Shown piece after piece: positions 1 to 64,000 of a stretch of DNA of 64,000 bases. Position 1 is the stretch's first letter, and the number at the start of each line of letters is the position of its first letter. The notes beneath the pieces are model-generated. The model did not search any database, was not told the DNA's origin, and saw only the letters and a program-made list of their open reading frames with translations. This stretch comes from Eledone cirrhosa (taxonomy: Eukaryota). The position numbers were made by a program, and so were the translations under genes. The DNA is taken from positions 13,082,001 through 13,146,000 of the forward strand of contig OZ024750.1 in NCBI GenBank assembly GCA_964016885.1, written 5' to 3'.

Positions 1-383
1 AAAAATGAACCCACAGATTCTATATATTTGCAGGTATCTTATACAGACATTGCCTTAGAGCCATGATAAGAATATCTTAACATAACCTCATTAAAAATAA
101 TGAGGCTATAAAAAGGCCAATTTCTGAGATACCATCATCATAAGATAGTAGATGATGCTAGACCAGATGTAATTTGACTATACATAAAATGCCAAATAAG
201 TTTTAAATATATTCCATAAATTAAACAGAATTTCCTATTTATTTATATCCATGTACAAAATGGTCCATTTATCTTAAAACATGAACATTTGAAATTAATT
301 TATATTTTTCTTAATAACCTAACTTCAATAGTTTAATAGTTTCTGTAAATTGAAAATATAGACACTAGAAAATTCAATCTTAC

Positions 384-458
384 CTCAAGTACGTGTACAG
401 TTTCGAAAGAATCAACAACTGTCTTTGTTTGTTTAATTGTCTCAACTTCTTTCCTTGC
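384..458 (-). CDS. Internal exon (75 nt, phase 0-0) of titin-like gene; second half of IQ motif, ARKEVETIKQTKTVVDSFETVHVLE
   Basis: Minus strand ttacttgaAG|GCAAGG...CTTGAG|GTAAGA; frame continues the IQ exon at 723-802. Confidence 0.75.
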
Positions 459-722
459 CTTCAAGTAAATAAAAAAGAAATATTTTATGAAGTAAGATAA
501 ATATTCAAATTTCTCAAAACTGTTTTTTACATAAATTACAATTAATGAAAAAAATAATCTTCTTATAAAGTAGCTCAATCAAAAAACAAATAATTATCTC
601 AATATTAATTTTTTATAAGTGTTAAGATACATAATAAAATATATCTATACTATCTATTTTCATTTAATATGAAAAAGGATTCAATTCTCTTTAAGCAAAA
701 ATAGGAAGAAATTCTGCTTTAC

Positions 723-802
723 CTTGAAACCTCGGTAGGCAGCTTGTATTGTGACAGCAGCCTGTTCTGCAATGTCCTCTTCTTCAGATATATCAGCAAA
801 TT
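723..802 (-). CDS. Internal exon (80 nt, phase 1-0) encoding IQ calmodulin/light-chain-binding motif: (E)FADISEEEDIAEQAAVTIQAAYRGFK
   Basis: ttttAG|AATTTG...TTCAAG|GTAAAG; joined to the next exon gives IQAAYRGFKARK, matching IQxxxRGxxxR. Confidence 0.85.
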
Positions 803-1241
803 CTAAAATTAAAAAATTATGAACAAGATGCAATGAAATTTTCAAACAATTATTTTCTCAAAATAAATTATTCCTATTTCATTTGAAATAAAATCTCTCT
901 ATATTAAAGAATATATTAAGTAGAAATAGCTATTTTTTGTTTATCATAAATACATATTAATTCTAAGATGTAAAATGAACCCACAGATTCTATATAATTG
1001 CAGGTATCTTATACAGACATTGCCTTAGAGCCATGATTAGACCATTATTAGACTATATTATGTAGTCAATGATACAGCGATACTTCTATTTCTATTCTAA
1101 AACTTTGCCTGCCTCATTCCAAATATATTTCCTTTACAACCTTTAATGTTTACAAGATTTTATTAGGCTCCTATATTTAAGAGTGCCCAGCAAAGTACAA
1201 TGTGTAATGCAAGCAATAATAAGCAATGTAGACTAAATTAC

Positions 1242-1539
1242 CTAACACATCAAGGACACATGATGATACAATTTCTCCATAGTCATTTGCAGCTTTAACG
1301 GTGTATGTTCCTGCATCTTCTGGAAATACTTCAGGAATCATTAAAGTAGATTCATTAGCACCAGGAATTACATGATACATTTCTCCATCTTCGATGAGCA
1401 TGTTGTTATAATACCATGTAATATTAGGAATTGGTTGACCTTTGTATTTACATACAAACGATATAGATCCACCTTCTTCTACTGTTTGATCAATTAGAGA
1501 AATTTCAAAAATAGGAGCCATATCACCAGGTTGTTTGAT
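1242..1539 (-). CDS. Internal exon (298 nt, phase 0-1), I-set immunoglobulin domain of titin/connectin type
   Basis: tttcAG|ATCAAA...GTGTTAG|GTAATT; APIF...EEGGSISFVCKYKGQPIPNITWY...DAGTYTVKAANDYG has the I-set signature residues. Confidence 0.92.
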
Positions 1540-1670
1540 CTGAAATAGAAAATAAAAATAATTCAACACCATTAATAATAAATATCATTAATTGAAAATA
1601 AATTATATACTTCCTTTTTGTATTTGTTTTACAAGATTTCGTCTCTGAAAACGTATGTTGAAAAAGATAT

Positions 1671-1872
1671 TGTTATACTTTGGGAGGGTCATGCTGCCAA
1701 TAAAAATGCACGCACCTCTTGATGCTCACTTCAATTTATTATAAACTCCCAGTTGGTTAGTTTAATAACTAAACAACTATCAGGTTATTTAACTAACCAG
1801 CTGGGACATTATCATAAATTGATGTGAAAAACCAACAGGTCCATGTGTTTTTGGCAGCATGACAAAGTATAA
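1671..1872. mobile_element. MITE-like foldback element
   Basis: Inverted termini tgttatactttg..gtcatgctgccaa / ttggcagcatgac.aaagtataaca and inner arms cccagttggttagt / actaaccagctggg. Confidence 0.65.
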
Positions 1873-2325
1873 CAAAAACTGTATACTGTTTGAATTTTAT
1901 TGATTAGCTATTATTTATTCCTATTGTGACAACCTTTTTTTCTGTAACCCCCTCACCACTATAATCACTGGATATATTAAAAGCAAACAGCAGAGTGGTT
2001 TGGAATATATCCATATTTTCAAGCCACCCTCCTCACCCTCCTAATCATTGTATAGATAAACTGTCCGATAAAAGTCTGAAAGTTAGAATATCCACAGAAC
2101 CGGACAGAAGGTTCATTTTCAAATGATAAATCTGCAATGTGGGCTTAAACAGAATTGACAAAACTACAGAACAACAAAAAGATGGTTGCAGTAAGGTATT
2201 TGGTAATATAGAATGTTGTTTGTCTCGTATTTATTCATACATGTGAATAAATATAATACAGGAAATAGGCAATAATCTTTTGTTTTAATATTATATAATT
2301 GATGTAGAAATTATTAAATACAAAC

Positions 2326-2362
2326 CTCAATTGTAATTCCAGAATCCTTTTCTTTCACCTCG
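2326..2362 (-). CDS. Microexon (37 nt, phase 2-0), (I)EVKEKDSGITIE
   Basis: ttttctAG|CGAGG...ATTGAG|GTTTGT; its phases exactly bridge the exons at 3086-3119 and 1242-1539. Confidence 0.7.
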
Positions 2363-3085
2363 CTAGAAAACAAATACAAAATGTTTAGAATAATGGACAA
2401 ACAATTGTATTTAGATAAGTTTTAAATAAGAAACAAATAAAGAAGTAAATCTGTGTCCAAGCAAAATAGAAAGTATATGTACAATATAATAATACATATC
2501 CAAAATAAAATGGAAAAATTAGAGTATTTCTTAAATATTTGTAATATTAGTGTCGTGGTTTCTTTTTAAGAACAATTCCCAACACTTCAGTTTTTCTGTT
2601 GACCCTTCAGAGTCATGAAGACACTGCTTTAGTGTGTGGGGAAAATACAGCCCTATGGAGCCCATCCTTCTCCAGGCTTGATCACAACCCTAGGTGGTTT
2701 GTTTTGATGATAGACACGTGGCTATAGAATTTCTTTTAGGAAATGTGTCCATCCTATCCATTGATTCCAAAGACAGAGACATTCATCTGCTCAGTGTTGT
2801 CATGTAAACAGAAGCTCCTCATGTCAACAGCAGCCTCTCATGTCAACATTAGCCTCATGTCATTTAGCTTTCCAGTTAAAATATCATCATCATTATCGTT
2901 TAACGTCCATCTTCCACCCTAGCATGGGTAGGACAAAATAGTCTATTATAATATGATAGAATAAATACTATTATGGTACCAGTACTAGTTTTATAAAATT
3001 GAGGAAAGAAAATAAAGTAATAATAATATTTATAGGCAGCCCCACACACACACTCCCAAAATATAATAAATGTAATAATACTTAC

Positions 3086-3119
3086 ATAAACTCAGAAGCT
3101 TCATCAAATTCTAATTCTT
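3086..3119 (-). CDS. Microexon (34 nt, phase 1-2), (E)ELEFDEASEF
   Basis: tttacAG|AAGAA...TTTAT|GTAAGT; acidic linker, phase-compatible with both neighbours. Confidence 0.7.
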
Positions 3120-3777
3120 CTGTAAATGTAAATAATTTAAGATTAATGATATGCTCTTTTAAAAGCAAAAGATTTTTTTTATCAAAGTATTTGTCAATAT
3201 TTTACATATAAAAACAATAAATTGTCAAAAGATAATATAGCTGAGTTTGGGGGGACAACATCTTATTTACATACATTCCTCCACTCTACCAAGTGTATTT
3301 TATCATGGGACCATCACTAGAGAGATTTATAAATAGTAAACATGCATCTAGCCTCGCTGTATTTCATGCTGCAATCATGTAACAAGCTTTTAATAAGATT
3401 GCCTGAGTGGTATATGAATATTTGTGCACCCTTTTCTTTCAAGAAAAATTTAAACAAAATGTGTGATTCTTTATGTTTGTACAAAAGTTATTTTTGAAAT
3501 GATTTGAAAATTATTGGCAGTGTCTTTCATTTGATTTTATTATTTAACGTAAAGAAACGTTTATGGTTTAAGAAATATATATGAATAGAATTACAGCAGA
3601 GCTATTGATGTAGTTAAGCTCTTTTCAAGATTAAACTGAAGCTATCTAAGAAATATATACTAATAGTATATATATGCATATGTTACGTAAAAATAAATAT
3701 ATATATAGAGAGAGAGAGGGGGGATAGCAACGTTCGATACAAAATAGTGAAAGTTGATGCAGGAGGTGTAAACATAC

Positions 3778-3976
3778 CATCATCAATTGTAAGGATGACA
3801 GAATAGGAATTTTCTCCAACAAAATTCTTGATAACCAAAGTGTATTTTCCAGTATCTTCAGATGTTACATCATCAAGGATCATGGATATGTTATAGATGT
3901 TTTCATCTTTTTTCATCTCAATAAGATAATTTTCTTCTTCAGTGTTAATTTCAACATCATTATGGAACCATGCCAA
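3778..3976 (-). CDS. Internal exon (199 nt, phase 0-1), C-terminal part of I-set Ig domain
   Basis: ctatAG|TTGGCATGG...GATGATG|GTATGT; LAWFHND...DTGKYTLVIKNFVG. Confidence 0.88.
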
Positions 3977-4291
3977 CTATAGTTTATAAAAAATAATTAT
4001 ATTGGAAATTTCATCATAAAGAAATTAGGTAGAAGTAAGATATTGAAATGTGAACATGAATGATATCTGTTAGGTGAAATGTTTTATATATTTTAGGGGG
4101 AAAGTATGTTACTTCATGGAAGATGAACATTACACAAAAGGTGGTGATGTCAGATCAAAGAAACCTAGGCCTTGAAAATCATGATAAAAAGTGAATTGAT
4201 TGGTGATATGCTATACAACAAATCATTAGTATATTGATGGTTACAAGTTATCAGAATAAAAATAAATAAGCTAAAGTAAACAGTTACTTAC

Positions 4292-4401
4292 TGAAGGAGC
4301 AGGATTTGCTTCAACTGTGTATTCCAATTTAGCTGAGCTTCCAACACCGACAGTGTATTCATCTCTAGGTTTACTTACGAATCTAGGCTTCTGTACTTCA
4401 G
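4292..4401 (-). CDS. Internal exon (110 nt, phase 1-0), N-terminal part of I-set Ig domain
   Basis: tttatgtAG|CTGAA...CCTTCA|GTAAGT; EVQKPRFVSKP...GSSAKLEYTVEANPAPS joins in frame to LAWFHN. Confidence 0.88.
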
Positions 4402-5117
4402 CTACATAAAAGAAATATACTCTTAAAATCTTAAAATTTCTAAAGCAAATATTAAATATATTAAATTCTGATCTAAAGAGACACTTCGAAGTGCACAAGA
4501 ATGATCAAACCCATTATACAATTTTAAACAATAACTTAACTTTATTTTCTGTATAATTTTCAATACATTTATTATTTAAAAACAAAAGAATCTATCTATT
4601 TCTTATATCCTTATCTCCTACATAGTTACACTGTACAAATTAAGCATACTAACTGAAATTGATGGAATAAGATATACTACTAAACTTTCAAAGTATAAAA
4701 GTATCTTGAAAGGAAATCTATTGTTGATTTGACCCTGGTCAGACCTCATCAAGCAACCATCTGATAAAGCTTTCCAGCCACGACCATTTCATCTTTTATT
4801 TAAATACATTAGCTAAGATATATTTCCTTTTAAAGATAGCAAAGTGTGATTTATTAAAGAAATATTTAGATGCTATTTTTAGCAAATAAAACAACCACAT
4901 AGTGGGTCCTGCTTTTGGCTAGATAGATTTTCATTTATATTTAGAAGATATAATTATTTTTATTTTATCTGAGCAACTTAGTTAATTAGTTAATTATTAA
5001 TTTGAATGCATATAAATCTACATGTAAAACTGAGTACTACAATTTTGTATGCTATAAACCAAAATATTTTCTTTTTATACTGCTGAAAAAGTATTTGATA
5101 AATATAAAACTACTTAC

Positions 5118-5156
5118 TTGATTCTTCTGGTGTGGTATATCCCATAGAATCATCAT
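5118..5156 (-). CDS. Symmetric microexon (39 nt, phase 1-1), (D)DDSMGYTTPEES
   Basis: tctcttctaaAG|ATGATG...GAATCAA|GTAAGT; open frame, phase matches giant exon A and the Ig exon. Confidence 0.65.
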
Positions 5157-8100
5157 CTTTAGAAGAGAAAATATTTATATGAAAATATATATTTCAGAGT
5201 AAAAGAGGGAGAGAATGTGTATGGATGAAATAAAGAATACAAGATGCATATTGTGATATAGTGAATAGTACAAGAAAAATTATACCTACTATTTTATAAA
5301 TAATTATTTAAAACATAATGTTTATTACATAAACATTAGCAAATATTTGATAGATATATCAAAATTGAAAATAAAAAGCACTGTAATATTTAAGATATTT
5401 AAAAGAAAGTTATGAATAAAAAACATCAAAGTAAAACGTTTAGTTGTTTTATGTTTTGAGGAGGAGAATATGAAAGGTAAATATTTACTTAAAAGATGTT
5501 TCGATTACATAAATTGTATTCTAAATACAAATATATTTTGTTGCACTTATTTAGAACAAAATTAACCAAGACTCTATTGCTAATATTTAGAGTAAAAGTA
5601 TTTTAATCTTAAAAGTGAAAGTCCACCTATAAAAATATTATGAATTTTCTTTTTTATTCAGATATTTAATTCTAATAAAATCTTTTTTACTTCTTATACT
5701 AAAGAAACCTTATTCAGTTGGATAAATATTAACACACTTCAGCAATAATGGAGTCTTTACCATTACTACCCAAGCATTGTAACTTTTTCTTCAAGCTCTC
5801 CTTTCTATTCTATAAGCTAATTTCTATTCCAAAACAACTTTAATATGTACTCCCAATTCAATAAATTAACTAAAAATATATAATTTCTGAAAACAAAAAT
5901 AGCTTTCTTTTCTTTTGGTATTTTTGTCAAAATTAAGTTTATAATATAATGATTAAGAAGATATATTGAGTTAATATATTAAAAGTGTAATTATATATAC
6001 AACTGATAATGTATAACAGTTCAAAACAAATATTTTGAAATAACAGAGCACTGTAACATGGAGCAGCAAGCTAAATACATAGAAAGCAAAATTCATTAAT
6101 GAAATGGTTTTCATGTTTGCATGGAGAATATTCTGTAAGCAGAAAACAGTTGTTAACATTAATAACAATAAAAAATTAATAGTATAATGGATTAACTGAA
6201 CAATTCATTATTGCAATAAAATATTTCCTCGTGTTTGAAACGTTTTATTCAGTAACTTGATTAACATGGAGTTTTATTTAACCTTGACGTTTCTGTTATC
6301 AGGTCATTAAATGATGATGTTCCATATGAATTGATTTTAAGTAAACATAGAAGCGGAACAGTAGTAAAATATATGAAATTTCAAATACGAGATGAAAACG
6401 TTATTAACTGTTATATACTTCTCAATCTCTATTTTGCTACAATTTCTTTACAATATATTTCTGTTATGGTTTATAATTTGTCTCCTATAACAGTTCAAGA
6501 CAAATGCTAATGTATGGTCCACGGAACTGTATAAAATGATAAAGAAATATTATATTCTAACCTAACCTTTTAGCATTTACATTACTCTATAGGACATTAA
6601 ACTACATCCAGTGGCAAGGCTCCAATTCAGGGGTTCAGGAGCTGTGGGGAATGTGGAGTTAGCCCTTAGTTGTTATCACTCCCAGGTCTGCTCTGGCCCG
6701 GAATAGTCGTACCTGTTAGGGCCCCATTTATGGGTTAAATACCTTATTCGAGAGGTGCCGGTAAGGTATTATCAGCTAATAACCATGGAGAATGAATTTA
6801 ACAGCACTAGGGTTAGAGCCCCTAACTACACTGTCAAGGAGCAATCTGGTCATTATGACTGATTGTTTAGAGCCATAGGGAGAAATAATGGATGATGGAT
6901 CAGCTGCTCTGAGACAAATATAAAGAATGCAGTTTTGTCCTGCAGAAGAGCCATTAAAATTGGAATTTTACCCGCCCTAGATAGATAGATATTTACTATT
7001 GTTTTTTTTTTGGTAAAGGCTTTATCTTACATAATTATCTCACATAATATTGAATCTACGAGATTTTTATGTTATTTATTTTGAGAACAATACCTTAACA
7101 TTAGTATGTGCGGCCAGTTACGGCCAGTTTGAACAGAAAAAGGTGAAAGAATTCTGGCCAAATATGGCCGGTTTAAATGAAATTAGCAATGTACAAGCAT
7201 TTTAATTTTTATAGTTATTCTTCTTTTCATGAAAAGTAAAACAACAATAATGTTCACAGTATTATATGTGGCACATTAAAGATATGTTTGTTTTTGAATG
7301 ATTAACATAAAAATAGCATCGTTTCAATGCATTCAGTTCAATAAGATTGTTTGAAATTGTATCTAAAGACATAAACAATAACTGTGATATACACATATAG
7401 CAATTATTTATATCTATTGGATATGAGCAATACGATACTTTTTCAAGTGTTTATTTGGGTACAGGTATGATTGCAGACTTAATAAGATCACTTTGTATTC
7501 ACATGACACAAGGTTTGATGCCAATGCAAGAAGCACTTGGCAAATGCCTTCTTTGTTGAGTTGACCAATGATTTGTGAGTGAAATTTGGAAGATGGAAGC
7601 CCATTATGCACACACGTGTGTTTATGATAGTGAAGTACCTTTTTAAATGGACATAATTCATATAGCACTTATCCCTTTGACAAATAAAAACCCCTTAAGT
7701 ACCAAGTCAAAGTACATTGAATGATATACTATAATACACTAAGACTCTAAGACAGTACTCTAACAGAGCTGGTCTCTAAAGACTGCAGCTAGTAAATATA
7801 AATGGATTTATGTTTGGTAAATTCCTTTAGAAACAATCTATAGTATTTATATTTAAAGCTTATGACTAATTTTGAAATTGTACAGCTACCATTTTATAGA
7901 TATGCACAAAATGCGATTATAATATTGTCATATGGCATGCAAATAATATAGTGTAACATACTAAACTAAGAGAAACTAATATATTAGACCTATAAATTGT
8001 ATAGATTATATAAGTTTTGGTTAAAGTTATAAGTATACCTAAATGTTTTCATTAATGGATATCATGAAATAATTCTAGCAAACATAAAAGCAGCAAATTG

Positions 8101-8189
8101 AGCTTTGTAATCTTTAATGAAATACATTAATTAATAACCTACAATTAAAGTGTTTAGCTATTTTGTGCCAGGTAATATTATAATATATA

Positions 8190-8508
8190 CCTGATTAAAG
8201 CAGCATGCATCGATATGACATTACAAAGAAAGCATTTATTTTCTAGATGGATGATAAAGCTATGTTGACTAAATATAGAAATTAACAAAGACTGAACGAT
8301 ACTCCTGACAAAGATGGAACTGAAAGAGACATAAAACAAATACATTGATAAGTACATTATAAGACAGAAACATGGACAAATGACGACATGCCAACTAGGC
8401 ATAAATAAGCTACATAAAAATATATGCTTGTGTAAAAAGAAGCAGCAGTAGTAGCAGCAGCAAGTGCAGTAGCATAAATTAAATCCCAGATAATCGTCCA
8501 CAAAATAC
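8190..8508 (-). promoter_or_regulatory. Conserved intronic block after the exon A donor (UGCU cluster, GCAUG, UGCAUG at 8204-8209)
   Basis: Alignable by eye with the equivalent ~300 nt after exons B, C and D; motifs retained at equivalent positions. Confidence 0.6.
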
Positions 8509-11500
8509 CTATTTTTTCAACAATTTCTTCTTTCACTGAGCGAAGATCTTCAAGGCCAGGAAGGATTACATTTGGTTCAACAAATGTATCTCCCTCGTGC
8601 TGTATTATTGGGAGAATTGATTTTAAAAGTGCACCCTCATCATCCAAAGGTAAATTGTGAAGTTCTGAATAGTTTAATACAGATTCATCAATTTTCTCAG
8701 CATGTTGTTTTGAATCAATGGATATAGTAACAACTTCAGAAGTAGTGGAATCAACTTCATCAGATACTGAAGGAACAATACTGGATGAGATACTAATGTC
8801 ACTTTGAGTTGTCTCAGGTTTACCAATATCAATAAATGTAATTTCAGATTTCTCAGTAGGTTTCTCATCAATATCAAGTTTAATAGATACTTCCTCTATG
8901 GTTTCTGGTTTAATATCAACTTGGGTCTTTTCAACTGGTTCCTTTGAAACTACATCTTCATGTACAATTTCAGAAGGAATAGTTTCTTTAATGGTAATCT
9001 CTTGTAAATTAGTGCTAACAACACCTACAGATTTAGGTATCTCTACATGTTCTTTCTCTATATCAGTTGTATGTTCTACAGTGTCAACAACCACATCTTC
9101 TGCTGTATGAATCTCTTCAATTACAGTAACTGATGTGTCTTTCTTATCAACAGGTACCTCAGTAGTTTCAACTTTTGATTCTTTATCTGATGGAATATCA
9201 AAGAATTCTTCTTGAGAAAGTACTTCATCAGCTGTACTCACAATACTTACAGCTGGAGCACTTATTATTGTCATTTCAGAAATTTCTTTCACATCTTTCT
9301 GTACAGGAATGACTTCACTTTCCTTGCTGATTTCAATAACACTATCACTTACAATTTCTTCAGGAGTTTCTTCAGTTGTAGACATTTTTGTAGAACTAAC
9401 AGAAATCTGAAAACTACTCTCTTCAACTGGTTTAACACTCACTGTATCTTTAAATGGTTCTTCCAATGTCTCTACAATACTTTCTTTTTCTACTTCTTCA
9501 CCTGTTGTAAATGTTTGTTCAGTTTTTATAACTATAGGTGTTTGATCTTCAGATGTGATTTTCTTAGAATCAATTGATACAACCATTTCAACAGGAATAT
9601 CACTGATTTTCTCTGGAGAAATATCTGTTTTACTTTGTTCAGTACTGGTACTTATAACTGAAGTAACTGTAACAGATTCAACCGTATCTGGTATAACTGA
9701 TTCAGATATATCTGTAGGTTGAATTTCAGTAACAACTTTTACTTCTTCTTCTTCTGGTTGTTTTACCTTTATTTCAGTTGTAGAAATTGTTGTAATATCA
9801 GTAACTTCTGGTTTCTTCTCTTTAATTTCCAGTTCTTTACCTTCAATATGAACTGTACTTTCAGGTACAATATCAAAGGTAGACATTTCTGGTGTAATTG
9901 TTGTTTCTTCTTTACTGATAATAATTGCATTTTGAGCAAAAGTTACCTGTTCTTTTTCAGTAGAAATAACATCTGGTACTTTAGGTGTAACTTGCATTTC
10001 AATATCACACACTGTTGTCTCCGGTTTATCAATATCAATAAATGTAATTTCAGATTTCTCAGTAGGTTTCTCACCAATGTCAAGTTGAATAGATACTTCC
10101 TCTTTGGTTTCTGGTTTAATATCAAATTCGATCTTTTCCACTGGTTCCTTTGAAACGACATCTTCATGTACAATTTCAGAAGGAATAGTTTCTTTAATGG
10201 TAATCTCTTGTAAATCAGTGCTAACAACACCTACAGATTTAGGTGTCTCTACATGTTCTTTCTCAATATCAGTTGTATGTTCTACAGTGTCAACAACCAC
10301 ATCTTCTGCTGTATGAATCTCTTCAATTACAGTAACTGGTGTGTCTTTCTTATCAACAAGTATCTCAGTAGTTTCAACTTTTGTTTCTTTATCTGATGGA
10401 ATATCAAAGAATTCTTCTTCAGAAAGTACTTCATCAGCTGTACTTACAATACTTACAGCTGGAGCACTTATTATTGTCATTTCAGAAATTTCTTTCACTT
10501 CTTTCTGTACAGGAATGACTTCACTTTCCTTGCTGATTTCAATAACACTATCACTTACAATTTCTTGAGGAGTTTCTTCAGTTGTAGACATTTTGGTAGA
10601 ACTCACAGAAATCTGAAAACTACTCTCTTCAACTGGTTGAACACTCACTGTATCTTTAAATGGTTCTTCCAATGTCTCTACAGTACTTTCTTTTTCTACT
10701 TCTTCACCTGTTGTATATGTTTGTTCAGTTTTTATAACTATAGGTGTTTGATCTTCTGATATGATTTTCTTAGAATCAATTGATACAACCATTTCAACAG
10801 GAATATCACTGATTTTCTCTGGAGAAATATCTGTTTTACTTTGTTCAGTACTGGTACTTATAACTGAAGTAACTGTAACAGATTCAACCTTATCTGGTAT
10901 AACTGATTCAGATATATCTGTATGTTGAATTTCAGTAACAACTTTTACTTCTTCTTCTTCTGGTTGTTTTACCTTTATTTCAGTTGTGGAAATTGTTGTA
11001 ATATCAGTAACTTCTGGTTTCTTCTCTTTAATTTCCAGTTCTTTACCTTCAATATGAACTGTACTTTCAGGTACAATATCAAAGGTAGACATTTCTGGTG
11101 TAATTGTTGTTTCTTCTTTACTGATAATAATTGCACTTTGAGCAAAAGTTACCTGTTCTTTTTCAGTAGAAATAACATCTGGTACTTTAGGTGTAACTTG
11201 CATTTCAATATCACACACTGTTGTCTCAGGTTTATCAATATCAATAAATGTAATTTCAGATTTCTCAGTAGGTTTCTCACCAATGTCAAGTTGGATAGAT
11301 ACTTCCTCTTGGGTTTCTGGTTTAATATCAAATTCGATCTTTTCCACTGGTTCCTTTGAAACGACATCTTCATGTACAATTTCAGAAGGAATAGTTTCTT
11401 TAATGGTAATCTCTTGTAAATTAGTGCTAACAACACCTACAGATTTAGGTATCTCTACATGTTCTTTCTCTATATCAGTTGTATGTTCTACAGTGTCAAC

Positions 11501-12765
11501 AACTACATCTTCTGCTGTATGAATCTCTTCAATTACAGTAACTGATGTGTCTTTCTTATCAACAGGTACCTCAGTAGTTTCAACTTTTGTTTCTTCATCT
11601 GATGAGATATCAAAGAATTCTTCTTCAGAAAGTACTTCATCAGCTGTACTCACAATACTTACAGCTGGAGCACTTATTATTGTCATTTCAGAAATTTCTT
11701 TCACATCTTTCTGTACAGGAGTGATTTCACTTTCTTTGCTGATTTCAACAACACTATCACTTACAATTTCTTCAGGTGTTTCCTCAGTTGTAGACATTTT
11801 CGTAGAACTCACAGAAATCTGAAAACTACTCTCTTCAACTGGTTGAACACTCACTGTATCCTTAAATGGTTCTTCCAATGTCTCTACAGTACTTTCTTTT
11901 TCTACTTCTTCATCTGTTGTATACGTTTGTTCAGTTTTTATAACTATAGGTGTTTGATCTTCAGATGTGATTTTCTTAGAATCAATTGATACAACCATTT
12001 CAACAGGAATATCACTGATTTTCTCTGGAGAAATATCTGTTTTACTTTGTTCAGTACTGGTACTTATAACTGAAGTAACTGTAACAGATTGAACCGTATC
12101 TGGTATAACTGATTCAGATATATCTGTAGGTTGAATTTCAGTAACAATTTTTACTTCTTCTTCTGGTTGTTTTACCTTTATTTCAGTTGTAGAAATTGTT
12201 GTAATATCAGTAACTTCTGGTTTCTTCTCTTTAATTTCCAGTTTTTTACCTTCAATATGAACTGTACTTTCAGGTACAATATCAAAGGTAGACATTTCTG
12301 GTGTAATTGTTGTTTCTTCTTTACTGATAATAATTGCACTTTGAGCAAAAGTTACCTGTTCTTTTTCAGTAGAAATAACATCTGGTACTTTAGGTGTAAC
12401 TTGCATTTCAATATCACACACTGTTGTCTCAGGTTTACCAATATCAATAAATGTAATTTCAGATTTCTCTGTAGGTTTCTCACCAATGTCAAGTTGAATA
12501 GACACTTCTTCTTTAGTTTCTGGTTTAATATCAACTTGTGTCTTTTCAATAATATCTTCTTTTTTATTGCTTACTACTTCCATCTTAAAAGTAGCAGGTT
12601 CCACTACATCTGAAGTTATCTTTATATTCATATCCATCTTAGCTGTTTCTAATGAGGGTGAACTTTCTGTTATTTGTTCAACTTCCTTTATGGCCATTTT
12701 TGGTATTTCTTTAATCTTCTCTTCTTCCACAGTCATTGTTATTTCTTTACGTACTGGCAAATCAC
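8509..12765 (-). CDS. Giant exon A (4257 nt, 1419 codons, phase 1-1) with ~3 copies of the 402-aa acidic repeat
   Basis: Uninterrupted ORF 8357..12760; acceptor tttatattAG|GTGATTTG and donor AAAATAG|GTATTT, both shared by all four giant exons; length divisible by 3. Confidence 0.85.
8810..12545. repeat. Coding tandem array, 1206-bp unit (exon A)
   Basis: Near-identical shadow ORFs recur every 1206 bp (8898/10104; 9943/11149). Confidence 0.95.
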
Positions 12766-13419
12766 CTAATATAAATCAAATAATGTTTAAGAAAAATATT
12801 CTTGTGTAATAATCACTCTGTTTCTCCCTGTTAATTTATCCTTCCTTGATTTAAAGAAAAACAAAATTATCTATTCACAATATACATTTAATGTGGTGGG
12901 GTAAAGAAATATATACATATATAACAGGTCTGGACCCAATGGAACCAATCTCCCTCTTTCACTGCCTACTTCTCTCCTGCTTTCCCTATTTCTCACTATT
13001 GTGAGCAAATGGGGGCTCACAAATATATATGAAATAGAATGAAATACTTAAACTCTGTTATACATTATGCAATTCAGAGCACATCATATTTAAAAATTAG
13101 TCGTTTAATTTCTCTGATATTGTATTCCTTGCGGTAGCAGTAATACATTGATTCATATGCTGATTGTTATAAATTTTAGATTTTTTTCATACCATTTCTA
13201 AAATTCACATAAAATAAATGTTCAGTGATTTCTATGTGAGTTCTACGTAATAGTTCTCTTCTATTTGACTGCAATTTATAAGTATATCTGACTCTAGTAT
13301 TTTATTTTCTATCATCATTATCAACATTATTGGTTTTATGTCAGCTTCTTGAGTGGGCTAAACATATATTAGACAGTTGTTATACCTCTAATGTTTATTA
13401 ACATATATATAAATGAGAC

Positions 13420-14500
13420 AGTGAGGTCTCATGGCATGTAAATCCAACTGAGGGCCCAGCCATAAAAGTTGACAACAGTGTGATATATAAAGCAATTAAG
13501 GACATTCATGTAACAAAGGCAACTGGAGCATCTGGTACAATTGCTGAGATGCTAAAAGCATCTGGCATAGTAGGATATACACTAGTCATATGCATAATTA
13601 ATTTAGTACAGTATGGTGTCATATCCAATGACTGGTGTAGCAGTGTCATTGTAAATTGCTACAAGAGCAAAAAAAGATGCACAAGAGAGAAGTAACTATA
13701 GAGGCATCAATTTGATGAACCAGATCATGAAATTTGTCTGAAAGGGTTAAGGCACAACTAATTAGGGAGAGAATCAAGTTAAATTAAATGCAGTTTGAAT
13801 TAGTTTCAGTTAGGGCCTTCTTTCTGGTAAGAGAGCTACAGGAGATGTATTTAGCTCAGAGTAAATTACTCTGCAAAATGTGGAAACACACTGCTAAGAT
13901 GGATAGGTATCTAAACACTTGCAATCAAAGGTGACTGCATAAGATTCTAAAGGTCACCTGGTGAGATTGGGTTCGGAATGAAGAGAACCTGAAAAGAGCA
14001 GGATCATGTACACTGCAGGAGATCATCACAGAGCATCAGTTCCATTTTGTGGCTCACATTCTTCTCCTCCCAGAACACTGCCCATCACAACGGTGATGAT
14101 GTGGACTCCCCATGAAAGCAAGCAAAAAAGAAGCTGACTGAAGATGACCTGGTGGCCAACATTCCAAGTTAACCAACCAACTGTCAACATCACCTGCACA
14201 GATGTCAATGAACTGCTGCCGACTGACAGCATTGGAGACGATTGATTGACTTATGTTCCCGATGGAACAATCCTTACTAAGAGCTCAGAGCTAAACTACT
14301 CTATCTGGCATTTGAATATCTAGAAAAGGCCTTTTACAGAGTTATACGCTCTGTAATCTGGTGAGCACTAAGGAAGCTAGGTGTAGACAAATGGCTTGTG
14401 AGAGCCATACTGGCCATGTATAACAAAGCAAACAACAAAGTGAGAATTTGCAATGATTATAGGGATGAATTTGAAGTACAGATGGCAGTCCAATACTGTT
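13420..14500 (+). mobile_element. Decayed RTE-like LINE reverse transcriptase fragment, interrupted by a nested insertion
   Basis: Frameshifted RT motifs: KATGASGTIAEMLKASG, NDWCSSVIVNCYK, NYRGI, LEKAF.RV...ALRKLGVDKWLVRAILAMY. Confidence 0.8.
13873..14281 (+). mobile_element. Nested 5'-truncated LINE 3' fragment flanked by a ~20-bp target-site duplication
   Basis: agctcagagtaaattactct (13853-13872) and agctcagagctaaactactct (14282-14302); the insert translates to decayed LINE C-terminal-like sequence (ILKVTW.DWVRNEE). Confidence 0.6.
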
Positions 14501-14753
14501 TATCATTGTCCTTCAGCCCAGAAATGAAGTTGAAATGTCAGAATTATTGTTTAAACTGTTATAAAAATTATAACATTTTGTTATAACTTTATAAATAAAT
14601 GTTATTCTAAGTCTAAGAAAATTATATTTACAAGCTGTTCACAATAAATTTATAATAAATGATAACCAGCAACAATGGGAGTTAAAAACTGAAATGAAAC
14701 CAATGAGACTTTGCTGTGATTATATACAATGAATAAAATAGAAAGAAACCCTA

Positions 14754-14779
<26 letters not shown>

Positions 14780-14784
<5 letters not shown>

Positions 14785-15012
14785 TAATAATAGTAATAAA
14801 TGAAAGATATATACTTTATATCATCTCTATTTTATTATATATATTTCGAAGATGTAAAGTTTTATGTATAACATAAAGCAAAATATGTCCTCTTCAGACA
14901 TATTTTGCTTTATGTTATACATGAAACTTTACATCTTCAAAATATACATAATAAAATAAATAGAGATTATCTAAAGTATATATCTTTCGTTTATTACTAT
15001 TATTATTATAAT
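14780..15012. repeat. Long imperfect palindrome (~110-bp arms, 7-nt loop)
   Basis: ...ataacataaagcaaaatatgtc ctcttca gacatattttgctttatgttat... Confidence 0.85.
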
Positions 15013-15108
15013 ACCCCGGATAATTTATACCGTTGAGTGCTTGGCATCTATTATATATAAGAATCAGCTGATTACAAATCAACTAACTCTTTTTTCATTC
15101 ATTGATTA

Positions 15109-15156
<48 letters not shown>

Positions 15157-15268
15157 GATAAATCCACCAATTAATGGTAGGGTCCAAGCTGTATGAAGAA
15201 CTCAATGTAATCCGTATGTAGATGTCGTGAAGCAAAGTTTAAAATACAAAATTTCAACGATATAATTC

Positions 15269-15301
<33 letters not shown>

Positions 15302-15507
15302 TATATATATAGGAATGTTGTTTTGTACTATACCTGATTTCCATAAAAAATATATTAGATTTTAATATAAAAATAAAATAAATAAGAAAACATACCCGAG
15401 TTGAGGACAACTAAATTACGATGTTGGTAAAATATTCATATAAAGATTTTTGTAAATTTAAATACATACTTCCTGAGTTGGTTAACTGGCACAGCACAGT
15501 CCACAAT

Positions 15508-15544
<37 letters not shown>

Positions 15545-15581
15545 AATATATATATAAATATATATAAATATATATATAAAT

Positions 15582-15678
<97 letters not shown>

Positions 15679-15697
15679 AATATATATATATATAAAT

Positions 15698-15766
<69 letters not shown>

Positions 15767-15769
15767 AAT

Positions 15770-15826
<57 letters not shown>

Positions 15827-15892
15827 AATATAATTATATATATATATATATTTAAATATGTATATATGTGTATATATATATATGTGTGTGTG
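15508..15892. repeat. (CA)n/(AT)n compound microsatellite
   Basis: Direct inspection. Confidence 0.95.
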
Positions 15893-16018
15893 TAGCATGT
15901 GGACGTATATATCATAAAAGGCATAGTTATGATATCAAAATGGAGTTATTTGCAGACTTTAATTACGTAGATTCATCTTGTTATACAATTATATAAAGTC
16001 CACCATAAAATGTGTTTT

Positions 16019-16055
16019 TCTTACCTGAAAAAGAAACAAAAAGCAGCTGTTAGAT
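16019..16055 (-). promoter_or_regulatory. Candidate recursive splice site upstream of exon A (junction 16025/16024)
   Basis: Minus strand CTAACagctgctttttgtttctttttCAG|GTAAGA: branch-like CTAAC, pyrimidine tract, and AG directly followed by a strong donor. Confidence 0.7.
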
Positions 16056-18394
16056 ATATATATATATGAAACATACAGAATAAACAATTCAACATACATA
16101 AGCATACATTATAATCGACATATACCATAAAAACAGCAACGAAATATCACACAAGCTCATAATGAGATCTTTAATAAAGAGATCTTTATCACAATGGACA
16201 GAAATATTTGTGTCCACAAAAAAAATTATATATGCTGCAATATAAAGCGTGTCAAAAATGATACATTAAAATACTGGTTGATTATTATGTACATAATTTA
16301 TATTAGAAAATTTTGATTTCTACTTTTATGGCTTAAAAGAAAAGTTACATAAATCCAGCAGATAATACTAAAAACGATATAAATTCTATGTGTTGTATTT
16401 TATGAGAACAATATTATATTTCAAATAATTAGCACTGACTTCAGTCTATTCCAATTATTTCACCTTTTTTGTACATAAAATATATTGGAAATAAAAACTA
16501 GAAAATCTCTGACTTATATTTACATTTATAAACTCTCAATTATATTGTTTGGAATGACAGGTTATAATCTAATAAAACGAATCTAATAATATTGTAGTAA
16601 CCCCGAAACATCTGTAACAAATTCAATCAATATTGAGGGATTTACTGGCATAAGATACATTTCACCTTACACACATACTCAGACTGACAGACACACACAC
16701 ACACTCAGATTGAAGGCACACACACTCAGATTGAAGGCACGCACACACACACATTCTCAACTGTATTTATAAACTTCCATCTAATGTCTAATATAAAAGC
16801 CTTTATGAAACAACACATCTTTTCCAGTATTACTCAAAATATAATGTCTTCAGAAATTGCTGATGGAACCCTACTCCATTTAAATCCACTGTCGCTCACC
16901 ATTACCCTATCTCTTCCCTTAATCCTTCTCCTCTATCATTCGTCCTTAGAACAGTACCTGAACCCATCTAGAACTTCTTCCAGTCAGGTTTATCAATAAT
17001 AAATAATCTTCATTTTTTTCAAACTCTATATCAACTAAATCAACCTAACCCAATTATCTTTCTCCTTTCTGCAAATCTGGGGTTAAAAACCTTGACAAAG
17101 TGAATTAAATGTAAGACAAATCGATGTTTTAGTATTAAAAAATACATAAATATTTAATGAGAAACTGATCTATCTATTTGAAAATTATTTATCATATACT
17201 GAACTATTTGAATACAAAACATATTTTTAAATGTATATATTAAGTGTGGATATAGAATCAAAATGTGTATCAGAAGACAATAAACTATAAATTTATAATT
17301 GAATTTGTTATACTTCTATTTGAAATATAATTTGTCCTAAAATAACATTCTATTTTCTATGGCTTTAAAGAAATTAACATTATTGAAAATTTGGAAATTG
17401 AAACATGCTTCTTATGAATCTGAAAGCAGTTTTCAGCTATGTCACAATGTTAAAACTTATTATAATTCTCATAATTTCTAAATATGTGACATTTGACATA
17501 ACCTAAATATAACAACAAAACAATACTATGACTTAATTCTAATAAAAGTTTTATATATACATTTTTTAATAAGTAGCTATAGTCAAAATATTGGATTCTA
17601 TCATAAAATTTCAGTTTTAATTTGATATTTATAAATAATTTCTTTTATCTATAATGTACCATTTATTAGCAGTACCTACATTGAGATATCTTTTGAAGGA
17701 AAAACAGCAAAGATATCAATATACTAGTTATGATGTTTCCCAAATCATAGATAAACAAATTGCAGTCCATTTTACTGTTCATAGTTAAGCACACTAAAAA
17801 AGCAATGCTTACAAAGGAGAGCACTTGAATAGGACAGTGATACAACTACCAAACAAAGACAGTATGAAACAAAAACAGAACTAATATCATTTGGCAAATA
17901 TGAACAGTGTACATCAAACCTTTAAAAATATACCTCACATGAGATTGATAATAATGAATGTATACACCATTGAAAGCTCTTCAGCTGAGATTAAGCAGCA
18001 AAATAGAAATTAATTTCAAATAATTATTTTTAAAGCAAACATTGATTTTCAAATCTATTGGGAAATTAAACTTATATAAATACTTTCCAAAGATTAATTT
18101 ATAATATAATTCTATAACTATTAATTATAATCAATTGAAATGCTACTAAAAATATCCAAAAAGCAAATATACCAAAATAAGGATTTTTAGTAGTCATTAG
18201 GCTATAAATTTAGGGGAAGGCTATAATCAATAATATGTGATTATATGGAATTATGTGATTGATTGGAATTATTTGATCAACATCAGGAGGATGAATATAA
18301 AAGATAACTACAATGAGATTTGAACTCAAATATAAAGATGTGTACCTAATTACTGTTCCTTCATTCCAACCACTCCCCATCCCCAGTTTTACAG

Positions 18395-18505
18395 GGAAGG
18401 GGAAAGTTGATTAAATCGACCCCAGTGCATTTATTTTATTGGTACTTCATTTAATCGACCTCATAAAGATGAAAGGCAAAGCTTAAATTTGAGGGATTTG
18501 ATCAC
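18395..18505 (-). mobile_element. Degenerate SINE fragment (61485 family, reverse orientation)
   Basis: gggaaggggaaagttgattaaatcgaccccagtgcat...ggtact...gatgaaaggcaaag is the reverse complement of the SINE body. Confidence 0.65.
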
Positions 18506-19239
18506 AAATATTACTGAATAGTAAAACCTATTATTCCAATAATAAAAAAAATATTAATATTCTCATACGGAAAGTCAGAAATATATATGAAATATTGATG
18601 TTAGCTGACTTTTAAAAAAATTAGATTTTAATACTATACCACTCTAACGAAATCAAGATAAAATATTTTGTAGTTAAATATTAATCTTGGTTTTAAAATT
18701 AACAGACTATTATATCGATATAAAACAATGTAATTTATCAGAAGTTTATTCTGTTTCCAAATCTTATAAAATGTTTCTTCTATAGACTTTTATTTGGGTA
18801 ATAATCATTTTGATATTATTCTTTTGTTTATTAAAACATATATTCCATGATTCAAAGTCTAATACATTCGTATTAGATTTTATATATAATTTAAAGGATA
18901 TTTTCTAAGTATATATAAGATAATTCAAAATGCAAATCTCTTAATCAATTATGATTATTATATTAATTCCTCAGTGAAAAAAAAAAGATATTTCCTTGAC
19001 CAAATGCGTAAAAATATACGAGAGAATTGTAAAACTTATTTAAATATTTCCTTTAAATTATATACAAAAGAATAATAACTGAGAAGATCTAAAACATATA
19101 AAAATATAGAATTATTACATATTTTTAAATTGTGACTATATAAATGTATGGCTATGCACAAAATGCAAGTATAGTAGTTTATTTTTCATGCGCTATGATA
19201 AAGTAATATCTTAGATCCTATTTAATTCAATATATTTTA

Positions 19240-19440
19240 TAGCATATGTTAAGTATTATATTCTAAGATATTTTCAATACTAGATATTGTAAACTAATTT
19301 TAACTAAGACTACTAAGCAGAAGTAAGACATTTACTTGAAATACTGTAGCATATGTTAAGTATTATTTTCTATGACTTTTTCGGTACTAGGTATAGTAAA
19401 CTAATCTTAACTAAGACTACTAAGCAGAAATAAGACTTGA
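19240..19440. repeat. Diverged tandem duplication (~107-bp unit, 2 copies)
   Basis: tagcatatgttaagtattat...taaactaat.ttaactaagactactaagcagaa.taagac occurs twice. Confidence 0.8.
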
Positions 19441-19514
19441 AAATACTATATCAATTTTGCCAAGCAGTAATAGAGAGAAGTGATATATTATGTGCTATGT
19501 AAGATTATAATACC

Positions 19515-19819
19515 TAGGCAAAGCAACATGCATCTAAACGATAATACAAAGAAAGCATTTTCTTTTTATGTGGACAATGTTATACTCATTTCTCATCAGA
19601 AATAACAGAGACCCAACAAAACTATTTACACATTATTCAGCTGAAAGAGACATGAAACAAGTACACTGGTTAAGTACATTAAAAGACATCATAATACACG
19701 TTTGAAAGCATGCTACCAAGGCATTGGTAAGCTACAAAGATTTATGCTTGTGTAAATTCAAGCAGTAGCAGCGAGTGCAGTAGCATAAAGTAAATCCTGC
19801 ATAAGGCTCCATAAAATAC
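19515..19819 (-). promoter_or_regulatory. Conserved intronic block after the exon B donor (UGCAUG at 19527-19532)
   Basis: Homologous to the blocks after exons A, C and D. Confidence 0.6.
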
Positions 19820-22800
19820 CTATGTCTTCAACAACTTCTTCTTTGAATGACTGAATATCTTCAGGACCAGAAAGGCTTGTTTTCGATTCAATAATTATAT
19901 CTCCCTCATGTACGATGCTTGGCAGAATGGTTTTTAAGACAGTTGTTTCATCAGTTATATTAAATTCAGATGAAGCAGAAATGATATCAGATTCCAATAC
20001 ATCAGGTTTACCAATATCAATAAATGTAATTTCTGATTTCTCAGTAGGTTTCTCATCAATATCAAGTTTAATAGATACTTCCTCTTTAGTTTCAGGTTTA
20101 ATATCAACTTGTGTCTTTTCAACTGGTTCCTTTGAAACTACATCTTCACGTACAATTTCAGAAGGAATAGTTTCTTGAATGGTAATCTCTTGTAAATCAG
20201 TGCTAACAACACCTACAGATTTAGGTATCTCTACATCTTCTTTTTCTATATCAGTTATATGTTCTACAGTGTCAACAACCAGATCTTCTGCTGTATGAAT
20301 CTCTTCAATTACAGTAACTGGTGTGTCTTTCTTATCAACAGGTATCACAGTAGTTTCAACTTTTGTTTCTTTATCTGATGGAATATCAAAGAATTCTTCT
20401 TCAGAAATTACTTCATCAGCTGTACTGACAATACTTACAGCTGGAGCACTTATTATTGACATTTCAGAAATTTCTTTCACATCTTTCTGTTCAGGAAAGA
20501 CTTCACTTTCCTTGCTGATTTCAATAACACTATCACTTACAATTTCTTCAGGTGTTTCTTCAGTTGTAGACATTTTCGTAGAACTAACGGAAATCTGAAT
20601 ACTACTCTCTTCAACTGGTTGAACACTCACTGTGTCTTTAAATGGTTCTGCCAATGTCTCTACAGTACTTTCTTTTTCTACTTCTTCACCTGTTGTAAAT
20701 GTTTGTTCAGTTTTTATAACTATAGGTGTTTGGTCCTCAGATGTGATTTTCTTAGAATCAATTGATACAACCATTTCAACAGGAATATCACTGATTTTCT
20801 CTGGAGAAATATCTGTTTTACTTTGTTCAGTGCTGGTACTTATAACTGAAGTAACTGTAACAGATTCAACCTTATCTGGTATAACTGATTCAGATATATC
20901 TGTAGGTTGAATTTCAGTAACAACTTTTACTTCTTCTTCTTCTGGTTGTTTTACCTTTATTTCAGTTGTAGAAATTGTTGTAATATCAGTAACTTTTGGT
21001 TTCTTCTCTTTAATTTCCAGTTCTTTACCTTCAATATGAACTGTACTTTCAGGTACAATATCAAATGTAGACATTTCTGGTGTAATTGTTGTTTCTTCTT
21101 TACTGATGATAATGTCACTTTTAGCAACAGTTACCTGTTCTTTTTCTATAGAAATAACATCCGGCACTGTAGGTGTAACTTGCATTTCAATATCACAGAC
21201 TGTTGTCTCAGGTTTACCAATATCAATAAATGTAATTTCAGATTTCTCAGTAGGTTTCTCACCAATGTCAAGTTGGATAGATACTTCCTCTTTAGTTTCT
21301 GGTTTAATATCAACTTGTGTCTTTTCAACCGGTTCCTTTGAAACTACATCTTCATGTACAATTTCAGAAGGAATAGTTTCTTTAATGGTAATCTCTTGTA
21401 AATCAGTGCTAACAACACCTACAGTTTGAGGTATCTCTACATCTTCTTTCTCTATATCAGTTGTATGTTCTACAGTGTCAACAACCACATCTTCTGCTGT
21501 ATGAATCTCTTCAATTACAGTCACTGATGTGTCTTTCTTATCAACAGGTATCTCAGTAGTTTCAACTTTTGTTTCTTTATCTGATGGAATATCAAAGAAT
21601 TCTTCTTCAGAAAGTACTTCATCAGCTGTACTTACAATACTTACAGATGGAGCACTTATTATTGTCATTTCAGAAATTTCTTTCACATCTTTCTGTTCAG
21701 GAAAGACTTCACTTTCCTTGCTGATTACAACGACACTATCACTTACAATTTCTTCAGGCGTTTCCTCAGTTGTAGACATTTTGGTAGAACTCACAGAAAT
21801 CTGAAAACTACTTGCTTCAACTGGTTTAACGCTCACTGTATCTTTAAATGGTTCTTCCAATGTCTCTACAGTACTTTCTTTTTCTACTTCTTCACCTGTG
21901 GTATATGTTTGTTCAGTTTTTATAACTATAGGTGTTTGGTCCTCAGATGTGATTTTCTTAGAATCAATTGATATAACCATTTCAACAGGAATATCACTGA
22001 TTTTCTCTGGAGAAATATCTGTTTTACTTTGTTCAGTGCTGGTACTTATAACTGAAGTAACTGTAACAGATTCAACCGTATCTGGTATAACTGATTCAGA
22101 TATATCTGTAGGCTGAATTTCAGTAACAACTTTTACTTCTTCTTCTTCTGGTTTTTTTACCTTTATTTCAGTTGTAGAAATTGTTGTAATATCAGTAACT
22201 TCTGGTTTCTTCTCTTTAATTTCCAGTTCTTTACCTTCAATATGAACTGTACTTTCAGGTACAATATCAAAGGTAGATATTTCTGGTGTAATTGTTGTTT
22301 CTTCTTTACTGATAATAATTCCACTTTTATCAAAAGTTATCTGTTCTTTTTCAGTAGAAATAACATCTGGTACTTTAGGTGTAACTTGCATTTCAATATC
22401 ACAGACTGTTGTCTCAGGTTTACCAATATCAATAAATGTAATTTCAGATTTCTTTATAGGTTTCTCACCAATGTCAAGTTGGATAGATACTTCCTCTTTA
22501 GTTTCTGGTTTAATATCAACTTGTGTCTTTTCAACTGGTTCCTTTGAAACTACATCTTCATGTACAGTTTCAGAAGGAATAGTTTCTTTAATGGTAATCT
22601 CTTGTAAATCAGTGCTAACAACAGCTACAGTTTGAGGTATCTCTACATCTTCTTTCTCTATATCAGTTGTATGTTCTACAGTGTCAACAACCACATCTTC
22701 TGCTGTATGAATCTCTTCAATTACAGTAACTGGTGTGTCTTTCTTATCAACAGGTATCTCAGTTGTTTCAACTTTTGATTCTTTATCTGATGGAATATCA

Positions 22801-25204
22801 AAGAATTCTTCTTCAGAAAGTACTTCATCAGCTGTACTTACAATACTTACAGCTGGAGCACTTATTATTGTCATTTCAGAAATTTCTTTCACATCTTTCT
22901 GTACAGGAATGACTTCACTTTCTTTGCTGATTACAACGACACTATCACTTACAATTTCTTCAGGTGTTTCCTCAGTTGTAGACATTTTGGTAGAACTCAC
23001 AGAAATCTGAAAACTACTCTCTTCAACTGGTTGAACACTCACTGTATCTTTAAATGGTTCTTCCAATGTCTCTACAGTACTTTCTTTTTCTACTTCTTCA
23101 CCTGTTGTAAATGTTTGTTCAGTTTTTATAACTATAGGTGTTTGGTCTTCAGATGTGATTTTCTTAGAATCAATTGATACAACCATTTCAACAGGAATAT
23201 CACTGATTTTCTCTGGAGAAATATCTGTTTTACTTTGTTCAGTACTGGTACTTATAACTGAAGTAACTGTAACAGATTCAACCTTATCTGGTATAACTGA
23301 TTCAGATATATCTGTAGGTTGAATTTCAGTAACAATTTTTACTTCTTCTTCTTCTGGTTGTTTTACCTTTATTTCAGTTGTAGAAATTGTTGTAATATCA
23401 GTAACTTCTGGTTTCTTCTCTTTAATTTCCAGTTCTTTACCTTCAATATGAACTGTACTTTCAGGTACAATATCAAAGGTAGACATTTCTGGTGTAATTG
23501 TTGTTTCTTCTTTACTGATAATAATTCCACTTTTAGCAACAGTTACCTGTTCTTTCTCGGTAGAAATAACATCTGGTACTTTAGGTGTAACTTGCATTTC
23601 AATTTCACCGACAGTTGTCTCAGGTTTACCAATATCAATAAATGTAATTTCAGATTTCTCTGTAGGTTTCTCACCAATGTCCAGTTGGATAGATACTTCC
23701 TCTTTAGTTTCAGGTTTAATATCAACTTGTGTCTTTACCACTGGTTCCTTTGAAACAACATCTTCATGTACAATTTCAGAAGGAATAGTTTCTTTAATGG
23801 TAATCTCTTGTAAATCAGTGCTAACAACACCTACAGTTTGAGGTATCTCTACATGTTCTTTCTCTATATCAGTTGTATGTTCTACAGTGTCAACAACCAC
23901 ATCTTCTGCTGTATGAATCTCTTCAATTACAGTCACTGATGTGTCTTTCTTATCAACAGGTACCTCAGTAGTTTCAACTTTTGTTTCTTCATCTGATGAG
24001 ATATCAAAGAATTCTTCTTCAGAAAGTACTTCATCAGCTGTACTTACAATACTTACAGCTGGAGCACTTATTATTGTCATTTCAGTAATTTCTTTCACAT
24101 CTTTCTGTACAGGAGTGATTTCACTTTCTTTGCTGATTTCAACAACTCTATCACTTACAATTTCTTCAGGAGTTTCTTCAGTTGTAGACATTTTGGTAGA
24201 ACTCACAGAAATCTGAATACTACTCTCTTCAACTGGTTGAACACTCACTGTATCTTTAAATGGTTCTTCCAATGTCTCTACAGTACTTTCTTTTTCTACT
24301 TCTTCACCTGTTGTAAATGTTTGTTCAGTTTTTATAACTATAGGTGTTTGGTCTTCAGATGTGATTTTCTTAGAATCAATTGATACAACCATTTCAACAG
24401 GAATATCACTGATTTTCTCTGGAGAAATATCTGTTTTACTTTGTTCAGTACTGGTACTTATAACTGAAGTAACTGTAACAGATTTAACCGTATCTGGTAT
24501 AACTGATTCAGATATATCTGTAGGTTGAATTTCAGTAACAACTTTTACTTCTTCTTCTTCTGGTTGTTTTACCTTTATTTCAGTTGTAGAAATTGTTGTA
24601 ATATCAGTAACCTCTGGTTTCTTCTCTTTAATTTCCAGTTCTTTACCTTCAATATGAACTGTACTTTCAGGTACAATATCAAAGGTAGACATTTCTGGTG
24701 TAATCGTTGTTTCTTCTTTACTGATAATAATTCCACTTTGAATAACAGTTACCTGTTCCTTTTCGGTAGAAATAATATCTGGTACTTTAGGTGTAACTTG
24801 CATTTCAATATCACACACTGTTGTCTCAGGTTTACCAATATCAATAAATGTAATTTCTGATTTCTCAGTAGGATTCTCTCCAATATCAAGTTGGATAGAT
24901 TCTTCCTCTTTAGTTTCTGGTTTAATATCAACTTGTGGTGTTTCTTTACTTGAAATTTGTATATCTATTCTCTTATCTATATTTTCAAATATTGATGGAC
25001 CTGTCTTTATTTGCTCTCTCTGAGAAATATAAACTTCATCTGATGTTACTATTTCCTTTTCAATATGAAAGTCTTCAGTTGTTTCTAATGAGGGTGAAAT
25101 TTCTGTTATTGTTTCAACTTTCTGTATAGCCATTTCTGGTATTTCTTTACTCTTCTCCTCTTCTTCCACAGTCATTGTTATTTCTTTTTGTACTGGTAAT
25201 TCAC
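19820..25204 (-). CDS. Giant exon B (5385 nt, 1795 codons, phase 1-1) with ~4 repeat copies
   Basis: ORF 19758..25175; tttatattAG|GTGAATTA; GACATAG|GTATTT; length divisible by 3. Confidence 0.85.
20000..24935. repeat. Coding tandem array, 1206-bp unit (exon B)
   Basis: Shadow ORF starts at 20323, 21529, 22735, 23941. Confidence 0.95.
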
Positions 25205-25441
25205 CTAATATAAATCAAATAATGTTTAAGAAAAACATTCTCATACAACAATCATTGTTTTGTCTCCAGCTCTATTCATGTTCCCTTGCTTTAAGGAAAA
25301 GAATGAGTTATTTTTACATATAAATGGAAGAAATAAATTAGAGTAAATACAGTAATATTATATAATCAGAAATTTCCAATGATTGGTTTTATATAGTTGG
25401 TATTTACAGGTAAGGCTATCACAATTCTACCATGCAAATGC

Positions 25442-25505
25442 TTGTCTTGGTTATATTTTATTTTATGATTTTGTACTTCTATGCATATGTATGTATATGT
25501 GTGTG

Positions 25506-25557
<52 letters not shown>

Positions 25558-25613
25558 TATACATACATATGCATAGAAGTACAAAATCATAAAATAAAAT
25601 ATAACCGAGACAA
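25442..25613. repeat. Near-perfect inverted repeat (~65-bp arms) around (AT)n
   Basis: ttgtcttggttatattttattttatgattttgtacttctatgcatatgtatg... is mirrored by ...catacatatgcatagaagtacaaaatcataaaataaaatataaccgagacaa. Confidence 0.9.
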
Positions 25614-25649
25614 TATATATATATATATATATACATACATATATATATG

Positions 25650-25700
<51 letters not shown>

Positions 25701-26140
25701 GCATACATATATATATATGCATACATATATATATACATATATATATGCATACATATATATATATATACATATATATATGCATACATATATATGTGTGTAT
25801 ATATATGCATATATATATATATATATATATACATATATATATGTATATATATATATATGTATGCATATATATATATGTATATATATATGCATATATATGT
25901 ATATATATATATATGCATATATATATGTATATATATATGCATATATATATGTATATATATATATATATGCATATATATACACACATATATATATATATGT
26001 ATGCATATATATACACATATATATATATATATGTATGCATATATATATGTATATATATATGCATATATACATATATATATATGCATATATGCATATATAT
26101 ATGCATATATATATCTTTGAAATGATATATATATATCTTT
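25614..26140. repeat. Interrupted (AT)n/ATGC microsatellite
   Basis: Direct inspection. Confidence 0.95.
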
Positions 26141-27818
26141 GAAATGTTTACTCTGTCAAGATGGTCTTGTGTCAAGTAATTCTTTGATCAAAAGAATTTA
26201 AGTTTGACCATCTTATGTTGGGCTTTATTTTCAGAAATATTTTGCCCATGACTATAGTGTCCAATATGTGGTTTACTTGATGTTGGGGTGGGTGCTTTAA
26301 GGAAGATTCAGTGGCTACTTCTAATAGTTGGAATGACCACGTATGTCCTTTGATCCTACCTTTTTAATGTTTATTATATATTTAGATATATAAAGTTGAT
26401 ATCATAAAGTTTTACAATAGTCTCTCATTTTATAAGTTACCCTAATGCTATTTATTTGTTTTTTTTAACATTGAATACTAATTTATAGATGTATATAATT
26501 GGTCTTGTTTTGACATTTCATAAGGAAGGGGATAGACCATCTAAGACTGGTGGGAAGAGGTTATCTTCAAATTGGAGACCTGGAACAAATGCTTGCAACA
26601 GAGTATACTTTGATAAAAATTACTCAAGACTCAAGTGCTAGTGTTAAGCCAGATGATGGACTAAGTATACCAATTCTGAACATTGAATGCAAAAAGCTAA
26701 ATCAAATATCACAAGATATTTCATCCAATGGTCTAATAATTCACCAATCTACTGTCCTGAACTGGCATTTTATGTTATCAACCTCAAAAAAAATGAAGGA
26801 GAAAATTGACCATGACAGGATTTGAACTTATGACAGTCTGGTGTGGTTTAAATAAAGCTATCATTTAATACACTATTTTTGCATTGTTTGCATAAAAATG
26901 ATGTACATATGGAGATATGTGAAACCATATTTATAGGGGAATTTTATTATTGCATATTTTTTATCAATGAGAAAAATCAACCAATATATTATTTAGAATT
27001 ATTTTTTAAGTATGTATATATGTATGTATACGTGTGTGGGGGGGGGGGGGGGGGGGTGTAAAGTAATCTTTCAATAGGTTAACTTCAGAAAATAATTAAA
27101 ATCTGTAGTCCAGTTGATTCTCCTAAATCACTCTCCTAACCATATAGCTTGTCTCTGGTTAGCAACAATATTACTCATATTTCTGTGTGTAATATCTGTG
27201 TATATGTGTGATTGTACATTGACACTGATATATTTATACAGGATACCTATATTGTTTTCTCTTACAATCGGGCATGTGTGTAATAAACATAATCAGTATA
27301 TATGATTTTTCTAGAATAAATCAAGAGAAAAGACTATTAAAAGGTCTTGGTAAACGTTATAAAGATATCTTGTCTTAAAACCATTCATATGTACTTTAGC
27401 AAATTTGACATAAAAGTTAAGAGCTGAATGTTAAAATTAAAAAAAAAACTGTAATGTTTAAAACATTGTATTAATATATATTCATAACAGTGTTTAATGC
27501 ACAACAGTACTCATGTGTAATTTGTTCTGACATAAAGTATGATAACAATTTTTAAAATATAAATTATAAAATTACATACCTGCGATGTTGAAAACTAAAT
27601 CATACTTTTGGTAACTCATTCATATCATGTTTTAAATTTAATACCTACTTCCTTTGTTGTATATCATTTGCTGTTTATATTCTCCCCACATATATTACTC
27701 TATATGTATATCATAACAAATATGTAAGTTATGATTCTGTATTATAGTAAATTATATTTATTAATTATGTAGATTCATTTTGGTATTTGATAATAGAAAT
27801 TCAATTGAAAAATTGGTA

Positions 27819-27850
27819 TCTTACCTGCAATAAACAAAAAAAGGATCACA
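27819..27850 (-). promoter_or_regulatory. Candidate recursive splice site upstream of exon B (junction 27825/27824)
   Basis: Minus strand gatcc(T)n-gtttattgCAG|GTAAGAtacc. Confidence 0.7.
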
Positions 27851-28409
27851 TGAATGACATTATTCAACATTAGATGGATAAAAACTATTAGAATAAATAC
27901 ATTTTAAATATCTTAAAATATAAATTGCAACAGAAAAAAAAACTATTAGAATTTGTAAAGAAATGGTTAAATAATTCTTATATAAAACAGTTTTACGGTG
28001 GCACAAAATAAAATATTTAGATTTTAAATTAAATATGCTGCAATTGAATATGATGAACAATTTAACAAGAGTTCGTTGTTATGTATATACTCGATCCATT
28101 ATAAATTAAATTTCTACTTTTAGACATTATACATTTAGAAGCTATATAAATTCAACTGTTGGGCTAGATTAAATATATATTTTATGAACAGAATTCTTGA
28201 TTAAAATTTTATAAATTCAGAAACTAAACAGAGGTCAATCTAATCAATTATTTTAATTATTTTACATAAGTTTCAGATATACTGAGGAATTAAAATGAGA
28301 GAAGACCTCCTTAACAATACCCAAGAAACCAAGGGAATTGCTACAACTATGAAATAAAACAGGAGTATAGAGTATGATTACTGATCACTTTCTATTACAA
28401 CTATATATA

Positions 28410-28750
28410 TCATCATCATCATCATCATCATCATTTTGCGTCCACTTTTCCCTGCTTGCAAGGGTGGGACGGGAACTGATTCTGGGTTGATTTCTACAGC
28501 TGGATGCCCTTCCTAACACCAACCTCATTTACAGTGAGTGCTGGGTGCTTTTTTTCCGTGGCACCTCCACGACCAGTTTGCAGTGGAATGATAGGGTCCC
28601 CAGTCCCTATCATCTCATTTCTACAGCTGAGTAAACTGGAGCAATGTGAAATAAAGTGTCTTGCTCAAGGAAACAACACATCACCCGGTCTGAGAATTGA
28701 ACTCACAACCTTTCGATTGCAAGGCCAATGCTCTAACCACTAAGCCATGT
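28410..28750 (-). mobile_element. tRNA-derived SINE (internally rearranged) with RTE-like tail and (GAT)n end
   Basis: Minus-strand head TGGCTTAGTGGTTAGAGC (A box)...GAGTTCAATTC (B box); tail shared with 61150-61270 and 63665-63720. Confidence 0.75.
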
Positions 28751-28807
28751 GCCTTCATATATATATATATATTGAAGTATCGAGAGAGTTGAAATATTTT
28801 TAGAAAT

Positions 28808-29010
28808 GAAGAAAATCTCGAACTCGGCACAGCATACGAGCTGTGAAACAGCTTTAGAAAATCATATAAAATACCCTATAGTTAGAAAAAAGAGCCAACA
28901 TTTGCTACAGAGTATCAAACACTGCACCTCTCAAATTCTGCCTACAGGGGTATTTTACCTGATTTTCTAAAGCTGTTCTCATGGCTATTCTGCATTCAAG
29001 ATTTACTTCA
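28808..29010. mobile_element. MITE-like foldback element
   Basis: Imperfect arms acagctttagaaaatca..taaaataccc / gggtatttta..tgattttctaaagctgt. Confidence 0.55.
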
Positions 29011-29649
29011 ATTCCATATATATGTGTGTGTGTACGTATATAGATCAGGATTTTACCAGTTTTAAACTAGTAAGACAATTATTCAACAGAGTACTCAATA
29101 TTTGAGTACTCAATAGTAGAGAGTTGGAGCCCAACAGCTGAGCTCTTGTCATTTCAACACCTAATTCCTTATATATATATAAGACATGACATATAAATAG
29201 ATATATATAACATAGTGTGAGAAGCAATAACACAGAAAGTAAAGTCAAATGACTGTGAAATTCTAAGTATTAAATACATTAAATTATGAATATTCAATTG
29301 CCAAGATCCATAAACTATGCAGAGAGAAGCATAATAAGAAGTGAAATATTTCAACCGATATTGTGTGTGAATACAATAATTAATATAAGCCTATATATTG
29401 CAAGTGTATTTTACAATGATGCAAAAAATTGCAAATATTGTAGCTTATGTTTCATGCAAATGAAACGTTGTACACTACGATGAAATAATATTTGATGAAC
29501 TAATACACCAGACATTTGAACAATCATATGAAAATATGCATTAGTTATCTCTATCGCAGAACATATTTAATACTAAATCTCTTAAAATATATTCTGACAA
29601 AGATAAAATTAAGCAGTTTAAGAGTATTTACATAGTAACAGAACATACA

Positions 29650-30120
29650 GATTTCTAAACAAATGAGTAAAGATAAAAATAATGGGAGAGAGGAAAACTG
29701 AAATAAAGAACATGTGATAGAAAATGTTAAAAGAGAAGATACAGAAAGGAACAGAAATCCAATGAGAGAGACTGGAAATCAGGTACAAATAATTTTGGAA
29801 GAAAAATGAAATGGGGGGTAAATGTTTCAATTGAAAGGTAAATAGAGGTAGATAAGGAAATAGAGTGAGAGAGATAGAATGGAAAGAGGGAGATAGAGGA
29901 AAGATTTGAGAAAAGGAAGGAAGGGGGGTGAGGAGGAAGTAGTGGGAAGCAGAGAGAGAAAAGAAAAGGAAAGAGAGGATGATGTAGAGAGAGACAAGGA
30001 AGGGAGAGAGAGGAGGAAGTAGAGAGTGAAAAGCGAGCAATTGTAGGAAATAAGGGGAGAGAAGAGAAATTGCTGGAAATGGGAAGGATAGAGGGGGAGA
30101 AGCAAGAGGAAAGAGAGGAC
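29650..30120. repeat. GA-rich low-complexity tract (CU-rich in the pre-mRNA)
   Basis: Direct inspection; a weaker counterpart lies at 49790-50030. Confidence 0.85.
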
Positions 30121-30159
30121 ACATGTCACATACAATAATTATATATATGTATATATATG

Positions 30160-30462
30160 TAGGCAAAGCATCATGCACAATGTAATAATACAAAGAAAGC
30201 ATGTTCATTTGATATAGACAATGTTATAGACTATGGTGTAAATAATAAGAGACCCAACATAACAACTGACAAATTATTGAGCTGAAAAAGACATACGAAA
30301 AATATACACTGGTTAAATAGAGTAAAAGACATAATTATACAGATATAAAAGCATGCTACGAAGGCATTGGTAAGCTATGTGAATTGATGCTTCTATAAAT
30401 TTAAGCAGTAGAAGCAAGTGTAGAAGCATAGACTAAATCCTGGATAATTTTCCACAAAATAC
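30160..30462 (-). promoter_or_regulatory. Conserved intronic block after the exon C donor (UGCAUG at 30172-30177)
   Basis: Homologous to the blocks after exons A, B and D. Confidence 0.6.
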
Positions 30463-33400
30463 CTATATCTTCAAAACTTTCTCCTTTGAATGACTGAAGA
30501 TCTTCAGGACCAGGAAGGATAATATCACCAGCAGAAATAATATCTTGTTCCTGTTTAAATTCGATCGATATTTCTTCTTTTTGTTTGGGCGATATAGCAA
30601 CTTCAAAAGAATCTTTGGCAGCGAAGGGTTCAACCTTATCTGGTATAACTGATTCAGATATATCTGTAGGTTGAATTTCAGTAACAACTGTTACTTCTTC
30701 TTCTTCTGGTTCTTTTATCTTTATTTCAGTTGTAGAAATTGTTGTAATATCAGTAACTTCTTTAATTTCCAGCTCTTTACCTTCAATATGAACTGTACTT
30801 TCAGGTACAATATCAAAGGTAGATATTTCTGGTGTAATTGTTGTTTCTTCTTTACTGATAATGATTTCACTTTTAGCAACAGTTACCTGTTCTTCTTCGG
30901 TAGAAATAATATCTGACACTTTAGGTGTAACTTGCATTTCAATTTCACAGACAGTTGTCTCAGGTTTACCAATATCAATAAATGTAATTTCAGATTTCTC
31001 TGTAGGTTTCTCACCAATATCAAGTTGGATAGATACTTCCTCTTTAGTTTCAGGTTTAATATCAACTTGTGTCTTTTCAACTGGTTCCTTTGAAACTACA
31101 TCTTCATGTACAATTTCAGAAGGAATAGTTTCTTTAATGGTAATCTCTTGTAAATCAGTGCTAACAACACCTACAGTTTGAGGTATCTCTACATCTTCTT
31201 TCTCTATATCAGTTGTATGTTCTACAGTGTCAACAACCACATCTTCTGCTGTATGAATCTCTTCAATTACAGTAACTGATGTGTCTTTCTTATCAACAGG
31301 TACCTCAGTAGTTTCTACGTTCGTTTCTTTATCCGATGGAATATCAAAGAGTTCTTCTTCAGAAAGTACTTCATCAGCTGTACTCACAATACTTACAGCT
31401 GGAGCACTTATTATTGTCATTTCAGAAATTTCTTTCACATCTTTCTGTTCAGGAATGACTTCACTTTCCTTGCTGATTACAACGACACTATCACTTACAA
31501 TTTCTTCAGGTGTTTCCTCAGTTGTAGACATTTTGGTAGAACTCACAGAAATCTGAATACTACTCTCTTCAACTGGTTGAACACTCACTGTATCTTTAAA
31601 TGGTTCTTCCAATGTCTCTACAGTACTTTCTTTTTCTACTTCTTCACCTGTTGTAAATGTTTGTTCAGTTTTTAATACTATAGGTGTTTGGTCTTCAGAT
31701 GTGATTTTCTGAGAATCAATTGATACAACCATTTCAACAGGAACATCACTGATTTTCTCTGGAGAAATATCTGTTTTACTTTGTTCAGTACTGGTACTTA
31801 TAACTGAAGTAACTGTAACAGATTCAAGCGTATCTGGTATAACTGATTCAGATATATCTGTAGGTTGAATTTCAGTAACAACTTTTACTTCTTCTTCTGG
31901 TTGTTTTACCTTTATTTCAGTTGTGGAAATTGTTGTAATATCAGTAACTTCTGGTTTCTTCTCTTTAATTTCCAGTTCTTTACCTTCAATATGAACTGTA
32001 CTTTCAGGTACAATATCAAAGGTAGATATTTCTGGTGTAATTGTTGTTTCTTCTTTAGTGATAATAATGTCACTTTTAGCAACAGTTGCCTGTTCTTTTT
32101 CAGTAGAAATAATATCTGGTACTTTAGGTGTAACTTGCATTTCAATTTCACACACTGTTGTCTCAGGTTTACCAATATCAATAAATGTAATTTCAGATTT
32201 CTCTGTAGATTTCTCACCAATATCAAGTTGGATAGATACTTCCTCTTTAGTTTCTCGTTTAATATCAACTTGTGTCTTTTCAACTGGTTCCTTTGAAACT
32301 ACATCTTCATGTACAATTTCAGAAGGAATAGTTTCTTTAATAGTAATCTCTTGTAAATCAGTGCTAACAACACCTACAGTTTGAGGTATCTCTACATCTT
32401 TCTCTATATCAGTTGTATGTTCTACAGTGTCAACAACTACATCTTCTGCTGTATGAATCTCTACAATTACAGTAACTGATGTGTCTTTCTTATCAACAGG
32501 TACCTCAGTAGTTTCAACTTTCGTTTCTTTATCTGATGGAATATCAAAGAGTTCTTCTTCAGAAATTACTTCATCAGCTGTACTCACAATACTTACAGCT
32601 GGCGCACTTATTATTGTCATTTCAGAAATTTCTTTCACATCTTTCTGTTCAGGAATGACTTCACTTTCCTTGCTGATTACAACGACACTATCACTTACAA
32701 TTTCTTCAGGTGTTTCCTCAGTTGTAGACATTTTGGTAGAACTCACAGAAATCTGAATACTACTCTCTTCAACTGGTTGAACACTCACTGTATCTTTAAA
32801 TGGTTCTTCCAATGTCTCTACAGTACTTTCTTTTTCTACTTCTTCACCTGTTGTAAATGTTTGTTCAGTTTTTAATATTATAGGTGTTTGGTCTTCAGAT
32901 GTGATTTTCTGAGAATCAATTGATATAACCATTTCAACAGGAATATCACTGATTTTCTCTGGAGAAATATCTGTTTTACTTTGTTCAGTACTGGTACTTA
33001 TAACTGAAGTAACTGTAACAGATTCAACCGTATCTGGTATAACTGATTCAGATATATCTGTAGGTTGAATTTCAGTAACAACTTTTACTTCTTCTTCTTC
33101 TGGTTGTTTTACTTTTATTTCAGTTGTAGAAATTGTTGTAATATCAGTAACTTCTGGTTTCTTCTCTTTAATTTCCAGTTCTTTACCTTCAATATGAACT
33201 GTACTTTCAGGTACAATATCAAAGGTAGATATTTCTGGTGTAATTGTTGTTTCTTCTTTAGTGATAATAATTTCACTTTTAGCAACAGTTACCTGTTCTT
33301 CATCGGTAGAAATAATATCTGGTACTTTAGGTGTAACTTGCATTTCAATTTCACACACTGTTGTCTCAGGTTTACCAATATCAATAAATGTAATTTCAGA

Positions 33401-36400
33401 TATCTCAGTAGGTTTCTCACCAATGTCAAGTTGGAGAGATACATCCTCTTTAGTTTCTGGTTTAATATCAACTTGTGTTTTTTCAACTGGTTCCTTTGAA
33501 ACTACATCTTCATGTACAATTTCAGAAGGAATAGTTTCTTTAATAGTAATCTCTTGTAAATCAGTGCTAACAACACCTACAGTTTGAGGTATCTCTACAT
33601 CTTTCTCTATATCAGTTGTATGTTCTACAGTGTCAACAACTACATCTTCTGCTGTATGAATCTCTTCAATTACAGTAACTGATGTGTCTTTCTTATCAAC
33701 AGGTACCTCAGTAGTTTCAACTTTCGTTTCTTTATCCGATGGAATATCAAAGAGTTCTTCTTCAGAAATTACTTCATCAGCTGTACTTACAATACTTACA
33801 GCTGGAGCACTTATTATTGTCATTTCAGAAATTTCTTTCACATCTTTCTGTTCAGGAATGACTTCACTTTCTTTGCTGATTTCAACAACACTATCACTTA
33901 CAATTTCTTCATGTGTTTCCTCAGTTGTAGACATTTTGGTAGAACTCACAGAAATCTGAATACTACTCTCTTCAACTGGTTGAACACTCACTGTATCTTT
34001 AAATGGTTCTTCCAATGTCTCTACAGTACTTTCTTTTTCTACTTCTTCACCTGTTGTAAATGTTTGTTCAGTTTTTAATATTATAGGTGTTTGGTCTTCA
34101 GATGTGATTTTCTGAGAATCAATTGATATAACCATTTCAACAGGAATATCACTGATTTTCTCTGGAGAAATATCTGTTTTACTTTTTTCAGTACTGGTAC
34201 TTATAACTGAAGTAACTGTAACAGATTCAACCGTATCTGGTATAACTGATTCAGATAAATCTGTAGGTTGAATTTCAGTAACAACTTTTACTTCTTCTTC
34301 TTCTGGTTGTTTTACCTTTATTTCAGTTGTAGAAATTGTTGTAATATCAGTAACTTCTGGTTTCTTCTCTTTAATTTCCAGTTCTTTACCTTCAATATGA
34401 ACTGTACTTTCAGGTACAATATCAAAGGTAGATATTTCTGGTGTAATTGTTGTTTCTTCTTTAGTGATAATAATTTCACTTTTAGCAACAGTTACCTGTT
34501 CTTCATCGGTAGAAATAATATCTGGTACTTTAGGTGTAACTTGCATTTCAATTTCACACACTGTTGTCTCAGGTTTACCAATATCAATAAATGTAATTTC
34601 AGATATCTCAGTAGGTTTCTCACCAATGTCAAGTTGTAGAGATACTTCCTCTTTAGTTTCTGGTTTAATATCAACTTGTGTCTTTTCAACTGGTTCCTTT
34701 GAAACTACATCTTCATGTACAATTTCAGAAGGAATAGTTTCTTTAATAGTAATCTCTTGTAAATCAGTGCTAACAACACCTACAGTTTGAGGTATCTCTA
34801 CATCTTCTTTCTCTATATCAGTTGTATTTTCTACAGTGTCAACAACCACATCTTCTGCTGTATGAATCTCTTCAATTACAGTAACTGATGTGTCTTTCTT
34901 ATCAACAGGTACCTCAGTAGTTTCAACTTTCGTTTCTTTATCCGATGGAATATCAAAGAGTTCTTCTTCAGAAAGTACTTCATCAGCTGTACTCACGATA
35001 CTTACAGCTGGAGCACTTATTATTGTCATTTCAGAAATTTCTTTCACATCTTTCTGTTCAGGAATGACTTCACTTTCCTTGCTGATTACAACGACACTAT
35101 CACTTACAATTTCTTCAGGTGTTTCCTCAGTTGTAGACATTTTGGTAGAACTCACAGAAATCTGAATACTACTCTCTTCAACTGGTTGAACACTCACTGT
35201 ATCTTTAAATGGTTCTTCCAATGTCTCTACAGTACTTTCTTTTTCTACTTCTTCACCTGTTGTAAATGTTTGTTCAGTTTTTAATATTATAGGTGTTTGG
35301 TCTTCAGATGTGATTTTCTGAGAATCAATTGATATAACCATTTCAACAGGAATATCACTGATTTTCTCTGGAGAAATATCTGTTTTACTTTGTTCAGTAC
35401 TGGTACTTATAACTGAAGTAACTGTAACAGATTCAACCGTATCTGGTATAACTGATTCAGATATATCTGTAGGTTGAATTTCAGTAACAACTTTTACTTC
35501 TTCTTCTTCTGGTTGTTTTACCTTTATTTCAGTTGTTGAAATTGTTGTAATATCAGTAACTTCTGGTTTCTTCTCTTTAATTTCCAGTTCTTTACCTTCA
35601 ATATGAACTGTACTTTCAGATACAATATCAAAGGTAGATATTTCTGGTGTAATTGTTGTTTCTTCTTTAGTGATAATAATTTCACTTTTAGCAACAGTTA
35701 CCTGTTCTTCATCGGTAGAAATAATATCTGGTACTTTAGGTGTAACTTGCATTTCAATTTCACACACTGTTGTCTCAGGTTTACCAATATCAATAAATGT
35801 AATTTCAGATATCTCAGTAGGTTTCTCACCAATGTCAAGTTGTAGAGATACTTCCTCTTTAGTTTCTGGTTTAATATCAACTTGTGTCTTTTCAACTGGT
35901 TCCTTTGAAACTACATCTTCATGTACAATTTCAGAAGGAATAGTTTCTTTAATGGTAATCTCTTGTAAATCAGTGCTAACAACACCTACAGTTTGAGGTA
36001 TCTCTACATCTTCTTTCTCTATATCAGTTGTATGTTCTACAGTGTCAACAACCACATCTTCTGCTGTATGAATCTCTTCAATTACAGTAACTGATGTGTC
36101 TTTCTTATCAACAGGTACCTCAGTAGTTTCAACTTTCGTTTCTTTATCCGATGGAATATCAAAGAGTTCTTCTTCAGAAAGTACTTCATCAGCTGTACTC
36201 ACGATACTTACAGCTGGAGCACTTATTATTGTCATTTCAGAAATTTCTTTCACATCTTTCTGTTCAGGAATGACTTCACTTTCCTTGCTGATTACAACGA
36301 CACTATCACTTACAATTTCTTCAGGTGTTTCCTCAGTTGTAGACATTTTGGTAGAACTCACAGAAATCTGAATACTACTCTCTTCAACTGGTTGAACACT

Positions 36401-39400
36401 CACTGTATCTTTAAATGGTTCTTCCAATGTCTCTACAGTACTTTCTTTTTCTACTTCTTCACCTGTTGTAAATGTTTGTTCAGTTTTTAATACTATAGGT
36501 GTTTGGTCTTCAGATGTGATTTTCTGAGAATCAATTGATACAACCATTTCAACAGGAATATCACTGATTTTCTCTGGAGAAATATCTGTTTTACTTTGTT
36601 CAGTACTGGTACTTATAACTGAAGTAACTGTAACAGATTCAAGCGTATCTGGTATAACTGATTCAGATATATCTGTAGGTTGAATTTCAGTAACAACTTT
36701 TACTTCTTCTTCTTCTGGTTGTTTTACCTTTATGTCAGTTGTGGAAATTGTTGTAATATCAGTAACTTCTGGTTTCTTCTCTTTAATTTCCAGTTCTTTA
36801 CCTTCAATATGAACTGTACTTTCAGGTACAATATCAAAGGTAGATATTTCTGGTGTAATGGTTGTTTCTTCTTTAGTGATAATAATTTCACTTTTAGCAA
36901 CAGTTACCTGTTCTTCATCGGTAGAAATAATATCTGGTACTTTAGGTGTAACTTGCATTTCAATTTCACACACTGTTGTCTCAGGTTTACCAATATCAAT
37001 AAATGTAATTTCAGATATCTCAGTAGGTTTCTCACCAATGTCAAGTTGTAGAGATACTTCCTCTTTAGTTTCTGGTTTAATATCAACTTGTGTCTTTTCA
37101 ACTGGTTCCTTTGAAACTACATCTTCATGTACAATTTCAGAAGGAATAGTTTCTTTAATAGTAATCTCTTGTAAATCAGTGCTAACAACACCTACAGTTT
37201 GAGGTATCTCTACATCTTCTTTCTCTATATCAGTTGTATTTTCTACAGTGTCAACAACCACATCTTCTGCTGTATGAATCTCTTCAATTACAGTAACTGA
37301 TGTGTCTTTCTTATCAACAGGTACCTCAGTAGTTTCAACTTTCGTTTCTTTATCCGATGGAATATCAAAGAGTTCTTCTTCAGAAAGTACTTCATCAGCT
37401 GTACTCACGATACTTACAGCTGGAGCACTTATTATTGTCATTTCAGAAATTTCTTTCACATCTTTCTGTTCAGGAATGACTTCACTTTCCTTGCTGATTA
37501 CAACGACACTATCACTTACAATTTCTTCAGGTGTTTCCTCAGTTGTAGACATTTTGGTAGAACTCACAGAAATCTGAATACTACTCTCTTCAACTGGTTG
37601 AACACTCACTGTATCTTTAAATGGTTCTTCCAATGTCTCTACAGTACTTTCTTTTTCTACTTCTTCACCTGTTGTAAATGTTTGTTCAGTTTTTAATATT
37701 ATAGGTGTTTGGTCTTCAGATGTGATTTTCTGAGAATCAATTGATATAACCATTTCAACAGGAATATCACTGATTTTCTCTGGAGAAATATCTGTTTTAC
37801 TTTGTTCAGTACTGGTACTTATAACTGAAGTAACTGTAACAGATTCAACCGTATCTGGTATAACTGATTCAGATATATCTGTAGGTTGAATTTCAGTCAC
37901 AACTTTTACTTCTTCTTCTTCTGGTTGTTTTACCTTTATTTCAGTTGTTGAAATTGTTGTAATATCAGTAACTTCTGGTTTCTTCTCTTTAATTTCCAGT
38001 TCTTTACCTTCAATATGAACTGTACTTTCAGATACAATATCAAAGGTAGATATTTCTGGTGTAATTGTTGTTTCTTCTTTAGTGATAATAATTTCACTTT
38101 TAGCAACAGTTACCTGTTCTTCATCGGTAGAAATAATATCTGGTACTTTAGGTGTAACTTGCATTTCAATTTCACACACTGTTGTCTCAGGTTTACCAAT
38201 ATCAATAAATGTAATTTCAGATATCTCAGTAGGTTTCTCACCAATGTCAAGTTGTAGAGATACTTCCTCTTTAGTTTCTGGTTTAATATCAACTTGTGTC
38301 TTTTCAACTGGTTCCTTTGAAACTACATCTTCATGTACAATTTCAGAAGGAATAGTTTCTTTAATGGTAATCTCTTGTAAATCAGTGCTAACAACACCTA
38401 CAGTTTGAGGTATCTCTACATCTTCTTTCTCTATATCAGTTGTATGTTCTACAGTGTCAACAACCACATCTTCTGCTGTATGAATCTCTTCAATTACAGT
38501 AACTGATGTGTCTTTCTTATCAACAGGTACCTCAGTAGTTTCAACTTTCGTTTCTTTATCCGATGGAATATCAAAGAGTTCTTCTTCAGAAAGTACTTCA
38601 TCAGCTGTACTCACGATACTTACAGCTGGAGCACTTATTATTGTCATTTCAGAAATTTCTTTCACATCTTTCTGTTCAGGAATGACTTCACTTTCCTTGC
38701 TGATTACAACGACACTATCACTTACAATTTCTTCAGGTGTTTCCTCAGTTGTAGACATTTTGGTAGAACTCACAGAAATCTGAATACTACTCTCTTCAAC
38801 TGGTTGAACACTCACTGTATCTTTAAATGGTTCTTCCAATGTCTCTACAGTACTTTCTTTTTCTACTTCTTCACCTGTTGTAAATGTTTGTTCAGTTTTT
38901 AATACTATAGGTGTTTGGTCTTCAGATGTGATTTTCTGAGAATCAATTGATACAACCATTTCAACAGGAATATCACTGATTTTCTCTGGAGAAATATCTG
39001 TTTTACTTTGTTCAGTACTGGTACTTATAACTGAAGTAACTGTAACAGATTCAAGCGTATCTGGTATAACTGATTCAGATATATCTGTAGGTTGAATTTC
39101 AGTAACAACTTTTACTTCTTCTTCTTCTGGTTGTTTTACCTTTATGTCAGTTGTGGAAATTGTTGTAATATCAGTAACTTCTGGTTTCTTCTCTTTAATT
39201 TCCAGTTCTTTACCTTCAATATGAACTGTACTTTCAGGTACAATATCAAAGGTAGATATTTCTGGTGTAATGGTTGTTTCTTCTTTAGTGATAATAATTT
39301 CACTTTTAGCAACAGTTACCTGTTCTTCATCGGTAGAAATAATATCTGGTACTTTAGGTGTAACTTGCATTTCAATTTCACACACTGTTGTCTCAGGTTT

Positions 39401-42400
39401 ACCAATATCAATAAATGTAATTTCAGATATCTCAGTAGGTTTCTCACCAATGTCAAGTTGTAGAGATACTTCCTCTTTAGTTTCTGGTTTAATATCAACT
39501 TGTGTCTTTTCAACTGGTTCCTTTGAAATTACATCTTCATGTACAATTTCAGAAGGAATAGTTTCTTTAATGTTAATCTCTTGTAAATCAGTGCTAACAA
39601 CACCTACAGTTTGAGGTATCTCTACATCTTCTTTCTCTATATCAGTTGTATGTTCTACAGTGTCAACAACCACATCTTCTGCTGTATGAATCTCTTCAAT
39701 TACAGTAACTGATGTGTCTTTCTTATCAACAGGTACCTCAGTAGTTTCAACTTTCGTTTCTTTATCCGATGGAATATCAAAGAGTTCTTCTTCAGAAAGT
39801 ACTTCATCAGCTGTACTCACGATACTTACAGCTGGAGCACTTATTATTGTCATTTCAGAAATTTCTTTCACATCTTTCTGTTCAGGAATGACTTCACTTT
39901 CCTTGCTGATTACAACGACACTATCACTTACAATTTCTTCAGGTGTTTCCTCAGTTGTAGACATTTTGGTAGAACTCACAGAAATCTGAATACTACTCTC
40001 TTCAACTGGTTGAACACTCACTGTATCTTTAAATGGTTCTTCCAATGTCTCTACAGTACTTTCTTTTTCTACTTCTTCACCTGTTGTAAATGTTTGTTCA
40101 GTTTTTAATATTATAGGTGTTTGGTCTTCAGATGTGATTTTCTGAGAATCAATTGATATAACCATTTCAACAGGAATATCACTGATTTTCTCTGGAGAAA
40201 TATCTGTTTTACTTTGTTCAGTACTGGTACTTATAACTGAAGTAACTGTAACAGATTCAACCGTATCTGGTATAACTGATTCAGATATATCTGTAGGTTG
40301 AATTTCAGTAACAACTTTTACTTCTTCTTCTTCTGGTTGTTTTACCTTTATTTCAGTTGTAGAAATTGTTGTAATATCAGTAACTTCTGGTTTCTTCTCT
40401 TTAATTTCCAGTTCTTTACCTTCAATATGAACTGTACTTTCAGATACAATATCAAAGGTAGATATTTCTGGTGTAATTGTTGTTTCTTCTTTAGTGATAA
40501 TAATTTCACTTTTAGCAACAGTTACCTGTTCTTCATCGGTAGAAATAATATCTGGTACTTTAGGTGTAACTTGCATTTCAATTTCACACACTGTTGTCTC
40601 AGGTTTACCAATATCAATAAATGTAATTTCAGATATCTCAGTAGGTTTCTCACCAATGTCAAGTTGGAGAGATACTTCCTCTTTAGTTTCTGGTTTAATA
40701 TCAACTTGTGTTTTTTCAACTGGTTCCTTTGAAACTACATCTTCATGTACAATTTCAGAAGGAATAGTTTCTTTAATGTTAATCTCTTGTAAATCAGTGC
40801 TAACAACACCTACAGTTTGAGGTATCTCTACATCTTCTTTCTCTATATCAGTTGTATGTTCTACAGTGTCAACAACCACATCTTCTGCTGTATGAATCTC
40901 TTCAATTACAGTAACTGATGTGTCTTTCTTATCAACAGGTACCTCAGTAGTTTCAACTTTCGTTTCTTTATCCGATGGAATATCAAAGAGTTCTTCTTCA
41001 GAAAGTACTTCATCAGCTGTACTCACGATACTTACAGCTGGAGCACTTATTATTGTCATTTCAGAAATTTCTTTCACATCTTTCTGTTCAGGAATGACTT
41101 CACTTTCCTTGCTGATTACAACGACACTATCACTTACAATTTCTTCAGGTGTTTCCTCAGTTGTAGACATTTTGGTAGAACTCACAGAAATCTGAATACT
41201 ACTCTCTTCAACTGGTTGAACACTCACTGTATCTTTAAATGGTCCTTCCAATGTCTCTACAGTACTTTCTTTTTCTACTTCTTCACCTGTTGTAAATGTT
41301 TGTTCAGTTTTTAATACTATAGGTGTTTGGTCTTCAGATGTGATTTTCTGAGAATCAATTGATACAACCATTTCAACAGGAATATCACTGATTTTCTCTG
41401 GAGAAATATCTGTTTTACTTTGTTCAGTACTGGTACTTATAACTGAAGTAACTGTAACAGATTCAAGCGTATCTGGTATAACTGATTCAGATACATCTGT
41501 AGGTTGAATTTCAGTAACAACTTTTACTTCTTCTTCTTCTGGTTGTTTTACCTTTATATCAGTTGTGGAAATTGTTGTAATATCAGTAACTTCTGGTTTC
41601 TTCTCTTTAATTTCCAGTTCTTTACCTTCAATATGAACTGTACTTTCAGGTACAATATCAAAGGTAGATATTTCTGGTGTAATGGTTGTTTCTTCTTTAG
41701 TGATAATAATTTCACTTTTAGCAACAGTTACCTGTTCTTCATCGGTAGAAATAATATCTGGTACTTTAGGTGTAACTTGCATTTCAATTTCACACACTGT
41801 TGTCTCAGGTTTACCAATATCAATAAATGTAATTTCAGATATCTCAGTAGGTTTCTCACCAATGTCAAGTTGTAGAGATACTTCCTCTTTAGTTTCTGGT
41901 TTAATATCAACTTGTGTCTTTTCAACTGGTTCCTTTGAAACTACATCTTCATGTACAATTTCAGAAGGAATAGTTTCTTTAATGGTAATCTCTTGTAAAT
42001 CAGTGCTAACAACACCTACAGTTTGAGGTATCTCTACATCTTTCTCTATATCAGTTGTATGTTCTACAGTGTCAACAACTACATCTTCTGCTGTATGAAT
42101 CTCTTCAATTACAGTAACTGATGTGTCTTTCTTATCAACAGGTAACTCAGTAGTTTCAACTTTCGTTTCTTTATCCGATGGAATATCAAAGAGTTCTTCT
42201 TCAGAAATTACTTCATCAGCTGTACTCACAATACTTACAGCTGGAGCACTTATTATTGTCATTTCAGAAATTTCTTTCACATCTTTCTGTTCAGGAATGA
42301 CTTCACTTTCTTTGCTGATTTCAACAACACTATCACTTACAATTTCTTCAGGTGTTTCCTCAGTTGTAGACATTTTGGTAGAACTCACAGAAATCTGAAA

Positions 42401-44571
42401 ACTACTTGCTTCAACTGGTTTAACGCTCACTGTATCTTTAAATGGTTCTTCCAATGTCTCTACAGTACTTTCTTTTTCTACTTCTTCACCTGTTGTAAAT
42501 GTTTGTTCGGTTTTTATAACTATAGGTGTTTTATCTTCAGATGTGATTTTCTTAGAATCAATTGATATAACCATTTCAACAGGAATATCACTCATTTTCT
42601 CTGGAGGAATATCACTCATTTTCTCTGGGGAAATATCTGTTTTACTTTGTTCAGTACTAGTACTTATAACTGAAGTAACTGTAACAGATTCAACCGTATC
42701 TGGTATAACTGATTCAGATATATCTGTAGGTTGAATTTCAGTAACAACTTTTACTTCTTCTTCTTCTGGTTGTTTTACCTTTATTTCAGTTGTGGAAATT
42801 GTTGTAATATCAGTAACTTCTGGTTTCTTCTCTTTAATTTCCAGTTCTTTACCTTCAATATGAACTGTACTTTCAGGTACAATATCAAAGGTAGATATTT
42901 CTGGTGTAATTGTTGTTTCTTCTTTAGTGATAATAATTTCACTTTTAGCAACAGTTACCTGTTCTTCATCAGTAGAAATAACATCTGGTACTTTAGGTGT
43001 AACTTGCATTTCAATTTCACACACTGTTGTCTCAGGTTTACCAATATCAATAAATGTAATTTCAGATTTCTCTGTAGGTTTCTCACCAATGTCAAGTTGG
43101 ATAGATACTTCCTCTTTAGTTTCAGGTTTAATATCAACTTGTGTCTTTTCAACTGGTTCCTTTGAAACTACATCTTCATACACAATTTCAGAAGGAATAG
43201 TTTCTTTAATGGTAATCTCTTGTAAATCAGTGCTAACAACACCTACAGTTTGAGATATCTCTACATCTTCTTTCTCTATATCAGTTGTATGTTCTACTGT
43301 GTCAACAACTACATCTTCTGCTGTATGAATCTCTTCAATTACAGTAACTGATGTGTCTTTCTTATCAACAGGTACCTCAGTAGTTTCAACTTTCGTTTCT
43401 TTATCCGATGGAATATCAAAGATTTCTTCATCAGAAAGTACTTCATCAGCTGTACTTACAATACTTACAGCTGGGGCACTTATTATTGTCATTTCAGAAA
43501 TTTCTTTCACATCTTTCTGTTCAGGAATGACTTCACTTTCTTTGCTGATTTCAACAACACTATCACTTACAATTTCTTCAGGTGTTTCCTCAGTTGTAGA
43601 CATTTTGGTAGAACTCACAGAAATCTGAATACTACTCTCTTCAACTGGTTTAACACTCACTGTATCTTTAAATGGTTCTTCACATGTCTCTACAGTACTT
43701 TCTTTTTCTACTTCTTCACCTGTTGTAAATGTTTGTTCGGTTTTTATAACTATAGGTGTTTTATCTTCAGATGTGATTTTCTTAGAATCAATTGATATAA
43801 CCATTTCAACAGGAATATCACTCATTTTCTCTGGAGAAATATCTGTTTTACTTTGTTCAGTACTAGTACTTATAACTGAAGTAACTGTAACAGATTCAAC
43901 CGTATCTGGTATAACTGATTCAGATATATCTGTAGGTTGAATTTCAGTAACAACTTTTACTTCTTCTTCTTCTGGTTGTTTTACCTTTATTTCAGTTGTG
44001 GAAATTGTTGTAATATCAGTAACTTCTGGTTTCTTCTCTTTAATTTCCAGTTCTTTACCTTCAATATGAACTGTACTTTCAGGTACAATATCAAAGGTAG
44101 ATATTTCTGGTGTAATTGTTGTTTCTTCTTTAGTGATAATAATTTCACTTTTAGCAACAGTGACCTCTTCTTCATCGGTAGAAATAACATCTGGTACTTT
44201 AGGTGTAACTTGCATTTCAATTTCACACACTGTTGTCTCAGGTTTACCAATATCAATAAATGTAATTTCAGATTTCCCTGTAGGTTTCTCACCAATGTCA
44301 AGTTGGATAGATACTTCCTCTTTAGTTTCTGGTTTAATATCAACTTGTATCTTTTCAATAATATCTTCTTTTTTATCTCTTACTACTTCCATCTCATAAG
44401 CAGCAGTTTCCACTATATCTGAAGTTATCTTTATATCTATCTTAGCAGTTTCTAATAAAGGTGAACCTTCTGTTATTTCTTTAACTTTCTCTATAGCCTT
44501 TTCTGTCATTTCTTTAATCTTCTTATCTTCTTCCAAAGTGATTGTTATTTCTCTATCAACTGGCATATCAC
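30463..44571 (-). CDS. Giant exon C (14109 nt, 4703 codons, phase 1-1) with ~11.5 repeat copies
   Basis: ORF 30401..44566; tttatattAG|GTGATATG; GATATAG|GTATTT; length divisible by 3. Confidence 0.85.
30630..44355. repeat. Coding tandem array, 1206-bp unit with 2412-bp higher-order structure (exon C)
   Basis: Shadow ORF starts at 34890, 36096, 37302, 38508, 39714, 40920; alternating variants at 36680/39092/41504. Confidence 0.95.
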
Positions 44572-46029
44572 CTAATATAAATCAAATATTTATTAAGTAA
44601 ACATTCTCATAAAATAATCGTTTGTTTGTTTCCATGTTTTTTTTTATCCTCCATTATTGTGAGAGTAAAAGCAGTCATCCATGAAAAAAATGAATTTTTC
44701 ACTTTCTTACATATGAAAGTATTCATACCATGCTTTATAGTGAGGTTTGTAAATAATGCTGTTTTTTTAAGGAAATTTTTCGTGGTATTTTATGTTTTTG
44801 TTTTTGAGGTTTATCAATTATTATTGAAATTTAGATATCAATAGAAATATTCATTTAATTGGTTTTATGCAGGAGAAAAATGAAATGCTGAGAATATAGA
44901 AATCTATGGATAATCATAATATTTAATAATTAAATTTAAAATCTCGACATGACCTGTAGATTAATCTGTTACATTATAAATATCATCCACTTCAATTTAT
45001 AGTATTAGTCAGTGAGTTGTATTAATCTTGTCTTTCACGATTACCCATCTTTCTATTAAAATATATTTATTCTAAATACACATCTGCCTGTATAAAGACA
45101 ATTTAATTTCAACACGATCTTTCTTTTTCTTATGTTTCTTAACCTTACTCTCTTTTCAACATGATTGTGGATATTTCATAGTAAAAAAGAATTAGAGAGA
45201 TTATACATGTGTGTTTTTATGATACATGTACATTTGTATAAAACCATACACTAATGCAACCGATGCATGTGTGTTTGTCTATAAAACCATATACTAATGC
45301 AACAGATGCATGTATATTTGTGTATACACTTATACAAAAGATGCAACCATGGTTTATATATTTTAATGTGATTTTAATTCCCAAAAGGGAATTAGAAAAC
45401 TTTAAAAAAAGGATTCCACCAAGCATGATAAATGATTACATGACTGAAACTACTGAAGATATCTTAATTGTTGTTTTACATCTAAAAAATAATTTTATTT
45501 CTAAATTTTAAATCATAGAATTAAAATGAAGGAATGTTTATACTAAATATTGGTTTTATTATTTATGGAATTGCTTTATAAAATATACAAAAGTATTCTT
45601 CTTCCAACATAATGATATGCAAACAAATCAAAATAAGAATAAACAACAACAATGTGATTGAACATCTGAAAAGTATTTTAAATTAATATGAAATAAAAAT
45701 TATAAAAAAATTCATTGTAAACCAAAACTCTTCTAAATTTCTACTGTACCTGGATACTAAAAAAAAAACATTTATATTCTTGTAAATAGAAATTATAATA
45801 TTACATACCTGCGATGTAGAAAATTAAATCACAACTTTGATATATCATTCAAATTAAGTTTTAATACTTACATCTTCTGTTGAATATCTCTACCTTTTTC
45901 TGACATATGTATATAATATTGTGTATGGATATCATAATTGAAATATAACTTGTAATACTTATTATGGTACAGTAAGAAGAATCATTCTGGTAATATTTGG
46001 TAACAGAAATTCCATATGAAAAATTGATA

Positions 46030-46070
46030 TCTTACCTGAAATAAACAAAAAAAAAGCCACGTGAAAGATA
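46030..46070 (-). promoter_or_regulatory. Candidate recursive splice site upstream of exon C (junction 46036/46035)
   Basis: Minus strand ctttcacgtggc(T)n-gtttatttCAG|GTAAGAtatc. Confidence 0.7.
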
Positions 46071-46090
46071 TACATTTATAAAAGGATATA

Positions 46091-46134
<44 letters not shown>

Positions 46135-46377
46135 TTAAATTATTCAGCATTAAAAAGCGTAAGATAAGCGTACATAACTATATATTACTTTAAAATAACA
46201 ATTGAAAATTGATACAGGTAAGTAAAACTTTAATAAGGAGTTATTTATTATAGTGGCCTAAAGTAAATATGGATTTTTTAAAAAAAAATACCATTTTTTT
46301 GTAATCGAATGTGACAACCATTTTACCAAAATATTAGTTGACTGTTGTATATATATATATAGGTGTATGTATGTATG

Positions 46378-46415
<38 letters not shown>

Positions 46416-46501
46416 GTAATAATAATAAATGTGAAGACTAAAATCCAAAGAGGGCTAGATAAGGATAAATATATATCAAATATATAAGAACCCTAGAGCA
46501 A

Positions 46502-46645
46502 ATATTTATTAAAATAACAGATTAAAGTTAAGCAAAGAATCGCTGCTTTCACCCTTAACAAGATCTTCTGAAACTCAGAAGATTCCGTTAAGGATGAAAG
46601 CCATGATTCTTTGCTTAAACTTTAATCTGTTATTTTAATAAATAT
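46502..46645. repeat. Imperfect palindrome (~70-bp arms)
   Basis: atttattaaaataacagattaaagttaagcaaagaatc...tcttctga aac tcagaaga...gattctttgcttaaactttaatctgttattttaataaat. Confidence 0.85.
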
Positions 46646-48749
46646 ATATAAATATATACTGTAGTAAAAGTTTGGTAGAAATATCCAAAGGTAAGAGCAC
46701 TCAGTCATTAGGACGAGTTTAGTATAAATAATTACAACAGTGACATAAACAGGTACTTAAATTTTGTTGGGTTCTGGACCCCAACTTATTCAGCCTGTCA
46801 TAAGAAAAATAAAAATAAAGATGGCCACTGGAGGTTGATTATGATTTTCTTTTAGAAATATAATATAAGAGTTTAAACAAAGCGAGGTTTAACATTAAGG
46901 TCTTTATTGATTATACACAGTTATGACCATTTCGTAGATGGATGGCTCAAGATCCATGTAAATGCTAGAGGCCTGACTCCAGCACAATCTGCTTATCAGT
47001 CCTGTTAATCAAACTAAAACCTTAATGTGTAACCTGATTTGGTACCTTCCTCAGTAAACCATTATTATATTGAACCACTTTATATATAAATATATATATA
47101 TTGCAAATGTTTCCATTTAAATATTATACCTATAGAATCTATGAGTTTAGCTCTTCAGATGGGTTAAATAAATGTTTTGCATGCAATGTTTTATTTAAGT
47201 AGAATTAACATTTCATTAACTAGAATAGAAATCAATCTCTTTGATTCTTTAAATTAGTGAATAAAACATGAATAAGGGGTAAAATTTCTGTTAACTCTCT
47301 GACACTAAAAACAACTCCTCACTTTTGAATATTTAAGAATTATTCATAAACATGTGATAAGGAAATATTGTTTGTCTTATAAAGGAAATTGTTTACATTG
47401 TACAGAATTAGATGGGTTGCTTTTGAATGTAAAAGAAATTTTGCATCAAAATTATAAAACAAACATTTGTCTACAATTACAAAAAGCAAAAATAAATATA
47501 TGAAAATTACAAAACAAATGGCATTAAGATATACATTAATTTTTCTTTTACTAAAATAAAAAAAAACTCATAAGTAATCCAATTGTTCTTTACTGCAACT
47601 ATTTGTGCATATACAGCACTATATTAGCATATACAGCACTATATTAGCATATCTTTCTAACGTATTTGTAATTTAGCTAATGAAGCAGTTGTTTTGATGT
47701 TTGGCATGAAGTCAGTTCTGACAGAGTAAATCTAAGATCACAGGCAATCTAGCCATAAGCATCCCATCTTTATTCATATGTGCAGAAAATCCAGGATCAC
47801 ATTATCCAACATGTGCTTTTCTATGACAATAAGGTATGATTTGAGGAAGTCTAGCTGCTATGTTTTACAGTTTCAGTGACCATATAGATACTCCCTCATT
47901 TGTTTTGAAGAAGGTTTTAAAAATAGATTGTAAAACAAAACAAAAATTAGATTTTCATAAAATATTCTCTTCAATAGGTTTTCTTTCTCTTTTCTCTCAT
48001 CAACATTTTGAAATATTGATTTTAAGTGAAAACTCTAACAAACTAGTTTTAACATAAGTTATTAGCCAGGATTATTAACATAACAAAAGAGGGATGGCAA
48101 TTGTATTTATATACTATGAAAGAATATACATGAGATAAACAATGAAGAGATATTGAAGTTCCTATAACTCTGTAATACTTTCAGAAACTGTACTGATATG
48201 GCAAACTGTGATACAACTTGCCCCTCACTAGATCACATACCACTCGGGTGGATATAACAACTAAAGGAGTTTTATTAACAGGAAACAGGACTTAAAGATG
48301 GCTATCTATATTAAGTCTTTGTGTAATGAATAGTGTGGGGTGACACCATTGAAATCAGGCTCAGTATAGTTAAGGAAACAAATGATATATAAAATAATGG
48401 AGAAAAGATCTCTTACTGATTGATGAAATGTCTAATTAGCACAATAAAATCACTGAAGAGAACATTAAAACATGAGTAAACACCTATAACAGAAACAAGG
48501 TCTGAGAATAGGGAACAAAAACCAAAGTTAAGACTAAGATGACAGCAAGACATTCTGAAGGGATAATCTGCCACCCCACTATCAATTTTATACATGAAAA
48601 AAAAAATCCCATATACAAAACAGGCATGTATAAGTGGATAGTGGAAAAGACTCTAAAGTCTAATCCACAGTACTGAAAGAAAATAGATAACAAGTGTGGA
48701 TATCAGATAAGTACATTAAACACCAGAAATTTATTTAGCTAGCAAAGTA

Positions 48750-48920
48750 GCTGAGAATAAAAGACTCTTTTCATGTTCTACACCATAAGAATACACGGTC
48801 TGAGTTCAAATCCTGCCGAGGTTAACTTTGCCTTTCATCCTTATGGGGTCGATAAAATAAAGTACCAGTAATGTACTGGGTAATTGCTGGCCTTGTGCCA
48901 AATGTAGAAACAATTATTAA
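48750..48920 (+). mobile_element. tRNA-derived SINE, truncated
   Basis: B box GAGTTCAAATCC followed by tttgcctttcatcc...aaagtaccag...aattgctggccttgtgcc, shared with the copies at 61485 and 62930. Confidence 0.8.
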
Positions 48921-50059
48921 CTATAAGGCAATAATCTGATATGAACTTTAATATCATTAAACAGAAGTGTTAACAGCAACACTTATGCTATTTTCCAGTT
49001 TGAAAAGAGAAAGATAGAGGCAGAAGTTTCAATACAAAATTTTTCTAAAACTAATACAAAGTTTATAAGAATGTACTCTATTACTGAGGCTTCAAATTGA
49101 TTTATTAAGAATAATATGTAACTAGTTAATATTCAAGATAAGATTAGGAATTGGAAGAGCTAAAGTATAGACTTTATATATTTATTTGGGATTTCTGTAA
49201 TCTGAGTTCAAATCCCCTTCAGATCGACTTTGATGTTCAACGTATTGGAATCAATAAAGTATAGTACCAGTGTAGGTTAGTGAAATTATAATGTTGCCTT
49301 AGAAATACAGTAGTAAAGTAGGAAAATGTATATATGTAAGTCAAGAGAACATTAATATGAATAAACAAGATTGTATGTGAAATAACAACACAAACATTGA
49401 ATGATCAATTGATATGTTCTAACAATCATAATAATTAATGCAAAATACCCTTACTTAAATAAACTGACACATTACTGTTATATTCATCAATATAAGCTTA
49501 AATATTGAGCGGTTTTATGCTACATGTATGCACAAAATGCAAGTGTATTATAGGCTCGGCTCTTTTACATGCAATTGTAAAACCTAAAACATACTATGAT
49601 GAAATAATAATTGATGAACTAATAAACTGCACCTATAAACAATTATATGATATAAAGCATTAGTTAAAGGTTAACAATATGGAAATGCATGAACAATATG
49701 GAATTGTTCAAATATATTCTAACCATCAGACAAAGCAGATTGAGAATATGTATATTATAATAGTGCATAGATATTATCAGAGAATATAGATAGTAACAAA
49801 AAGAGAGAGAGAGAAAGATGAAGTGAAACAAAAACAAATGATAATGATACAGATAGAAGAATAAAAAAAATAAAAGGAGCAGAAAAAGAGAAATGTAGAG
49901 AGATGTAGAGAGATAAAGGAACTTGAAACACATATGTGAAATGAAGTGAGAAAGAATGAGTAACGAGAATAACAGTGACTTCGACTAAACATGAGTAAAA
50001 AAAATAAGGAGGTAGATAAAGAGTGAAAGATATGTTCCATTTTACATCACTTAAGTTCG

Positions 50060-50347
50060 CTAGGTGAAGCTGCATGCACTATGTACTAATTAATACAAAG
50101 AAAGCAACTTCTTTCATATTGACAAAGTTATCAGAAATTACAGAGACCCAACATAATAACTGACAAATTATTGAGCTGAAAGAGACATGAAAACATATAC
50201 AATGGTTAAGTATTTGAAAGACAACACAGTTGACAGCATGCTACCTAGGCATTGGTAAGCTACATCAATTGATGCTTGTGTAAACTCAAGCAGAGGCAGT
50301 GAGTGTAGAAGCACGAATTAAATCCTGCATAATGTTCTACAAAATAC
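50060..50347 (-). promoter_or_regulatory. Conserved intronic block after the exon D donor (UGCAUG at 50073-50078)
   Basis: Homologous to the blocks after exons A, B and C. Confidence 0.6.
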
Positions 50348-53300
50348 CTATGACTTCGACAACTTGTTCTTTGAATGACTGCAGATCAGCAGGAACAGGA
50401 AGAATAGTTTCACCCTCAATAACATCGTGTTCATGTTGAATACTTTGTGATGTGATTGATGTTTCTTCTTTGCTGTGAGGCATTATATCGATTTCAGAAA
50501 CAGCTTTATCATCAATACTTTTCTTACTAATCATAATTCCACTTTCATTAAACGTTATCTGTTCTTTTTCGGTAGAAATAACATCTGGTACTTCAGGAGT
50601 AATTTGCATTTCAATTTTACACACTGTTGTCTCAGGTTTACCAATATCAATAAATGTAATTTCAGATTTCTCAGTAGGTTTCTCATCAATATCAAGTTTA
50701 ATAGATACTTCCTGTATGGTTTCTGGTTTAATATCAACTTGTGTCTTTTCAACTGGTTCCTTTGAAACAACATCTTCATGTACAATTTCAGAAGGAATAG
50801 TTTCTTTAATATCAAATATAACTGATTCAGATATATCTGTAGGTTGAATTTCAGTAACAACTTTTACTTCTTCTTCTTCTGGTTGTTTTACATTTATTTC
50901 AGTTGTGGAAATTGTTGTAATATCAGTAACTTCTGGTTTCTTCTCTTGAATTTCCAGTTCTTTACCTTCAATATGAACTGTACTTTCAGGTACAATATCA
51001 AAGGTAGATATTTCTGGTGTAATTGTTGTTTCTTCTTTACTGATAATAATTTCACTTTTAGCAAGAGTTACCTGTTCTTTTTCAGTAGAAATAACATCTG
51101 GTACTTTAGGTGTAACTTGTATTTCAATATCACACACTGTTGTCTCAGGTTTACCAATATCAATAAATGTAATTTCAGATTTCTCAGTAGGATTCACACC
51201 AATGTCAAGTTGGATAGATACTTCCTCTTTAGTTTCAGGTTTAATATCAACTTGTGTCTTTTCAACTGGTTCCTCTGAAATGACATCTTCATGTACAATT
51301 TCAGAAGGAATAGTTTCTTTAATGGTAATCTCTTGTAAATCAGTGCTAACAACACCTACAGTTTGAGATATCTCTACATCTTCTTTCTCTATATCAGTTG
51401 TATGTTCTACAGTGTCAACAACCACATCTTCTGCTGTATGAATCTCTTCAATTACAGTAACTGATGTGTCTTTCTTATCAACAGGTACCTCAGTAGTTTC
51501 AACTTTCGTTTCTTTATCCGATGGAATATCAAAGAGTTCTTCTTCAGAAAGTACTTCGTCAGCTGTACTTACAATACTTACAGCTGGAGCACTTATTATT
51601 GTCATTTCAGAAATTTCTTTCACGTCTTTCTGTACAGGAATGACTTCACTTTCCTTGCTGATTTCAACAACACTATCACTTACAATTTCTTCAGGTGTTT
51701 CCTGAGTTGTAGACATTTTGGTAGAACTCACAGAAATCTGAATACTACTCTCTTCAACTGGTTGAACACTCACTGTATCTTTAAATGGTTCTTCCAATGT
51801 CTCTACAGTACTTTCTTTTTCTACTTCTTCACCTGTTGTAAATGTTTGTTCAGTTTTTATAACTATAGGTGTTTGATCTTCTGATATGATTTTCTTAGAA
51901 TCAATTGATACGACCATTTCAACAGGAATATCACTGATTTTCTCTGGAGAAATATCTGTTTTACTTTGTTCAGTACTGGTACTTATAACTGAAGTAACTG
52001 TGACAGATTCAACCTTATCTGGTATAAATGATTCAGATATATCTGTAGGTTGAATTTTAGTAACAACTTTTACTTCTTCTTCTTCTGGTTGTTTTACCTT
52101 TATTTCAGTTGTAGAAATTGTTGTAATATCAGTAACTTCTGGTTTCTTCTCTTTAATTTCCAGTTCTTTACCTTCAATATGAACTGTACTTTCAGGTACA
52201 ATATCAAAGGTAGATATTTCTGGTGTAATTGTTGTTTCTTCTTTCCTTATAATAATTTCACTTTTAGCAACAGTTACCTGTTCTTCATCGGTAGAAATAA
52301 CATCTGGTACTTTAGGTGTAACTTGCATTTCAATTTCACACACTGTTGTCTCAGGTTTACCAATATCAATAAATGTAATTTCAGATATCTCAGTAGGTTT
52401 CTCACCAATGTCAAGTTGGATAGATACTTCCTCTTTAGTTTCTGGTTTAATATCAACTTGTGTCTTTTCAACTGGTTCCTCTGAAATGACATCTTCATGT
52501 ACAGTTTCAGAAGGAATAGTTTCTTTAATGGTAATCTCTTGTAAATCAGTGCTAACAACACCTACAGTTTGAGGTATCTCTACATCTTCTTTCTCTATAT
52601 CAGTTGTATGTTCTACAGTGTCAACAACCACATCTTCTGCTGTATGAATCTCTTCAATTACAGTAACTGATGTGTCTTTCTTATCAACAGGTACCTCAGT
52701 AGTTTCAACTTTCGTTTCTTTATCCGATGGAATATCAAAGAGTTCTTCTTCAGAAAGTACTTCATCAGCTGTACTAACAATACTCACAGCTGGAGCACTT
52801 ATTATTGTCATTTCAGAAATTTCTTTCACATCTTTCTGTTCAGGAATGACTTCACTTTCCTTGCTGATTTCAACAACACTATCACTTACAATTTCTTCAG
52901 GTGTTTCTTCAGTTGTAGACATTTTGGTAGAACTCACAGAAATCTGAAAACTCCTCTCTTCAACTGGTTGAACACTCACTGTATCTTTAAATGGTTCTTC
53001 CAATGTCTCTACAATACTTTCTTTTTCTACTTCTTCACCTGTGGTATATGTTTGTTCAGTTTTTATAACTATAGGTGTTTGATCTTCTGATATGATTTTC
53101 TTAGAATCAATTGATATAACCATTTCAACAGGAATATCACTGATTTTCTCTGGAGAAATATCTGTTTTACTTTGTTCAGTACTGGTACTTATAACTGAAG
53201 TAACTGTAACAGATTCAACCTTATCTGGTATAACTGATTCAGATATATCTGTAGGTTGAATTTCAGTAACAACTTTTACTTCTTCTGGTTGTTTTACCTT

Positions 53301-56300
53301 TATTTCAGTTGTAGAAATTGTTGTAATATCAGCAACATCTGGTTTCCTCTCTTTAATTTCCAGTTCTTTACCTTCAATATGAACTGTACTTTCAGGTACA
53401 ATATCAAAGGTAGATATTTCTGGTGTAATTGTTGTTTCTTCTTTACTTATAATAATTTCACTTTTAGCAACAGTTACCTGTTCTTCATCGGTAGAAATAA
53501 CATCTGGTACTTTAGGTGTAACTTGCATTTCAATTTCACACACTGTTGTCTCAGGTTTACCAATATCAATAAATGTAATTTCAGATTTCTCTGTAGGATT
53601 TTCATCAATGTCAAGTTGGATAGATACTTCCTCTTTAGTTTCAGGTTTAATATCAACTTGTGTCTTTTCAACCGGTTCCTCTGAAATGACATCTTCATGT
53701 ACAGTTTCAGAAGGAATAGTTTCTTTAATGGTAATCTCTTGTAAATCAGTGCTAACAACACCTACAGTTTGAGATATCTCTACATCTTCTTTCTCTATAT
53801 CAGTTGTATGTTCTACAGTGTCAACAACCACATCTTCTGCTGTATGAATCTCTTCAATTGCAGTAACTGATGTGTCTTTTTTATCAACAGGTACCTCAGT
53901 AGTTTCAACTTTTGATTCTTTATCTGATGGAATATCAAAGAATTCTTCTTCAGAAAGTACTTCATCAGCTGTACTCACAATACTTACAGCTGGAGCACTT
54001 ATTATTGTCATTTCAGAAATTTCTTTCACATCTTTCTTTTCAGGAATGACTTCATTTTCTTTGCTGATTTCAACAACACTATCACTTTCAATTTCTTCAG
54101 GTGTTTCTTCAGTTGTAGACATTTTGGTAGAACTCACAGAAATCTGAATACTACTCTCTTCAACTGGTTGAACACTCACTGTATCTTTAAATGGTTCTTC
54201 CAATGTCTCTACAGTACTTTCTTTTTCTACTTCTTCACCTGTTGTATATGTTTGTTCAGTTTTTATAACTATAGGTGTTTGGTCCTCAGAAGTGATTTTC
54301 TTAGAATCAATTGATACAACCATTTCAACAGGAATATCACTGATTTTCTCTGGAGAAATATCTGTTTTACTTTGTTCAGTACTGGTACTTATAACTGAAG
54401 TAACTGTAACAGATTCAACCGTATCTGGTATAACTGATTCAGATATATCTGTAGGTTGAATTTCAGTAACAACTTTTACTTCTTCTTCTTCTGGTTGTTT
54501 TACCTTTATTTCAGTTGTAGAAATTGTTGTAATATCAGTAACCTCTGGTTTCTTCTCTTTAATTTCCAGTTCTTTACCTTCAATATAAACTGTACTTTCA
54601 GGTACAATATCAAAGGTAGACATTTCTGGTGTAATTGTTGTTTCTTCTTTACTGATAATAATTTCACTTTTAGCAACAGTTACCTGTTCTTCATCGGTAG
54701 AAATAATATCTGGTACTTTAGGTGTAACTTGCATTTCAATTTCACACACTGTTGTCTCAGGTTTACCAATATCAATAAATGTAATTTCAGATTTCTCTGT
54801 AGGATTCTCACCAATGTCAAGTTGGATAGATACTTCCTCTTTAGTTTCAGGTTTAATATCAACTTGTGTCTTTTCAACTGGTTCCTCTGAAATGACATCT
54901 TCATGTACAGTTTCAGAAGGAATAGTTTCTTTAATGGTAATCTCTTGTAAATCAGTGCTAACAACACCTACAGTTTGAGGTATCTCTACATCTTCTTTCT
55001 CTATATCAGTTGTATGTTCTACAGTGTCAACAACCACATCTTCTGCTGTATGAATCTCTTCAATTACAGTAACTGATGTGTCTTTCTTATCAACAGGTAC
55101 CTCAGTAGTTTCAACTTTTGATTCTTTATCTGATGGAATATCAAAGAATTCTTCTTCAGAAAGTACTTCATCAGCTGTAGTCACAATACTTACAGCTGGA
55201 GCACTTATTATTGTCATTTCAGAAATTTCTTTCACATCTTTCTGTACAGGAATGACTTCACTTTCCTTGCTGATTTCAACAACACTATCACTTACAATTT
55301 CTTCAGGTGTTTCCTCAGCTGTAGACATTTTGGTAGAACTCACAGAAATCTGAATACTACTCTCTTCAACTGATTGAACACTCACTGTATCTTTAAATGG
55401 TTCTTCCAATGTATCTACAGTACTTTCTTTTTCTACTTCTTCACCTGTGGTATATGTTTGTTCAGTTTTTATAACTATAGGTGTTTGATCTTCTGATATG
55501 ATTTTCTTAGAATCAATTGATACAACCATTTCAACAGGAATATCACTGATTTTCTCTGGAGAAATATCTGTTTTACTTTGTTCAGTACTGGTACTTATAA
55601 CTGAAGTAACTGTAACAGATTCAACCTTATCTGGAATAACTGATTCAGATATATCTGTAGGTTGAATTTCAGTAACAACTTTTACTTCTTCTTCTGATTG
55701 TTTTACCTTTATTTCAGTTGTAGAAATTGTTGTAATATCAGTAACTTCTGGTTTCTTCTCTTTAATTTCCAGTTCTTTACATTCAATATGAACTGTACTT
55801 TCAGGTACAATATCAAAGGTAGACATTTCTGGTGTAATTGTTGTTTCTTCTTTACTGATAATAATGTCATTTTTAGCAACAGTTACCTGTTCTTTTTCAG
55901 TAGAAATAATATCTGGTACTTTAGGTGCAACTTGCATTTCAATTTCACACACTGTTGTCTCAGGTTTACCAATATCAATAAATGTAATTTCAGATTTCTC
56001 AGTAGGATTCACACCAATGTCAAGTTGGATAGATACTTCCTCTTTAGTTTCTGGTTTAATATCAACTTGTGTCTTTTCAACTGGTTCCTTTGAAACTATA
56101 TCTTCATGTACAGTTTCAGAAGGAATAGTTTCTTTAATGGTAATCTCTTGTAAATCAGTGCTAACAACACCTACAGTTTGAGGTATCTCTACATCTTCTT
56201 TCTCTATATCAGTTGTATGTTCTACAGTGTCAACAACCACATCTTCTGCTGTATGAATCTCTTCAATTACAGTAACTGATATGTCTTTCTTAACAACAGG

Positions 56301-57412
56301 TATTTCAGTAGTTTTAACTTTTGTTTCTTCATCTGATGAGATATCAAAGAATTCTTCTTCAGAAAGTACTTCGTCAGCTGTACTCACAATACTTACAGCT
56401 GGAGCACTTATTATTGTCATTTCAGAAATTTCTTTCACATCTTTCTGTACAGGAATGACTTCACTTTCCTTGCTGATTTCAACAACTCTATCACTTACAA
56501 TTTCTTCAGGTGTTTCCTCAGTTGTAGACATTTTGGTAGAACTCACAGAAATCTGAATACTACTCTCTTCAACTGGTTTAACACTCACTGTATCTTTAAA
56601 TGGTTCTTCCAATGTCTCTACAGTACTTTCTTTTTCTACTTCTTCACCTGTTGTAAATGTTTGTTCAGTTTTTATAACTATAGGTGTCTGGTCTTCAGAT
56701 GTGATTTTCTTAGAATCAATTGATACAACCATTTCAACAGGAATATCACTGATTTTCTCTGGAGAAATATCTGTCTTACTTTGTTCAGTACTGGTACTTA
56801 TAACTGAAATAACTGTAACAGATTCAACCTTATCTGGTATAACTGATTCAGATATATCTGTAGGTTGAATTTCAGTAACAACTTTTACTTCTTCTTCTTC
56901 TGGTTGTTTTACCTTTATTTCAGCGGTAGAAATTGTTGTAATATCAGTAACTTCTGGTTTCTTCTCTTTAATTTCCAGTTCTTTACCTTCAATATGAACT
57001 GTACTTTCAGGTACAATGTCAAAGGTAGACATTTCTGGTGTAATTGTTGTTTCTTCTTTACTGATAATGATTTCACTTTTAGCAACAGTTACCTGTTCTG
57101 TTTCTGTAGAAATAATATGTGGCACTTTAGCTGTAACTTGTATTTCAATTTGGTCCTTGTGAGGAACATAGATTTCATTTGGCGTTACTATTTCTGTTTC
57201 AATATATTGTTGTTCTGTAGTTTCTTGGAGTACTTTTGTTTCATAAGTTACTGTTTCCACTACATCTGATGTTACTTTTATATCCATATTAATGCCTTTT
57301 GTTATTTCGAATGAGGGTGAAACCTCTTCTATTACCATTTCTGTTATTTCTCTCTTTGTTTCATCATCTTCTTTGTCTCTCTTTCTTATTTCTCTATCGA
57401 CTGGCAAATCAC
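50348..57412 (-). CDS. Giant exon D (7065 nt, 2355 codons, phase 1-1) with ~5.5 repeat copies
   Basis: ORF 50337..57407; tttatatcAG|GTGATTTG; GTCATAG|GTATTT; length divisible by 3; a stop follows within a few codons if the donor is not used. Confidence 0.85.
50530..57140. repeat. Coding tandem array, ~1206-bp unit (exon D)
   Basis: Shadow ORF starts at 51466, 52672, 53872, 55078, 56281. Confidence 0.95.
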
Positions 57413-59075
57413 CTGATATAAATCAAATAATTTTTAATAATGCATTCTCACTTAATAATCATTATTTTGTCTCCATAATTACGTATACTGTGCTGAATGA
57501 AAATAAATGAAATAATTATTTTACATTATAGAATTGAAATATCATAAAATACATTTTCTTGTCACAATGTTCCTTGTAAACAATAAATTGGTTGCTCCTA
57601 AGTTTGTATTGGTTGTTGAATTTGAATGAAGTTTTGTAGTTTGTATGTACATTCCTCTGTCTCATATATGTTGTGGTATAACACATGCTGATTTAAATGC
57701 TATAATGTTTTGTTTCAGTAACCAGAAACCATTGATATGTCTTCCAATCACTGATATTGTGAATGGCTATTATTCCTTTTTAAAATTTAGTAATACTAAA
57801 CATTATTTTGTCTATAATAAAGATGGATCATATTGGTGGATGTTTGTTTTATACTGTGAAATTCACATATTATACATTATGATTCTCTAAATTAGAGTAA
57901 TTTAATGCATTGATTAAAATCTATATTGGAAAGTTGTTGGAAGGTAGGCAGCTGAATTAATTTCAGGAGCTGGTACAGTAATGCCGTAGCTTCAGAATTT
58001 GGTCATCAGAAGAAGGGAGGTAGCTGTAATAGCCAAACTCACTATATTCAATTCAGTGTTTATGCCTAACATTAGCCATAGTCATGATTCACTACTCCTT
58101 TGAATTGAAAGCTCACAGTTACAGTACTACAGACGTGGTCAGATTGCTGGACAGATTTTATGGGCAAAACAAACTAGCAGGAAATCCAGGGGTAGACCAT
58201 GACCAAGATGTTTGGATAACACCCATGAGCTCACTAGGGGATCCAGCTAGATGAATTGGAAACAGTTACTTCTGACGGGATCTGCTGATTGACCCTACAT
58301 GTCAATCAAATTAGGATCCCACCTCCACATAGTTTAGAAAGAACTGAAAGAAAAAGATTTTTCAGTTATCCTCTCACCCTCAATAACTATATATAATTTG
58401 AAGTATGAAAAGAAAAACGGTAAAATTTAGTGCTTTGTTCATTGTTTTATGACCACTTTAAAAGCTGGAATGAACCATGATAATATCGATAGCAGTTAAG
58501 GAAGTAAATTTTAGGACACTAAATTCGGATGCTAAATGGTCATACTGGTAAAACTACTGAATGTTTTTAAATGCATTTTCCACCTTCAAAAGTTTTTAAA
58601 TACCTGAGTATAATTGCCGACGTCCTATTTTGTTTTTAATATAAGCAGTAAGAGTTATACTAAATATCTGTTTTGTTTTCTGTTTTTTAATAAGATTAAA
58701 TATTCCGCAACTCCCAGAAATATTCTTGTATAGTTTCTTCAAAGAATGTAGAAACTGATCAATAAATATTTCATAAATAATACACAGGAATGTGATGATG
58801 TATCTGAAAATAAGATAGTTTCATTTGAAATGAAAATGAAATAAAAATACGAATTTGAAATATTCTTGAAAATAGAAATTATAAAATTACATACCTGGAA
58901 TGTAGAAAAAGCCATAATTTTGGCAAAACATTGAAATTCTGTTTTAATACATACTTCCTCAGTTGAATATTTATATTATTGTGTATGGATATCATAACAG
59001 ATAAACTGTAGTATAGTAAATTATGTACATACATTTTGGTATTTGATAACAGGAATTCCATAAATGAAAATGATA

Positions 59076-59120
59076 TCTTACCTGAAATATACAAAAAGAA
59101 AAAAAAAACGTGAAAGATAC
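59076..59120 (-). promoter_or_regulatory. Candidate recursive splice site upstream of exon D (junction 59082/59081)
   Basis: Minus strand ctttcacg(T)n-ctttttgtatatttCAG|GTAAGAtatc. Confidence 0.7.
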
Positions 59121-61149
59121 ACATTTGCAAAAGGAAATTATCTTCATAGATAACAAAATATTCAATGTTACAAAAGTATAAATTATAAGAATAAAAATAT
59201 ATTTTAAATATATTAAAATATATATCACAACAGGAAAGGATTAAAAATTAAATGAAATAGCTTATTTGTTGTCATGGTATGAACTAAGAAAATATTTATA
59301 GAACAATAGAGATTAAATGTTCTACAATCAAATGTGACATGAACAATTTACTAAAATATTGGGTGACTTATGTATATAATACTGCAAATTGTATTTCTGG
59401 TTTCAACTATTATAGATTCACAAACTATATAAATTTGGTTGTTGAGTTGTATTAGATAGAATATCATTTAAATACAAACTTTTATGGAATCGAGCTTGAA
59501 ATTTTGATAATCAAAGCTGCTATAATCTATTTAATTATTTTCTTATATCTTTAAACGTATGAAGGTGTACATTTATTGTCAAGTCTGATCAGAGAATGTC
59601 TTCTCAGAATAACATATGAACATAAGAAAAGCACTACAAACTAAAAATGCAGTGTAGAATTATTGATAATTCTCTACTGTAACAAACAATTTCACACTTT
59701 TTAATATTCCAAAATTATTTCTAAACATTGCAATTACCTCATGAAAGCATAAGTTGAGTCATTCAAATAACACACACAAAAACATTAATGGCTAAAATTA
59801 CTCTTCTATGATGTAATTGCATTAGTTTCATTTGCCAGAAAAGTACAACTTAAATATTTCTAAACATTATTTGTTATAAACATATTCTTTGTTATTTAGA
59901 AGAAGATGTAGGAAGCTGAAACGCAGAAAATACCTGTAATTACAGTTAGTTACTATAAAGTAGCTGATAATAATTGGGTAAAGATGCCTAGAGAGGGGAA
60001 AATGTTGCTTGCCAGTGGATAACAGAACTGGAGTTCTGTGTCTTTCATTTGTATTTGTTTTTCGTTTTGCCTTGTTTTCGTTCATTGTCTTGACCCCTCT
60101 TTTAATTTTCCTGAGTTTATATATATATATATATATACATTTTTCAATAATCCTATTATTTATTGTGTCATTTCAATAATCCTATTATTTATTGTGTCAT
60201 TTTGGAACTACTAGAGACTTTCTCTTCATATATCTTTTAATGTGAAGAGTTTTCTTATTGCGTTCACCAGACTATAAGGCAGACTTGACCTTAGCATTGC
60301 TACATACAGCAGAACTGTACACCTCTTAAAAACATGTATTTAATGCATGGTAAAGCAAGAGTACTGCAGGGGACATAGTACTGTAATATTATTGAAATAA
60401 ATAGCTAGTTTCATGGAATTATGTTACCAAAATAATTTGCTTGGAAAACTATAAAGATTTATTCTAATTTATGAAATTAATTTTGCTCTAGGTATTTTTT
60501 ATAATTGTTTATAAATATCCTTTGTTAAAATGTTGAACTCTATTACAGAATATTTAATATTTTACAGATTCTATTATTAAATATTTTCCTTCATATTTAA
60601 ATCTTGTAAACGGCAACTTTGATGCCCTTTCCAATGATGCAGATGTAACAGAGGTACAAACAAAAGATTGCACAATAGACTTGCTAACAATACACAATGA
60701 CAAAACAACAACGACAACAACAACAATGACCAATTAAATACTACAATACCACATTTCTATGGATTAAAACTTCAAAAAAAAATCTGTGAAAATATTTTAT
60801 ATGTATAGTTAATGCTTTGCTTTAGAATTAAGATAAATTAATTTCTAAACATGCAAATTAATATATTATTGAGCGAGTTAATAATTTATTAAACAAATAA
60901 TATTGTATTTATTAAATATTTTATAAGTAACTTCAATACTAAAAGAGATAAATTATTTTTTAACTACTTTTCTTGTTTCTTACAAAGTTAAACTTTTTTA
61001 CAGTTTAGACAGGAAGGGGGGGTGCTAACAAGGCTGGTCAGAAGGAGGCAGATCTGGTCTGGGTGCTTGCAACATAATAGATTCCATTAAAAACACCCAA
61101 GGATCAGGTGATAGTTTTAAACCTGCTGATATATTAAGTCTACCATCTG

Positions 61150-61270
61150 ATGAGGTTGGTGCTAGGAAGGGCATCCAGCTGTAGAAATCAAGCCAGAATC
61201 AGTTCCCATCCCACCCTTGCAAGCAGGGAAAAGTGGTCGTAAAATGAAATGATGAAAATGATGATGAAAT
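61150..61270 (+). mobile_element. SINE 3' fragment, same family as 28410-28750
   Basis: aggaagggcatccagctgtagaaatcaa...cacccttgcaagcagggaaaagtgg is the reverse complement of 28440-28520. Confidence 0.75.
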
Positions 61271-61484
61271 GATCTAAGTACACGACAGTGGGAAAATGAA
61301 CTCAAAACCCAAAGAGCTAGAATATATACCATTAAGACATCTAGTCAAACACTATAACAATTTCACCAATTTACCATTCTGTATTGGTACTTTATTTATG
61401 GACACTAAATCTGTATTACTATGTCTATATGAGTAAGAAAATATCTTTTCTACTGTAATATAAACTAGTATTATTATTATTAAG

Positions 61485-61700
61485 ATTGGCAGTATCGGTA
61501 GAGCGTTGAACACTATGCTTTGTAGCATAGAATTACTGCCCTTTACAGTCTGAGTTCAAATCCCGTCGTGGTTAGCTTTGCCTTTCATCCTTATGAGGTC
61601 ATAAAATAAAGCACCAGTAATGCACTGGGGTCGATTTAATCAATTTTCCCCTCCCTTCAAATTGCTGGCCTTGTGCCTATAGTAGAAATCATTATTATTA
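61485..61700 (+). mobile_element. tRNA-derived SINE
   Basis: A box TGGCAGTATCGG, B box GAGTTCAAATCC, (ATT)n tail. Confidence 0.85.
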
Positions 61701-61989
61701 TCATTGTCATTAACAGAATGTTGTAGTTTGCTTGAAGTATTGTGTATGATATATAATGTAGAAAATGATGTTTAATAAAGCTAAAACAATGTGAAATGGA
61801 TGGTAAAATGAAGGCTAATTCAATACTTCTTTGGTGATGCTGACTTCTCAGATAGAATGGGAAGCTTTAGTTTTCTTACATATATTTCTGATGCTTTAAA
61901 GAGGGTTAGGGCTATCAGGATAATCAACACAACTGAAATGTCCTTCCAGATATCAAATGATGATTATGATGATTATGATATATATATAT

Positions 61990-61992
<3 letters not shown>

Positions 61993-62037
<45 letters not shown>
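61993..62037. repeat. (GA)n microsatellite
   Basis: Direct inspection. Confidence 0.95.
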
Positions 62038-62038
<1 letters not shown>

Positions 62039-62927
62039 GTTCATTATCATCTGAGAGAAAGGTAGAGTATAAGATAAATTGAATGCAGCATGCAAGAGAG
62101 ACGATTGCATTGGTATGGGCATGTGATGTGTAAGAAGAGTGAGTGTTATATATATAAAAGTGCCAAGCAGTTAAAGCAGATGAAACCCATGGAGGAATAC
62201 GACTAAGAAAGACATAGGAAGAAGTTGTGTTGAATGTTCTCAAAAAACTGAAGCTCAAAATAGAGATGTCATTGAAGTGGGCTCTCTGCTAAAATAAACA
62301 GTCACCAGCATTGTGACACTAAACGTAAATGTGTGGAGAAACTGAAAGCTACAGTGTTTTGGTGATTAAAAAGACATTAGAGGGTCTAAGTGGATTCTTC
62401 AGTTTGGATGCTCATGTGACAACTTTCTAGTACTGGTGCCACAATAACACACACTGAGTCCTCTCCTATAAAGGATGATACAGCTTGGTACCAGTGGCAT
62501 CACAAATCAATGTGAATTAAAATGTCTTGCTTGAGGACACAACACACCACCCAGTCTTAGAATCGAAATTGCAACCTCACTGTGTGTGTGTGTGTGTATT
62601 TATATATATATATATAGTTACTAATTACTGTGTTGCTTATATGTAAGAGTTGCATTGTGACATCATTGATAAACAGGTGTAAGCAGGTAAGAGCACTCTA
62701 CATCAGTCATATCTATCCAGAAAGATCTGCAAAGGCCTGTACAGGGAGTATAACATGTTTCTTATGTTAGTGACTACATCTGTACTGGCCTTCAGGTACC
62801 TTTATTTGATATAGATTCATTGATTAATCTTCTGGTGAGATACAGACCTCAGACCTCTTTAAATACACACTTGGCGTAAAATATAAGTATTCTTCTTTAT
62901 GCTGTTATTATTATTATTGGCATAGCA

Positions 62928-63150
62928 GGGATTAGCAGTATCGGTAGAGCGTCAGACACCATGCTTTGCAGCATAGAGTTACGGCCCTTTACAGTGTGAG
63001 TTCAAATCCTGCCGAGGTTAGCTTTGTCTTTCATCCTTACGAGGTCGATAAATAAAGTACCAGTAATGTACTCTGTCTGGTTGATTTAATCGACTTTCCC
63101 CTCCCAACAAAAAAATTGCTGGCCTTGTGCCTATATTATTATTATTATTT
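62928..63150 (+). mobile_element. tRNA-derived SINE, same family as 61485
   Basis: TAGCAGTATCGGTAGAGCG...GAGTTCAAATCC...aattgctggccttgtgcc(tat)n. Confidence 0.85.
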
Positions 63151-63335
63151 TTACTATTACATTAAAGTACCAGTAATGTACTGAGTAATTGCTGGCCTTT
63201 TATGCCAAAAGTAGAAACAATTATTATTATTATATTTTGTCTATCCTAGTCATGTATTTTTATGAGATGTGTTGAAACAACTGTAAAGAATTAAATGATT
63301 TAAGAACTTTCATCTGTCATTTTAATTTGTTTTAT

Positions 63336-63339
<4 letters not shown>

Positions 63340-63406
<67 letters not shown>
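63340..63406. repeat. (GT)n microsatellite
   Basis: Direct inspection. Confidence 0.95.
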
Positions 63407-63409
<3 letters not shown>

Positions 63410-63479
63410 CACACACATACCACATATATATCCAACTCTCTAACCAGTAAGCCGTTATTGTTACATATTCTATTGACTC

Positions 63480-63722
63480 TGGAGGAATGAGACTAGATGT
63501 TAATACCTGCAGTATTTCAACATATAATGCAAATGGATGAGACTAAATGCTATGAAATGTTTAGTTTGGACAGAGGTGGTGAGAGCTGATCTCAGATTGC
63601 TGAAGCTCATAGAGGAAATGGTGAGGGACCGTGACGAATGGAGAGATGTTGTGCTGAAGAGGACCGGTTCCACCCTTGCAAGTAGGGAAAAGCAGACATA
63701 AAATGATGATGATGATGATGAT
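63480..63722 (+). mobile_element. RTE-like LINE 3' end with (GAT)n tail
   Basis: WTEVVRADLRLLKLIEEMVRDRDEWRDVV resembles an RTE C-terminus, followed by cacccttgcaag...(gat)n. Confidence 0.65.
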
Positions 63723-64000
63723 TTATCAACTAATAGCATGAAAGTAACACAGGCAATTCTGTATCAGATTTAGATGCCAAATGCCTGAGGATTACTACAT
63801 GTAGTTTAATGCCGGAAAATGTCAAGCCCTCTACTATCAAACCATAAACAGAAGGCCACTACAATGAGGCTGCAATGGACCAGTAGGAATCAAAATCCTT
63901 GAGTCTAAATCTATACAGGACCTGGATATTGACATGGGCAATAATGTACTGTTTCATGCACACTTCACCAAAATGGTGGCAATGTGCAGATGACGAAGGT

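What the first reader, a model, noticed from the sequence alone, without database searches (positions are those of the whole stretch)
8190..50347. Muscle-type splicing code (YGCY cluster + UGCAUG) conserved downstream of all four giant exons
Seen: about 35-80 nt after each donor is a GCU-rich run (e.g. GCTACTGCACTTGCTGCTGCTACTACTGCTGCTT in A). A GCAUG follows at ~+110-120 and a UGCAUG at ~+270-300 (8204, 19527, 30172, 50073), retained in all four otherwise diverged copies. Known: Muscleblind/MBNL binds YGCY and Rbfox binds (U)GCAUG, and downstream binding generally promotes inclusion in muscle. Inference: the giant exons are regulated cassettes whose weak GTATTT donor is enhancer-dependent.
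Basis: partly seen in the sequence, partly recalled or inferred. Interest (0 to 1): 0.7.

Follow-up and report, generated by a model that had tools for sequence, protein, structure and literature searches.

The report
Control blocks behind four titin exons
In an octopus-like genome, a titin-type muscle gene holds four duplicated giant exons (4–14 kb) that a transcript can skip, and each is followed by a copy of the same 300-base intron block, which likely recruits Muscleblind and Rbfox splicing factors and may hide a tiny stop-codon exon, so splicing could set the length of the muscle's spring.

Summary
The motifs are real but lie on the minus strand. The gene is titin/sallimus-like (Ig, IQ, Fn3) and holds four paralogous phase 1-1 exons of 4.3, 5.4, 14.1 and 7.1 kb, built of one 402-aa repeat. 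A spliced contig joins an upstream exon directly to the last exon (A), skipping the other three, so the exons are alternative. All four donors score below all 45 Fn3-exon donors tested. The motifs sit in one duplicated ~310-nt block, so they are one origin, not four observations. UGCAUG and GCAUG are invariant and GCUU is the commonest invariant 4-mer, but the GCU 'cluster' itself is only partly kept. It is absent from the one contig that crosses A's donor; B–D were not tested. Muscleblind and Rbfox genes are in the genome. Binding, tissue specificity and cross-species intron conservation are untested. Verdict: a new variant of titin spring-length splicing with a plausible Mbl/Rbfox enhancer block.

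The parts
50348..57412 (-). Giant exon D, 7065 nt, phase 1-1, about 5.5 copies of the 1206-nt (402-aa) E/V/T/I/S/K-rich repeat
   Evidence: open frame and AG/GT ends; copy number; join to the upstream exon inferred from contig geometry
30463..44571 (-). Giant exon C, 14109 nt, about 11.4 repeat copies
   Evidence: an X4 contig covers its 5' part but not its acceptor
19820..25204 (-). Giant exon B, 5385 nt, about 4.1 repeat copies
   Evidence: an X4 contig leaves B's intron at the acceptor, so it is spliced; partner letters not shown
8509..12765 (-). Giant exon A, 4257 nt, about 3.1 repeat copies; acceptor and donor both used in spliced contigs
8184..8508 (-). Conserved intron block A: GCU run about 8473-8440, GCAUG 8391-8387, U-rich 13-mer 8234-8222, UGCAUG 8209-8204
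19507..19819 (-). Conserved intron block B: GCAUG 19713-19709, U-rich 13-mer 19557-19545, UGCAUG 19532-19527
30153..30462 (-). Conserved intron block C: GCAUG 30356-30352, U-rich 13-mer 30201-30189, UGCAUG 30177-30172
50054..50347 (-). Conserved intron block D: GCAUG 50241-50237, U-rich 13-mer 50106-50094, UGCAUG 50078-50073
8310..8319 (-). Candidate 10-nt microexon after A (acceptor score 9.6, donor 5.3); would shift the frame; not in the contig that crosses A's donor
   Evidence: absence from record 17 by length and depth accounting
19630..19640 (-). Candidate 11-nt microexon after B (acceptor 10.8, donor 4.9); would read Ala-Glu-stop
   Evidence: prediction only
30271..30281 (-). Candidate 11-nt microexon after C (acceptor 11.7, donor 6.8); would read Ala-Gln-stop
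   Evidence: prediction only
50165..50175 (-). Candidate 11-nt microexon after D (acceptor 13.7, donor 6.8); would read Ala-Gln-stop
   Evidence: prediction only
5118..5156 (-). 39-nt exon that follows exon A in the spliced contig
   Evidence: splice sites and open frame; depth arithmetic; frame check
4292..4401 (-). 110-nt exon, first half of an I-set Ig domain (second half 3976-3778)
1242..1539 (-). I-set Ig exon, best PDB matches titin

Best explanation
Four tandem-duplicated giant exons of a titin/sallimus-like gene are alternatively spliced, and the ~310-nt block copied behind each weak donor is likely a splicing-control module in which Muscleblind (GCUU sites) and Rbfox (GCAUG, UGCAUG) would promote inclusion of that exon. 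Shown: an upstream 132-nt exon outside the window (donor at G000:C10:13166662) is spliced straight to exon A, skipping D, C and B, and A's donor is spliced on to the Ig exons. Inferred from contig geometry: the same upstream exon also joins D, and B receives a different partner ending in TAG (C or D would fit). That points to combinable cassettes rather than strict mutual exclusion. Inferred: exons of 4-14 kb with weak sites at both ends cannot be defined across the exon, so downstream-bound factors would help U1 hold the donor. The factors may also have to keep the strong hidden acceptor at +172-189 silent. Inferred outcome: the disordered E/V/T-rich segment would vary from 0 to about 10,270 residues, tuning I-band spring length.
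For: Spliced contigs of run X4 against unspliced X1-X3. Donors score below 45 of 45 Fn3 donors and acceptors below 44-45 of 45 Fn3 acceptors. The block is better kept than its neighbours: local scores 180-326 at 73-83% identity, against 55-245 at 67-72% for distal intron and 48-134 for the exons' last 300 nt. Conservation is clumped (10 invariant runs >=6 nt, P=0.0007 by column permutation). GCUU, UGCU, GCAU and GUCU are the commonest invariant 4-mers. Muscleblind and Rbfox genes are present. In a flatworm, MBNL-1's top motif is GCUUGC and its motifs are enriched downstream of the exons it promotes (PMC4978528, passages). The positional rule and motifs are stated in PMC12064062 (passages).
Against: One evolutionary origin, four sequences, no second species for the introns. 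Block identity (69-80%) overlaps that at four-fold sites of the unique exon ends (small counts, e.g. 13/16, 8/13, 7/11) and a D-C intron remnant at 68%. The longest invariant run is not significant alone (P=0.07). Other large exons of the gene have no GCAUG after their candidate donors (0 of 9 candidate donors, from 5 of the 6 exons examined), so this is not a general giant-exon code here. The exon downstream of ORF 90953-95446 has 5 GCUU after a strong donor, so GCUU richness is not specific to weak donors. All RNA evidence comes from one run of contigs whose kind and tissue are not on record.
Confidence: 0.55

Rival explanations
1. The block is built around a hidden 10-11-nt stop/frameshift microexon (or short terminal exon). 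Mbl and the first GCAUG upstream of it would repress it, and the UGCAUG 87-101 nt downstream would activate it, so each giant exon could end a truncated kettin/novex-3-like protein or be sent to decay.
For: Acceptors score 9.6-13.7 (top 1-2% of 1305 intronic AGs), with a branch-point-like sequence and 12 of 13 tract+CAG columns invariant. A GT donor follows at +11/+11/+11/+10, scoring above the giant exons' own donors. An in-frame TAA follows two codons later in B, C and D. Such units occur at 2 of 16 strong AGs in 46,896 nt of nearby intron and after 0 of 45 Fn3 donors.
Against: The one contig across A's donor has no room for it (329+39+110+199+34+37+298 = 1046). The microexon body is no better kept than the block (5 of 10 columns) and the donor hexamer 3 of 6. 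No shared poly(A) signal follows. No protein ending that way was found among 17 candidates of 38-123 aa (weak).
Confidence: 0.25
2. The block is passively inherited from exon+intron tandem duplication, perhaps refreshed by gene conversion spilling out of the homogenised repeats, and the motifs are incidental.
For: Whole introns were duplicated: collinear remnants persist beyond the block. Repeat units are about 96% identical across exons. Block identity is near that of four-fold sites.
Against: The coding exon ends that lie between the repeats and the block are more diverged than the block. Conservation is clumped and drops at about +320. Both GCAUG sites being invariant has a probability of roughly 0.003-0.007 at the block's own rates, though the motifs were chosen after being seen.
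Confidence: 0.12
3. The GCU run is a string of Ala/Thr codons of a read-through C-terminal tail (composite terminal exon).
For: Read-through is open for 20 codons in B and C with stops at the same place, and for 50 hydrophobic codons in A; A's 9-nt insertion keeps the frame. The upstream exon has a long hydrophobic read-through tail.
Against: D stops after 3 codons. The Argonauta hians homologue P0001 ends two residues after the same donor-like position. X4 depth in bin 8375-8685 is fully explained by the exon itself.
Confidence: 0.04
4. The blocks are selector sequences that pair with a docking site to enforce mutual exclusion, as in Dscam-type arrays (recalled).
For: Tandem paralogous exons with matching phase, and conserved flanks on both sides.
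Against: Of five conserved elements searched over 264 kb with up to 1 mismatch, only one distant complement was found. Duplex scans gave -18 to -23 kcal/mol for the two halves of the block against -16 to -21 for three shuffles each, and the two sites inspected paired in differing registers. The covariation term is -0.12. B's upstream partner appears not to be the common upstream exon.
Confidence: 0.04

Closest known systems
Drosophila sallimus (D-titin/kettin) PEVK splicing
   Same: Ig/Fn3 giant muscle gene whose low-complexity spring exons are spliced out in some muscles, with an early poly(A) short isoform (PMC9886278, passages). Regulated by CELF/Bru1, with Rbfox1 and Mbl acting on other sarcomere genes (PMC11081514, PMC13322953, passages).
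   Different: Here the spring is four paralogous single exons of 4-14 kb made of one homogenised 402-aa unit (about 6% Pro, so E/V/T/I-rich rather than true PEVK), each with its own copy of a flanking block. The gene also has at least 45 Fn3 exons downstream, whereas Sls has five C-terminal Fn domains. Orthology was not tested by tree.
MBNL/RBFOX downstream intronic enhancers at weak donors (e.g. Snap23 microexon; planarian MBNL exons)
   Same: Weak 5' splice site followed within 300 nt by YGCY/GCUU and two (U)GCAUG (PMC12064062, PMC4978528, passages).
   Different: Those targets are small exons and were tested; here the target is either a multi-kilobase exon or a hidden microexon, and nothing is tested.
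Tandem duplicated exon substitution / mutually exclusive arrays
   Same: Homologous exons in tandem with equal phase, used alternatively (PMC9741552, passages).
   Different: The copies differ mainly in length (repeat number), not in sequence. No docking site was found and exclusivity is not shown.
Titin novex-3 and kettin truncated isoforms
   Same: Would match the rival reading: termination right after a large exon gives an N-terminal, Z-disc-side protein (search listing and abstract starts only).
   Different: Those use a terminal exon or poly(A) site (novex-3 recalled; early poly(A) in sls). Here termination would come from a 10-11-nt stop exon repeated four times, and it is not observed.

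Membership tests
Titin-like giant muscle gene (sls/I-connectin/twitchin group) | I-set Ig and Fn3 domains with low-complexity spring segments in one gene | tested here: met
   Pfam I-set, IQ, fn3; best PDB matches titin; 45 Fn3 exons; the repeat has no Pfam match
Titin-like giant muscle gene (sls/I-connectin/twitchin group) | Orthology to sallimus versus projectin/twitchin (tree, kinase, synteny) | not tested
   Only 100 kb fetched on each side; gene ends not reached
Alternatively spliced cassette exons | Skipping seen in RNA and frame preserved | tested here: met
   Upstream exon joined to A, skipping D, C, B; all four are phase 1-1, multiples of 3. Skipping of A itself was not seen.
Mutually exclusive exon array | Never two array exons in one transcript | tested here: inconclusive
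   B's contig has an upstream partner ending in TAG that is neither B's intron nor the common upstream exon; its letters were not shown
Mutually exclusive exon array | Docking/selector pairing | tested here: not met
   (limited target regions; weak test)
MBNL/RBFOX-activated exon | Motifs in the downstream intron above background | tested here: met
   one evolutionary origin
MBNL/RBFOX-activated exon | Cognate factors encoded in the genome | tested here: met
   Muscleblind zinc fingers on C9; Fox-1 RRM exon on C23
MBNL/RBFOX-activated exon | Cross-species conservation of the motifs | not testable with these tools
   No other cephalopod genome is held; only a protein homologue was found
MBNL/RBFOX-activated exon | Binding, and loss of inclusion on knockdown or mutation | not testable with these tools
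   needs experiment
Poison (stop) microexon | 3-27 nt, flanked by AG and GT, introduces a stop or frameshift | tested here: met
   (sequence prediction)
Poison (stop) microexon | Inclusion junctions seen in RNA | tested here: inconclusive

The most novel reading that the evidence does not exclude
The array is a modular spring-length selector. Each giant exon was duplicated together with its own switch: Mbl/Rbfox sites around a 10-11-nt stop microexon. A cell could thus choose how many 402-aa units go into the titin and whether the protein ends right there, giving four truncated kettin-like lengths besides the full-length forms. This would be a candidate molecular handle on how cephalopods tune muscle by sarcomere geometry rather than by myosin isoforms.
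Probability: 0.2. Interest if true: 0.75.

Novelty: new variant of a known kind. Interest (0 to 1): 0.5.

Why it matters
Cephalopods appear to tune contraction speed by filament and sarcomere dimensions, not by tissue-specific myosins (PMC4757648, passages). A titin-like gene with four optional length modules of 1419, 1795, 4703 and 2355 residues gives four RT-PCR-testable exons to compare between muscles. It is also a natural four-copy experiment on how exons of 4-14 kb with weak sites at both ends are recognised. No description of this array turned up in paper searches (open-access library only). The regulatory logic itself (Mbl/Rbfox downstream of a weak donor; titin spring splicing) is well known.

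Tried and rejected
No RNA holder is listed as RNA; run X4 is treated as RNA only because its contigs are spliced. A small X4 depth over block A (0.36 in bin 8064-8374) equals 11 nt at record 17's depth, but that record has no room for it and another bin shows a similar surplus, so it is uninformative. The lack of contigs joining B, C or D to downstream exons was not examined directly and is no evidence. Protein searches with exon B's end and with the four exon ends found nothing; both were length-limited. Pfam Fox-1_C found nothing in the genome and rang in no control. Rfam on block B gave 0 matches. The RNAalifold consensus is weak (-18.75 kcal/mol over 332 columns). The docking-site search was negative or unconvincing. 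The module U-rich 13-mer + UGCAUG occurs only at these 4 places in the genome, so it is not a genome-wide code. The AG|GTAT at the end of blocks A and B scores poorly as a recursive site and is lost in C and D. An ESM Atlas search of the upstream exon's tail gave no usable hit. Earlier-findings look-ups returned nothing. No supplements were read.
Full report
Setting. The window lies in a 3.0-Gb genome. A homologous protein from Argonauta hians and the AT- and microsatellite-rich DNA point to an octopod; this is my inference. The gene runs on the minus strand. Four long open frames are single exons with AG/GT ends, all phase 1-1: D 57412-50348, C 44571-30463, B 25204-19820 and A 12765-8509. They hold about 5.5, 11.4, 4.1 and 3.1 copies of a 402-aa unit rich in E, V, T, I, S and K. 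The unit is about 96% identical across exons, while the unique 5' ends are 66-86% alike and the unique 3' ends barely align. Flanking exons, read from the window and 100 kb on each side, encode I-set Ig, IQ and Fn3 domains, with titin as best PDB match.

Observation. The quoted coordinates are the reverse complements of UGCAUG at +300, +288, +286 and +270 (A-D). GCAUG is at +118, +107, +107 and +107, and YGCY counts in +30..80 are 6, 4, 3 and 3. These exceed background: 0 of 45 Fn3 introns have 3 YGCY there, and 1 of 45 has the GCAUG pair. Of 1862 overlapping intron windows none has both >=5 GCUU and the pair, while all four blocks do. But the motifs lie in a ~310-nt block that aligns throughout (69-80%; 168 of 287 columns invariant) and that was duplicated with the exon, so there is one origin. 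Within the block both GCAUG sites are invariant (10% of 5-mers and 6-7% of 6-mers are), and YGCY is kept at 4 of 6-10 sites against 22% for comparable words. GCUU is the commonest invariant 4-mer (4 of 48). The GCU run itself is only partly kept. The block is better preserved than distal intron and than the exons' own last 300 nt, and its conservation is clumped (P=0.0007). Its identity nevertheless overlaps the few four-fold sites and a 68% D-C remnant, so selection is likely but not proven.

Splicing evidence. No run is on record as RNA, but run X4 gives spliced contigs where X1-X3 run through the introns. Record 17 joins A's donor at 8509 to downstream exons. Lengths and depths resolve the path as 329+39+110+199+34+37+298 nt in one open frame; the 329-, 199- and 298-nt pieces were listed, the others were inferred. 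At A's acceptor the exact-match contig begins with 17 nt of an exon whose donor is at G000:C10:13166662, about 72 kb upstream: D, C and B are skipped. D's contig also starts 17 nt before D and does not follow D's intron. A and D share a 13-nt prefix, and 17+13 = 30 is the overlap expected at a branch of a 31-mer graph, so the same upstream exon likely joins D (inferred; the letters were not shown). B's contig has 67 nt upstream that are neither B's intron nor that exon and end in TAG, which C or D would fit (inferred). C's contig does not reach its acceptor. This is one sample, contigs only, tissue unknown.

Splice-site strength. With matrices trained on 45 Fn3 exons of the gene, the four donors score 4.1 (below all 45) and the four acceptors 0.3-3.5 (below 44-45 of 45). 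Both ends are weak, as expected for regulated exons. Muscleblind and Rbfox genes are present. Flatworm MBNL prefers GCUUGC and acts from downstream introns (PMC4978528, passages). The vertebrate positional rule is given in PMC12064062 (passages). Against generality, no GCAUG follows any of 9 candidate donors of other exons upstream and downstream in the gene.

Between the two GCAUG sites each block has a branch-point-like sequence, a pyrimidine tract and CAG at +172 to +189, scoring 9.6-13.7 (top 1-2% of 1305 intronic AGs), with 12 of 13 columns invariant. A GT follows 11 nt later (10 in A), scoring 4.9-6.8. Spliced in phase it gives two codons and a stop in B, C and D, and a frameshift in A. 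Such units occur at 2 of 16 strong AGs in 46.9 kb of nearby intron and after 0 of 45 Fn3 donors. Relative to it, the first GCAUG and three of the four invariant GCUU lie upstream, and UGCAUG lies 87-101 nt downstream. It may be a stop microexon, a short terminal exon, a decoy, or a pyrimidine-rich protein site.

Rejected readings. An Ala-codon tail is unlikely: D stops at once, and the Argonauta protein ends two residues after the equivalent position. Docking/selector pairing and a conserved fold found no support. The 13-mer + UGCAUG module is confined to these four sites.

Known context and verdict. Splicing of spring segments and early termination are known for Drosophila sallimus (PMC9886278, PMC11081514, PMC13322953; passages). 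Tandem exon substitution is reviewed in PMC9741552 (passages). Protostome titin homologues are discussed in PMC12198301 (passages and section 18). Searches showed no account of this array. Cephalopods seem to tune speed by ultrastructure rather than myosin isoform (PMC4757648, passages), which makes four optional length modules worth testing. Verdict: observation partly confirmed, interpretation partly supported, new variant of a known kind, interest 0.5. The stop-microexon switch is the bold reading (probability about 0.2).

Noticed in passing
L007:516-793 (minus strand; G000:C10:13166516-13166793): The 132-nt upstream exon has a very weak donor (score 0.5). Reading through it gives a 49-residue tail with a strongly hydrophobic 19-residue stretch (mean Kyte-Doolittle 2.3), a Cys-rich end and three stops in a row: a possible membrane-anchored short isoform of a titin-like protein. 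No Pfam or Atlas hit.
   Followed up: partly
window 57492-57483 (minus): A strong acceptor (12.8) with a GT donor 10 nt later lies 80 nt upstream of exon D's weak acceptor; A and B have weaker AGs after a pyrimidine tract at about the same distance.
   Followed up: partly
window 8509-57412: Concerted evolution: repeat units are about 96% identical across the four exons (up to 99.9% within C), but the best alignment to the Argonauta protein is only 50% identical. The Argonauta ORF begins with sequence resembling exon B's unique 5' part (by eye).
   Followed up: partly
   Followed up: yes
window 12766-12835, 25205-25274, 44572-44641, 57413-57482 (minus): The ~70 nt upstream of each giant acceptor are also conserved (68-81%) although they make a poor pyrimidine tract: a second likely control element.
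   Followed up: partly
window 49470-49680 and G000:C1:249424199-249424372: A piece of the D-C intron has one 94%-identical copy on another contig, perhaps carried by a mobile element.
   Followed up: no
window 16681-17086 and about 46500-46650: Long inverted repeats (87%) in introns B-A and D-C, MITE-like.
   Followed up: no
G000:C10:13074434-13078222 (just below the window) and 13172953-13183528: Further large open frames of 1263, 1498 and 1118 codons in the same gene, not paralogous to the four and without GCAUG after their candidate donors.
   Followed up: partly

Follow-up and report, generated by a model that had tools for sequence, protein, structure and literature searches.

The 64,000-nt window analysed here (Eledone cirrhosa, contig OZ024750.1, positions 13,082,001 to 13,146,000) lies in a locus whose exons, all in one orientation over ~410 kb, run in the order spectrin-repeat, Ig, PEVK-like, Ig, Fn3 and kinase-like, and this context bears out the titin-like host of the original prediction. 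An Octopus bimaculoides protein matches one spectrin exon at 93% identity, and for the SEC14/spectrin (SESTD1-CCDC141-like) N-terminal part 12 of 26 candidates gave matches, the named ones being CRAL-TRIO or CCDC141-like mollusc proteins. Ig-like motif matches number 30 across the locus, and both Ig exons scanned hit the Ig I-set family PF07679 (E values of 1e-19 and 2e-8); a protein search with an Ig exon, covering proteins of up to ~2000-2400 residues, gave one match among 28 candidates. Downstream of the spacer lie 139 Fn3-like motif matches and a twitchin-like kinase exon, with exon candidates between.

Four giant exons occupy the reverse strand of the window: E1 (50348..57412, 7065 nt, 2355 codons), with four full units of ~402 residues and partial ones, E2 (30463..44571, 14109 nt, 4703 codons), with 11 full units, E3 (19820..25204, 5385 nt, 1795 codons), with four, and E4 (8509..12765, 4257 nt, 1419 codons), with three. 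These positions and lengths are those originally predicted, as are the combined 10,272 codons, the lengths divisible by three and phase 1-1 of all four exons, and their common acceptor (tttatatYAG/GTGA) and donor (ATAG/GTATTT); any subset of E1-E4 indeed keeps frame with the 39-nt microexon and Ig exons that follow. None of the four contains a stop codon (30.8 kb). Because E1-E4 are paralogues, diverged by ~22-35% at their exon ends and intron blocks, their shared phase and motifs constitute one inherited fact and not four. Phase 1-1 with a length of 3n is also found in all six modelled neighbours (five upstream exons and the microexon), and frame symmetry, being the default in this gene region, does not discriminate for cassette use. 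E1-E4 are tandem paralogous duplicates of a single module, and the gene that holds them is an octopod member of the titin family. The 14.1-kb E2 had been called exceptional and is certainly very large, but it sets no record, as human TTN has one exon of 17,106 bp (PMC12198301) and MUC16 one of more than 21 kb (PMC3467050). If no exon is skipped, the introns between giant exons measure 5.3-7.1 kb. The giant-exon donors match U1 at six of nine positions and are not clearly weak, since 12 other donors range from six to eight. A check for internal removal of the repeats found no acceptor-like site inside the giant exons, against 22 donor-like ones.

Each giant exon consists of repeats of a single acidic unit of ~402 residues (P ~6%, E+D ~24%, I+V+T 37-39%, net charge ~-0.15 per residue). 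P+E+V+K amounts to 44-45% in all four, above the operational cut-off of >40% for a PEVK-type spacer, although E and V drive this figure and P contributes only 6%. Among 22 units we counted 209 distinct single-base codon variants, 82 of them synonymous and 127 missense, with no stops where 6.5 would be expected; pN/pS is 0.52 (0.40-0.67 per exon), and all gaps in the unit alignment are multiples of three. Coding selection acts on all four giant exons. Within E2 one pair of units is identical and another pair is 0.1% apart. The encoded product is predicted to be a flexible acidic spacer of 1,400-4,700 residues per exon, with a contour of 0.5-1.65 micrometres per exon and 3.6 in total at 0.35 nm per residue; a single-sequence fold model of one unit was little informative (mean pLDDT 29). 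A Pfam search with the start of E4 and its read-through returned no family, and an atlas search with the unit and with the upstream tail exon returned no usable match. In protein searches limited to proteins of up to ~2000-2400 residues, none of 7990 candidates matched the start of E4 and no cephalopod protein model covering the giant exons was found, and none of 151 candidate proteins aligned to the region near them at 50% or more over at least 50 residues.

On the same strand E4 is followed by the 39-nt microexon (5118..5156, phase 1-1), two exons that together encode one Ig I-set domain (4401-4292 and 3976-3778, spanning 3778..4401), two microexons of 34 and 37 nt (3119-3086 and 2362-2326, spanning 2326..3119), an Ig I-set exon (1242..1539) and two small exons (802-723 and 458-384, spanning 384..802) with a motif that we take to be IQ-like. 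Four public sequencing runs from one study, of unrecorded kind, bear on the use of these exons. In run X1 a 1446-nt spliced contig joins E4 to three downstream Ig exon pieces, and the two gaps left unlisted in it have microexon lengths, one of 39 letters like the microexon after E4 and one of 71, the sum of the 34- and 37-nt pair. Only because of this contig is X1 taken as RNA; run X2 looks like DNA, and a DNA-like contig (7131-8837) spans the E4 donor and the intron behind it. The inclusion joint recovered in RNA is that of the E4 donor, and RNA continuity extends from E4 to the downstream Ig exons. A second X1 contig carries four alleles that occur in none of three full-length E4 matches and that match four units of E2/E3 exactly, and these alleles absent from E4 point to expression of E2 or E3. 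Among the rows listed for the contigs of one run, which drop rare forms, no skipping junction was seen. As frame symmetry is moreover the default here, the sixteen combinations first proposed are permitted only. The junction peptides suggested as diagnostic correspond to serial-inclusion joints, and residues upstream of the joint are needed to identify the donating exon.

Behind each giant-exon donor lies a ~300-nt intron block that is as conserved as the coding end (reverse strand; 50060..50347 after E1, 30150..30462 after E2, 19500..19819 after E3 and 8173..8508 after E4): 169 of 285 gapless columns are invariant in the block and 32 of 53 in the coding end, against 6 of 51 beyond the block. 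YGCY occurs 6-10 times per 330 nt in the block, whereas 1406 background windows average 2.1; TGCATG is found in all four blocks. We assume these muscle-splicing-factor-like motifs to belong to MBNL and RBFOX, respectively. The block is not a dispersed repeat, and its consensus RNA fold, with both-sided change at 2 of 50 pairs, gave no structure support. A coding tail past the donors was considered and rejected (mismatches of 22, 14 and 19 at codon positions 1-3, with E1 stopping at once); the read-through peptides, of 3, 20, 20 and 50 residues, are hydrophobic. Since conserved, regulatory-looking intron blocks flank every giant exon, regulated use of these exons is likely.

If instead nearly every transcript included all four exons in series, the conserved signals in the introns would do no more than aid the spliceosome in recognising exons beyond the reach of exon definition, and length would vary by repeat expansion between species or alleles, not between muscles. 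The unbroken passage of E4 into the microexon, the E2/E3 alleles in the same run and the local default of frame symmetry are equally consistent with this, as is the observation that many large exons are constitutive, 42% of those in human (PMC3467050). The 300-nt block, with coding-level conservation and motif clusters behind each donor, argues the other way. Constitutive exons usually need less than such a conserved, motif-rich intron block. The fly homologue, furthermore, skips such exons (10.1101/2024.09.30.615857), and we consider serial inclusion unlikely.

The same blocks contain an acceptor-like site 172-189 nt downstream of the donor (at 50176, 30282, 19641 and 8320 after E1 to E4), whose use would bring in a stop after two codons behind E1, E2 and E3 and after 12 behind E4. 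Each donor could then be a stop-or-continue switch that yields nested truncated proteins or decay substrates, the former presumably comparable to kettin or Novex-3. The acceptor-like 13-mer is present in all four modules and occurs four times in 464 kb of sense sequence and never in antisense, a branch-like motif accompanies three of the four sites, the stop follows in all four, and terminal exons that are duplicated in tandem and have proximal acceptors are known from Drosophila pip and PGRP-LC (PMC9013439). However, the spliced X1 contig bypasses the proximal acceptor after E4, these introns hold 36 acceptor-like sites in 36,705 nt, about one per kb, and a canonical poly(A) signal lies within 500 nt at only two of four sites, which leaves such a switch improbable.

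The copied module further includes, 1.5-3.3 kb ahead of each giant exon, a site in which an acceptor is directly followed by a donor (4/4, conserved among paralogues only). These putative ratchet points lie on the reverse strand at 58895..59110 (acceptor ending at 59082 with the donor adjoining, and donor-like sites after 58955 and 58895), 45809..46065 (at 46036, with donor-like sites after 45872 and 45809), 27580..27855 (at 27825, with donor-like sites after 27649 and 27580) and 15396..16050 (at 16025, with donor-like sites after 15470 and 15396); in the last a TA expansion separates the acceptor-donor site from its downstream donor-like sites. The two donor-like sites are aligned in all four modules at +127 to +629, and the segments they enclose are out of frame or contain stops, one at +555 being 3n long with six stops. 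A strict scan for a pyrimidine tract with YAG/GTRAG, a pattern chosen after the sites were seen, found four sites in 464,000 sense bases, one ahead of each giant exon, and one in antisense, compared with a mean of 0.17 in 30 shuffles; the loosest setting gave five and four. A branch-like motif is present at two of the four sites, and the block around them is not a dispersed repeat. The four copies of each motif share one ancestor.

Alternatively, the ratchet-like sites might be donors of short first exons, with a separate upstream transcript ending 27 kb before E1 and the giant exons chosen by promoter or by strict mutual exclusion. The exon at that position (L003:516-793) can read on to a stop, no exon-like frame of at least 90 codons with acidic/lysine content was noted between it and E1, and a Met is encoded among the first 24 residues of every giant exon. 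Against this, a phase-1 donor is also present at that exon, with the same motif cluster behind it, the ratchet-like sites resemble acceptors in their pyrimidine tracts and AG-free zones (20-118 nt), and a search of four regions for docking-selector complements of at least 10 nt found none; we regard this arrangement as quite improbable. Finally, the near-identical E2 units mean that the assembly may have collapsed a 2.4-kb block too much or too little, but an assembly artefact or a set of dead duplicates is scarcely credible for copies that differ by ~22-35%, hold no stop in 30.8 kb and include a donor spanned by a DNA-like contig.

The best reading of the locus is a regulated, probably limited choice of spacer length, possibly made via recursive splicing. 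The length dial of the original prediction gains from the titin-like host, the coding constraint, the use of the E4 donor and the regulatory-looking blocks; its 16 free combinations are permitted by frame. We think it reasonably likely that each copy is regulated as a unit, contributing or holding back 1,400-4,700 spacer residues in limited combinations by a recursive route. In such a scheme the upstream exon would first be joined to the acceptor-donor site ahead of a giant exon, which would regenerate a strong donor; this donor could then take the acceptor of that giant exon or move on by 11-18 kb to the following acceptor-donor site, and skips spanning as much as 81 kb would be removed stepwise. 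The block behind each giant-exon donor, together with muscle splicing factors, would set whether that donor is used, and the resulting spacer length may tune I-band, sarcomere or filament length, by analogy with Drosophila sallimus. Counted against the dial are the unbroken contig from E4 into the downstream exons and introns of 5.3-7.1 kb, whereas the introns with recursive sites in flies are very long (PMC6110457). A more far-reaching version, in which a duplicable module of ratchet point, giant elastic exon and donor with a stop option dials a full-length, vertebrate-like titin over up to 3.6 micrometres of contour through a recursive selector, is rather doubtful.

The gene resembles Drosophila sallimus (the zormin/kettin/sls locus) in its spectrin-type N-terminal part, Ig runs and large PEVK-rich I-band exons (PMC12198301, 10.1101/2024.09.30.615857), and in sallimus the PEVK exons, which flight muscle leaves out, determine sarcomere length (10.1101/2024.09.30.615857). 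It differs in that the spacer consists of four paralogous single exons built from one 402-aa unit and is followed by Fn3-like and kinase-like exons of the same orientation; skipping is established for sallimus, whereas here it is proposed from sequence. In vertebrate titin (N2A, N2B, N2BA) exon choice sets the spring between the Z-disc and the Ig/Fn3/kinase parts, and a 17-kb exon is likewise present. The vertebrate PEVK region is spread across many small exons, and it is proline-rich, in contrast to the ~6% P of the octopod spacer. Like the ratchet points and RS-exons of Drosophila Ubx, kuz and Bx, the predicted sites juxtapose acceptor and donor, with a second donor downstream and a non-coding segment enclosed, as it is also described in flies (PMC8605326), although the span to the second donor is ~50 nt there (PMC8605326) and +127 to +629 here. 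The fly sites serve mostly constitutive long introns, while here one predicted site precedes the giant exon of each module. Mutually exclusive arrays (Dscam, Mhc and the pip 3' regions) share the tandem paralogous exons of equal phase and the copied intron elements (PMC9013439), but the giant exons differ from them in their threefold length range, in introns that allow serial splicing and in that no docking-selector pairing was found in the four regions searched.

Squid thick filaments measure 7.4 micrometres in the arm and 0.81 in the tentacle, and contraction speed in cephalopods appears to be tuned through filament and sarcomere length and not through myosin isoforms; the passages concerned name paramyosin content as a correlate and no length-setting molecule (PMC4757648). 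In the fly, the PEVK length of sallimus feeds back on sarcomere and A-band length (10.1101/2024.09.30.615857). Our literature search, which took in few subscription papers, found neither this locus nor recursive splicing in cephalopods described. Because the exon ends are unique, the length idea can be tested on muscle RNA that already exists. By their duplication along with each exon, ratchet-like sites would widen the role of recursive splicing from the removal of long introns to the choice of giant exons, and the more far-reaching version of the dial, if true, would offer a molecular way into the tuning of filament length, in place of myosin isoforms, by cephalopods.

The four giant exons on the minus strand (E1, 57412-50348; E2, 44571-30463; E3, 25204-19820; E4, 12765-8509) were re-derived with the borders and lengths originally claimed, each being an open frame of a multiple of 3 nt, in phase 1-1 and with 0 stops, and together they hold 10,272 codons. 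The original prediction drew its combinations of exons from this symmetry, which gives no evidence of skipping, because phase 1-1 and a length of 3n also occur in 5/5 modelled upstream exons and the microexon. It had also called a 14.1-kb internal exon exceptional, which holds for the size itself and not for a size without match, since larger exons are known (PMC3467050, in excerpt); the same excerpt gives 42% of human large exons as constitutive. The start of E1 has 27 matches in the 3.0-Gb genome, all within the window. Set against 12 other donors, those of the giant exons show no clear weakness. Each giant exon begins with GTGA (57412, 44571, 25204, 12765), owing to which each inclusion joint is itself donor-like (5-7/9), a likeness to the re-spliced Ubx exons.

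A run search listed no RNA run as holding the locus, and contigs of X1, one public sequencing run from one study whose kind is unrecorded and which we take as RNA for its spliced contig, were compared over window positions 1-9300. This contig of 1446 nt consists of pieces 8837-8509, 4401-4292, 3976-3778 and 1539-1242, with gaps of 39 and 71 letters, the lengths of the microexon and of two further microexons in the exon model; in the X1 sample, E4 is thus spliced through its donor and serves as an internal exon. Four alleles occur in a second contig; three of them are missing from 3/3 E4 copies spanning that stretch, and the whole set is matched exactly by 3 E2 units and 1 E3 unit. This speaks for expression of either E2 or E3, barring a difference between the X1 animal and the assembly. 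The joints listed for the X1 contigs, which drop rare forms, include none that skips an exon. Constitutive serial inclusion of all four exons is a reading we consider rather unlikely.

The exons and shared splice motifs originally described stand, and the copied unit also takes in intron sequence that had been overlooked. A pyrimidine tract and YAG abutting a GTAAGA donor, a putative ratchet-like (recursive) splice site, lies 1464-3259 nt upstream of each giant exon, in four aligned copies (59082, 46036, 27825 and 16025, minus strand). Under strict settings, a search through 464,000 bases of the sense strand returned exactly these 4 sites (antisense, 1; mean of 30 shuffles, 0.17), and the loosest setting 5 sense and 4 antisense. 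As the pattern was picked after aligning the sites, and the four descend from one ancestor, their weight lies in position and retention. Two aligned donor-like sites follow each, enclosing segments without a kept reading frame. The anatomy is that of Drosophila ratchet points (PMC8605326, in excerpt). With such sites in use, a full skip of 81 kb would proceed piecewise, its final four steps measuring 13.0, 18.2, 11.8 and 10.9 kb. Introns 1-3 each hold a near-palindromic element (46502-46645, 25442-25613, 14777-15013), mutually unrelated by BLAST.

Downstream of each giant donor, a block of about 300 nt is invariant in 169/285 gapless columns, compared with 32/53 in the coding end and 6/51 in the intron beyond. 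It contains 6-10 YGCY (background mean 2.1, 1406 windows) and, in 4/4 blocks, TGCATG, motifs which we take to be tied to MBNL and RBFOX. Beyond simple repeats, neither the ratchet-like nor the post-donor blocks have copies elsewhere in the genome. A 7-nt stretch ~100 nt into the intron (50347-50240 and three paralogous places) could pair with the donor in 4/4 cases, covariation being absent.

We lean, by a modest degree, towards each module being a regulated unit, in which the ratchet-like site and factors at the downstream block set giant-exon inclusion. Splicing onto the ratchet-like site would regenerate a donor near the giant acceptor, this donor would choose between that acceptor and the next ratchet-like site, and factors bound at the block would act with that choice; not many of the 16 possible forms would have to occur. 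In flies, excerpts of 10.1101/2024.09.30.615857 and PMC12063666 report that flight muscle skips the PEVK counterparts and that PEVK length alters sarcomere length. Each block also holds, 172-189 nt past the donor, an acceptor-like site that leads to a stop within 2-12 codons; a stop-or-continue choice at a proximal acceptor seems improbable. Internal promoters or strict exclusion of the exons are slightly less probable again. In the four regions compared, docking-selector pairing of at least 10 nt was not found.

All four exons are arrays of one 1206-nt unit, with 4, 11, 4 and 3 full units in E1 to E4 (n = 22). Because mean unit divergence is low (3.5-4.6% between exons, 1.7-4.2% within) and the unique exon ends and intron blocks are far more diverged among copies, the sequences suggest that the modules were duplicated long ago and the repeats exchanged afterwards. 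None of the 209 distinct single-base codon variants is a stop (6.5 expected); 82 are synonymous and 127 missense, with a pN/pS of 0.52 overall and 0.40-0.67 for exon-private variants. An artefact is a very unlikely explanation of the four exons. The product is acidic, lacks Trp, has 44-45% P+E+V+K and a single-sequence structure model with pLDDT 29, and its predicted role is likely that of a flexible spacer. Within E2 (about 34600-39400), units 5 and 7 are identical and units 6 and 8 are 0.1% apart, either a very recent 2.4-kb duplication or assembly uncertainty. Nearly every unit has a donor-like 9-mer (22 sites, 8509-57412) matching U1 at 7/9, better than real donors; these must be suppressed, because their use would shift frame.

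Viewed with 200 kb either side of the window, the minus strand holds, in one orientation, spectrin-type, Ig, three large PEVK-like exons (1.1-4.5 kb), E1-E4, Ig, 139 Fn3-like motif matches and a kinase-like exon. Two Ig exons of the window match Pfam I-set. One of the spectrin exons shares 93% identity with a CRAL-TRIO protein from Octopus bimaculoides; for CCDC141-like or unnamed proteins from other molluscs the figure is 70-78%. The animal is therefore likely an octopod, and the host gene likely of the connectitin/sallimus type (cf. PMC12198301, in excerpt). From the shared orientation (spectrin, Ig, PEVK-like, Ig, Fn3 and kinase-like exons over segments L011-L040, about 410 kb) and compatible exon candidates we infer one transcript, and this protostome locus may encode one full-length titin of the vertebrate kind. 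Two further kinase-like matches lie on contigs C1 (55%) and C10, 212 kb further (42%). Among the Ig exons, a 551-codon, phase 1-1 candidate of short Asp/Arg/Gly repeats (segment L025:7546-9201, minus) is a possible further cassette. Past the IQ-like exons (L021, some 3.8-7.4 kb beyond window base 1 on the downstream side), a further acidic exon of 3.6 kb is built from repeats of a different unit. An exon 27 kb upstream of E1 (segment L003:516-793, minus; YGCY x8, TGCATG x1) has a phase-1 donor after 132 nt and, read through it, encodes a hydrophobic, cysteine-rich tail and then a stop; an Atlas search with this exon gave no match. The stretch may represent a short isoform anchored in the membrane, or else an intron element rich in UGC that simply happens to translate so.

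Titin length control via splicing is already known; the variant here is a set of four paralogous giant exons in a cephalopod, a ratchet-like site and a regulatory block having been copied along with each. Such a locus is undescribed in the literature searched, supplements aside, and those of a published titin tree may include a cephalopod model. According to an excerpt of PMC4757648, cephalopod muscle speed is apparently tuned by filament length, not by myosin isoform.

What the first reader, a model, noticed from the sequence alone, without database searches (positions are those of the whole stretch)
16019..59120. One candidate recursive splice site placed upstream of each of four giant exons
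Seen: on the gene strand, a U-rich tract + CAG immediately followed by GTAAGA occurs at junctions 59082/59081, 46036/46035, 27825/27824 and 16025/16024. There is one per giant exon, 1669, 1464, 2620 and 3259 nt upstream of its acceptor, and I saw none between exon A and the Ig exons. CAG|GTAAGA is invariant while the surrounding intron has diverged heavily. Known: 3'ss|5'ss juxtapositions (ratchet points, zero-nt exons) mediate recursive splicing in Drosophila (e.g. Ubx) and in long vertebrate introns. Inference: here they are not subdividing huge introns but may regenerate a strong donor close to a 4-14 kb exon that is too long for exon definition, and may act as stepwise include/skip decision points. 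I am not aware of this duplicated 'ratchet point + giant exon' design being described in molluscs.
Basis: partly seen in the sequence, partly recalled or inferred. Interest (0 to 1): 0.92.

Follow-up and report, generated by a model that had tools for sequence, protein, structure and literature searches.

The report
Duplicated ratchet points in octopod titin
A giant muscle-spring (titin-like) gene of an octopus-like animal carries four duplicated units, each with a fused "end-of-intron/start-of-intron" signal ahead of a 4-14 kb optional-looking exon; these look like the stepping stones used to cut long introns piecewise, but no RNA could be examined to show they are used.

Summary
The four U-tract CAG|GTAAGA junctions and their distances are exact. 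They are the only high-scoring acceptor|donor fusions in 336 kb of the gene's sense strand, with none antisense. They are not independent: each belongs to a tandemly duplicated intron+exon module, and their flanks are still 55-73% identical. Within that background the junction is preferentially conserved. New here: each site has a conserved GTATGT donor 187-629 nt downstream, enclosing a frameshifting cryptic exon, which is the Drosophila ratchet-point/RS-exon layout. The giant exons have the gene's weakest splice sites. If the giant exons are skipped, the sites cut an 80-86 kb span into 11-32 kb pieces, so 'not subdividing huge introns' is probably wrong. Other 3-4.5 kb exons of the gene have no ratchet. 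No RNA run was available, so use is unproven. Best reading: real recursive sites (0.6); a role in gating each exon is speculative (0.25). This scan noted similar unproven ratchet candidates in other genomes, but not this module.

The parts
59076..59112 (-). Candidate ratchet point RP1: branch-like TTCAC (-30), pyrimidine tract 17/20, CAG|GTAAGA at 59082/59081
   Evidence: (acceptor score above all 101 FN3-exon acceptors of the gene)
58895..59081 (-). Candidate cryptic RS-exon 1, 187 nt, ends at CAG|GTATGT; a second donor-like site at 127 nt; frameshifting
50348..57412 (-). Giant exon G1 (B in scripts), 7065 nt, phase 1/1, E/V/T/I/S-rich 402-aa repeats; weak acceptor and weak donor ATAG|GTATTT
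50050..50347 (-). Conserved post-donor block 1 with a branch-like TTAAC, pyrimidine tract and acceptor AG at 50176 followed by an in-frame stop; YGCY runs and TGCATG
46030..46063 (-). Candidate ratchet point RP2, CAG|GTAAGA at 46036/46035, tract 16/20
   Evidence: contig cover
45809..46035 (-). Candidate cryptic RS-exon 2, 227 nt, ends at CAG|GTATGT; second donor GAT|GTAAGT at 164 nt; stops in phase
30463..44571 (-). Giant exon G2 (C), 14109 nt, phase 1/1, weak splice sites
30160..30462 (-). Conserved post-donor block 2, acceptor AG at 30282 then stop
27819..27852 (-). Candidate ratchet point RP3, CAG|GTAAGA at 27825/27824, tract 15/20
27580..27824 (-). Candidate cryptic RS-exon 3, 245 nt, ends at CAG|GTATGT; stops in phase
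19820..25204 (-). Giant exon G3 (D), 5385 nt, phase 1/1, weak splice sites
19510..19819 (-). Conserved post-donor block 3, acceptor AG at 19641 then stop
16019..16051 (-). Candidate ratchet point RP4: CTAAC (-26), tract 17/20, CAG|GTAAGA at 16025/16024
15396..16024 (-). Candidate cryptic RS-exon 4, 629 nt, stretched by a 360-nt TA microsatellite (15520-15883); ends at CGG|GTATGT; second donor-like site at 555 nt
8509..12765 (-). Giant exon G4 (A), 4257 nt, phase 1/1, weak splice sites
8200..8508 (-). Conserved post-donor block 4, acceptor AG at 8320
5118..5156 (-). Predicted 39-nt phase-1 exon, the first ordinary exon I could identify after the giant-exon array (prediction from sequence only)

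Best explanation
The four sites are intronic ratchet points with cryptic RS-exons. They arose once and were copied with the giant exon when a [ratchet - weak acceptor - giant exon - weak donor - conserved block] module was duplicated to four copies in an octopod titin-like gene. Proposed path (anatomy shown, every splicing step inferred): (1) the strong acceptor and the GTATGT donor about 190-250 nt downstream define a short cryptic exon; (2) the upstream exon is spliced to this AG, regenerating a donor (xAG|GTAAGA after a giant exon); (3) this donor removes the cryptic exon together with the next intron piece, joining either the weak acceptor of the adjacent giant exon 1.5-3.3 kb away (inclusion) or the next ratchet 12-18 kb away (skipping). 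The main job is the textbook one: piecewise removal of what is an 80-86 kb intron in short-spring isoforms. A side effect is that the weak GTATTT donor of an included giant exon is swapped for a stronger one. Because all four exons are phase 1/1 and multiples of three, any subset keeps the frame and would tune spring length.
For: Only four AG|GT junctions pass acceptor>=9 and donor>=5.8 bits in 336 kb of sense strand, and they are these four; 0 antisense (matrices trained on 101 acceptors and 100 donors of predicted FN3 exons of the same gene). RP acceptors rank at the 100th, 98th, 36th and 77th percentile; giant-exon acceptors at the 1st-7th; GTATTT at the 4th. CAGGTAAG(A) and the downstream GGTATGT are each the longest invariant run in their block across 4 of 4 copies (estimated chance 5e-5 and 1e-3). 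3 of 4 downstream donors match 9 of 11 U1-consensus positions, against 2 such sites in 42 kb of this gene's introns (0.012 per 250 nt). The enclosed segments (187, 227, 245, 629 nt) are all frameshifting and indel-ridden, as described for cryptic RS-exons (PMC8605326). Segment sizes of 10.9-31.9 kb fit Drosophila. Genome-wide, a tight tract+YAG|GTAAGT pattern has 16 matches against 1 for the reversed pattern and 0, 2 and 2 for three non-donor endings. 16 of 16 fetched loci have a stop at once in phase 2, and 13 of 16 have no frame of 50 codons or more in the other two phases; only one pair is clearly related. This hints that this genome uses ratchet points generally.
Against: No RNA evidence at all. 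The four sites are one origin, so the enrichment is a P of about 0.03 event plus conservation. The invariance estimates assume independent columns and ignore gene conversion and shared ancestry. No orthologous intron could be read. The downstream donor is as strong as the ratchet donor (7.3 vs 7.4 bits; 9 vs 7-8 U1 matches), whereas Drosophila ratchet donors are generally the stronger (PMC8605326; hth is an exception). The cryptic exons are longer than the ~50 nt given for flies. The GGTATGT run alone is not significant when its position is not pre-specified (P=0.07). Genome-wide, the GTAAGA ending itself was not enriched (2 vs 2 reversed; a looser GTAAGATA pattern 31 vs 30). A fourth control ending gave 69 matches, 60 of them one identical 23-mer that I take for a repeat. 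Downstream donors were found at only 7 of 16 genome-wide sites, against 1 of 16 upstream windows and 12 of 48 far/antisense windows. That the giant exons are ever skipped is inferred, not shown.
Confidence: 0.6

Rival explanations
1. Ordinary cryptic 'poison' or decoy exons: the AG is a real acceptor and GTATGT the real donor; the 187-629 nt exon is included to shift the frame (NMD or truncated titin) or acts as a decoy that delays splicing; the GTAAGA start is incidental.
For: Acceptor and downstream donor are both conserved and strong; all four segments are frameshifting, three with many in-phase stops; the downstream donor is at least as strong as GTAAGA.
Against: It does not explain why GTAAGA at the exon start is invariant in 4 of 4 copies while the rest of the segment drifts (estimated 2e-3). 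It is not exclusive of the best reading: an RS-exon becomes a poison exon when its ratchet donor loses (PMC8605326).
Confidence: 0.13
2. Alternative first exons of internal promoters (as recalled for the Cronos isoform of vertebrate titin): GTAAGA and the GTATGT sites are alternative donors of a first exon that splices onto each giant exon; no upstream exon ever joins the AG.
For: CAG is also the preferred exonic end of a donor. An in-frame ATG without a stop lies within 20 codons upstream in 3 of 4 copies, and the indels between that ATG and the junction in copies 1-3 are 3 nt long. CANNTG E-box-like words lie at about -25 in copies 2-4 (seen; motif recalled).
Against: 20 of 101 ordinary FN3 acceptors of the gene also show such an ATG, and the three copies share it by descent; copy 4 has an in-frame stop. 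The AG-free pyrimidine tract scores as a top acceptor and has a branch-like YTNAY at -26 to -30 in all four (weak evidence, 68 of 101 true acceptors have one and no background was computed).
Confidence: 0.1
3. Neutral relic: one chance AG|GTAAGA was copied by recent tandem duplication and has simply not yet decayed.
For: The sites are paralogous; the flanks are 55-73% identical and homology extends several hundred bases beyond the motif in some pairs; one site by chance has P of about 0.03.
Against: Only 40% of ungapped columns in the block are invariant (22% of G/C columns outside the motif), yet the junction and the downstream donor are the top invariant runs, and the latter survived a 360-nt microsatellite insertion in copy 4.
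Confidence: 0.12
4. Anti-termination role: each giant exon can end the transcript (via the conserved acceptor plus stop 172-189 nt after its donor, or read-through), and the ratchet's role is to offer a competing strong acceptor and U1 site so that the transcript continues.
For: A conserved acceptor (35th-77th percentile) followed by a stop in the first two codons in copies 1-3; no donor with 7 or more U1 matches within 390 nt in copies 1 and 2; the block is 69-82% identical, more than the coding ends (59-82%).
Against: AATAAA/ATTAAA positions are not conserved (first at 1161, 891, 593 and 268 nt); the last giant exon has the same block but no ratchet after it.
Confidence: 0.05

Closest known systems
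Drosophila intronic ratchet points with cryptic RS-exons (Ubx, kuz, Bx, luna; bioRxiv 10.1101/006163; PMC8605326; PMC6110457)
   Same: Fused strong acceptor and donor, conserved junction with poorly conserved out-of-frame cryptic exon and downstream donor, segment sizes of 11-32 kb; the two Ubx microexons start with the same GTAAGA.
   Different: Paralogous copies alternating with 4-14 kb coding cassette-like exons rather than independent sites in an exon-free intron; local introns are only 5.2-7.1 kb when the giant exons are included; cryptic exons 187-629 nt rather than ~50 nt; downstream donor not weaker; mollusc; unproven in RNA.
Vertebrate RS-exons and exonic recursive sites (Sibley 2015 and Blazquez 2018 as cited in PMC8605326; PMC10156609)
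   Same: Exon-definition route to a recursive site; recursive sites can influence exon exclusion. The giant exons here also begin with GT(GA) and end in TAG.
   Different: There the regulated exon is itself the RS-exon; here the ratchet is a separate intronic element 1.5-3.3 kb upstream of the regulated exon. The GTGA(T/A) starts of the giant exons score only in the 1st-5th percentile as donors.
Computationally enriched RP-sites in large introns of insects and sea urchin (PMC2773006)
   Same: Sense-strand excess of fused sites in an invertebrate; here 4 vs 0 in the gene.
   Different: That survey held no mollusc (0 hits for 'mollus', 'Aplysia', 'Lottia') and concerned introns over 50 kb.
Alternatively spliced spring exons of titins: Drosophila sallimus exons 31-32, vertebrate PEVK exons (PMC12063666)
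   Same: [quoted passage not shown]
   Different: Exons here are E/V/T/I/S-rich with only ~6% proline and a 402-aa repeat; no recursive splicing was found described for titin exons in my searches.

Membership tests
Intronic ratchet point (zero-nucleotide recursive splice site) | Juxtaposed strong 3' splice site and 5' splice site (AG|GT) on the sense strand | tested here: met
Intronic ratchet point (zero-nucleotide recursive splice site) | Junction conserved more than its surroundings | tested here: met
   Among 4 paralogues only; orthologues not available
Intronic ratchet point (zero-nucleotide recursive splice site) | Conservation in orthologous introns of related species | not testable with these tools
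   No related genome held; only an Argonauta protein was found
Intronic ratchet point (zero-nucleotide recursive splice site) | Cryptic RS-exon: a downstream donor enclosing a non-coding, usually out-of-frame segment | tested here: met
   187/227/245/629 nt, conserved G|GTATGT in 4 of 4; longer than the ~50 nt of flies
Intronic ratchet point (zero-nucleotide recursive splice site) | Ratchet donor generally stronger than the RS-exon donor | tested here: inconclusive
   Equal by hexamer matrix (7.4 vs 7.3), weaker by U1 match count; the rule has exceptions
Intronic ratchet point (zero-nucleotide recursive splice site) | Located in a long intron (over ~11 kb in the fly set) | tested here: inconclusive
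   Met for RP1 (27-34 kb intron if no unseen exon) and for all sites in skip isoforms (80-86 kb); not met for RP2-4 when neighbours are included (5.2-7.1 kb)
Intronic ratchet point (zero-nucleotide recursive splice site) | Junction reads into the site, saw-tooth coverage, lariats from the regenerated donor, absence from mature mRNA | not testable with these tools
   No RNA holder listed; the three runs laid behave as genomic DNA
Mutually exclusive exon cluster steered by RNA pairing (Dscam type, recalled) | Conserved docking/selector complementarity | tested here: not met
   No inverted match with E below 0.02 between 11 conserved blocks and 92 kb of sense strand; no complement of four invariant motifs with fewer than 2 mismatches
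Titin family (lophotrochozoan mixed type) | I-set Ig domains, long low-complexity spring region, FN3 arrays | tested here: met
   Pfam I-set in 3 and fn3 in 1 of 6 pieces scanned; 101 FN3-like exons; ORF maps
Titin family (lophotrochozoan mixed type) | C-terminal kinase domain (present in some titins) | not tested
   No kinase search was run; FN3-like ORFs end near -163 kb

The most novel reading that the evidence does not exclude
A duplicated 'ratchet + giant exon' module acts as a serial switchboard. Each ratchet resets the splicing decision directly in front of a 4-14 kb exon with weak sites, so each exon is included, skipped or used as a terminal exon independently. This would give up to 16 in-frame spring lengths (0 to about 10,300 residues) plus truncated titins, tuning the stiffness of different cephalopod muscles. 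It would make an intronic zero-nucleotide site a regulator of neighbouring giant exons and, as far as my searches reach, be the first recursive splicing shown in a mollusc.
Probability: 0.25. Interest if true: 0.85.

Novelty: new variant of a known kind. Interest (0 to 1): 0.55.

Why it matters
How exons far beyond the exon-definition limit are recognised and alternatively skipped, and what recursive splicing is for, are open questions. Four natural replicates of one ratchet + giant-exon module in one highly expressed muscle gene give exact junction coordinates to test both with existing cephalopod total RNA-seq or RT-PCR. A positive result would extend recursive splicing to molluscs (no such paper) and link it to titin spring-length control. 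If the sites only subdivide the skip-isoform intron, the finding is a neat new instance of a known mechanism.

Tried and rejected
RNA evidence: no RNA holder listed for 44300-50620. The three runs of unknown kind (one sample) were laid: flat depth of about 7-13 on long contigs that run straight across exon-intron borders, and the listed joints fall in repeats (251 more joints not shown). I treat them as DNA and as no evidence on splicing either way. Only this one of the four introns was tried. Homologous proteins: none for the G1 N-terminus; one Argonauta hians protein for G3 (55% identity over 28% of the query), a single ORF-like repeat protein ending in DIGI like the read-through ends here, which is four residues and says nothing on introns; only distant Ig proteins for the upstream exon. 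Microexon reading: rejected, there is no AG in the 18 nt before the CAG (filter); the nearest in copy 4 abuts the branch-like motif. Coding-exon reading of the segment after the AG: rejected, stops or frameshift in all four and non-triplet indels. Transposon origin of the block: a genome search with the RP2 block found only copies 1-3 (3 of 3 candidates). RNA docking/selector pairing: none. Genome-wide motif counts are lower bounds by the tool's own note, and one control was swamped by a repeat. One search was too loose to be informative. Literature: 'recursive splicing'+'octopus' 0 papers; +'mollus' 2 irrelevant by listing; +'titin' 9, none on this by listing; +'exon duplication' 8 papers, 7 listed, none on this; 'titin'+'cephalopod'+'exon' 7, none on this. 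The library lacks most subscription papers. No supplementary files were read; the ratchet-point tables of the Drosophila papers could show whether sallimus or other giant-exon genes carry such sites.

Full report
Setting. The window is G000:C10:13082001-13146000 in a 3.0-Gb genome. The minus strand carries part of a titin-like gene of more than 330 kb: Ig-like ORFs from about +160 kb, large acidic exons, more Ig exons, then about 100 FN3-like exons down to about -163 kb (window numbering). Pfam confirmed I-set in 3 and fn3 in 1 of the 6 pieces scanned. The only close protein hit for a giant exon is from the octopod Argonauta hians, so I infer an octopod; I do not name a species. All exon borders are predictions from sequence.

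Observation. The four CAG|GTAAGA junctions and their distances to the giant-exon acceptors are exactly as reported. The giant exons G1-G4 are 7065, 14109, 5385 and 4257 nt, phase 1 at both ends, each a multiple of three, and built of a 402-residue repeat. Local shuffles of 28 kb of window intron give 0.032 such motifs on average.

The sites are paralogues. All-against-all comparison of the introns shows three homologous blocks per module: about 300 nt after each giant-exon donor, 250-330 nt around each site, and 60-95 nt before each acceptor. The RP2 block has no copy outside this locus. Within the block only 40% of ungapped columns are invariant, yet CAGGTAAG is the longest invariant run (8 columns against 3; P=0.004). 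A per-base estimate for all nine letters is 5e-5 and for GTAAGA alone 2e-3. These estimates treat columns as independent and ignore gene conversion.

New anatomy. Each site is followed by a conserved G|GTATGT donor 187, 227, 245 and 629 nt downstream, the last stretched by a TA microsatellite, and by a second donor-like site about 60-75 nt before it. Copy 4 has CGG before the GT, so what is conserved is a donor, not a second acceptor. All four enclosed segments shift the frame. This is the layout given for Drosophila ratchet points: a conserved junction and a poorly conserved, out-of-frame cryptic exon with a downstream donor (PMC8605326; first of six parts and passages read; also passages of PMC6110457). 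Differences are the greater length and a downstream donor that is not weaker.

Splice-site strength. Matrices were built from 101 acceptors and 100 donors of predicted FN3 exons of the same gene; donors were picked as the best U1 match in the expected length range, which biases that set upward. The ratchet acceptors rank at the 36th-100th percentile, the giant-exon acceptors at the 1st-7th and their GTATTT donors at the 4th. The giant-exon acceptor carries a 14-nt invariant run, which suggests a regulated weak site (inference). A scan of 336 kb for AG|GT passing both thresholds returns these four sites on the sense strand and none antisense. The thresholds were chosen after seeing the scores; a cruder filter over 464 kb gave 6 sense hits (these four, one downstream donor and one weak site) and 2 antisense hits.

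What the sites subdivide. I saw no exon between 84.5 kb and RP1 (ORF scan; 57200-84000 read by eye; very short exons could be missed). From the donor at 90958 the segments are 31.9, 13.0, 18.2, 11.8 and 10.9 kb, and the all-skip intron is 85.8 kb, or 79.5 kb from a weak internal donor of the 84.8-kb exon. Drosophila segments run 2.6-63.6 kb, median 16.4 kb (bioRxiv 10.1101/006163, first of two parts read). So in skipping isoforms the sites do the textbook job. When neighbours are included, RP2-4 sit in introns of only 5.2-7.1 kb. Against a general need for ratchets before giant exons, upstream exons of about 3.3 and 4.5 kb have none and end in GTAAGT. Skipping itself is inferred from phase symmetry, weak sites and analogy with sallimus PEVK exons (PMC12063666; passages and section 6 read).

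Genome context. A tight tract+YAG|GTAAGT pattern has 16 matches genome-wide, against 1 reversed and 0, 2 and 2 for three non-donor endings. A fourth control gave 69, of which 60 are one identical 23-mer (counted from the listing; repeat origin inferred). The GTAAGA ending was not enriched (2 vs 2; 31 vs 30 for a looser pattern). The 16 loci are mostly unrelated and mostly non-coding after the AG; 7 of 16 have a downstream donor, against 1 of 16 upstream windows and 12 of 48 other control windows. I did not establish their host genes. This is a modest hint that ratchet points exist in this lineage. RP-site enrichment was reported for insects and sea urchin but no mollusc was surveyed (PMC2773006, passages).

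Second conserved element. After every giant-exon donor lies a block 69-82% identical between copies, more than the coding ends. It holds 6-10 YGCY words per 320 nt against 2.2 in background, an invariant TGCATG (MBNL- and RBFOX-type motifs; names recalled), and a good acceptor 172-189 nt from the donor, followed at once by a stop in copies 1-3. Copies 1 and 2 have no good donor within 390 nt. It may mark alternative terminal exons or a decoy, but poly(A) signals are not positionally conserved.

Rivals. A poison or decoy exon explains the acceptor and the downstream donor but not the invariant GTAAGA. An internal first exon is not excluded: 3 of 4 copies have an in-frame ATG upstream, but so do 20 of 101 ordinary acceptors. 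A neutral relic is disfavoured by the conservation pattern. RNA-pairing control of mutually exclusive exons found no support.

Limits. No RNA run holds the stretch in the index, the three runs laid are genomic, and no orthologous intron could be read. Every splicing step is inferred. Earlier notes of this scan describe unproven ratchet candidates in four other windows, two in sea urchin; none for this genome or sequence. They did not change my reading, which was set down before I opened them.

Verdict. A real, selected-looking feature that works like a Drosophila ratchet point with a cryptic exon (0.6). Membership is not proven because the defining RNA tests could not be run. The new part is the duplicated pairing with weak-site giant exons in a molluscan titin; I found no paper on it. 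Interest 0.55; 0.85 if the gating model (probability 0.25) holds.

Noticed in passing
window 50050-50347, 30160-30462, 19510-19819, 8200-8508 (minus strand): Conserved block after each giant-exon donor with a branch-like motif, pyrimidine tract and acceptor 172-189 nt downstream, an immediate stop in three copies, YGCY clusters, an invariant TGCATG and a 13-nt invariant run; possible alternative terminal exon, decoy or regulator-binding platform.
   Followed up: partly
L003:516-794 minus (window numbering 84516-84794): Exon with a good acceptor whose read-through encodes a strongly hydrophobic 19-residue stretch (mean hydropathy 2.34) and a cysteine-rich tail before a stop; could end a membrane-anchored short titin isoform. 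Its internal donor is very weak; no Pfam hit.
   Followed up: partly
window 57429-57416, 44588-44575, 25221-25208, 12782-12769: A 14-nt run just before each giant-exon acceptor is invariant in all four copies although it makes a poor pyrimidine tract; candidate binding site for a splicing regulator.
   Followed up: partly
window 8360-8508: Read-through past the last giant exon's donor stays open for about 50 codons and is hydrophobic (best 19-residue mean 1.73); shorter similar tails follow G2 and G3.
   Followed up: partly
window 57412, 44571, 25204, 12765: The giant exons themselves start with GTGA(T/A) after AG, so their 5' ends are weak donor-like after splicing (1st-5th percentile); may simply reflect a phase-1 glycine codon (14 of 101 FN3 exons also start with GT).
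   Followed up: partly
L046 and L047 (G000:C3:79024081 and 79076222, minus): Two ratchet-like sites 52 kb apart on one strand are 89% identical over 155 nt: another duplicated ratchet-like element.
   Followed up: no
L041-L056: Sixteen genome-wide tract+YAG|GTAAGT sites, mostly non-coding after the AG: a candidate list for recursive splicing in this genome.
   Followed up: partly
window about 722-800 and 385-458: Small exons near the window start appear to encode an IQ-like calmodulin-binding motif split by an intron (read by eye; motif recalled).
   Followed up: no
window 46502-46645: A 145-nt imperfect palindrome (87%) upstream of RP2 with very high copy depth in DNA contigs, probably a MITE-like repeat.
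   Followed up: no

Follow-up and report, generated by a model that had tools for sequence, protein, structure and literature searches.

Each of four giant repeat exons in a titin/sallimus-like muscle gene on the minus strand is preceded, at a distance of 1.5-3.3 kb, by a module of three sites that, judged by sequence, are all conserved 5' splice donors under selection, and of these site 1 only is acceptor-like too. We put the probability at roughly one half that the module donors end short alternative first exons of duplicated internal promoters resembling the Cronos promoter of titin. An internal promoter would then have been copied four times along with the giant titin repeat exon. Transcription would start ahead of site 1, with a second possible start between sites 1 and 2, and the cap-proximal donor would be spliced to the weak giant-exon acceptor 1.2-3.3 kb on. 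With the middle donor, the leader would be non-coding and translation would begin at the giant exon's first Met; the transcript would then either join the shared Ig-IQ-FN3 exons or terminate at the local stop. The promoter used would determine which of the four repeat regions, of 2355, 4703, 1795 or 1419 aa, is included, and site 1 may possibly also act as an acceptor for transcripts begun further upstream.

Four units in a titin-like gene

The window, the whole stretch of 64,000 nucleotides analysed, holds four homologous units, each beginning some 400 nt before site 1 and ending several hundred nt past the giant-exon donor. The tandem-duplicated giant exons lie on the minus strand in phase 1-1, are 4.3-14.1 kb long and are built from 402-aa E/V/T/I/S/K repeats: A (50348..57412, 7065 nt), B (30463..44571, 14109 nt), C (19820..25204, 5385 nt) and D (8509..12765, 4257 nt). 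Their first Met is codon 26, 3, 11 and 11, respectively, and their acceptors are weak (15th-34th percentile). They begin with GTGA, and therefore entry in phase 2 meets a stop immediately. Stop signals lie directly behind every giant exon, in a conserved 3' element on the same strand (50060..50347 in A, with counterparts at 30160-30462 in B, 19490-19819 in C and 8160-8508 in D). This element consists of a weak donor, ATAG|GTATTT, and a read-through tail up to a stop; an acceptor 172-189 nt further on opens a stop exon, and GCATG and YGCY motifs are present. The tails run for 20-50 aa in B-D, and a TAG cuts the tail in A. The donor at the end of the giant exon is kept in all four copies, in phase with the downstream titin exons, the first of which to be shared (5118..5157, minus strand, phase 1-1) is followed by Ig, IQ and FN3 exons. 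The frame of an upstream exon (L006) runs into a stop.

The gene's exons gave Pfam matches above cut-off to I-set, fn3 and IQ, and acidic repeat exons are present too. Custom profiles matched 84 Ig and 95 FN3 domains in 364 kb, with the ends of the gene outside those 364 kb, and one of the two upstream exons tested had a Spectrin match (E 0.0021) under the cut-off. The 402-aa repeat is confined to this locus (27 of 27 matches). Searched as proteins, the N-termini of the giant exons had no match at lengths of 71-228 and 229-2000 residues; wider searches gave two named homologs, both without a leader, and the Argonauta homolog stops at the same place as DIGI. A genome search for further paralogous modules returned A-C only, with none in the surrounding 244 kb, and the middle motif occurs in 3.0 Gb only in A, C and D (control 0). 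The assembly of modules A and B is spanned by DNA contigs from three runs on one sample, with at most one difference each and none within the module; these runs have coverage across all introns and behave as DNA.

Donor sites and their conservation

All module features are on the minus strand. In unit A, site 1 (59081..59124) reads CAG|GTAAGA with its GT at 59081 and closes a frame of an ATG at 59124 plus 14 codons in phase 1 (donor at the 72nd, acceptor at the 84th percentile). The middle donor (58949..58957) is GAA|GTATGT with GT at 58954 (24th percentile), and site 2 (58894..58931) is CAG|GTATGT with GT at 58894, preceded by an ATG at 58931 plus 12 codons in phase 1 (donor at the 95th, acceptor at the 42nd percentile). 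A conserved block upstream of site 1 (59159..59458, about -380 to -80) is a candidate promoter or 5' UTR. Unit B has site 1 at 46035..46075 (GT at 46035, ATG at 46075 plus 13 codons, acceptor 15th percentile), the middle donor GAT|GTAAGT at 45866..45874 (GT at 45871) and site 2 at 45808..45848 (GT at 45808, ATG at 45848 plus 13 codons, acceptor 14th percentile). In unit C, site 1 spans 27824..27870 (GT at 27824; ATG at 27870 plus 15 codons, an ATG other than that of A and B; acceptor 15th percentile), the middle donor GAA|GTAGGT 27643..27651 (GT at 27648, 9th percentile) and site 2 27579..27619 (GT at 27579, ATG at 27619 plus 13 codons, acceptor 13th percentile). The preliminary description of this DNA had placed these sites and their motif letters correctly: sites 1 and 2 are 187, 227 and 245 nt apart, lengths not divisible by 3, and the middle donor precedes site 2 by 60, 63 and 69 nt. 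It had taken site 1 for a ratchet point by assumption and had overlooked that the T-rich stretch before each site could be the end of a first exon.

That description knew the module in three copies only; we found a fourth, in unit D, at 15395..16055 (site 1 GT at 16024, middle donor at 15469, site 2 at 15395). Site 1 of copy D has CTAAC at -26, no in-phase ATG and an acceptor at the 50th percentile. Its site 2 is CTCGG|GTATGT, in which the AG is absent and ATA replaces ATG (acceptor percentile 0), and what would be its cryptic exon (555 and 629 nt) contains some 390 nt of TA microsatellite (about 15506-15894).

Splice-model scoring upheld the donor half of the earlier proposal that site 2 is a fused acceptor and donor: donors are strong at sites 1 and 2, and the site 2 donor is kept in every copy, but its acceptor is not conserved (percentiles 42, 14, 13 and 0 in A-D). 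Site 1 donors reach the 72nd-84th percentile in A-D and outscore the middle donor in every copy. Among 4731 GT between 84.6 and 5.2 kb, eight of the top 11 donor scores belong to sites 1 and 2, and when the 271 AG|GT of the interval are ranked, the seven AG-bearing module sites take ranks 1-7.

In the four-copy alignment, whose copies are not independent observations, 9, 7 and 8 of the nine columns of the three donor 9-mers do not vary, versus 193 of 487 ungapped columns overall, which is more than expected by chance. The best 14-nt windows coincide with the donor motifs. In copy A, 5 of 35 GT are invariant in the four copies, all within the three donor motifs, as are 2 of 19 AG, both at site 1. 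The block upstream of site 1 shows 65% identity among A-C over 328 columns (E 1.7e-11), and conservation extends to -300/-400 (z 3.9-9.8 in four of six pairs at -300..-200). Real giant-exon acceptors are conserved only over -100..0 (z 7.8-20.2, six of six pairs), with z at most 2.0 in the 30 pair-windows beyond.

Two other candidates for the conserved segments were rejected. Microexons between the sites find no AG conserved in the four copies, a 15-nt candidate being present in C and D only. An ETS-like middle motif fits less well than a donor, because B lacks GGAA yet keeps GTAnGT.

Proposed first exons, possible ratchet points and weaker readings

The reading of the modules as first-exon ends draws on the high donor ranks of sites 1 and 2, on conserved sequence that reaches further upstream at site 1 than at real acceptors, and on ATG-led frames in A-C. 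These frames comprise 12-15 codons, terminate at sites 1 and 2 and share phase 1 with the giant exons (six of eight sites; none in D). At strong donor-like sites on the control strand, an in-phase ATG occurs at 8 of 113 for 10-16 codons, a window picked after inspection of the data, and at 25 of 113 for up to 20 codons; the corresponding values at real acceptors (n=83) are 3.6% and 16.9%. Counted per lineage, the interval has seven strong orphan donors, and four of these have an ATG within 20 codons vs 22% (P about 0.05 by hand arithmetic). The lengths of both leaders differ by 3 nt among A, B and C, and a fifth candidate coding first exon (L005:2418-2452) has an ATG plus 11 codons in phase 1.

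Against an internal promoter, copy D retains three donors yet neither in-phase ATG. At position -3 each of the six leader ATGs carries a pyrimidine, an unfavourable context for a start, and 4 of the 13 ATGs of module A are invariant in A-C, only one of them being a leader start. Codon-position variation gave no coding signal in the leaders and none in true exon ends either (7/7/7), a test without power, and no core-promoter motif was identified at the modules. Moreover, a pure first-exon donor has no need of the branch-point-like motif found at site 1 in all four copies, or of its acceptor score.

These acceptor features lead to a second reading, which we regard as tentative and distinctly less probable: site 1 would be a single ratchet point, with an upstream exon spliced to its AG and the regenerated GTAAGA then spliced to the giant-exon acceptor. 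The middle donor and/or site 2 would serve only to mark out a cryptic RS-exon, as a rule spliced out, and the choice of ratchet point would select the giant exon. Site 1 is YAG|GTAAGA in all four copies, the hexamer reported to open Ubx RS-exons (10.1101/006163). It has a T-rich tract, an AG-free zone of 60, 142, 60 and 22 nt, and a yTnAy branch-point-like motif at -30, -27, -27 and -26, a motif present at 65% of real acceptors and 35% of random intron positions. Its acceptor percentiles (84, 15, 15 and 50) are comparable to those of the giant exons' own acceptors, and the best branch point, CTAAC, is that of D, the copy without ATGs. Also consistent with a ratchet point are the top AG|GT ranks of the module sites, the advantage of site 1 over the middle donor, the length that the intron from the last upstream exon would have (27 kb or more, its upstream segment over 25 kb), and the conserved donors downstream, which also follow RS sites in the fly (PMC6224609).

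Several features do not fit. Efficient recursive splicing is described as requiring an RS donor that outcompetes the downstream donor (PMC6224609; PMC8605326), whereas in A-C site 2 is a stronger donor than site 1 (11.2 vs 9.7). The site 1 acceptor reaches only the 15th percentile in B and C. Conservation is lower over the 100 nt before site 1 (z -0.4 to 5.3) than over the 200 nt after it (z 8.6-18.7 among A-C), and the would-be cryptic exon contains the best-conserved windows among A-C, in a comparison of paralogs and not orthologs, while the content of fly RS-exons is reported to be poorly conserved (PMC8605326). The last segments, from site 1 to the giant-exon acceptor, measure 1669, 1464, 2620 and 3259 nt in A-D, so that two of four fall below the 2596 nt at which the range of such segments begins in the fly (10.1101/006163). 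The RS-exon of D would be 555-629 nt of mostly microsatellite, and conservation extends 300-400 nt upstream, unlike at fly ratchet points.

Both uses might be combined, an option to which we give a somewhat lower weight still. Transcripts from the local promoter would use site 1 as a first-exon donor, and full-length transcripts would use it as a ratchet point, recursive splicing thereby selecting among four giant exons whose acceptors are too weak, and promoter and ratchet choice together would set the length of the titin spring for each muscle type.

It appears improbable that the donors serve as U1 landing sites or as decoys at which no mRNA exon ever ends, and that they guard the giant exon against early polyadenylation or regulate its weak acceptor. 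U1 protects transcripts against premature polyadenylation, each giant exon carries 4-9 AATAAA and 13-45 ATTAAA, its acceptor is weak as noted, and three donors are packed into 250 nt. This would leave unexplained why the ATG frames are in phase, why the lengths differ by 3 nt and why site 1 has an AG and a branch-point motif, and the modules show no pairing with distant docking regions: no docking site common to all four copies was found in the five regions tested. In searches for RNA structure, none of eight segments folded better than shuffles (z -1.42 to 1.45), the A-C consensus fold was weak with no gain from covariation, and there was no Rfam match.

The preliminary description had proposed two tandem ratchet points enclosing a frame-breaking poison exon, through which failed re-splicing would lead to NMD, and this we consider very unlikely. 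CAG|GTATGT does stand at site 2 in A-C, the stronger site 2 donor would promote inclusion, the lengths of 187, 227, 245 and 629 nt are not multiples of 3, and all eight inclusion paths reach a stop on phase-1 entry. However, since AT-rich DNA abounds in stops and each giant exon starts with GTGA, the frame-break argument has no discriminating power; the stops are expected from composition and not diagnostic, and in A neither path meets one within the exon. In copy C, described as having an in-frame TAA, the first stop in phase 1, the phase that this gene uses, is a TGA after 15 codons, and TAA comes first only on phase-2 entry. The second ratchet point itself fails because copy D, which keeps the site 2 donor, has lost its AG, and A-C have no branch-point motif at -36 to -18 of site 2. 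The middle donor and site 2 are 60-74 nt apart, whereas no donor-to-acceptor distance in the training set is below 102 nt.

Least credible is that the units are separate genes, each for a secreted or membrane-bound repeat protein, with the site 1 leader as signal or anchor peptide and the tail as hydrophobic anchor: the hydropathy of the site 1 leaders (mean 2.05-2.16), their Ser/Ala-Gly ends, the tails behind the donor in B-D and the restriction of the repeat to this locus would suit it, but T-rich tracts always read Phe/Leu/Ile, and the TAG in the tail of A, the shared stop of the Argonauta homolog and DIGI, and the exon-end donor conserved in phase with downstream titin exons speak against it.

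Comparison with known systems

If either of the two leading readings is true, the locus would be a four-way switch among titin-like proteins with repeat regions of 1419-4703 aa, a 3.3-fold difference, and might help to tune the passive properties of muscle in the arms and mantle of cephalopods. The literature searched, which leaves most subscription papers outside, yielded no four-fold array of leader and giant exon, and this one may already be annotated in databases; a ratchet point, if proven, would be new for cephalopods as far as that search reaches. Clustered protocadherin and UGT1A genes have arrays of variable first exons, each with its own start, that are spliced to shared constant exons. 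Here, the variable part would be a leader, an intron and a 4-14 kb repeat exon, and each unit has its own stop options. Novex-3 is a short titin. Dual-specificity splice sites, which act as a donor in one transcript and as an acceptor in another, were reportedly described in human by Zhang in 2007. Human hybrid first/internal exons, in which one site is a first-exon donor or an acceptor depending on the transcript, would suit site 1, with the difference that its internal use would be of zero length and is putative (10.1101/2021.05.27.446076). Early termination behind a large exon likens the units to Novex-3 and to kettin, a short sls isoform (PMC11081514). A short isoform of C. elegans ttn-1 was not found in the literature search.

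Internal promoters with short leaders are already known for vertebrate titin. Cronos, in zebrafish, mouse and human, is an internal start in the titin gene that yields a C-terminal isoform, with an in-frame Met lying 7-12 aa ahead of the exon (PMC4720518), similar to the candidate starts here, about a dozen codons ahead. Cronos is single and extends an exon 5' without an intron (PMC4720518), whereas each module would have a leader, a 1.2-3.3 kb intron and three alternative donors, in four copies each with a giant exon. The Drosophila ratchet points and RS-exons (10.1101/006163; PMC8605326; PMC6224609) share with site 1 a YAG|GT with a strong donor, a tract and a branch-point-like motif, conserved downstream donors and what would be a long upstream intron. 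They differ from this candidate ratchet point in that here A-C have a downstream donor that outscores the putative ratchet donor, conservation extends through the exon body and the last segment is short, and the first downstream donor lies 127-555 nt away, compared with mostly <100 nt in the fly.

The connectitin and kalirin loci are reported to use internal promoters (PMC12198301). In the connectitin loci (SESTD1-CCDC141-TTN; Drosophila CG15822-Zormin-sallimus), spectrin-like repeats, Ig arrays and acidic repeat exons, then Ig/FN3 arrays, follow one another on one strand, as they do here, where the spectrin-like repeats are tentative, with several transcription units; a four-fold array of promoter and giant exon is not described in the accessible text of that source (PMC12198301). 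That text names Octopus in supplement figure legends only (PMC12198301), and a proteomic study of Octopus skin mucus, in the portion available, mentions titin without detail (PMC11431876).

A titin-type locus with four tandem units

Four tandem units, A to D, lie on the minus strand, each composed, in order, of a module of three donor motifs (site 1, middle site and site 2), an intron of 1.2-3.3 kb, a giant exon, and some 300 nt of conserved sequence past the donor of that exon. In the middle of the intron, alignment between the copies is lost. The giant exons occupy 57412-50348 (A, 7065 nt), 44571-30463 (B, 14109 nt), 25204-19820 (C, 5385 nt) and 12765-8509 (D, 4257 nt), and all are multiples of 3 with phase-1 ends. 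Their acceptors (57412, 44571, 25204 and 12765) have ATTTGATTTATAT in common ahead of YAG, and at each of them AG is joined directly to GT; as donors, these AG|GT sites score weakly (3.7-6.7). For modules A and B, the assembly is borne out by DNA contigs.

The four long frames are built of 402-aa repeats in which E, V, T, I, S and K are abundant; a 300-nt repeat reference has 25 copies in the window at a spacing of about 1206 nt, and a search of the 3.0 Gb genome places the repeat in this locus only (27/27 matches, among 46 candidates). Identity among the 1206-nt repeats is 94-100%, whether they come from one giant exon or from different ones (30401-44581 and the other three), while the introns between units can no longer be aligned; this suggests that homogenisation of the repeats is ongoing, and repeat counts in these arrays may be sensitive to assembly. 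In protein searches, the best relatives of the repeat frames are a protein of 4426 aa from Argonauta hians, with 58% identity, and one from Sepia pharaonis, with 32%, which makes an octopod the probable source of the DNA. The orthologous locus of A. hians is marked by the protein GAB1610542.1. In the flanking exons, I-set Ig, IQ and FN3 domains score above the Pfam cut-offs and spectrin gives one weak match, and our own profiles detect 84 Ig and 95 FN3 stretches over 364 kb. This composition fits a titin/sallimus-type (connectitin) locus (PMC12198301). Some 95 FN3 exons form an array downstream of the window (L021 and L025-L030, stretches of the same locus with their own coordinates) that is still running 120 kb past its end, a very long run for a sallimus-type gene.

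Splice sites of the repeated module

The preliminary description had inferred in modules A-C tandem ratchet points, with a poison exon coupling failed re-splicing to NMD. Its coordinates, lengths and motif letters all proved correct when re-read on the sequence, but it overlooked the fourth module, D (site 1, middle site and site 2 at 16024, 15469 and 15395), in which site 2 keeps its donor and carries GG instead of AG. The GT of site 1 is at 59081, 46035 and 27824 in A-C. The three donor motifs form the conservation peaks of the module and hold all 5 of the 35 GTs that are invariant across the four copies, so that conservation of the donors, at least, withstands comparison with the neighbouring duplicated sequence. 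Strong donor-like sites occur by chance at 31 per 100 kb on the control strand; the weight of the module donors lies in their conservation and not in their mere presence.

To score these sites, we used weight matrices trained on 86 donors and 83 acceptors of this gene, anchored on Ig and FN3 exons; the training boundaries were chosen semi-automatically by score, so that errors among them are possible and the model has a degree of circularity. Leave-one-out donor percentiles (A/B/C/D) are 72/72/72/84 for site 1, 24/25/9/24 for the middle site and 95/95/95/54 for site 2, and sites 1 and 2 take 8 of the top 11 donor ranks among 4731 GTs. Acceptor percentiles are 84/15/15/50 for site 1 and 42/14/13/0 for site 2, with the giant exons at 34/22/15/15. 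A yTnAy motif stands at -30/-27/-27/-26 of site 1; at site 2 of copies A-C, the interval from -36 to -18 has none. Judged by these features, site 1 is strong as a donor and passable as an acceptor, which lends the ratchet interpretation partial support. Site 2 reads as a donor only, because its acceptor scores are weak, yTnAy is absent in A-C and the AG is lost in D; a second ratchet is thus unsupported. The coupling to NMD fares no better: entry in phase 1 meets a stop in 8/8 inclusion paths (in B-D it lies within the exon, in A it arises at the junction), which is uninformative, since AT-rich DNA is rich in stops and the giant exons open with GTGA. From site 1 to the middle site, copy D measures 555 nt, a multiple of 3.

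Two possible readings: internal first exons or a ratchet point

From sequence features, we put at about even (roughly 0.5) the chance that each module is an internal promoter that comes with alternative first exons. The phase-1 frame that ends at site 1 has Met plus 14/13/15 codons in A/B/C (MCIFHVFFFFLYIS, MYIFHVAFFLFIS, MLNNVIHVILFLFIA), the one that ends at site 2 has Met plus 12/13/13 codons (MFCQNYGFFYIP, MIYQSCDLIFYIA, MSYQKYDLVFNIA), and leader lengths among the three copies differ by 3 nt. Strong donor-like sites on the control strand have an in-phase Met at 10-16 codons in 8/113 cases and within 20 codons in 25/113; for the 83 real acceptors the values are 3.6% and 16.9%. As copies share ancestry, the leader Met counts in 4/7 lineages against 22%, about P 0.05 by hand arithmetic, with the narrow codon window chosen post hoc. 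Also against this reading, all six leader ATGs have a pyrimidine at -3, a poor start context. Variation by codon position gives no sign of coding in the leaders, but it gives none in true exon ends either and so lacks power here. Upstream of site 1 conservation reaches 300-400 nt, whereas at the real acceptors of the giant exons it ends at 100 nt; the best-conserved stretch of all follows site 1. The copied unit would then comprise promoter, leader, giant exon and stop, which would explain in a simple way the joint copying of these blocks, given the Met leaders, the upstream conservation and the stop options directly behind every giant exon. Cronos (PMC4720518) is the precedent. Against this reading, D lacks an in-phase ATG at both site 1 and site 2 although its donors are intact; a start of this unit at Met 11 of the giant exon is conceivable but adds an assumption. 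A candidate fifth first exon (L005:2384-2452, minus strand, outside the window) lacks a giant exon of its own and has two strong donors 34 nt apart that both end Met-led phase-1 frames, of 11 codons (at L005:2418) and 6 codons.

That site 1 serves as a single ratchet point seems unlikely. In all four copies it comes with a tract, an extended zone free of AG and a branch-point-like motif, the middle donor scores below it in each, and its GTAAGA is of the Ubx type (10.1101/006163). Yet the site 2 donor outscores site 1 in A-C, against the competition rule (PMC8605326, PMC6224609); conservation includes the body of the cryptic exon, unlike in fly RS-exons (PMC8605326); and 2/4 last segments fall below 2596 nt, the length of the shortest segment in the fly (10.1101/006163). 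The two readings would be compatible if site 1 served both as first-exon donor and as ratchet point. The remaining explanations, even taken together, are somewhat less probable again. No RNA structure was found for the module segments tested, no Rfam family matched, and the regions tested held no docking site common to the copies.

Elements behind the giant exons and elsewhere in the locus

Behind the giant exons (minus strand, 50347-50060, 30462-30160, 19819-19490 and 8508-8160 in A-D) lies a weak donor past which read-through gives a tail of 20-50 aa, cut by a TAG in A. A conserved acceptor follows 172-189 nt on, with TTAAC at -30 to -32 in 3/4, and opens an exon with a stop after 2 codons (13 in D) and a closing donor in C and D only. 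From their sequence, these elements are candidates for Kettin/Novex-3-like early ends or for a real poison exon, and better NMD candidates than the module. GCATG, the Rbfox motif, occurs twice in the first 400 nt behind each giant exon (0.17 expected); YGCY, the MBNL motif, is also present behind the giant exons. A second conserved block, 600-1100 nt behind the giant-exon donors (49486-49666, 29379-29547, 19112-19191 and 7860-7941), contains TGCATG and TTGCATTTT motifs and is possibly a 3' end or a splicing element.

Outside the window, an acceptor at L005:7905 (L005:7855-8170, minus strand) opens a 16-codon hydrophobic frame that begins Ala-Gln, a start it shares with the stop exons in A and B, and has a TGCATG cluster upstream. 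An upstream titin-locus exon (L006:516-793, minus strand), which has no Pfam match, carries a weak donor (score 5.2, at L006:661); read-through gives a hydrophobic stretch followed by an end rich in cysteine, FGCCFWCCFFCCLWQ, before a stop, possibly a membrane-anchored, palmitoylated titin-like isoform. Further upstream donors stand at L006:2342 and L006:6957. At L009:2043 (minus strand) GTAATTT (donor 8.9) comes directly after an Ig exon acceptor (11.8), which gives the exon the look of an expressed RS-exon. Another AG|GT with a high score, TTTTAG|GTATGT, is located far upstream at L035:9153 (minus strand).
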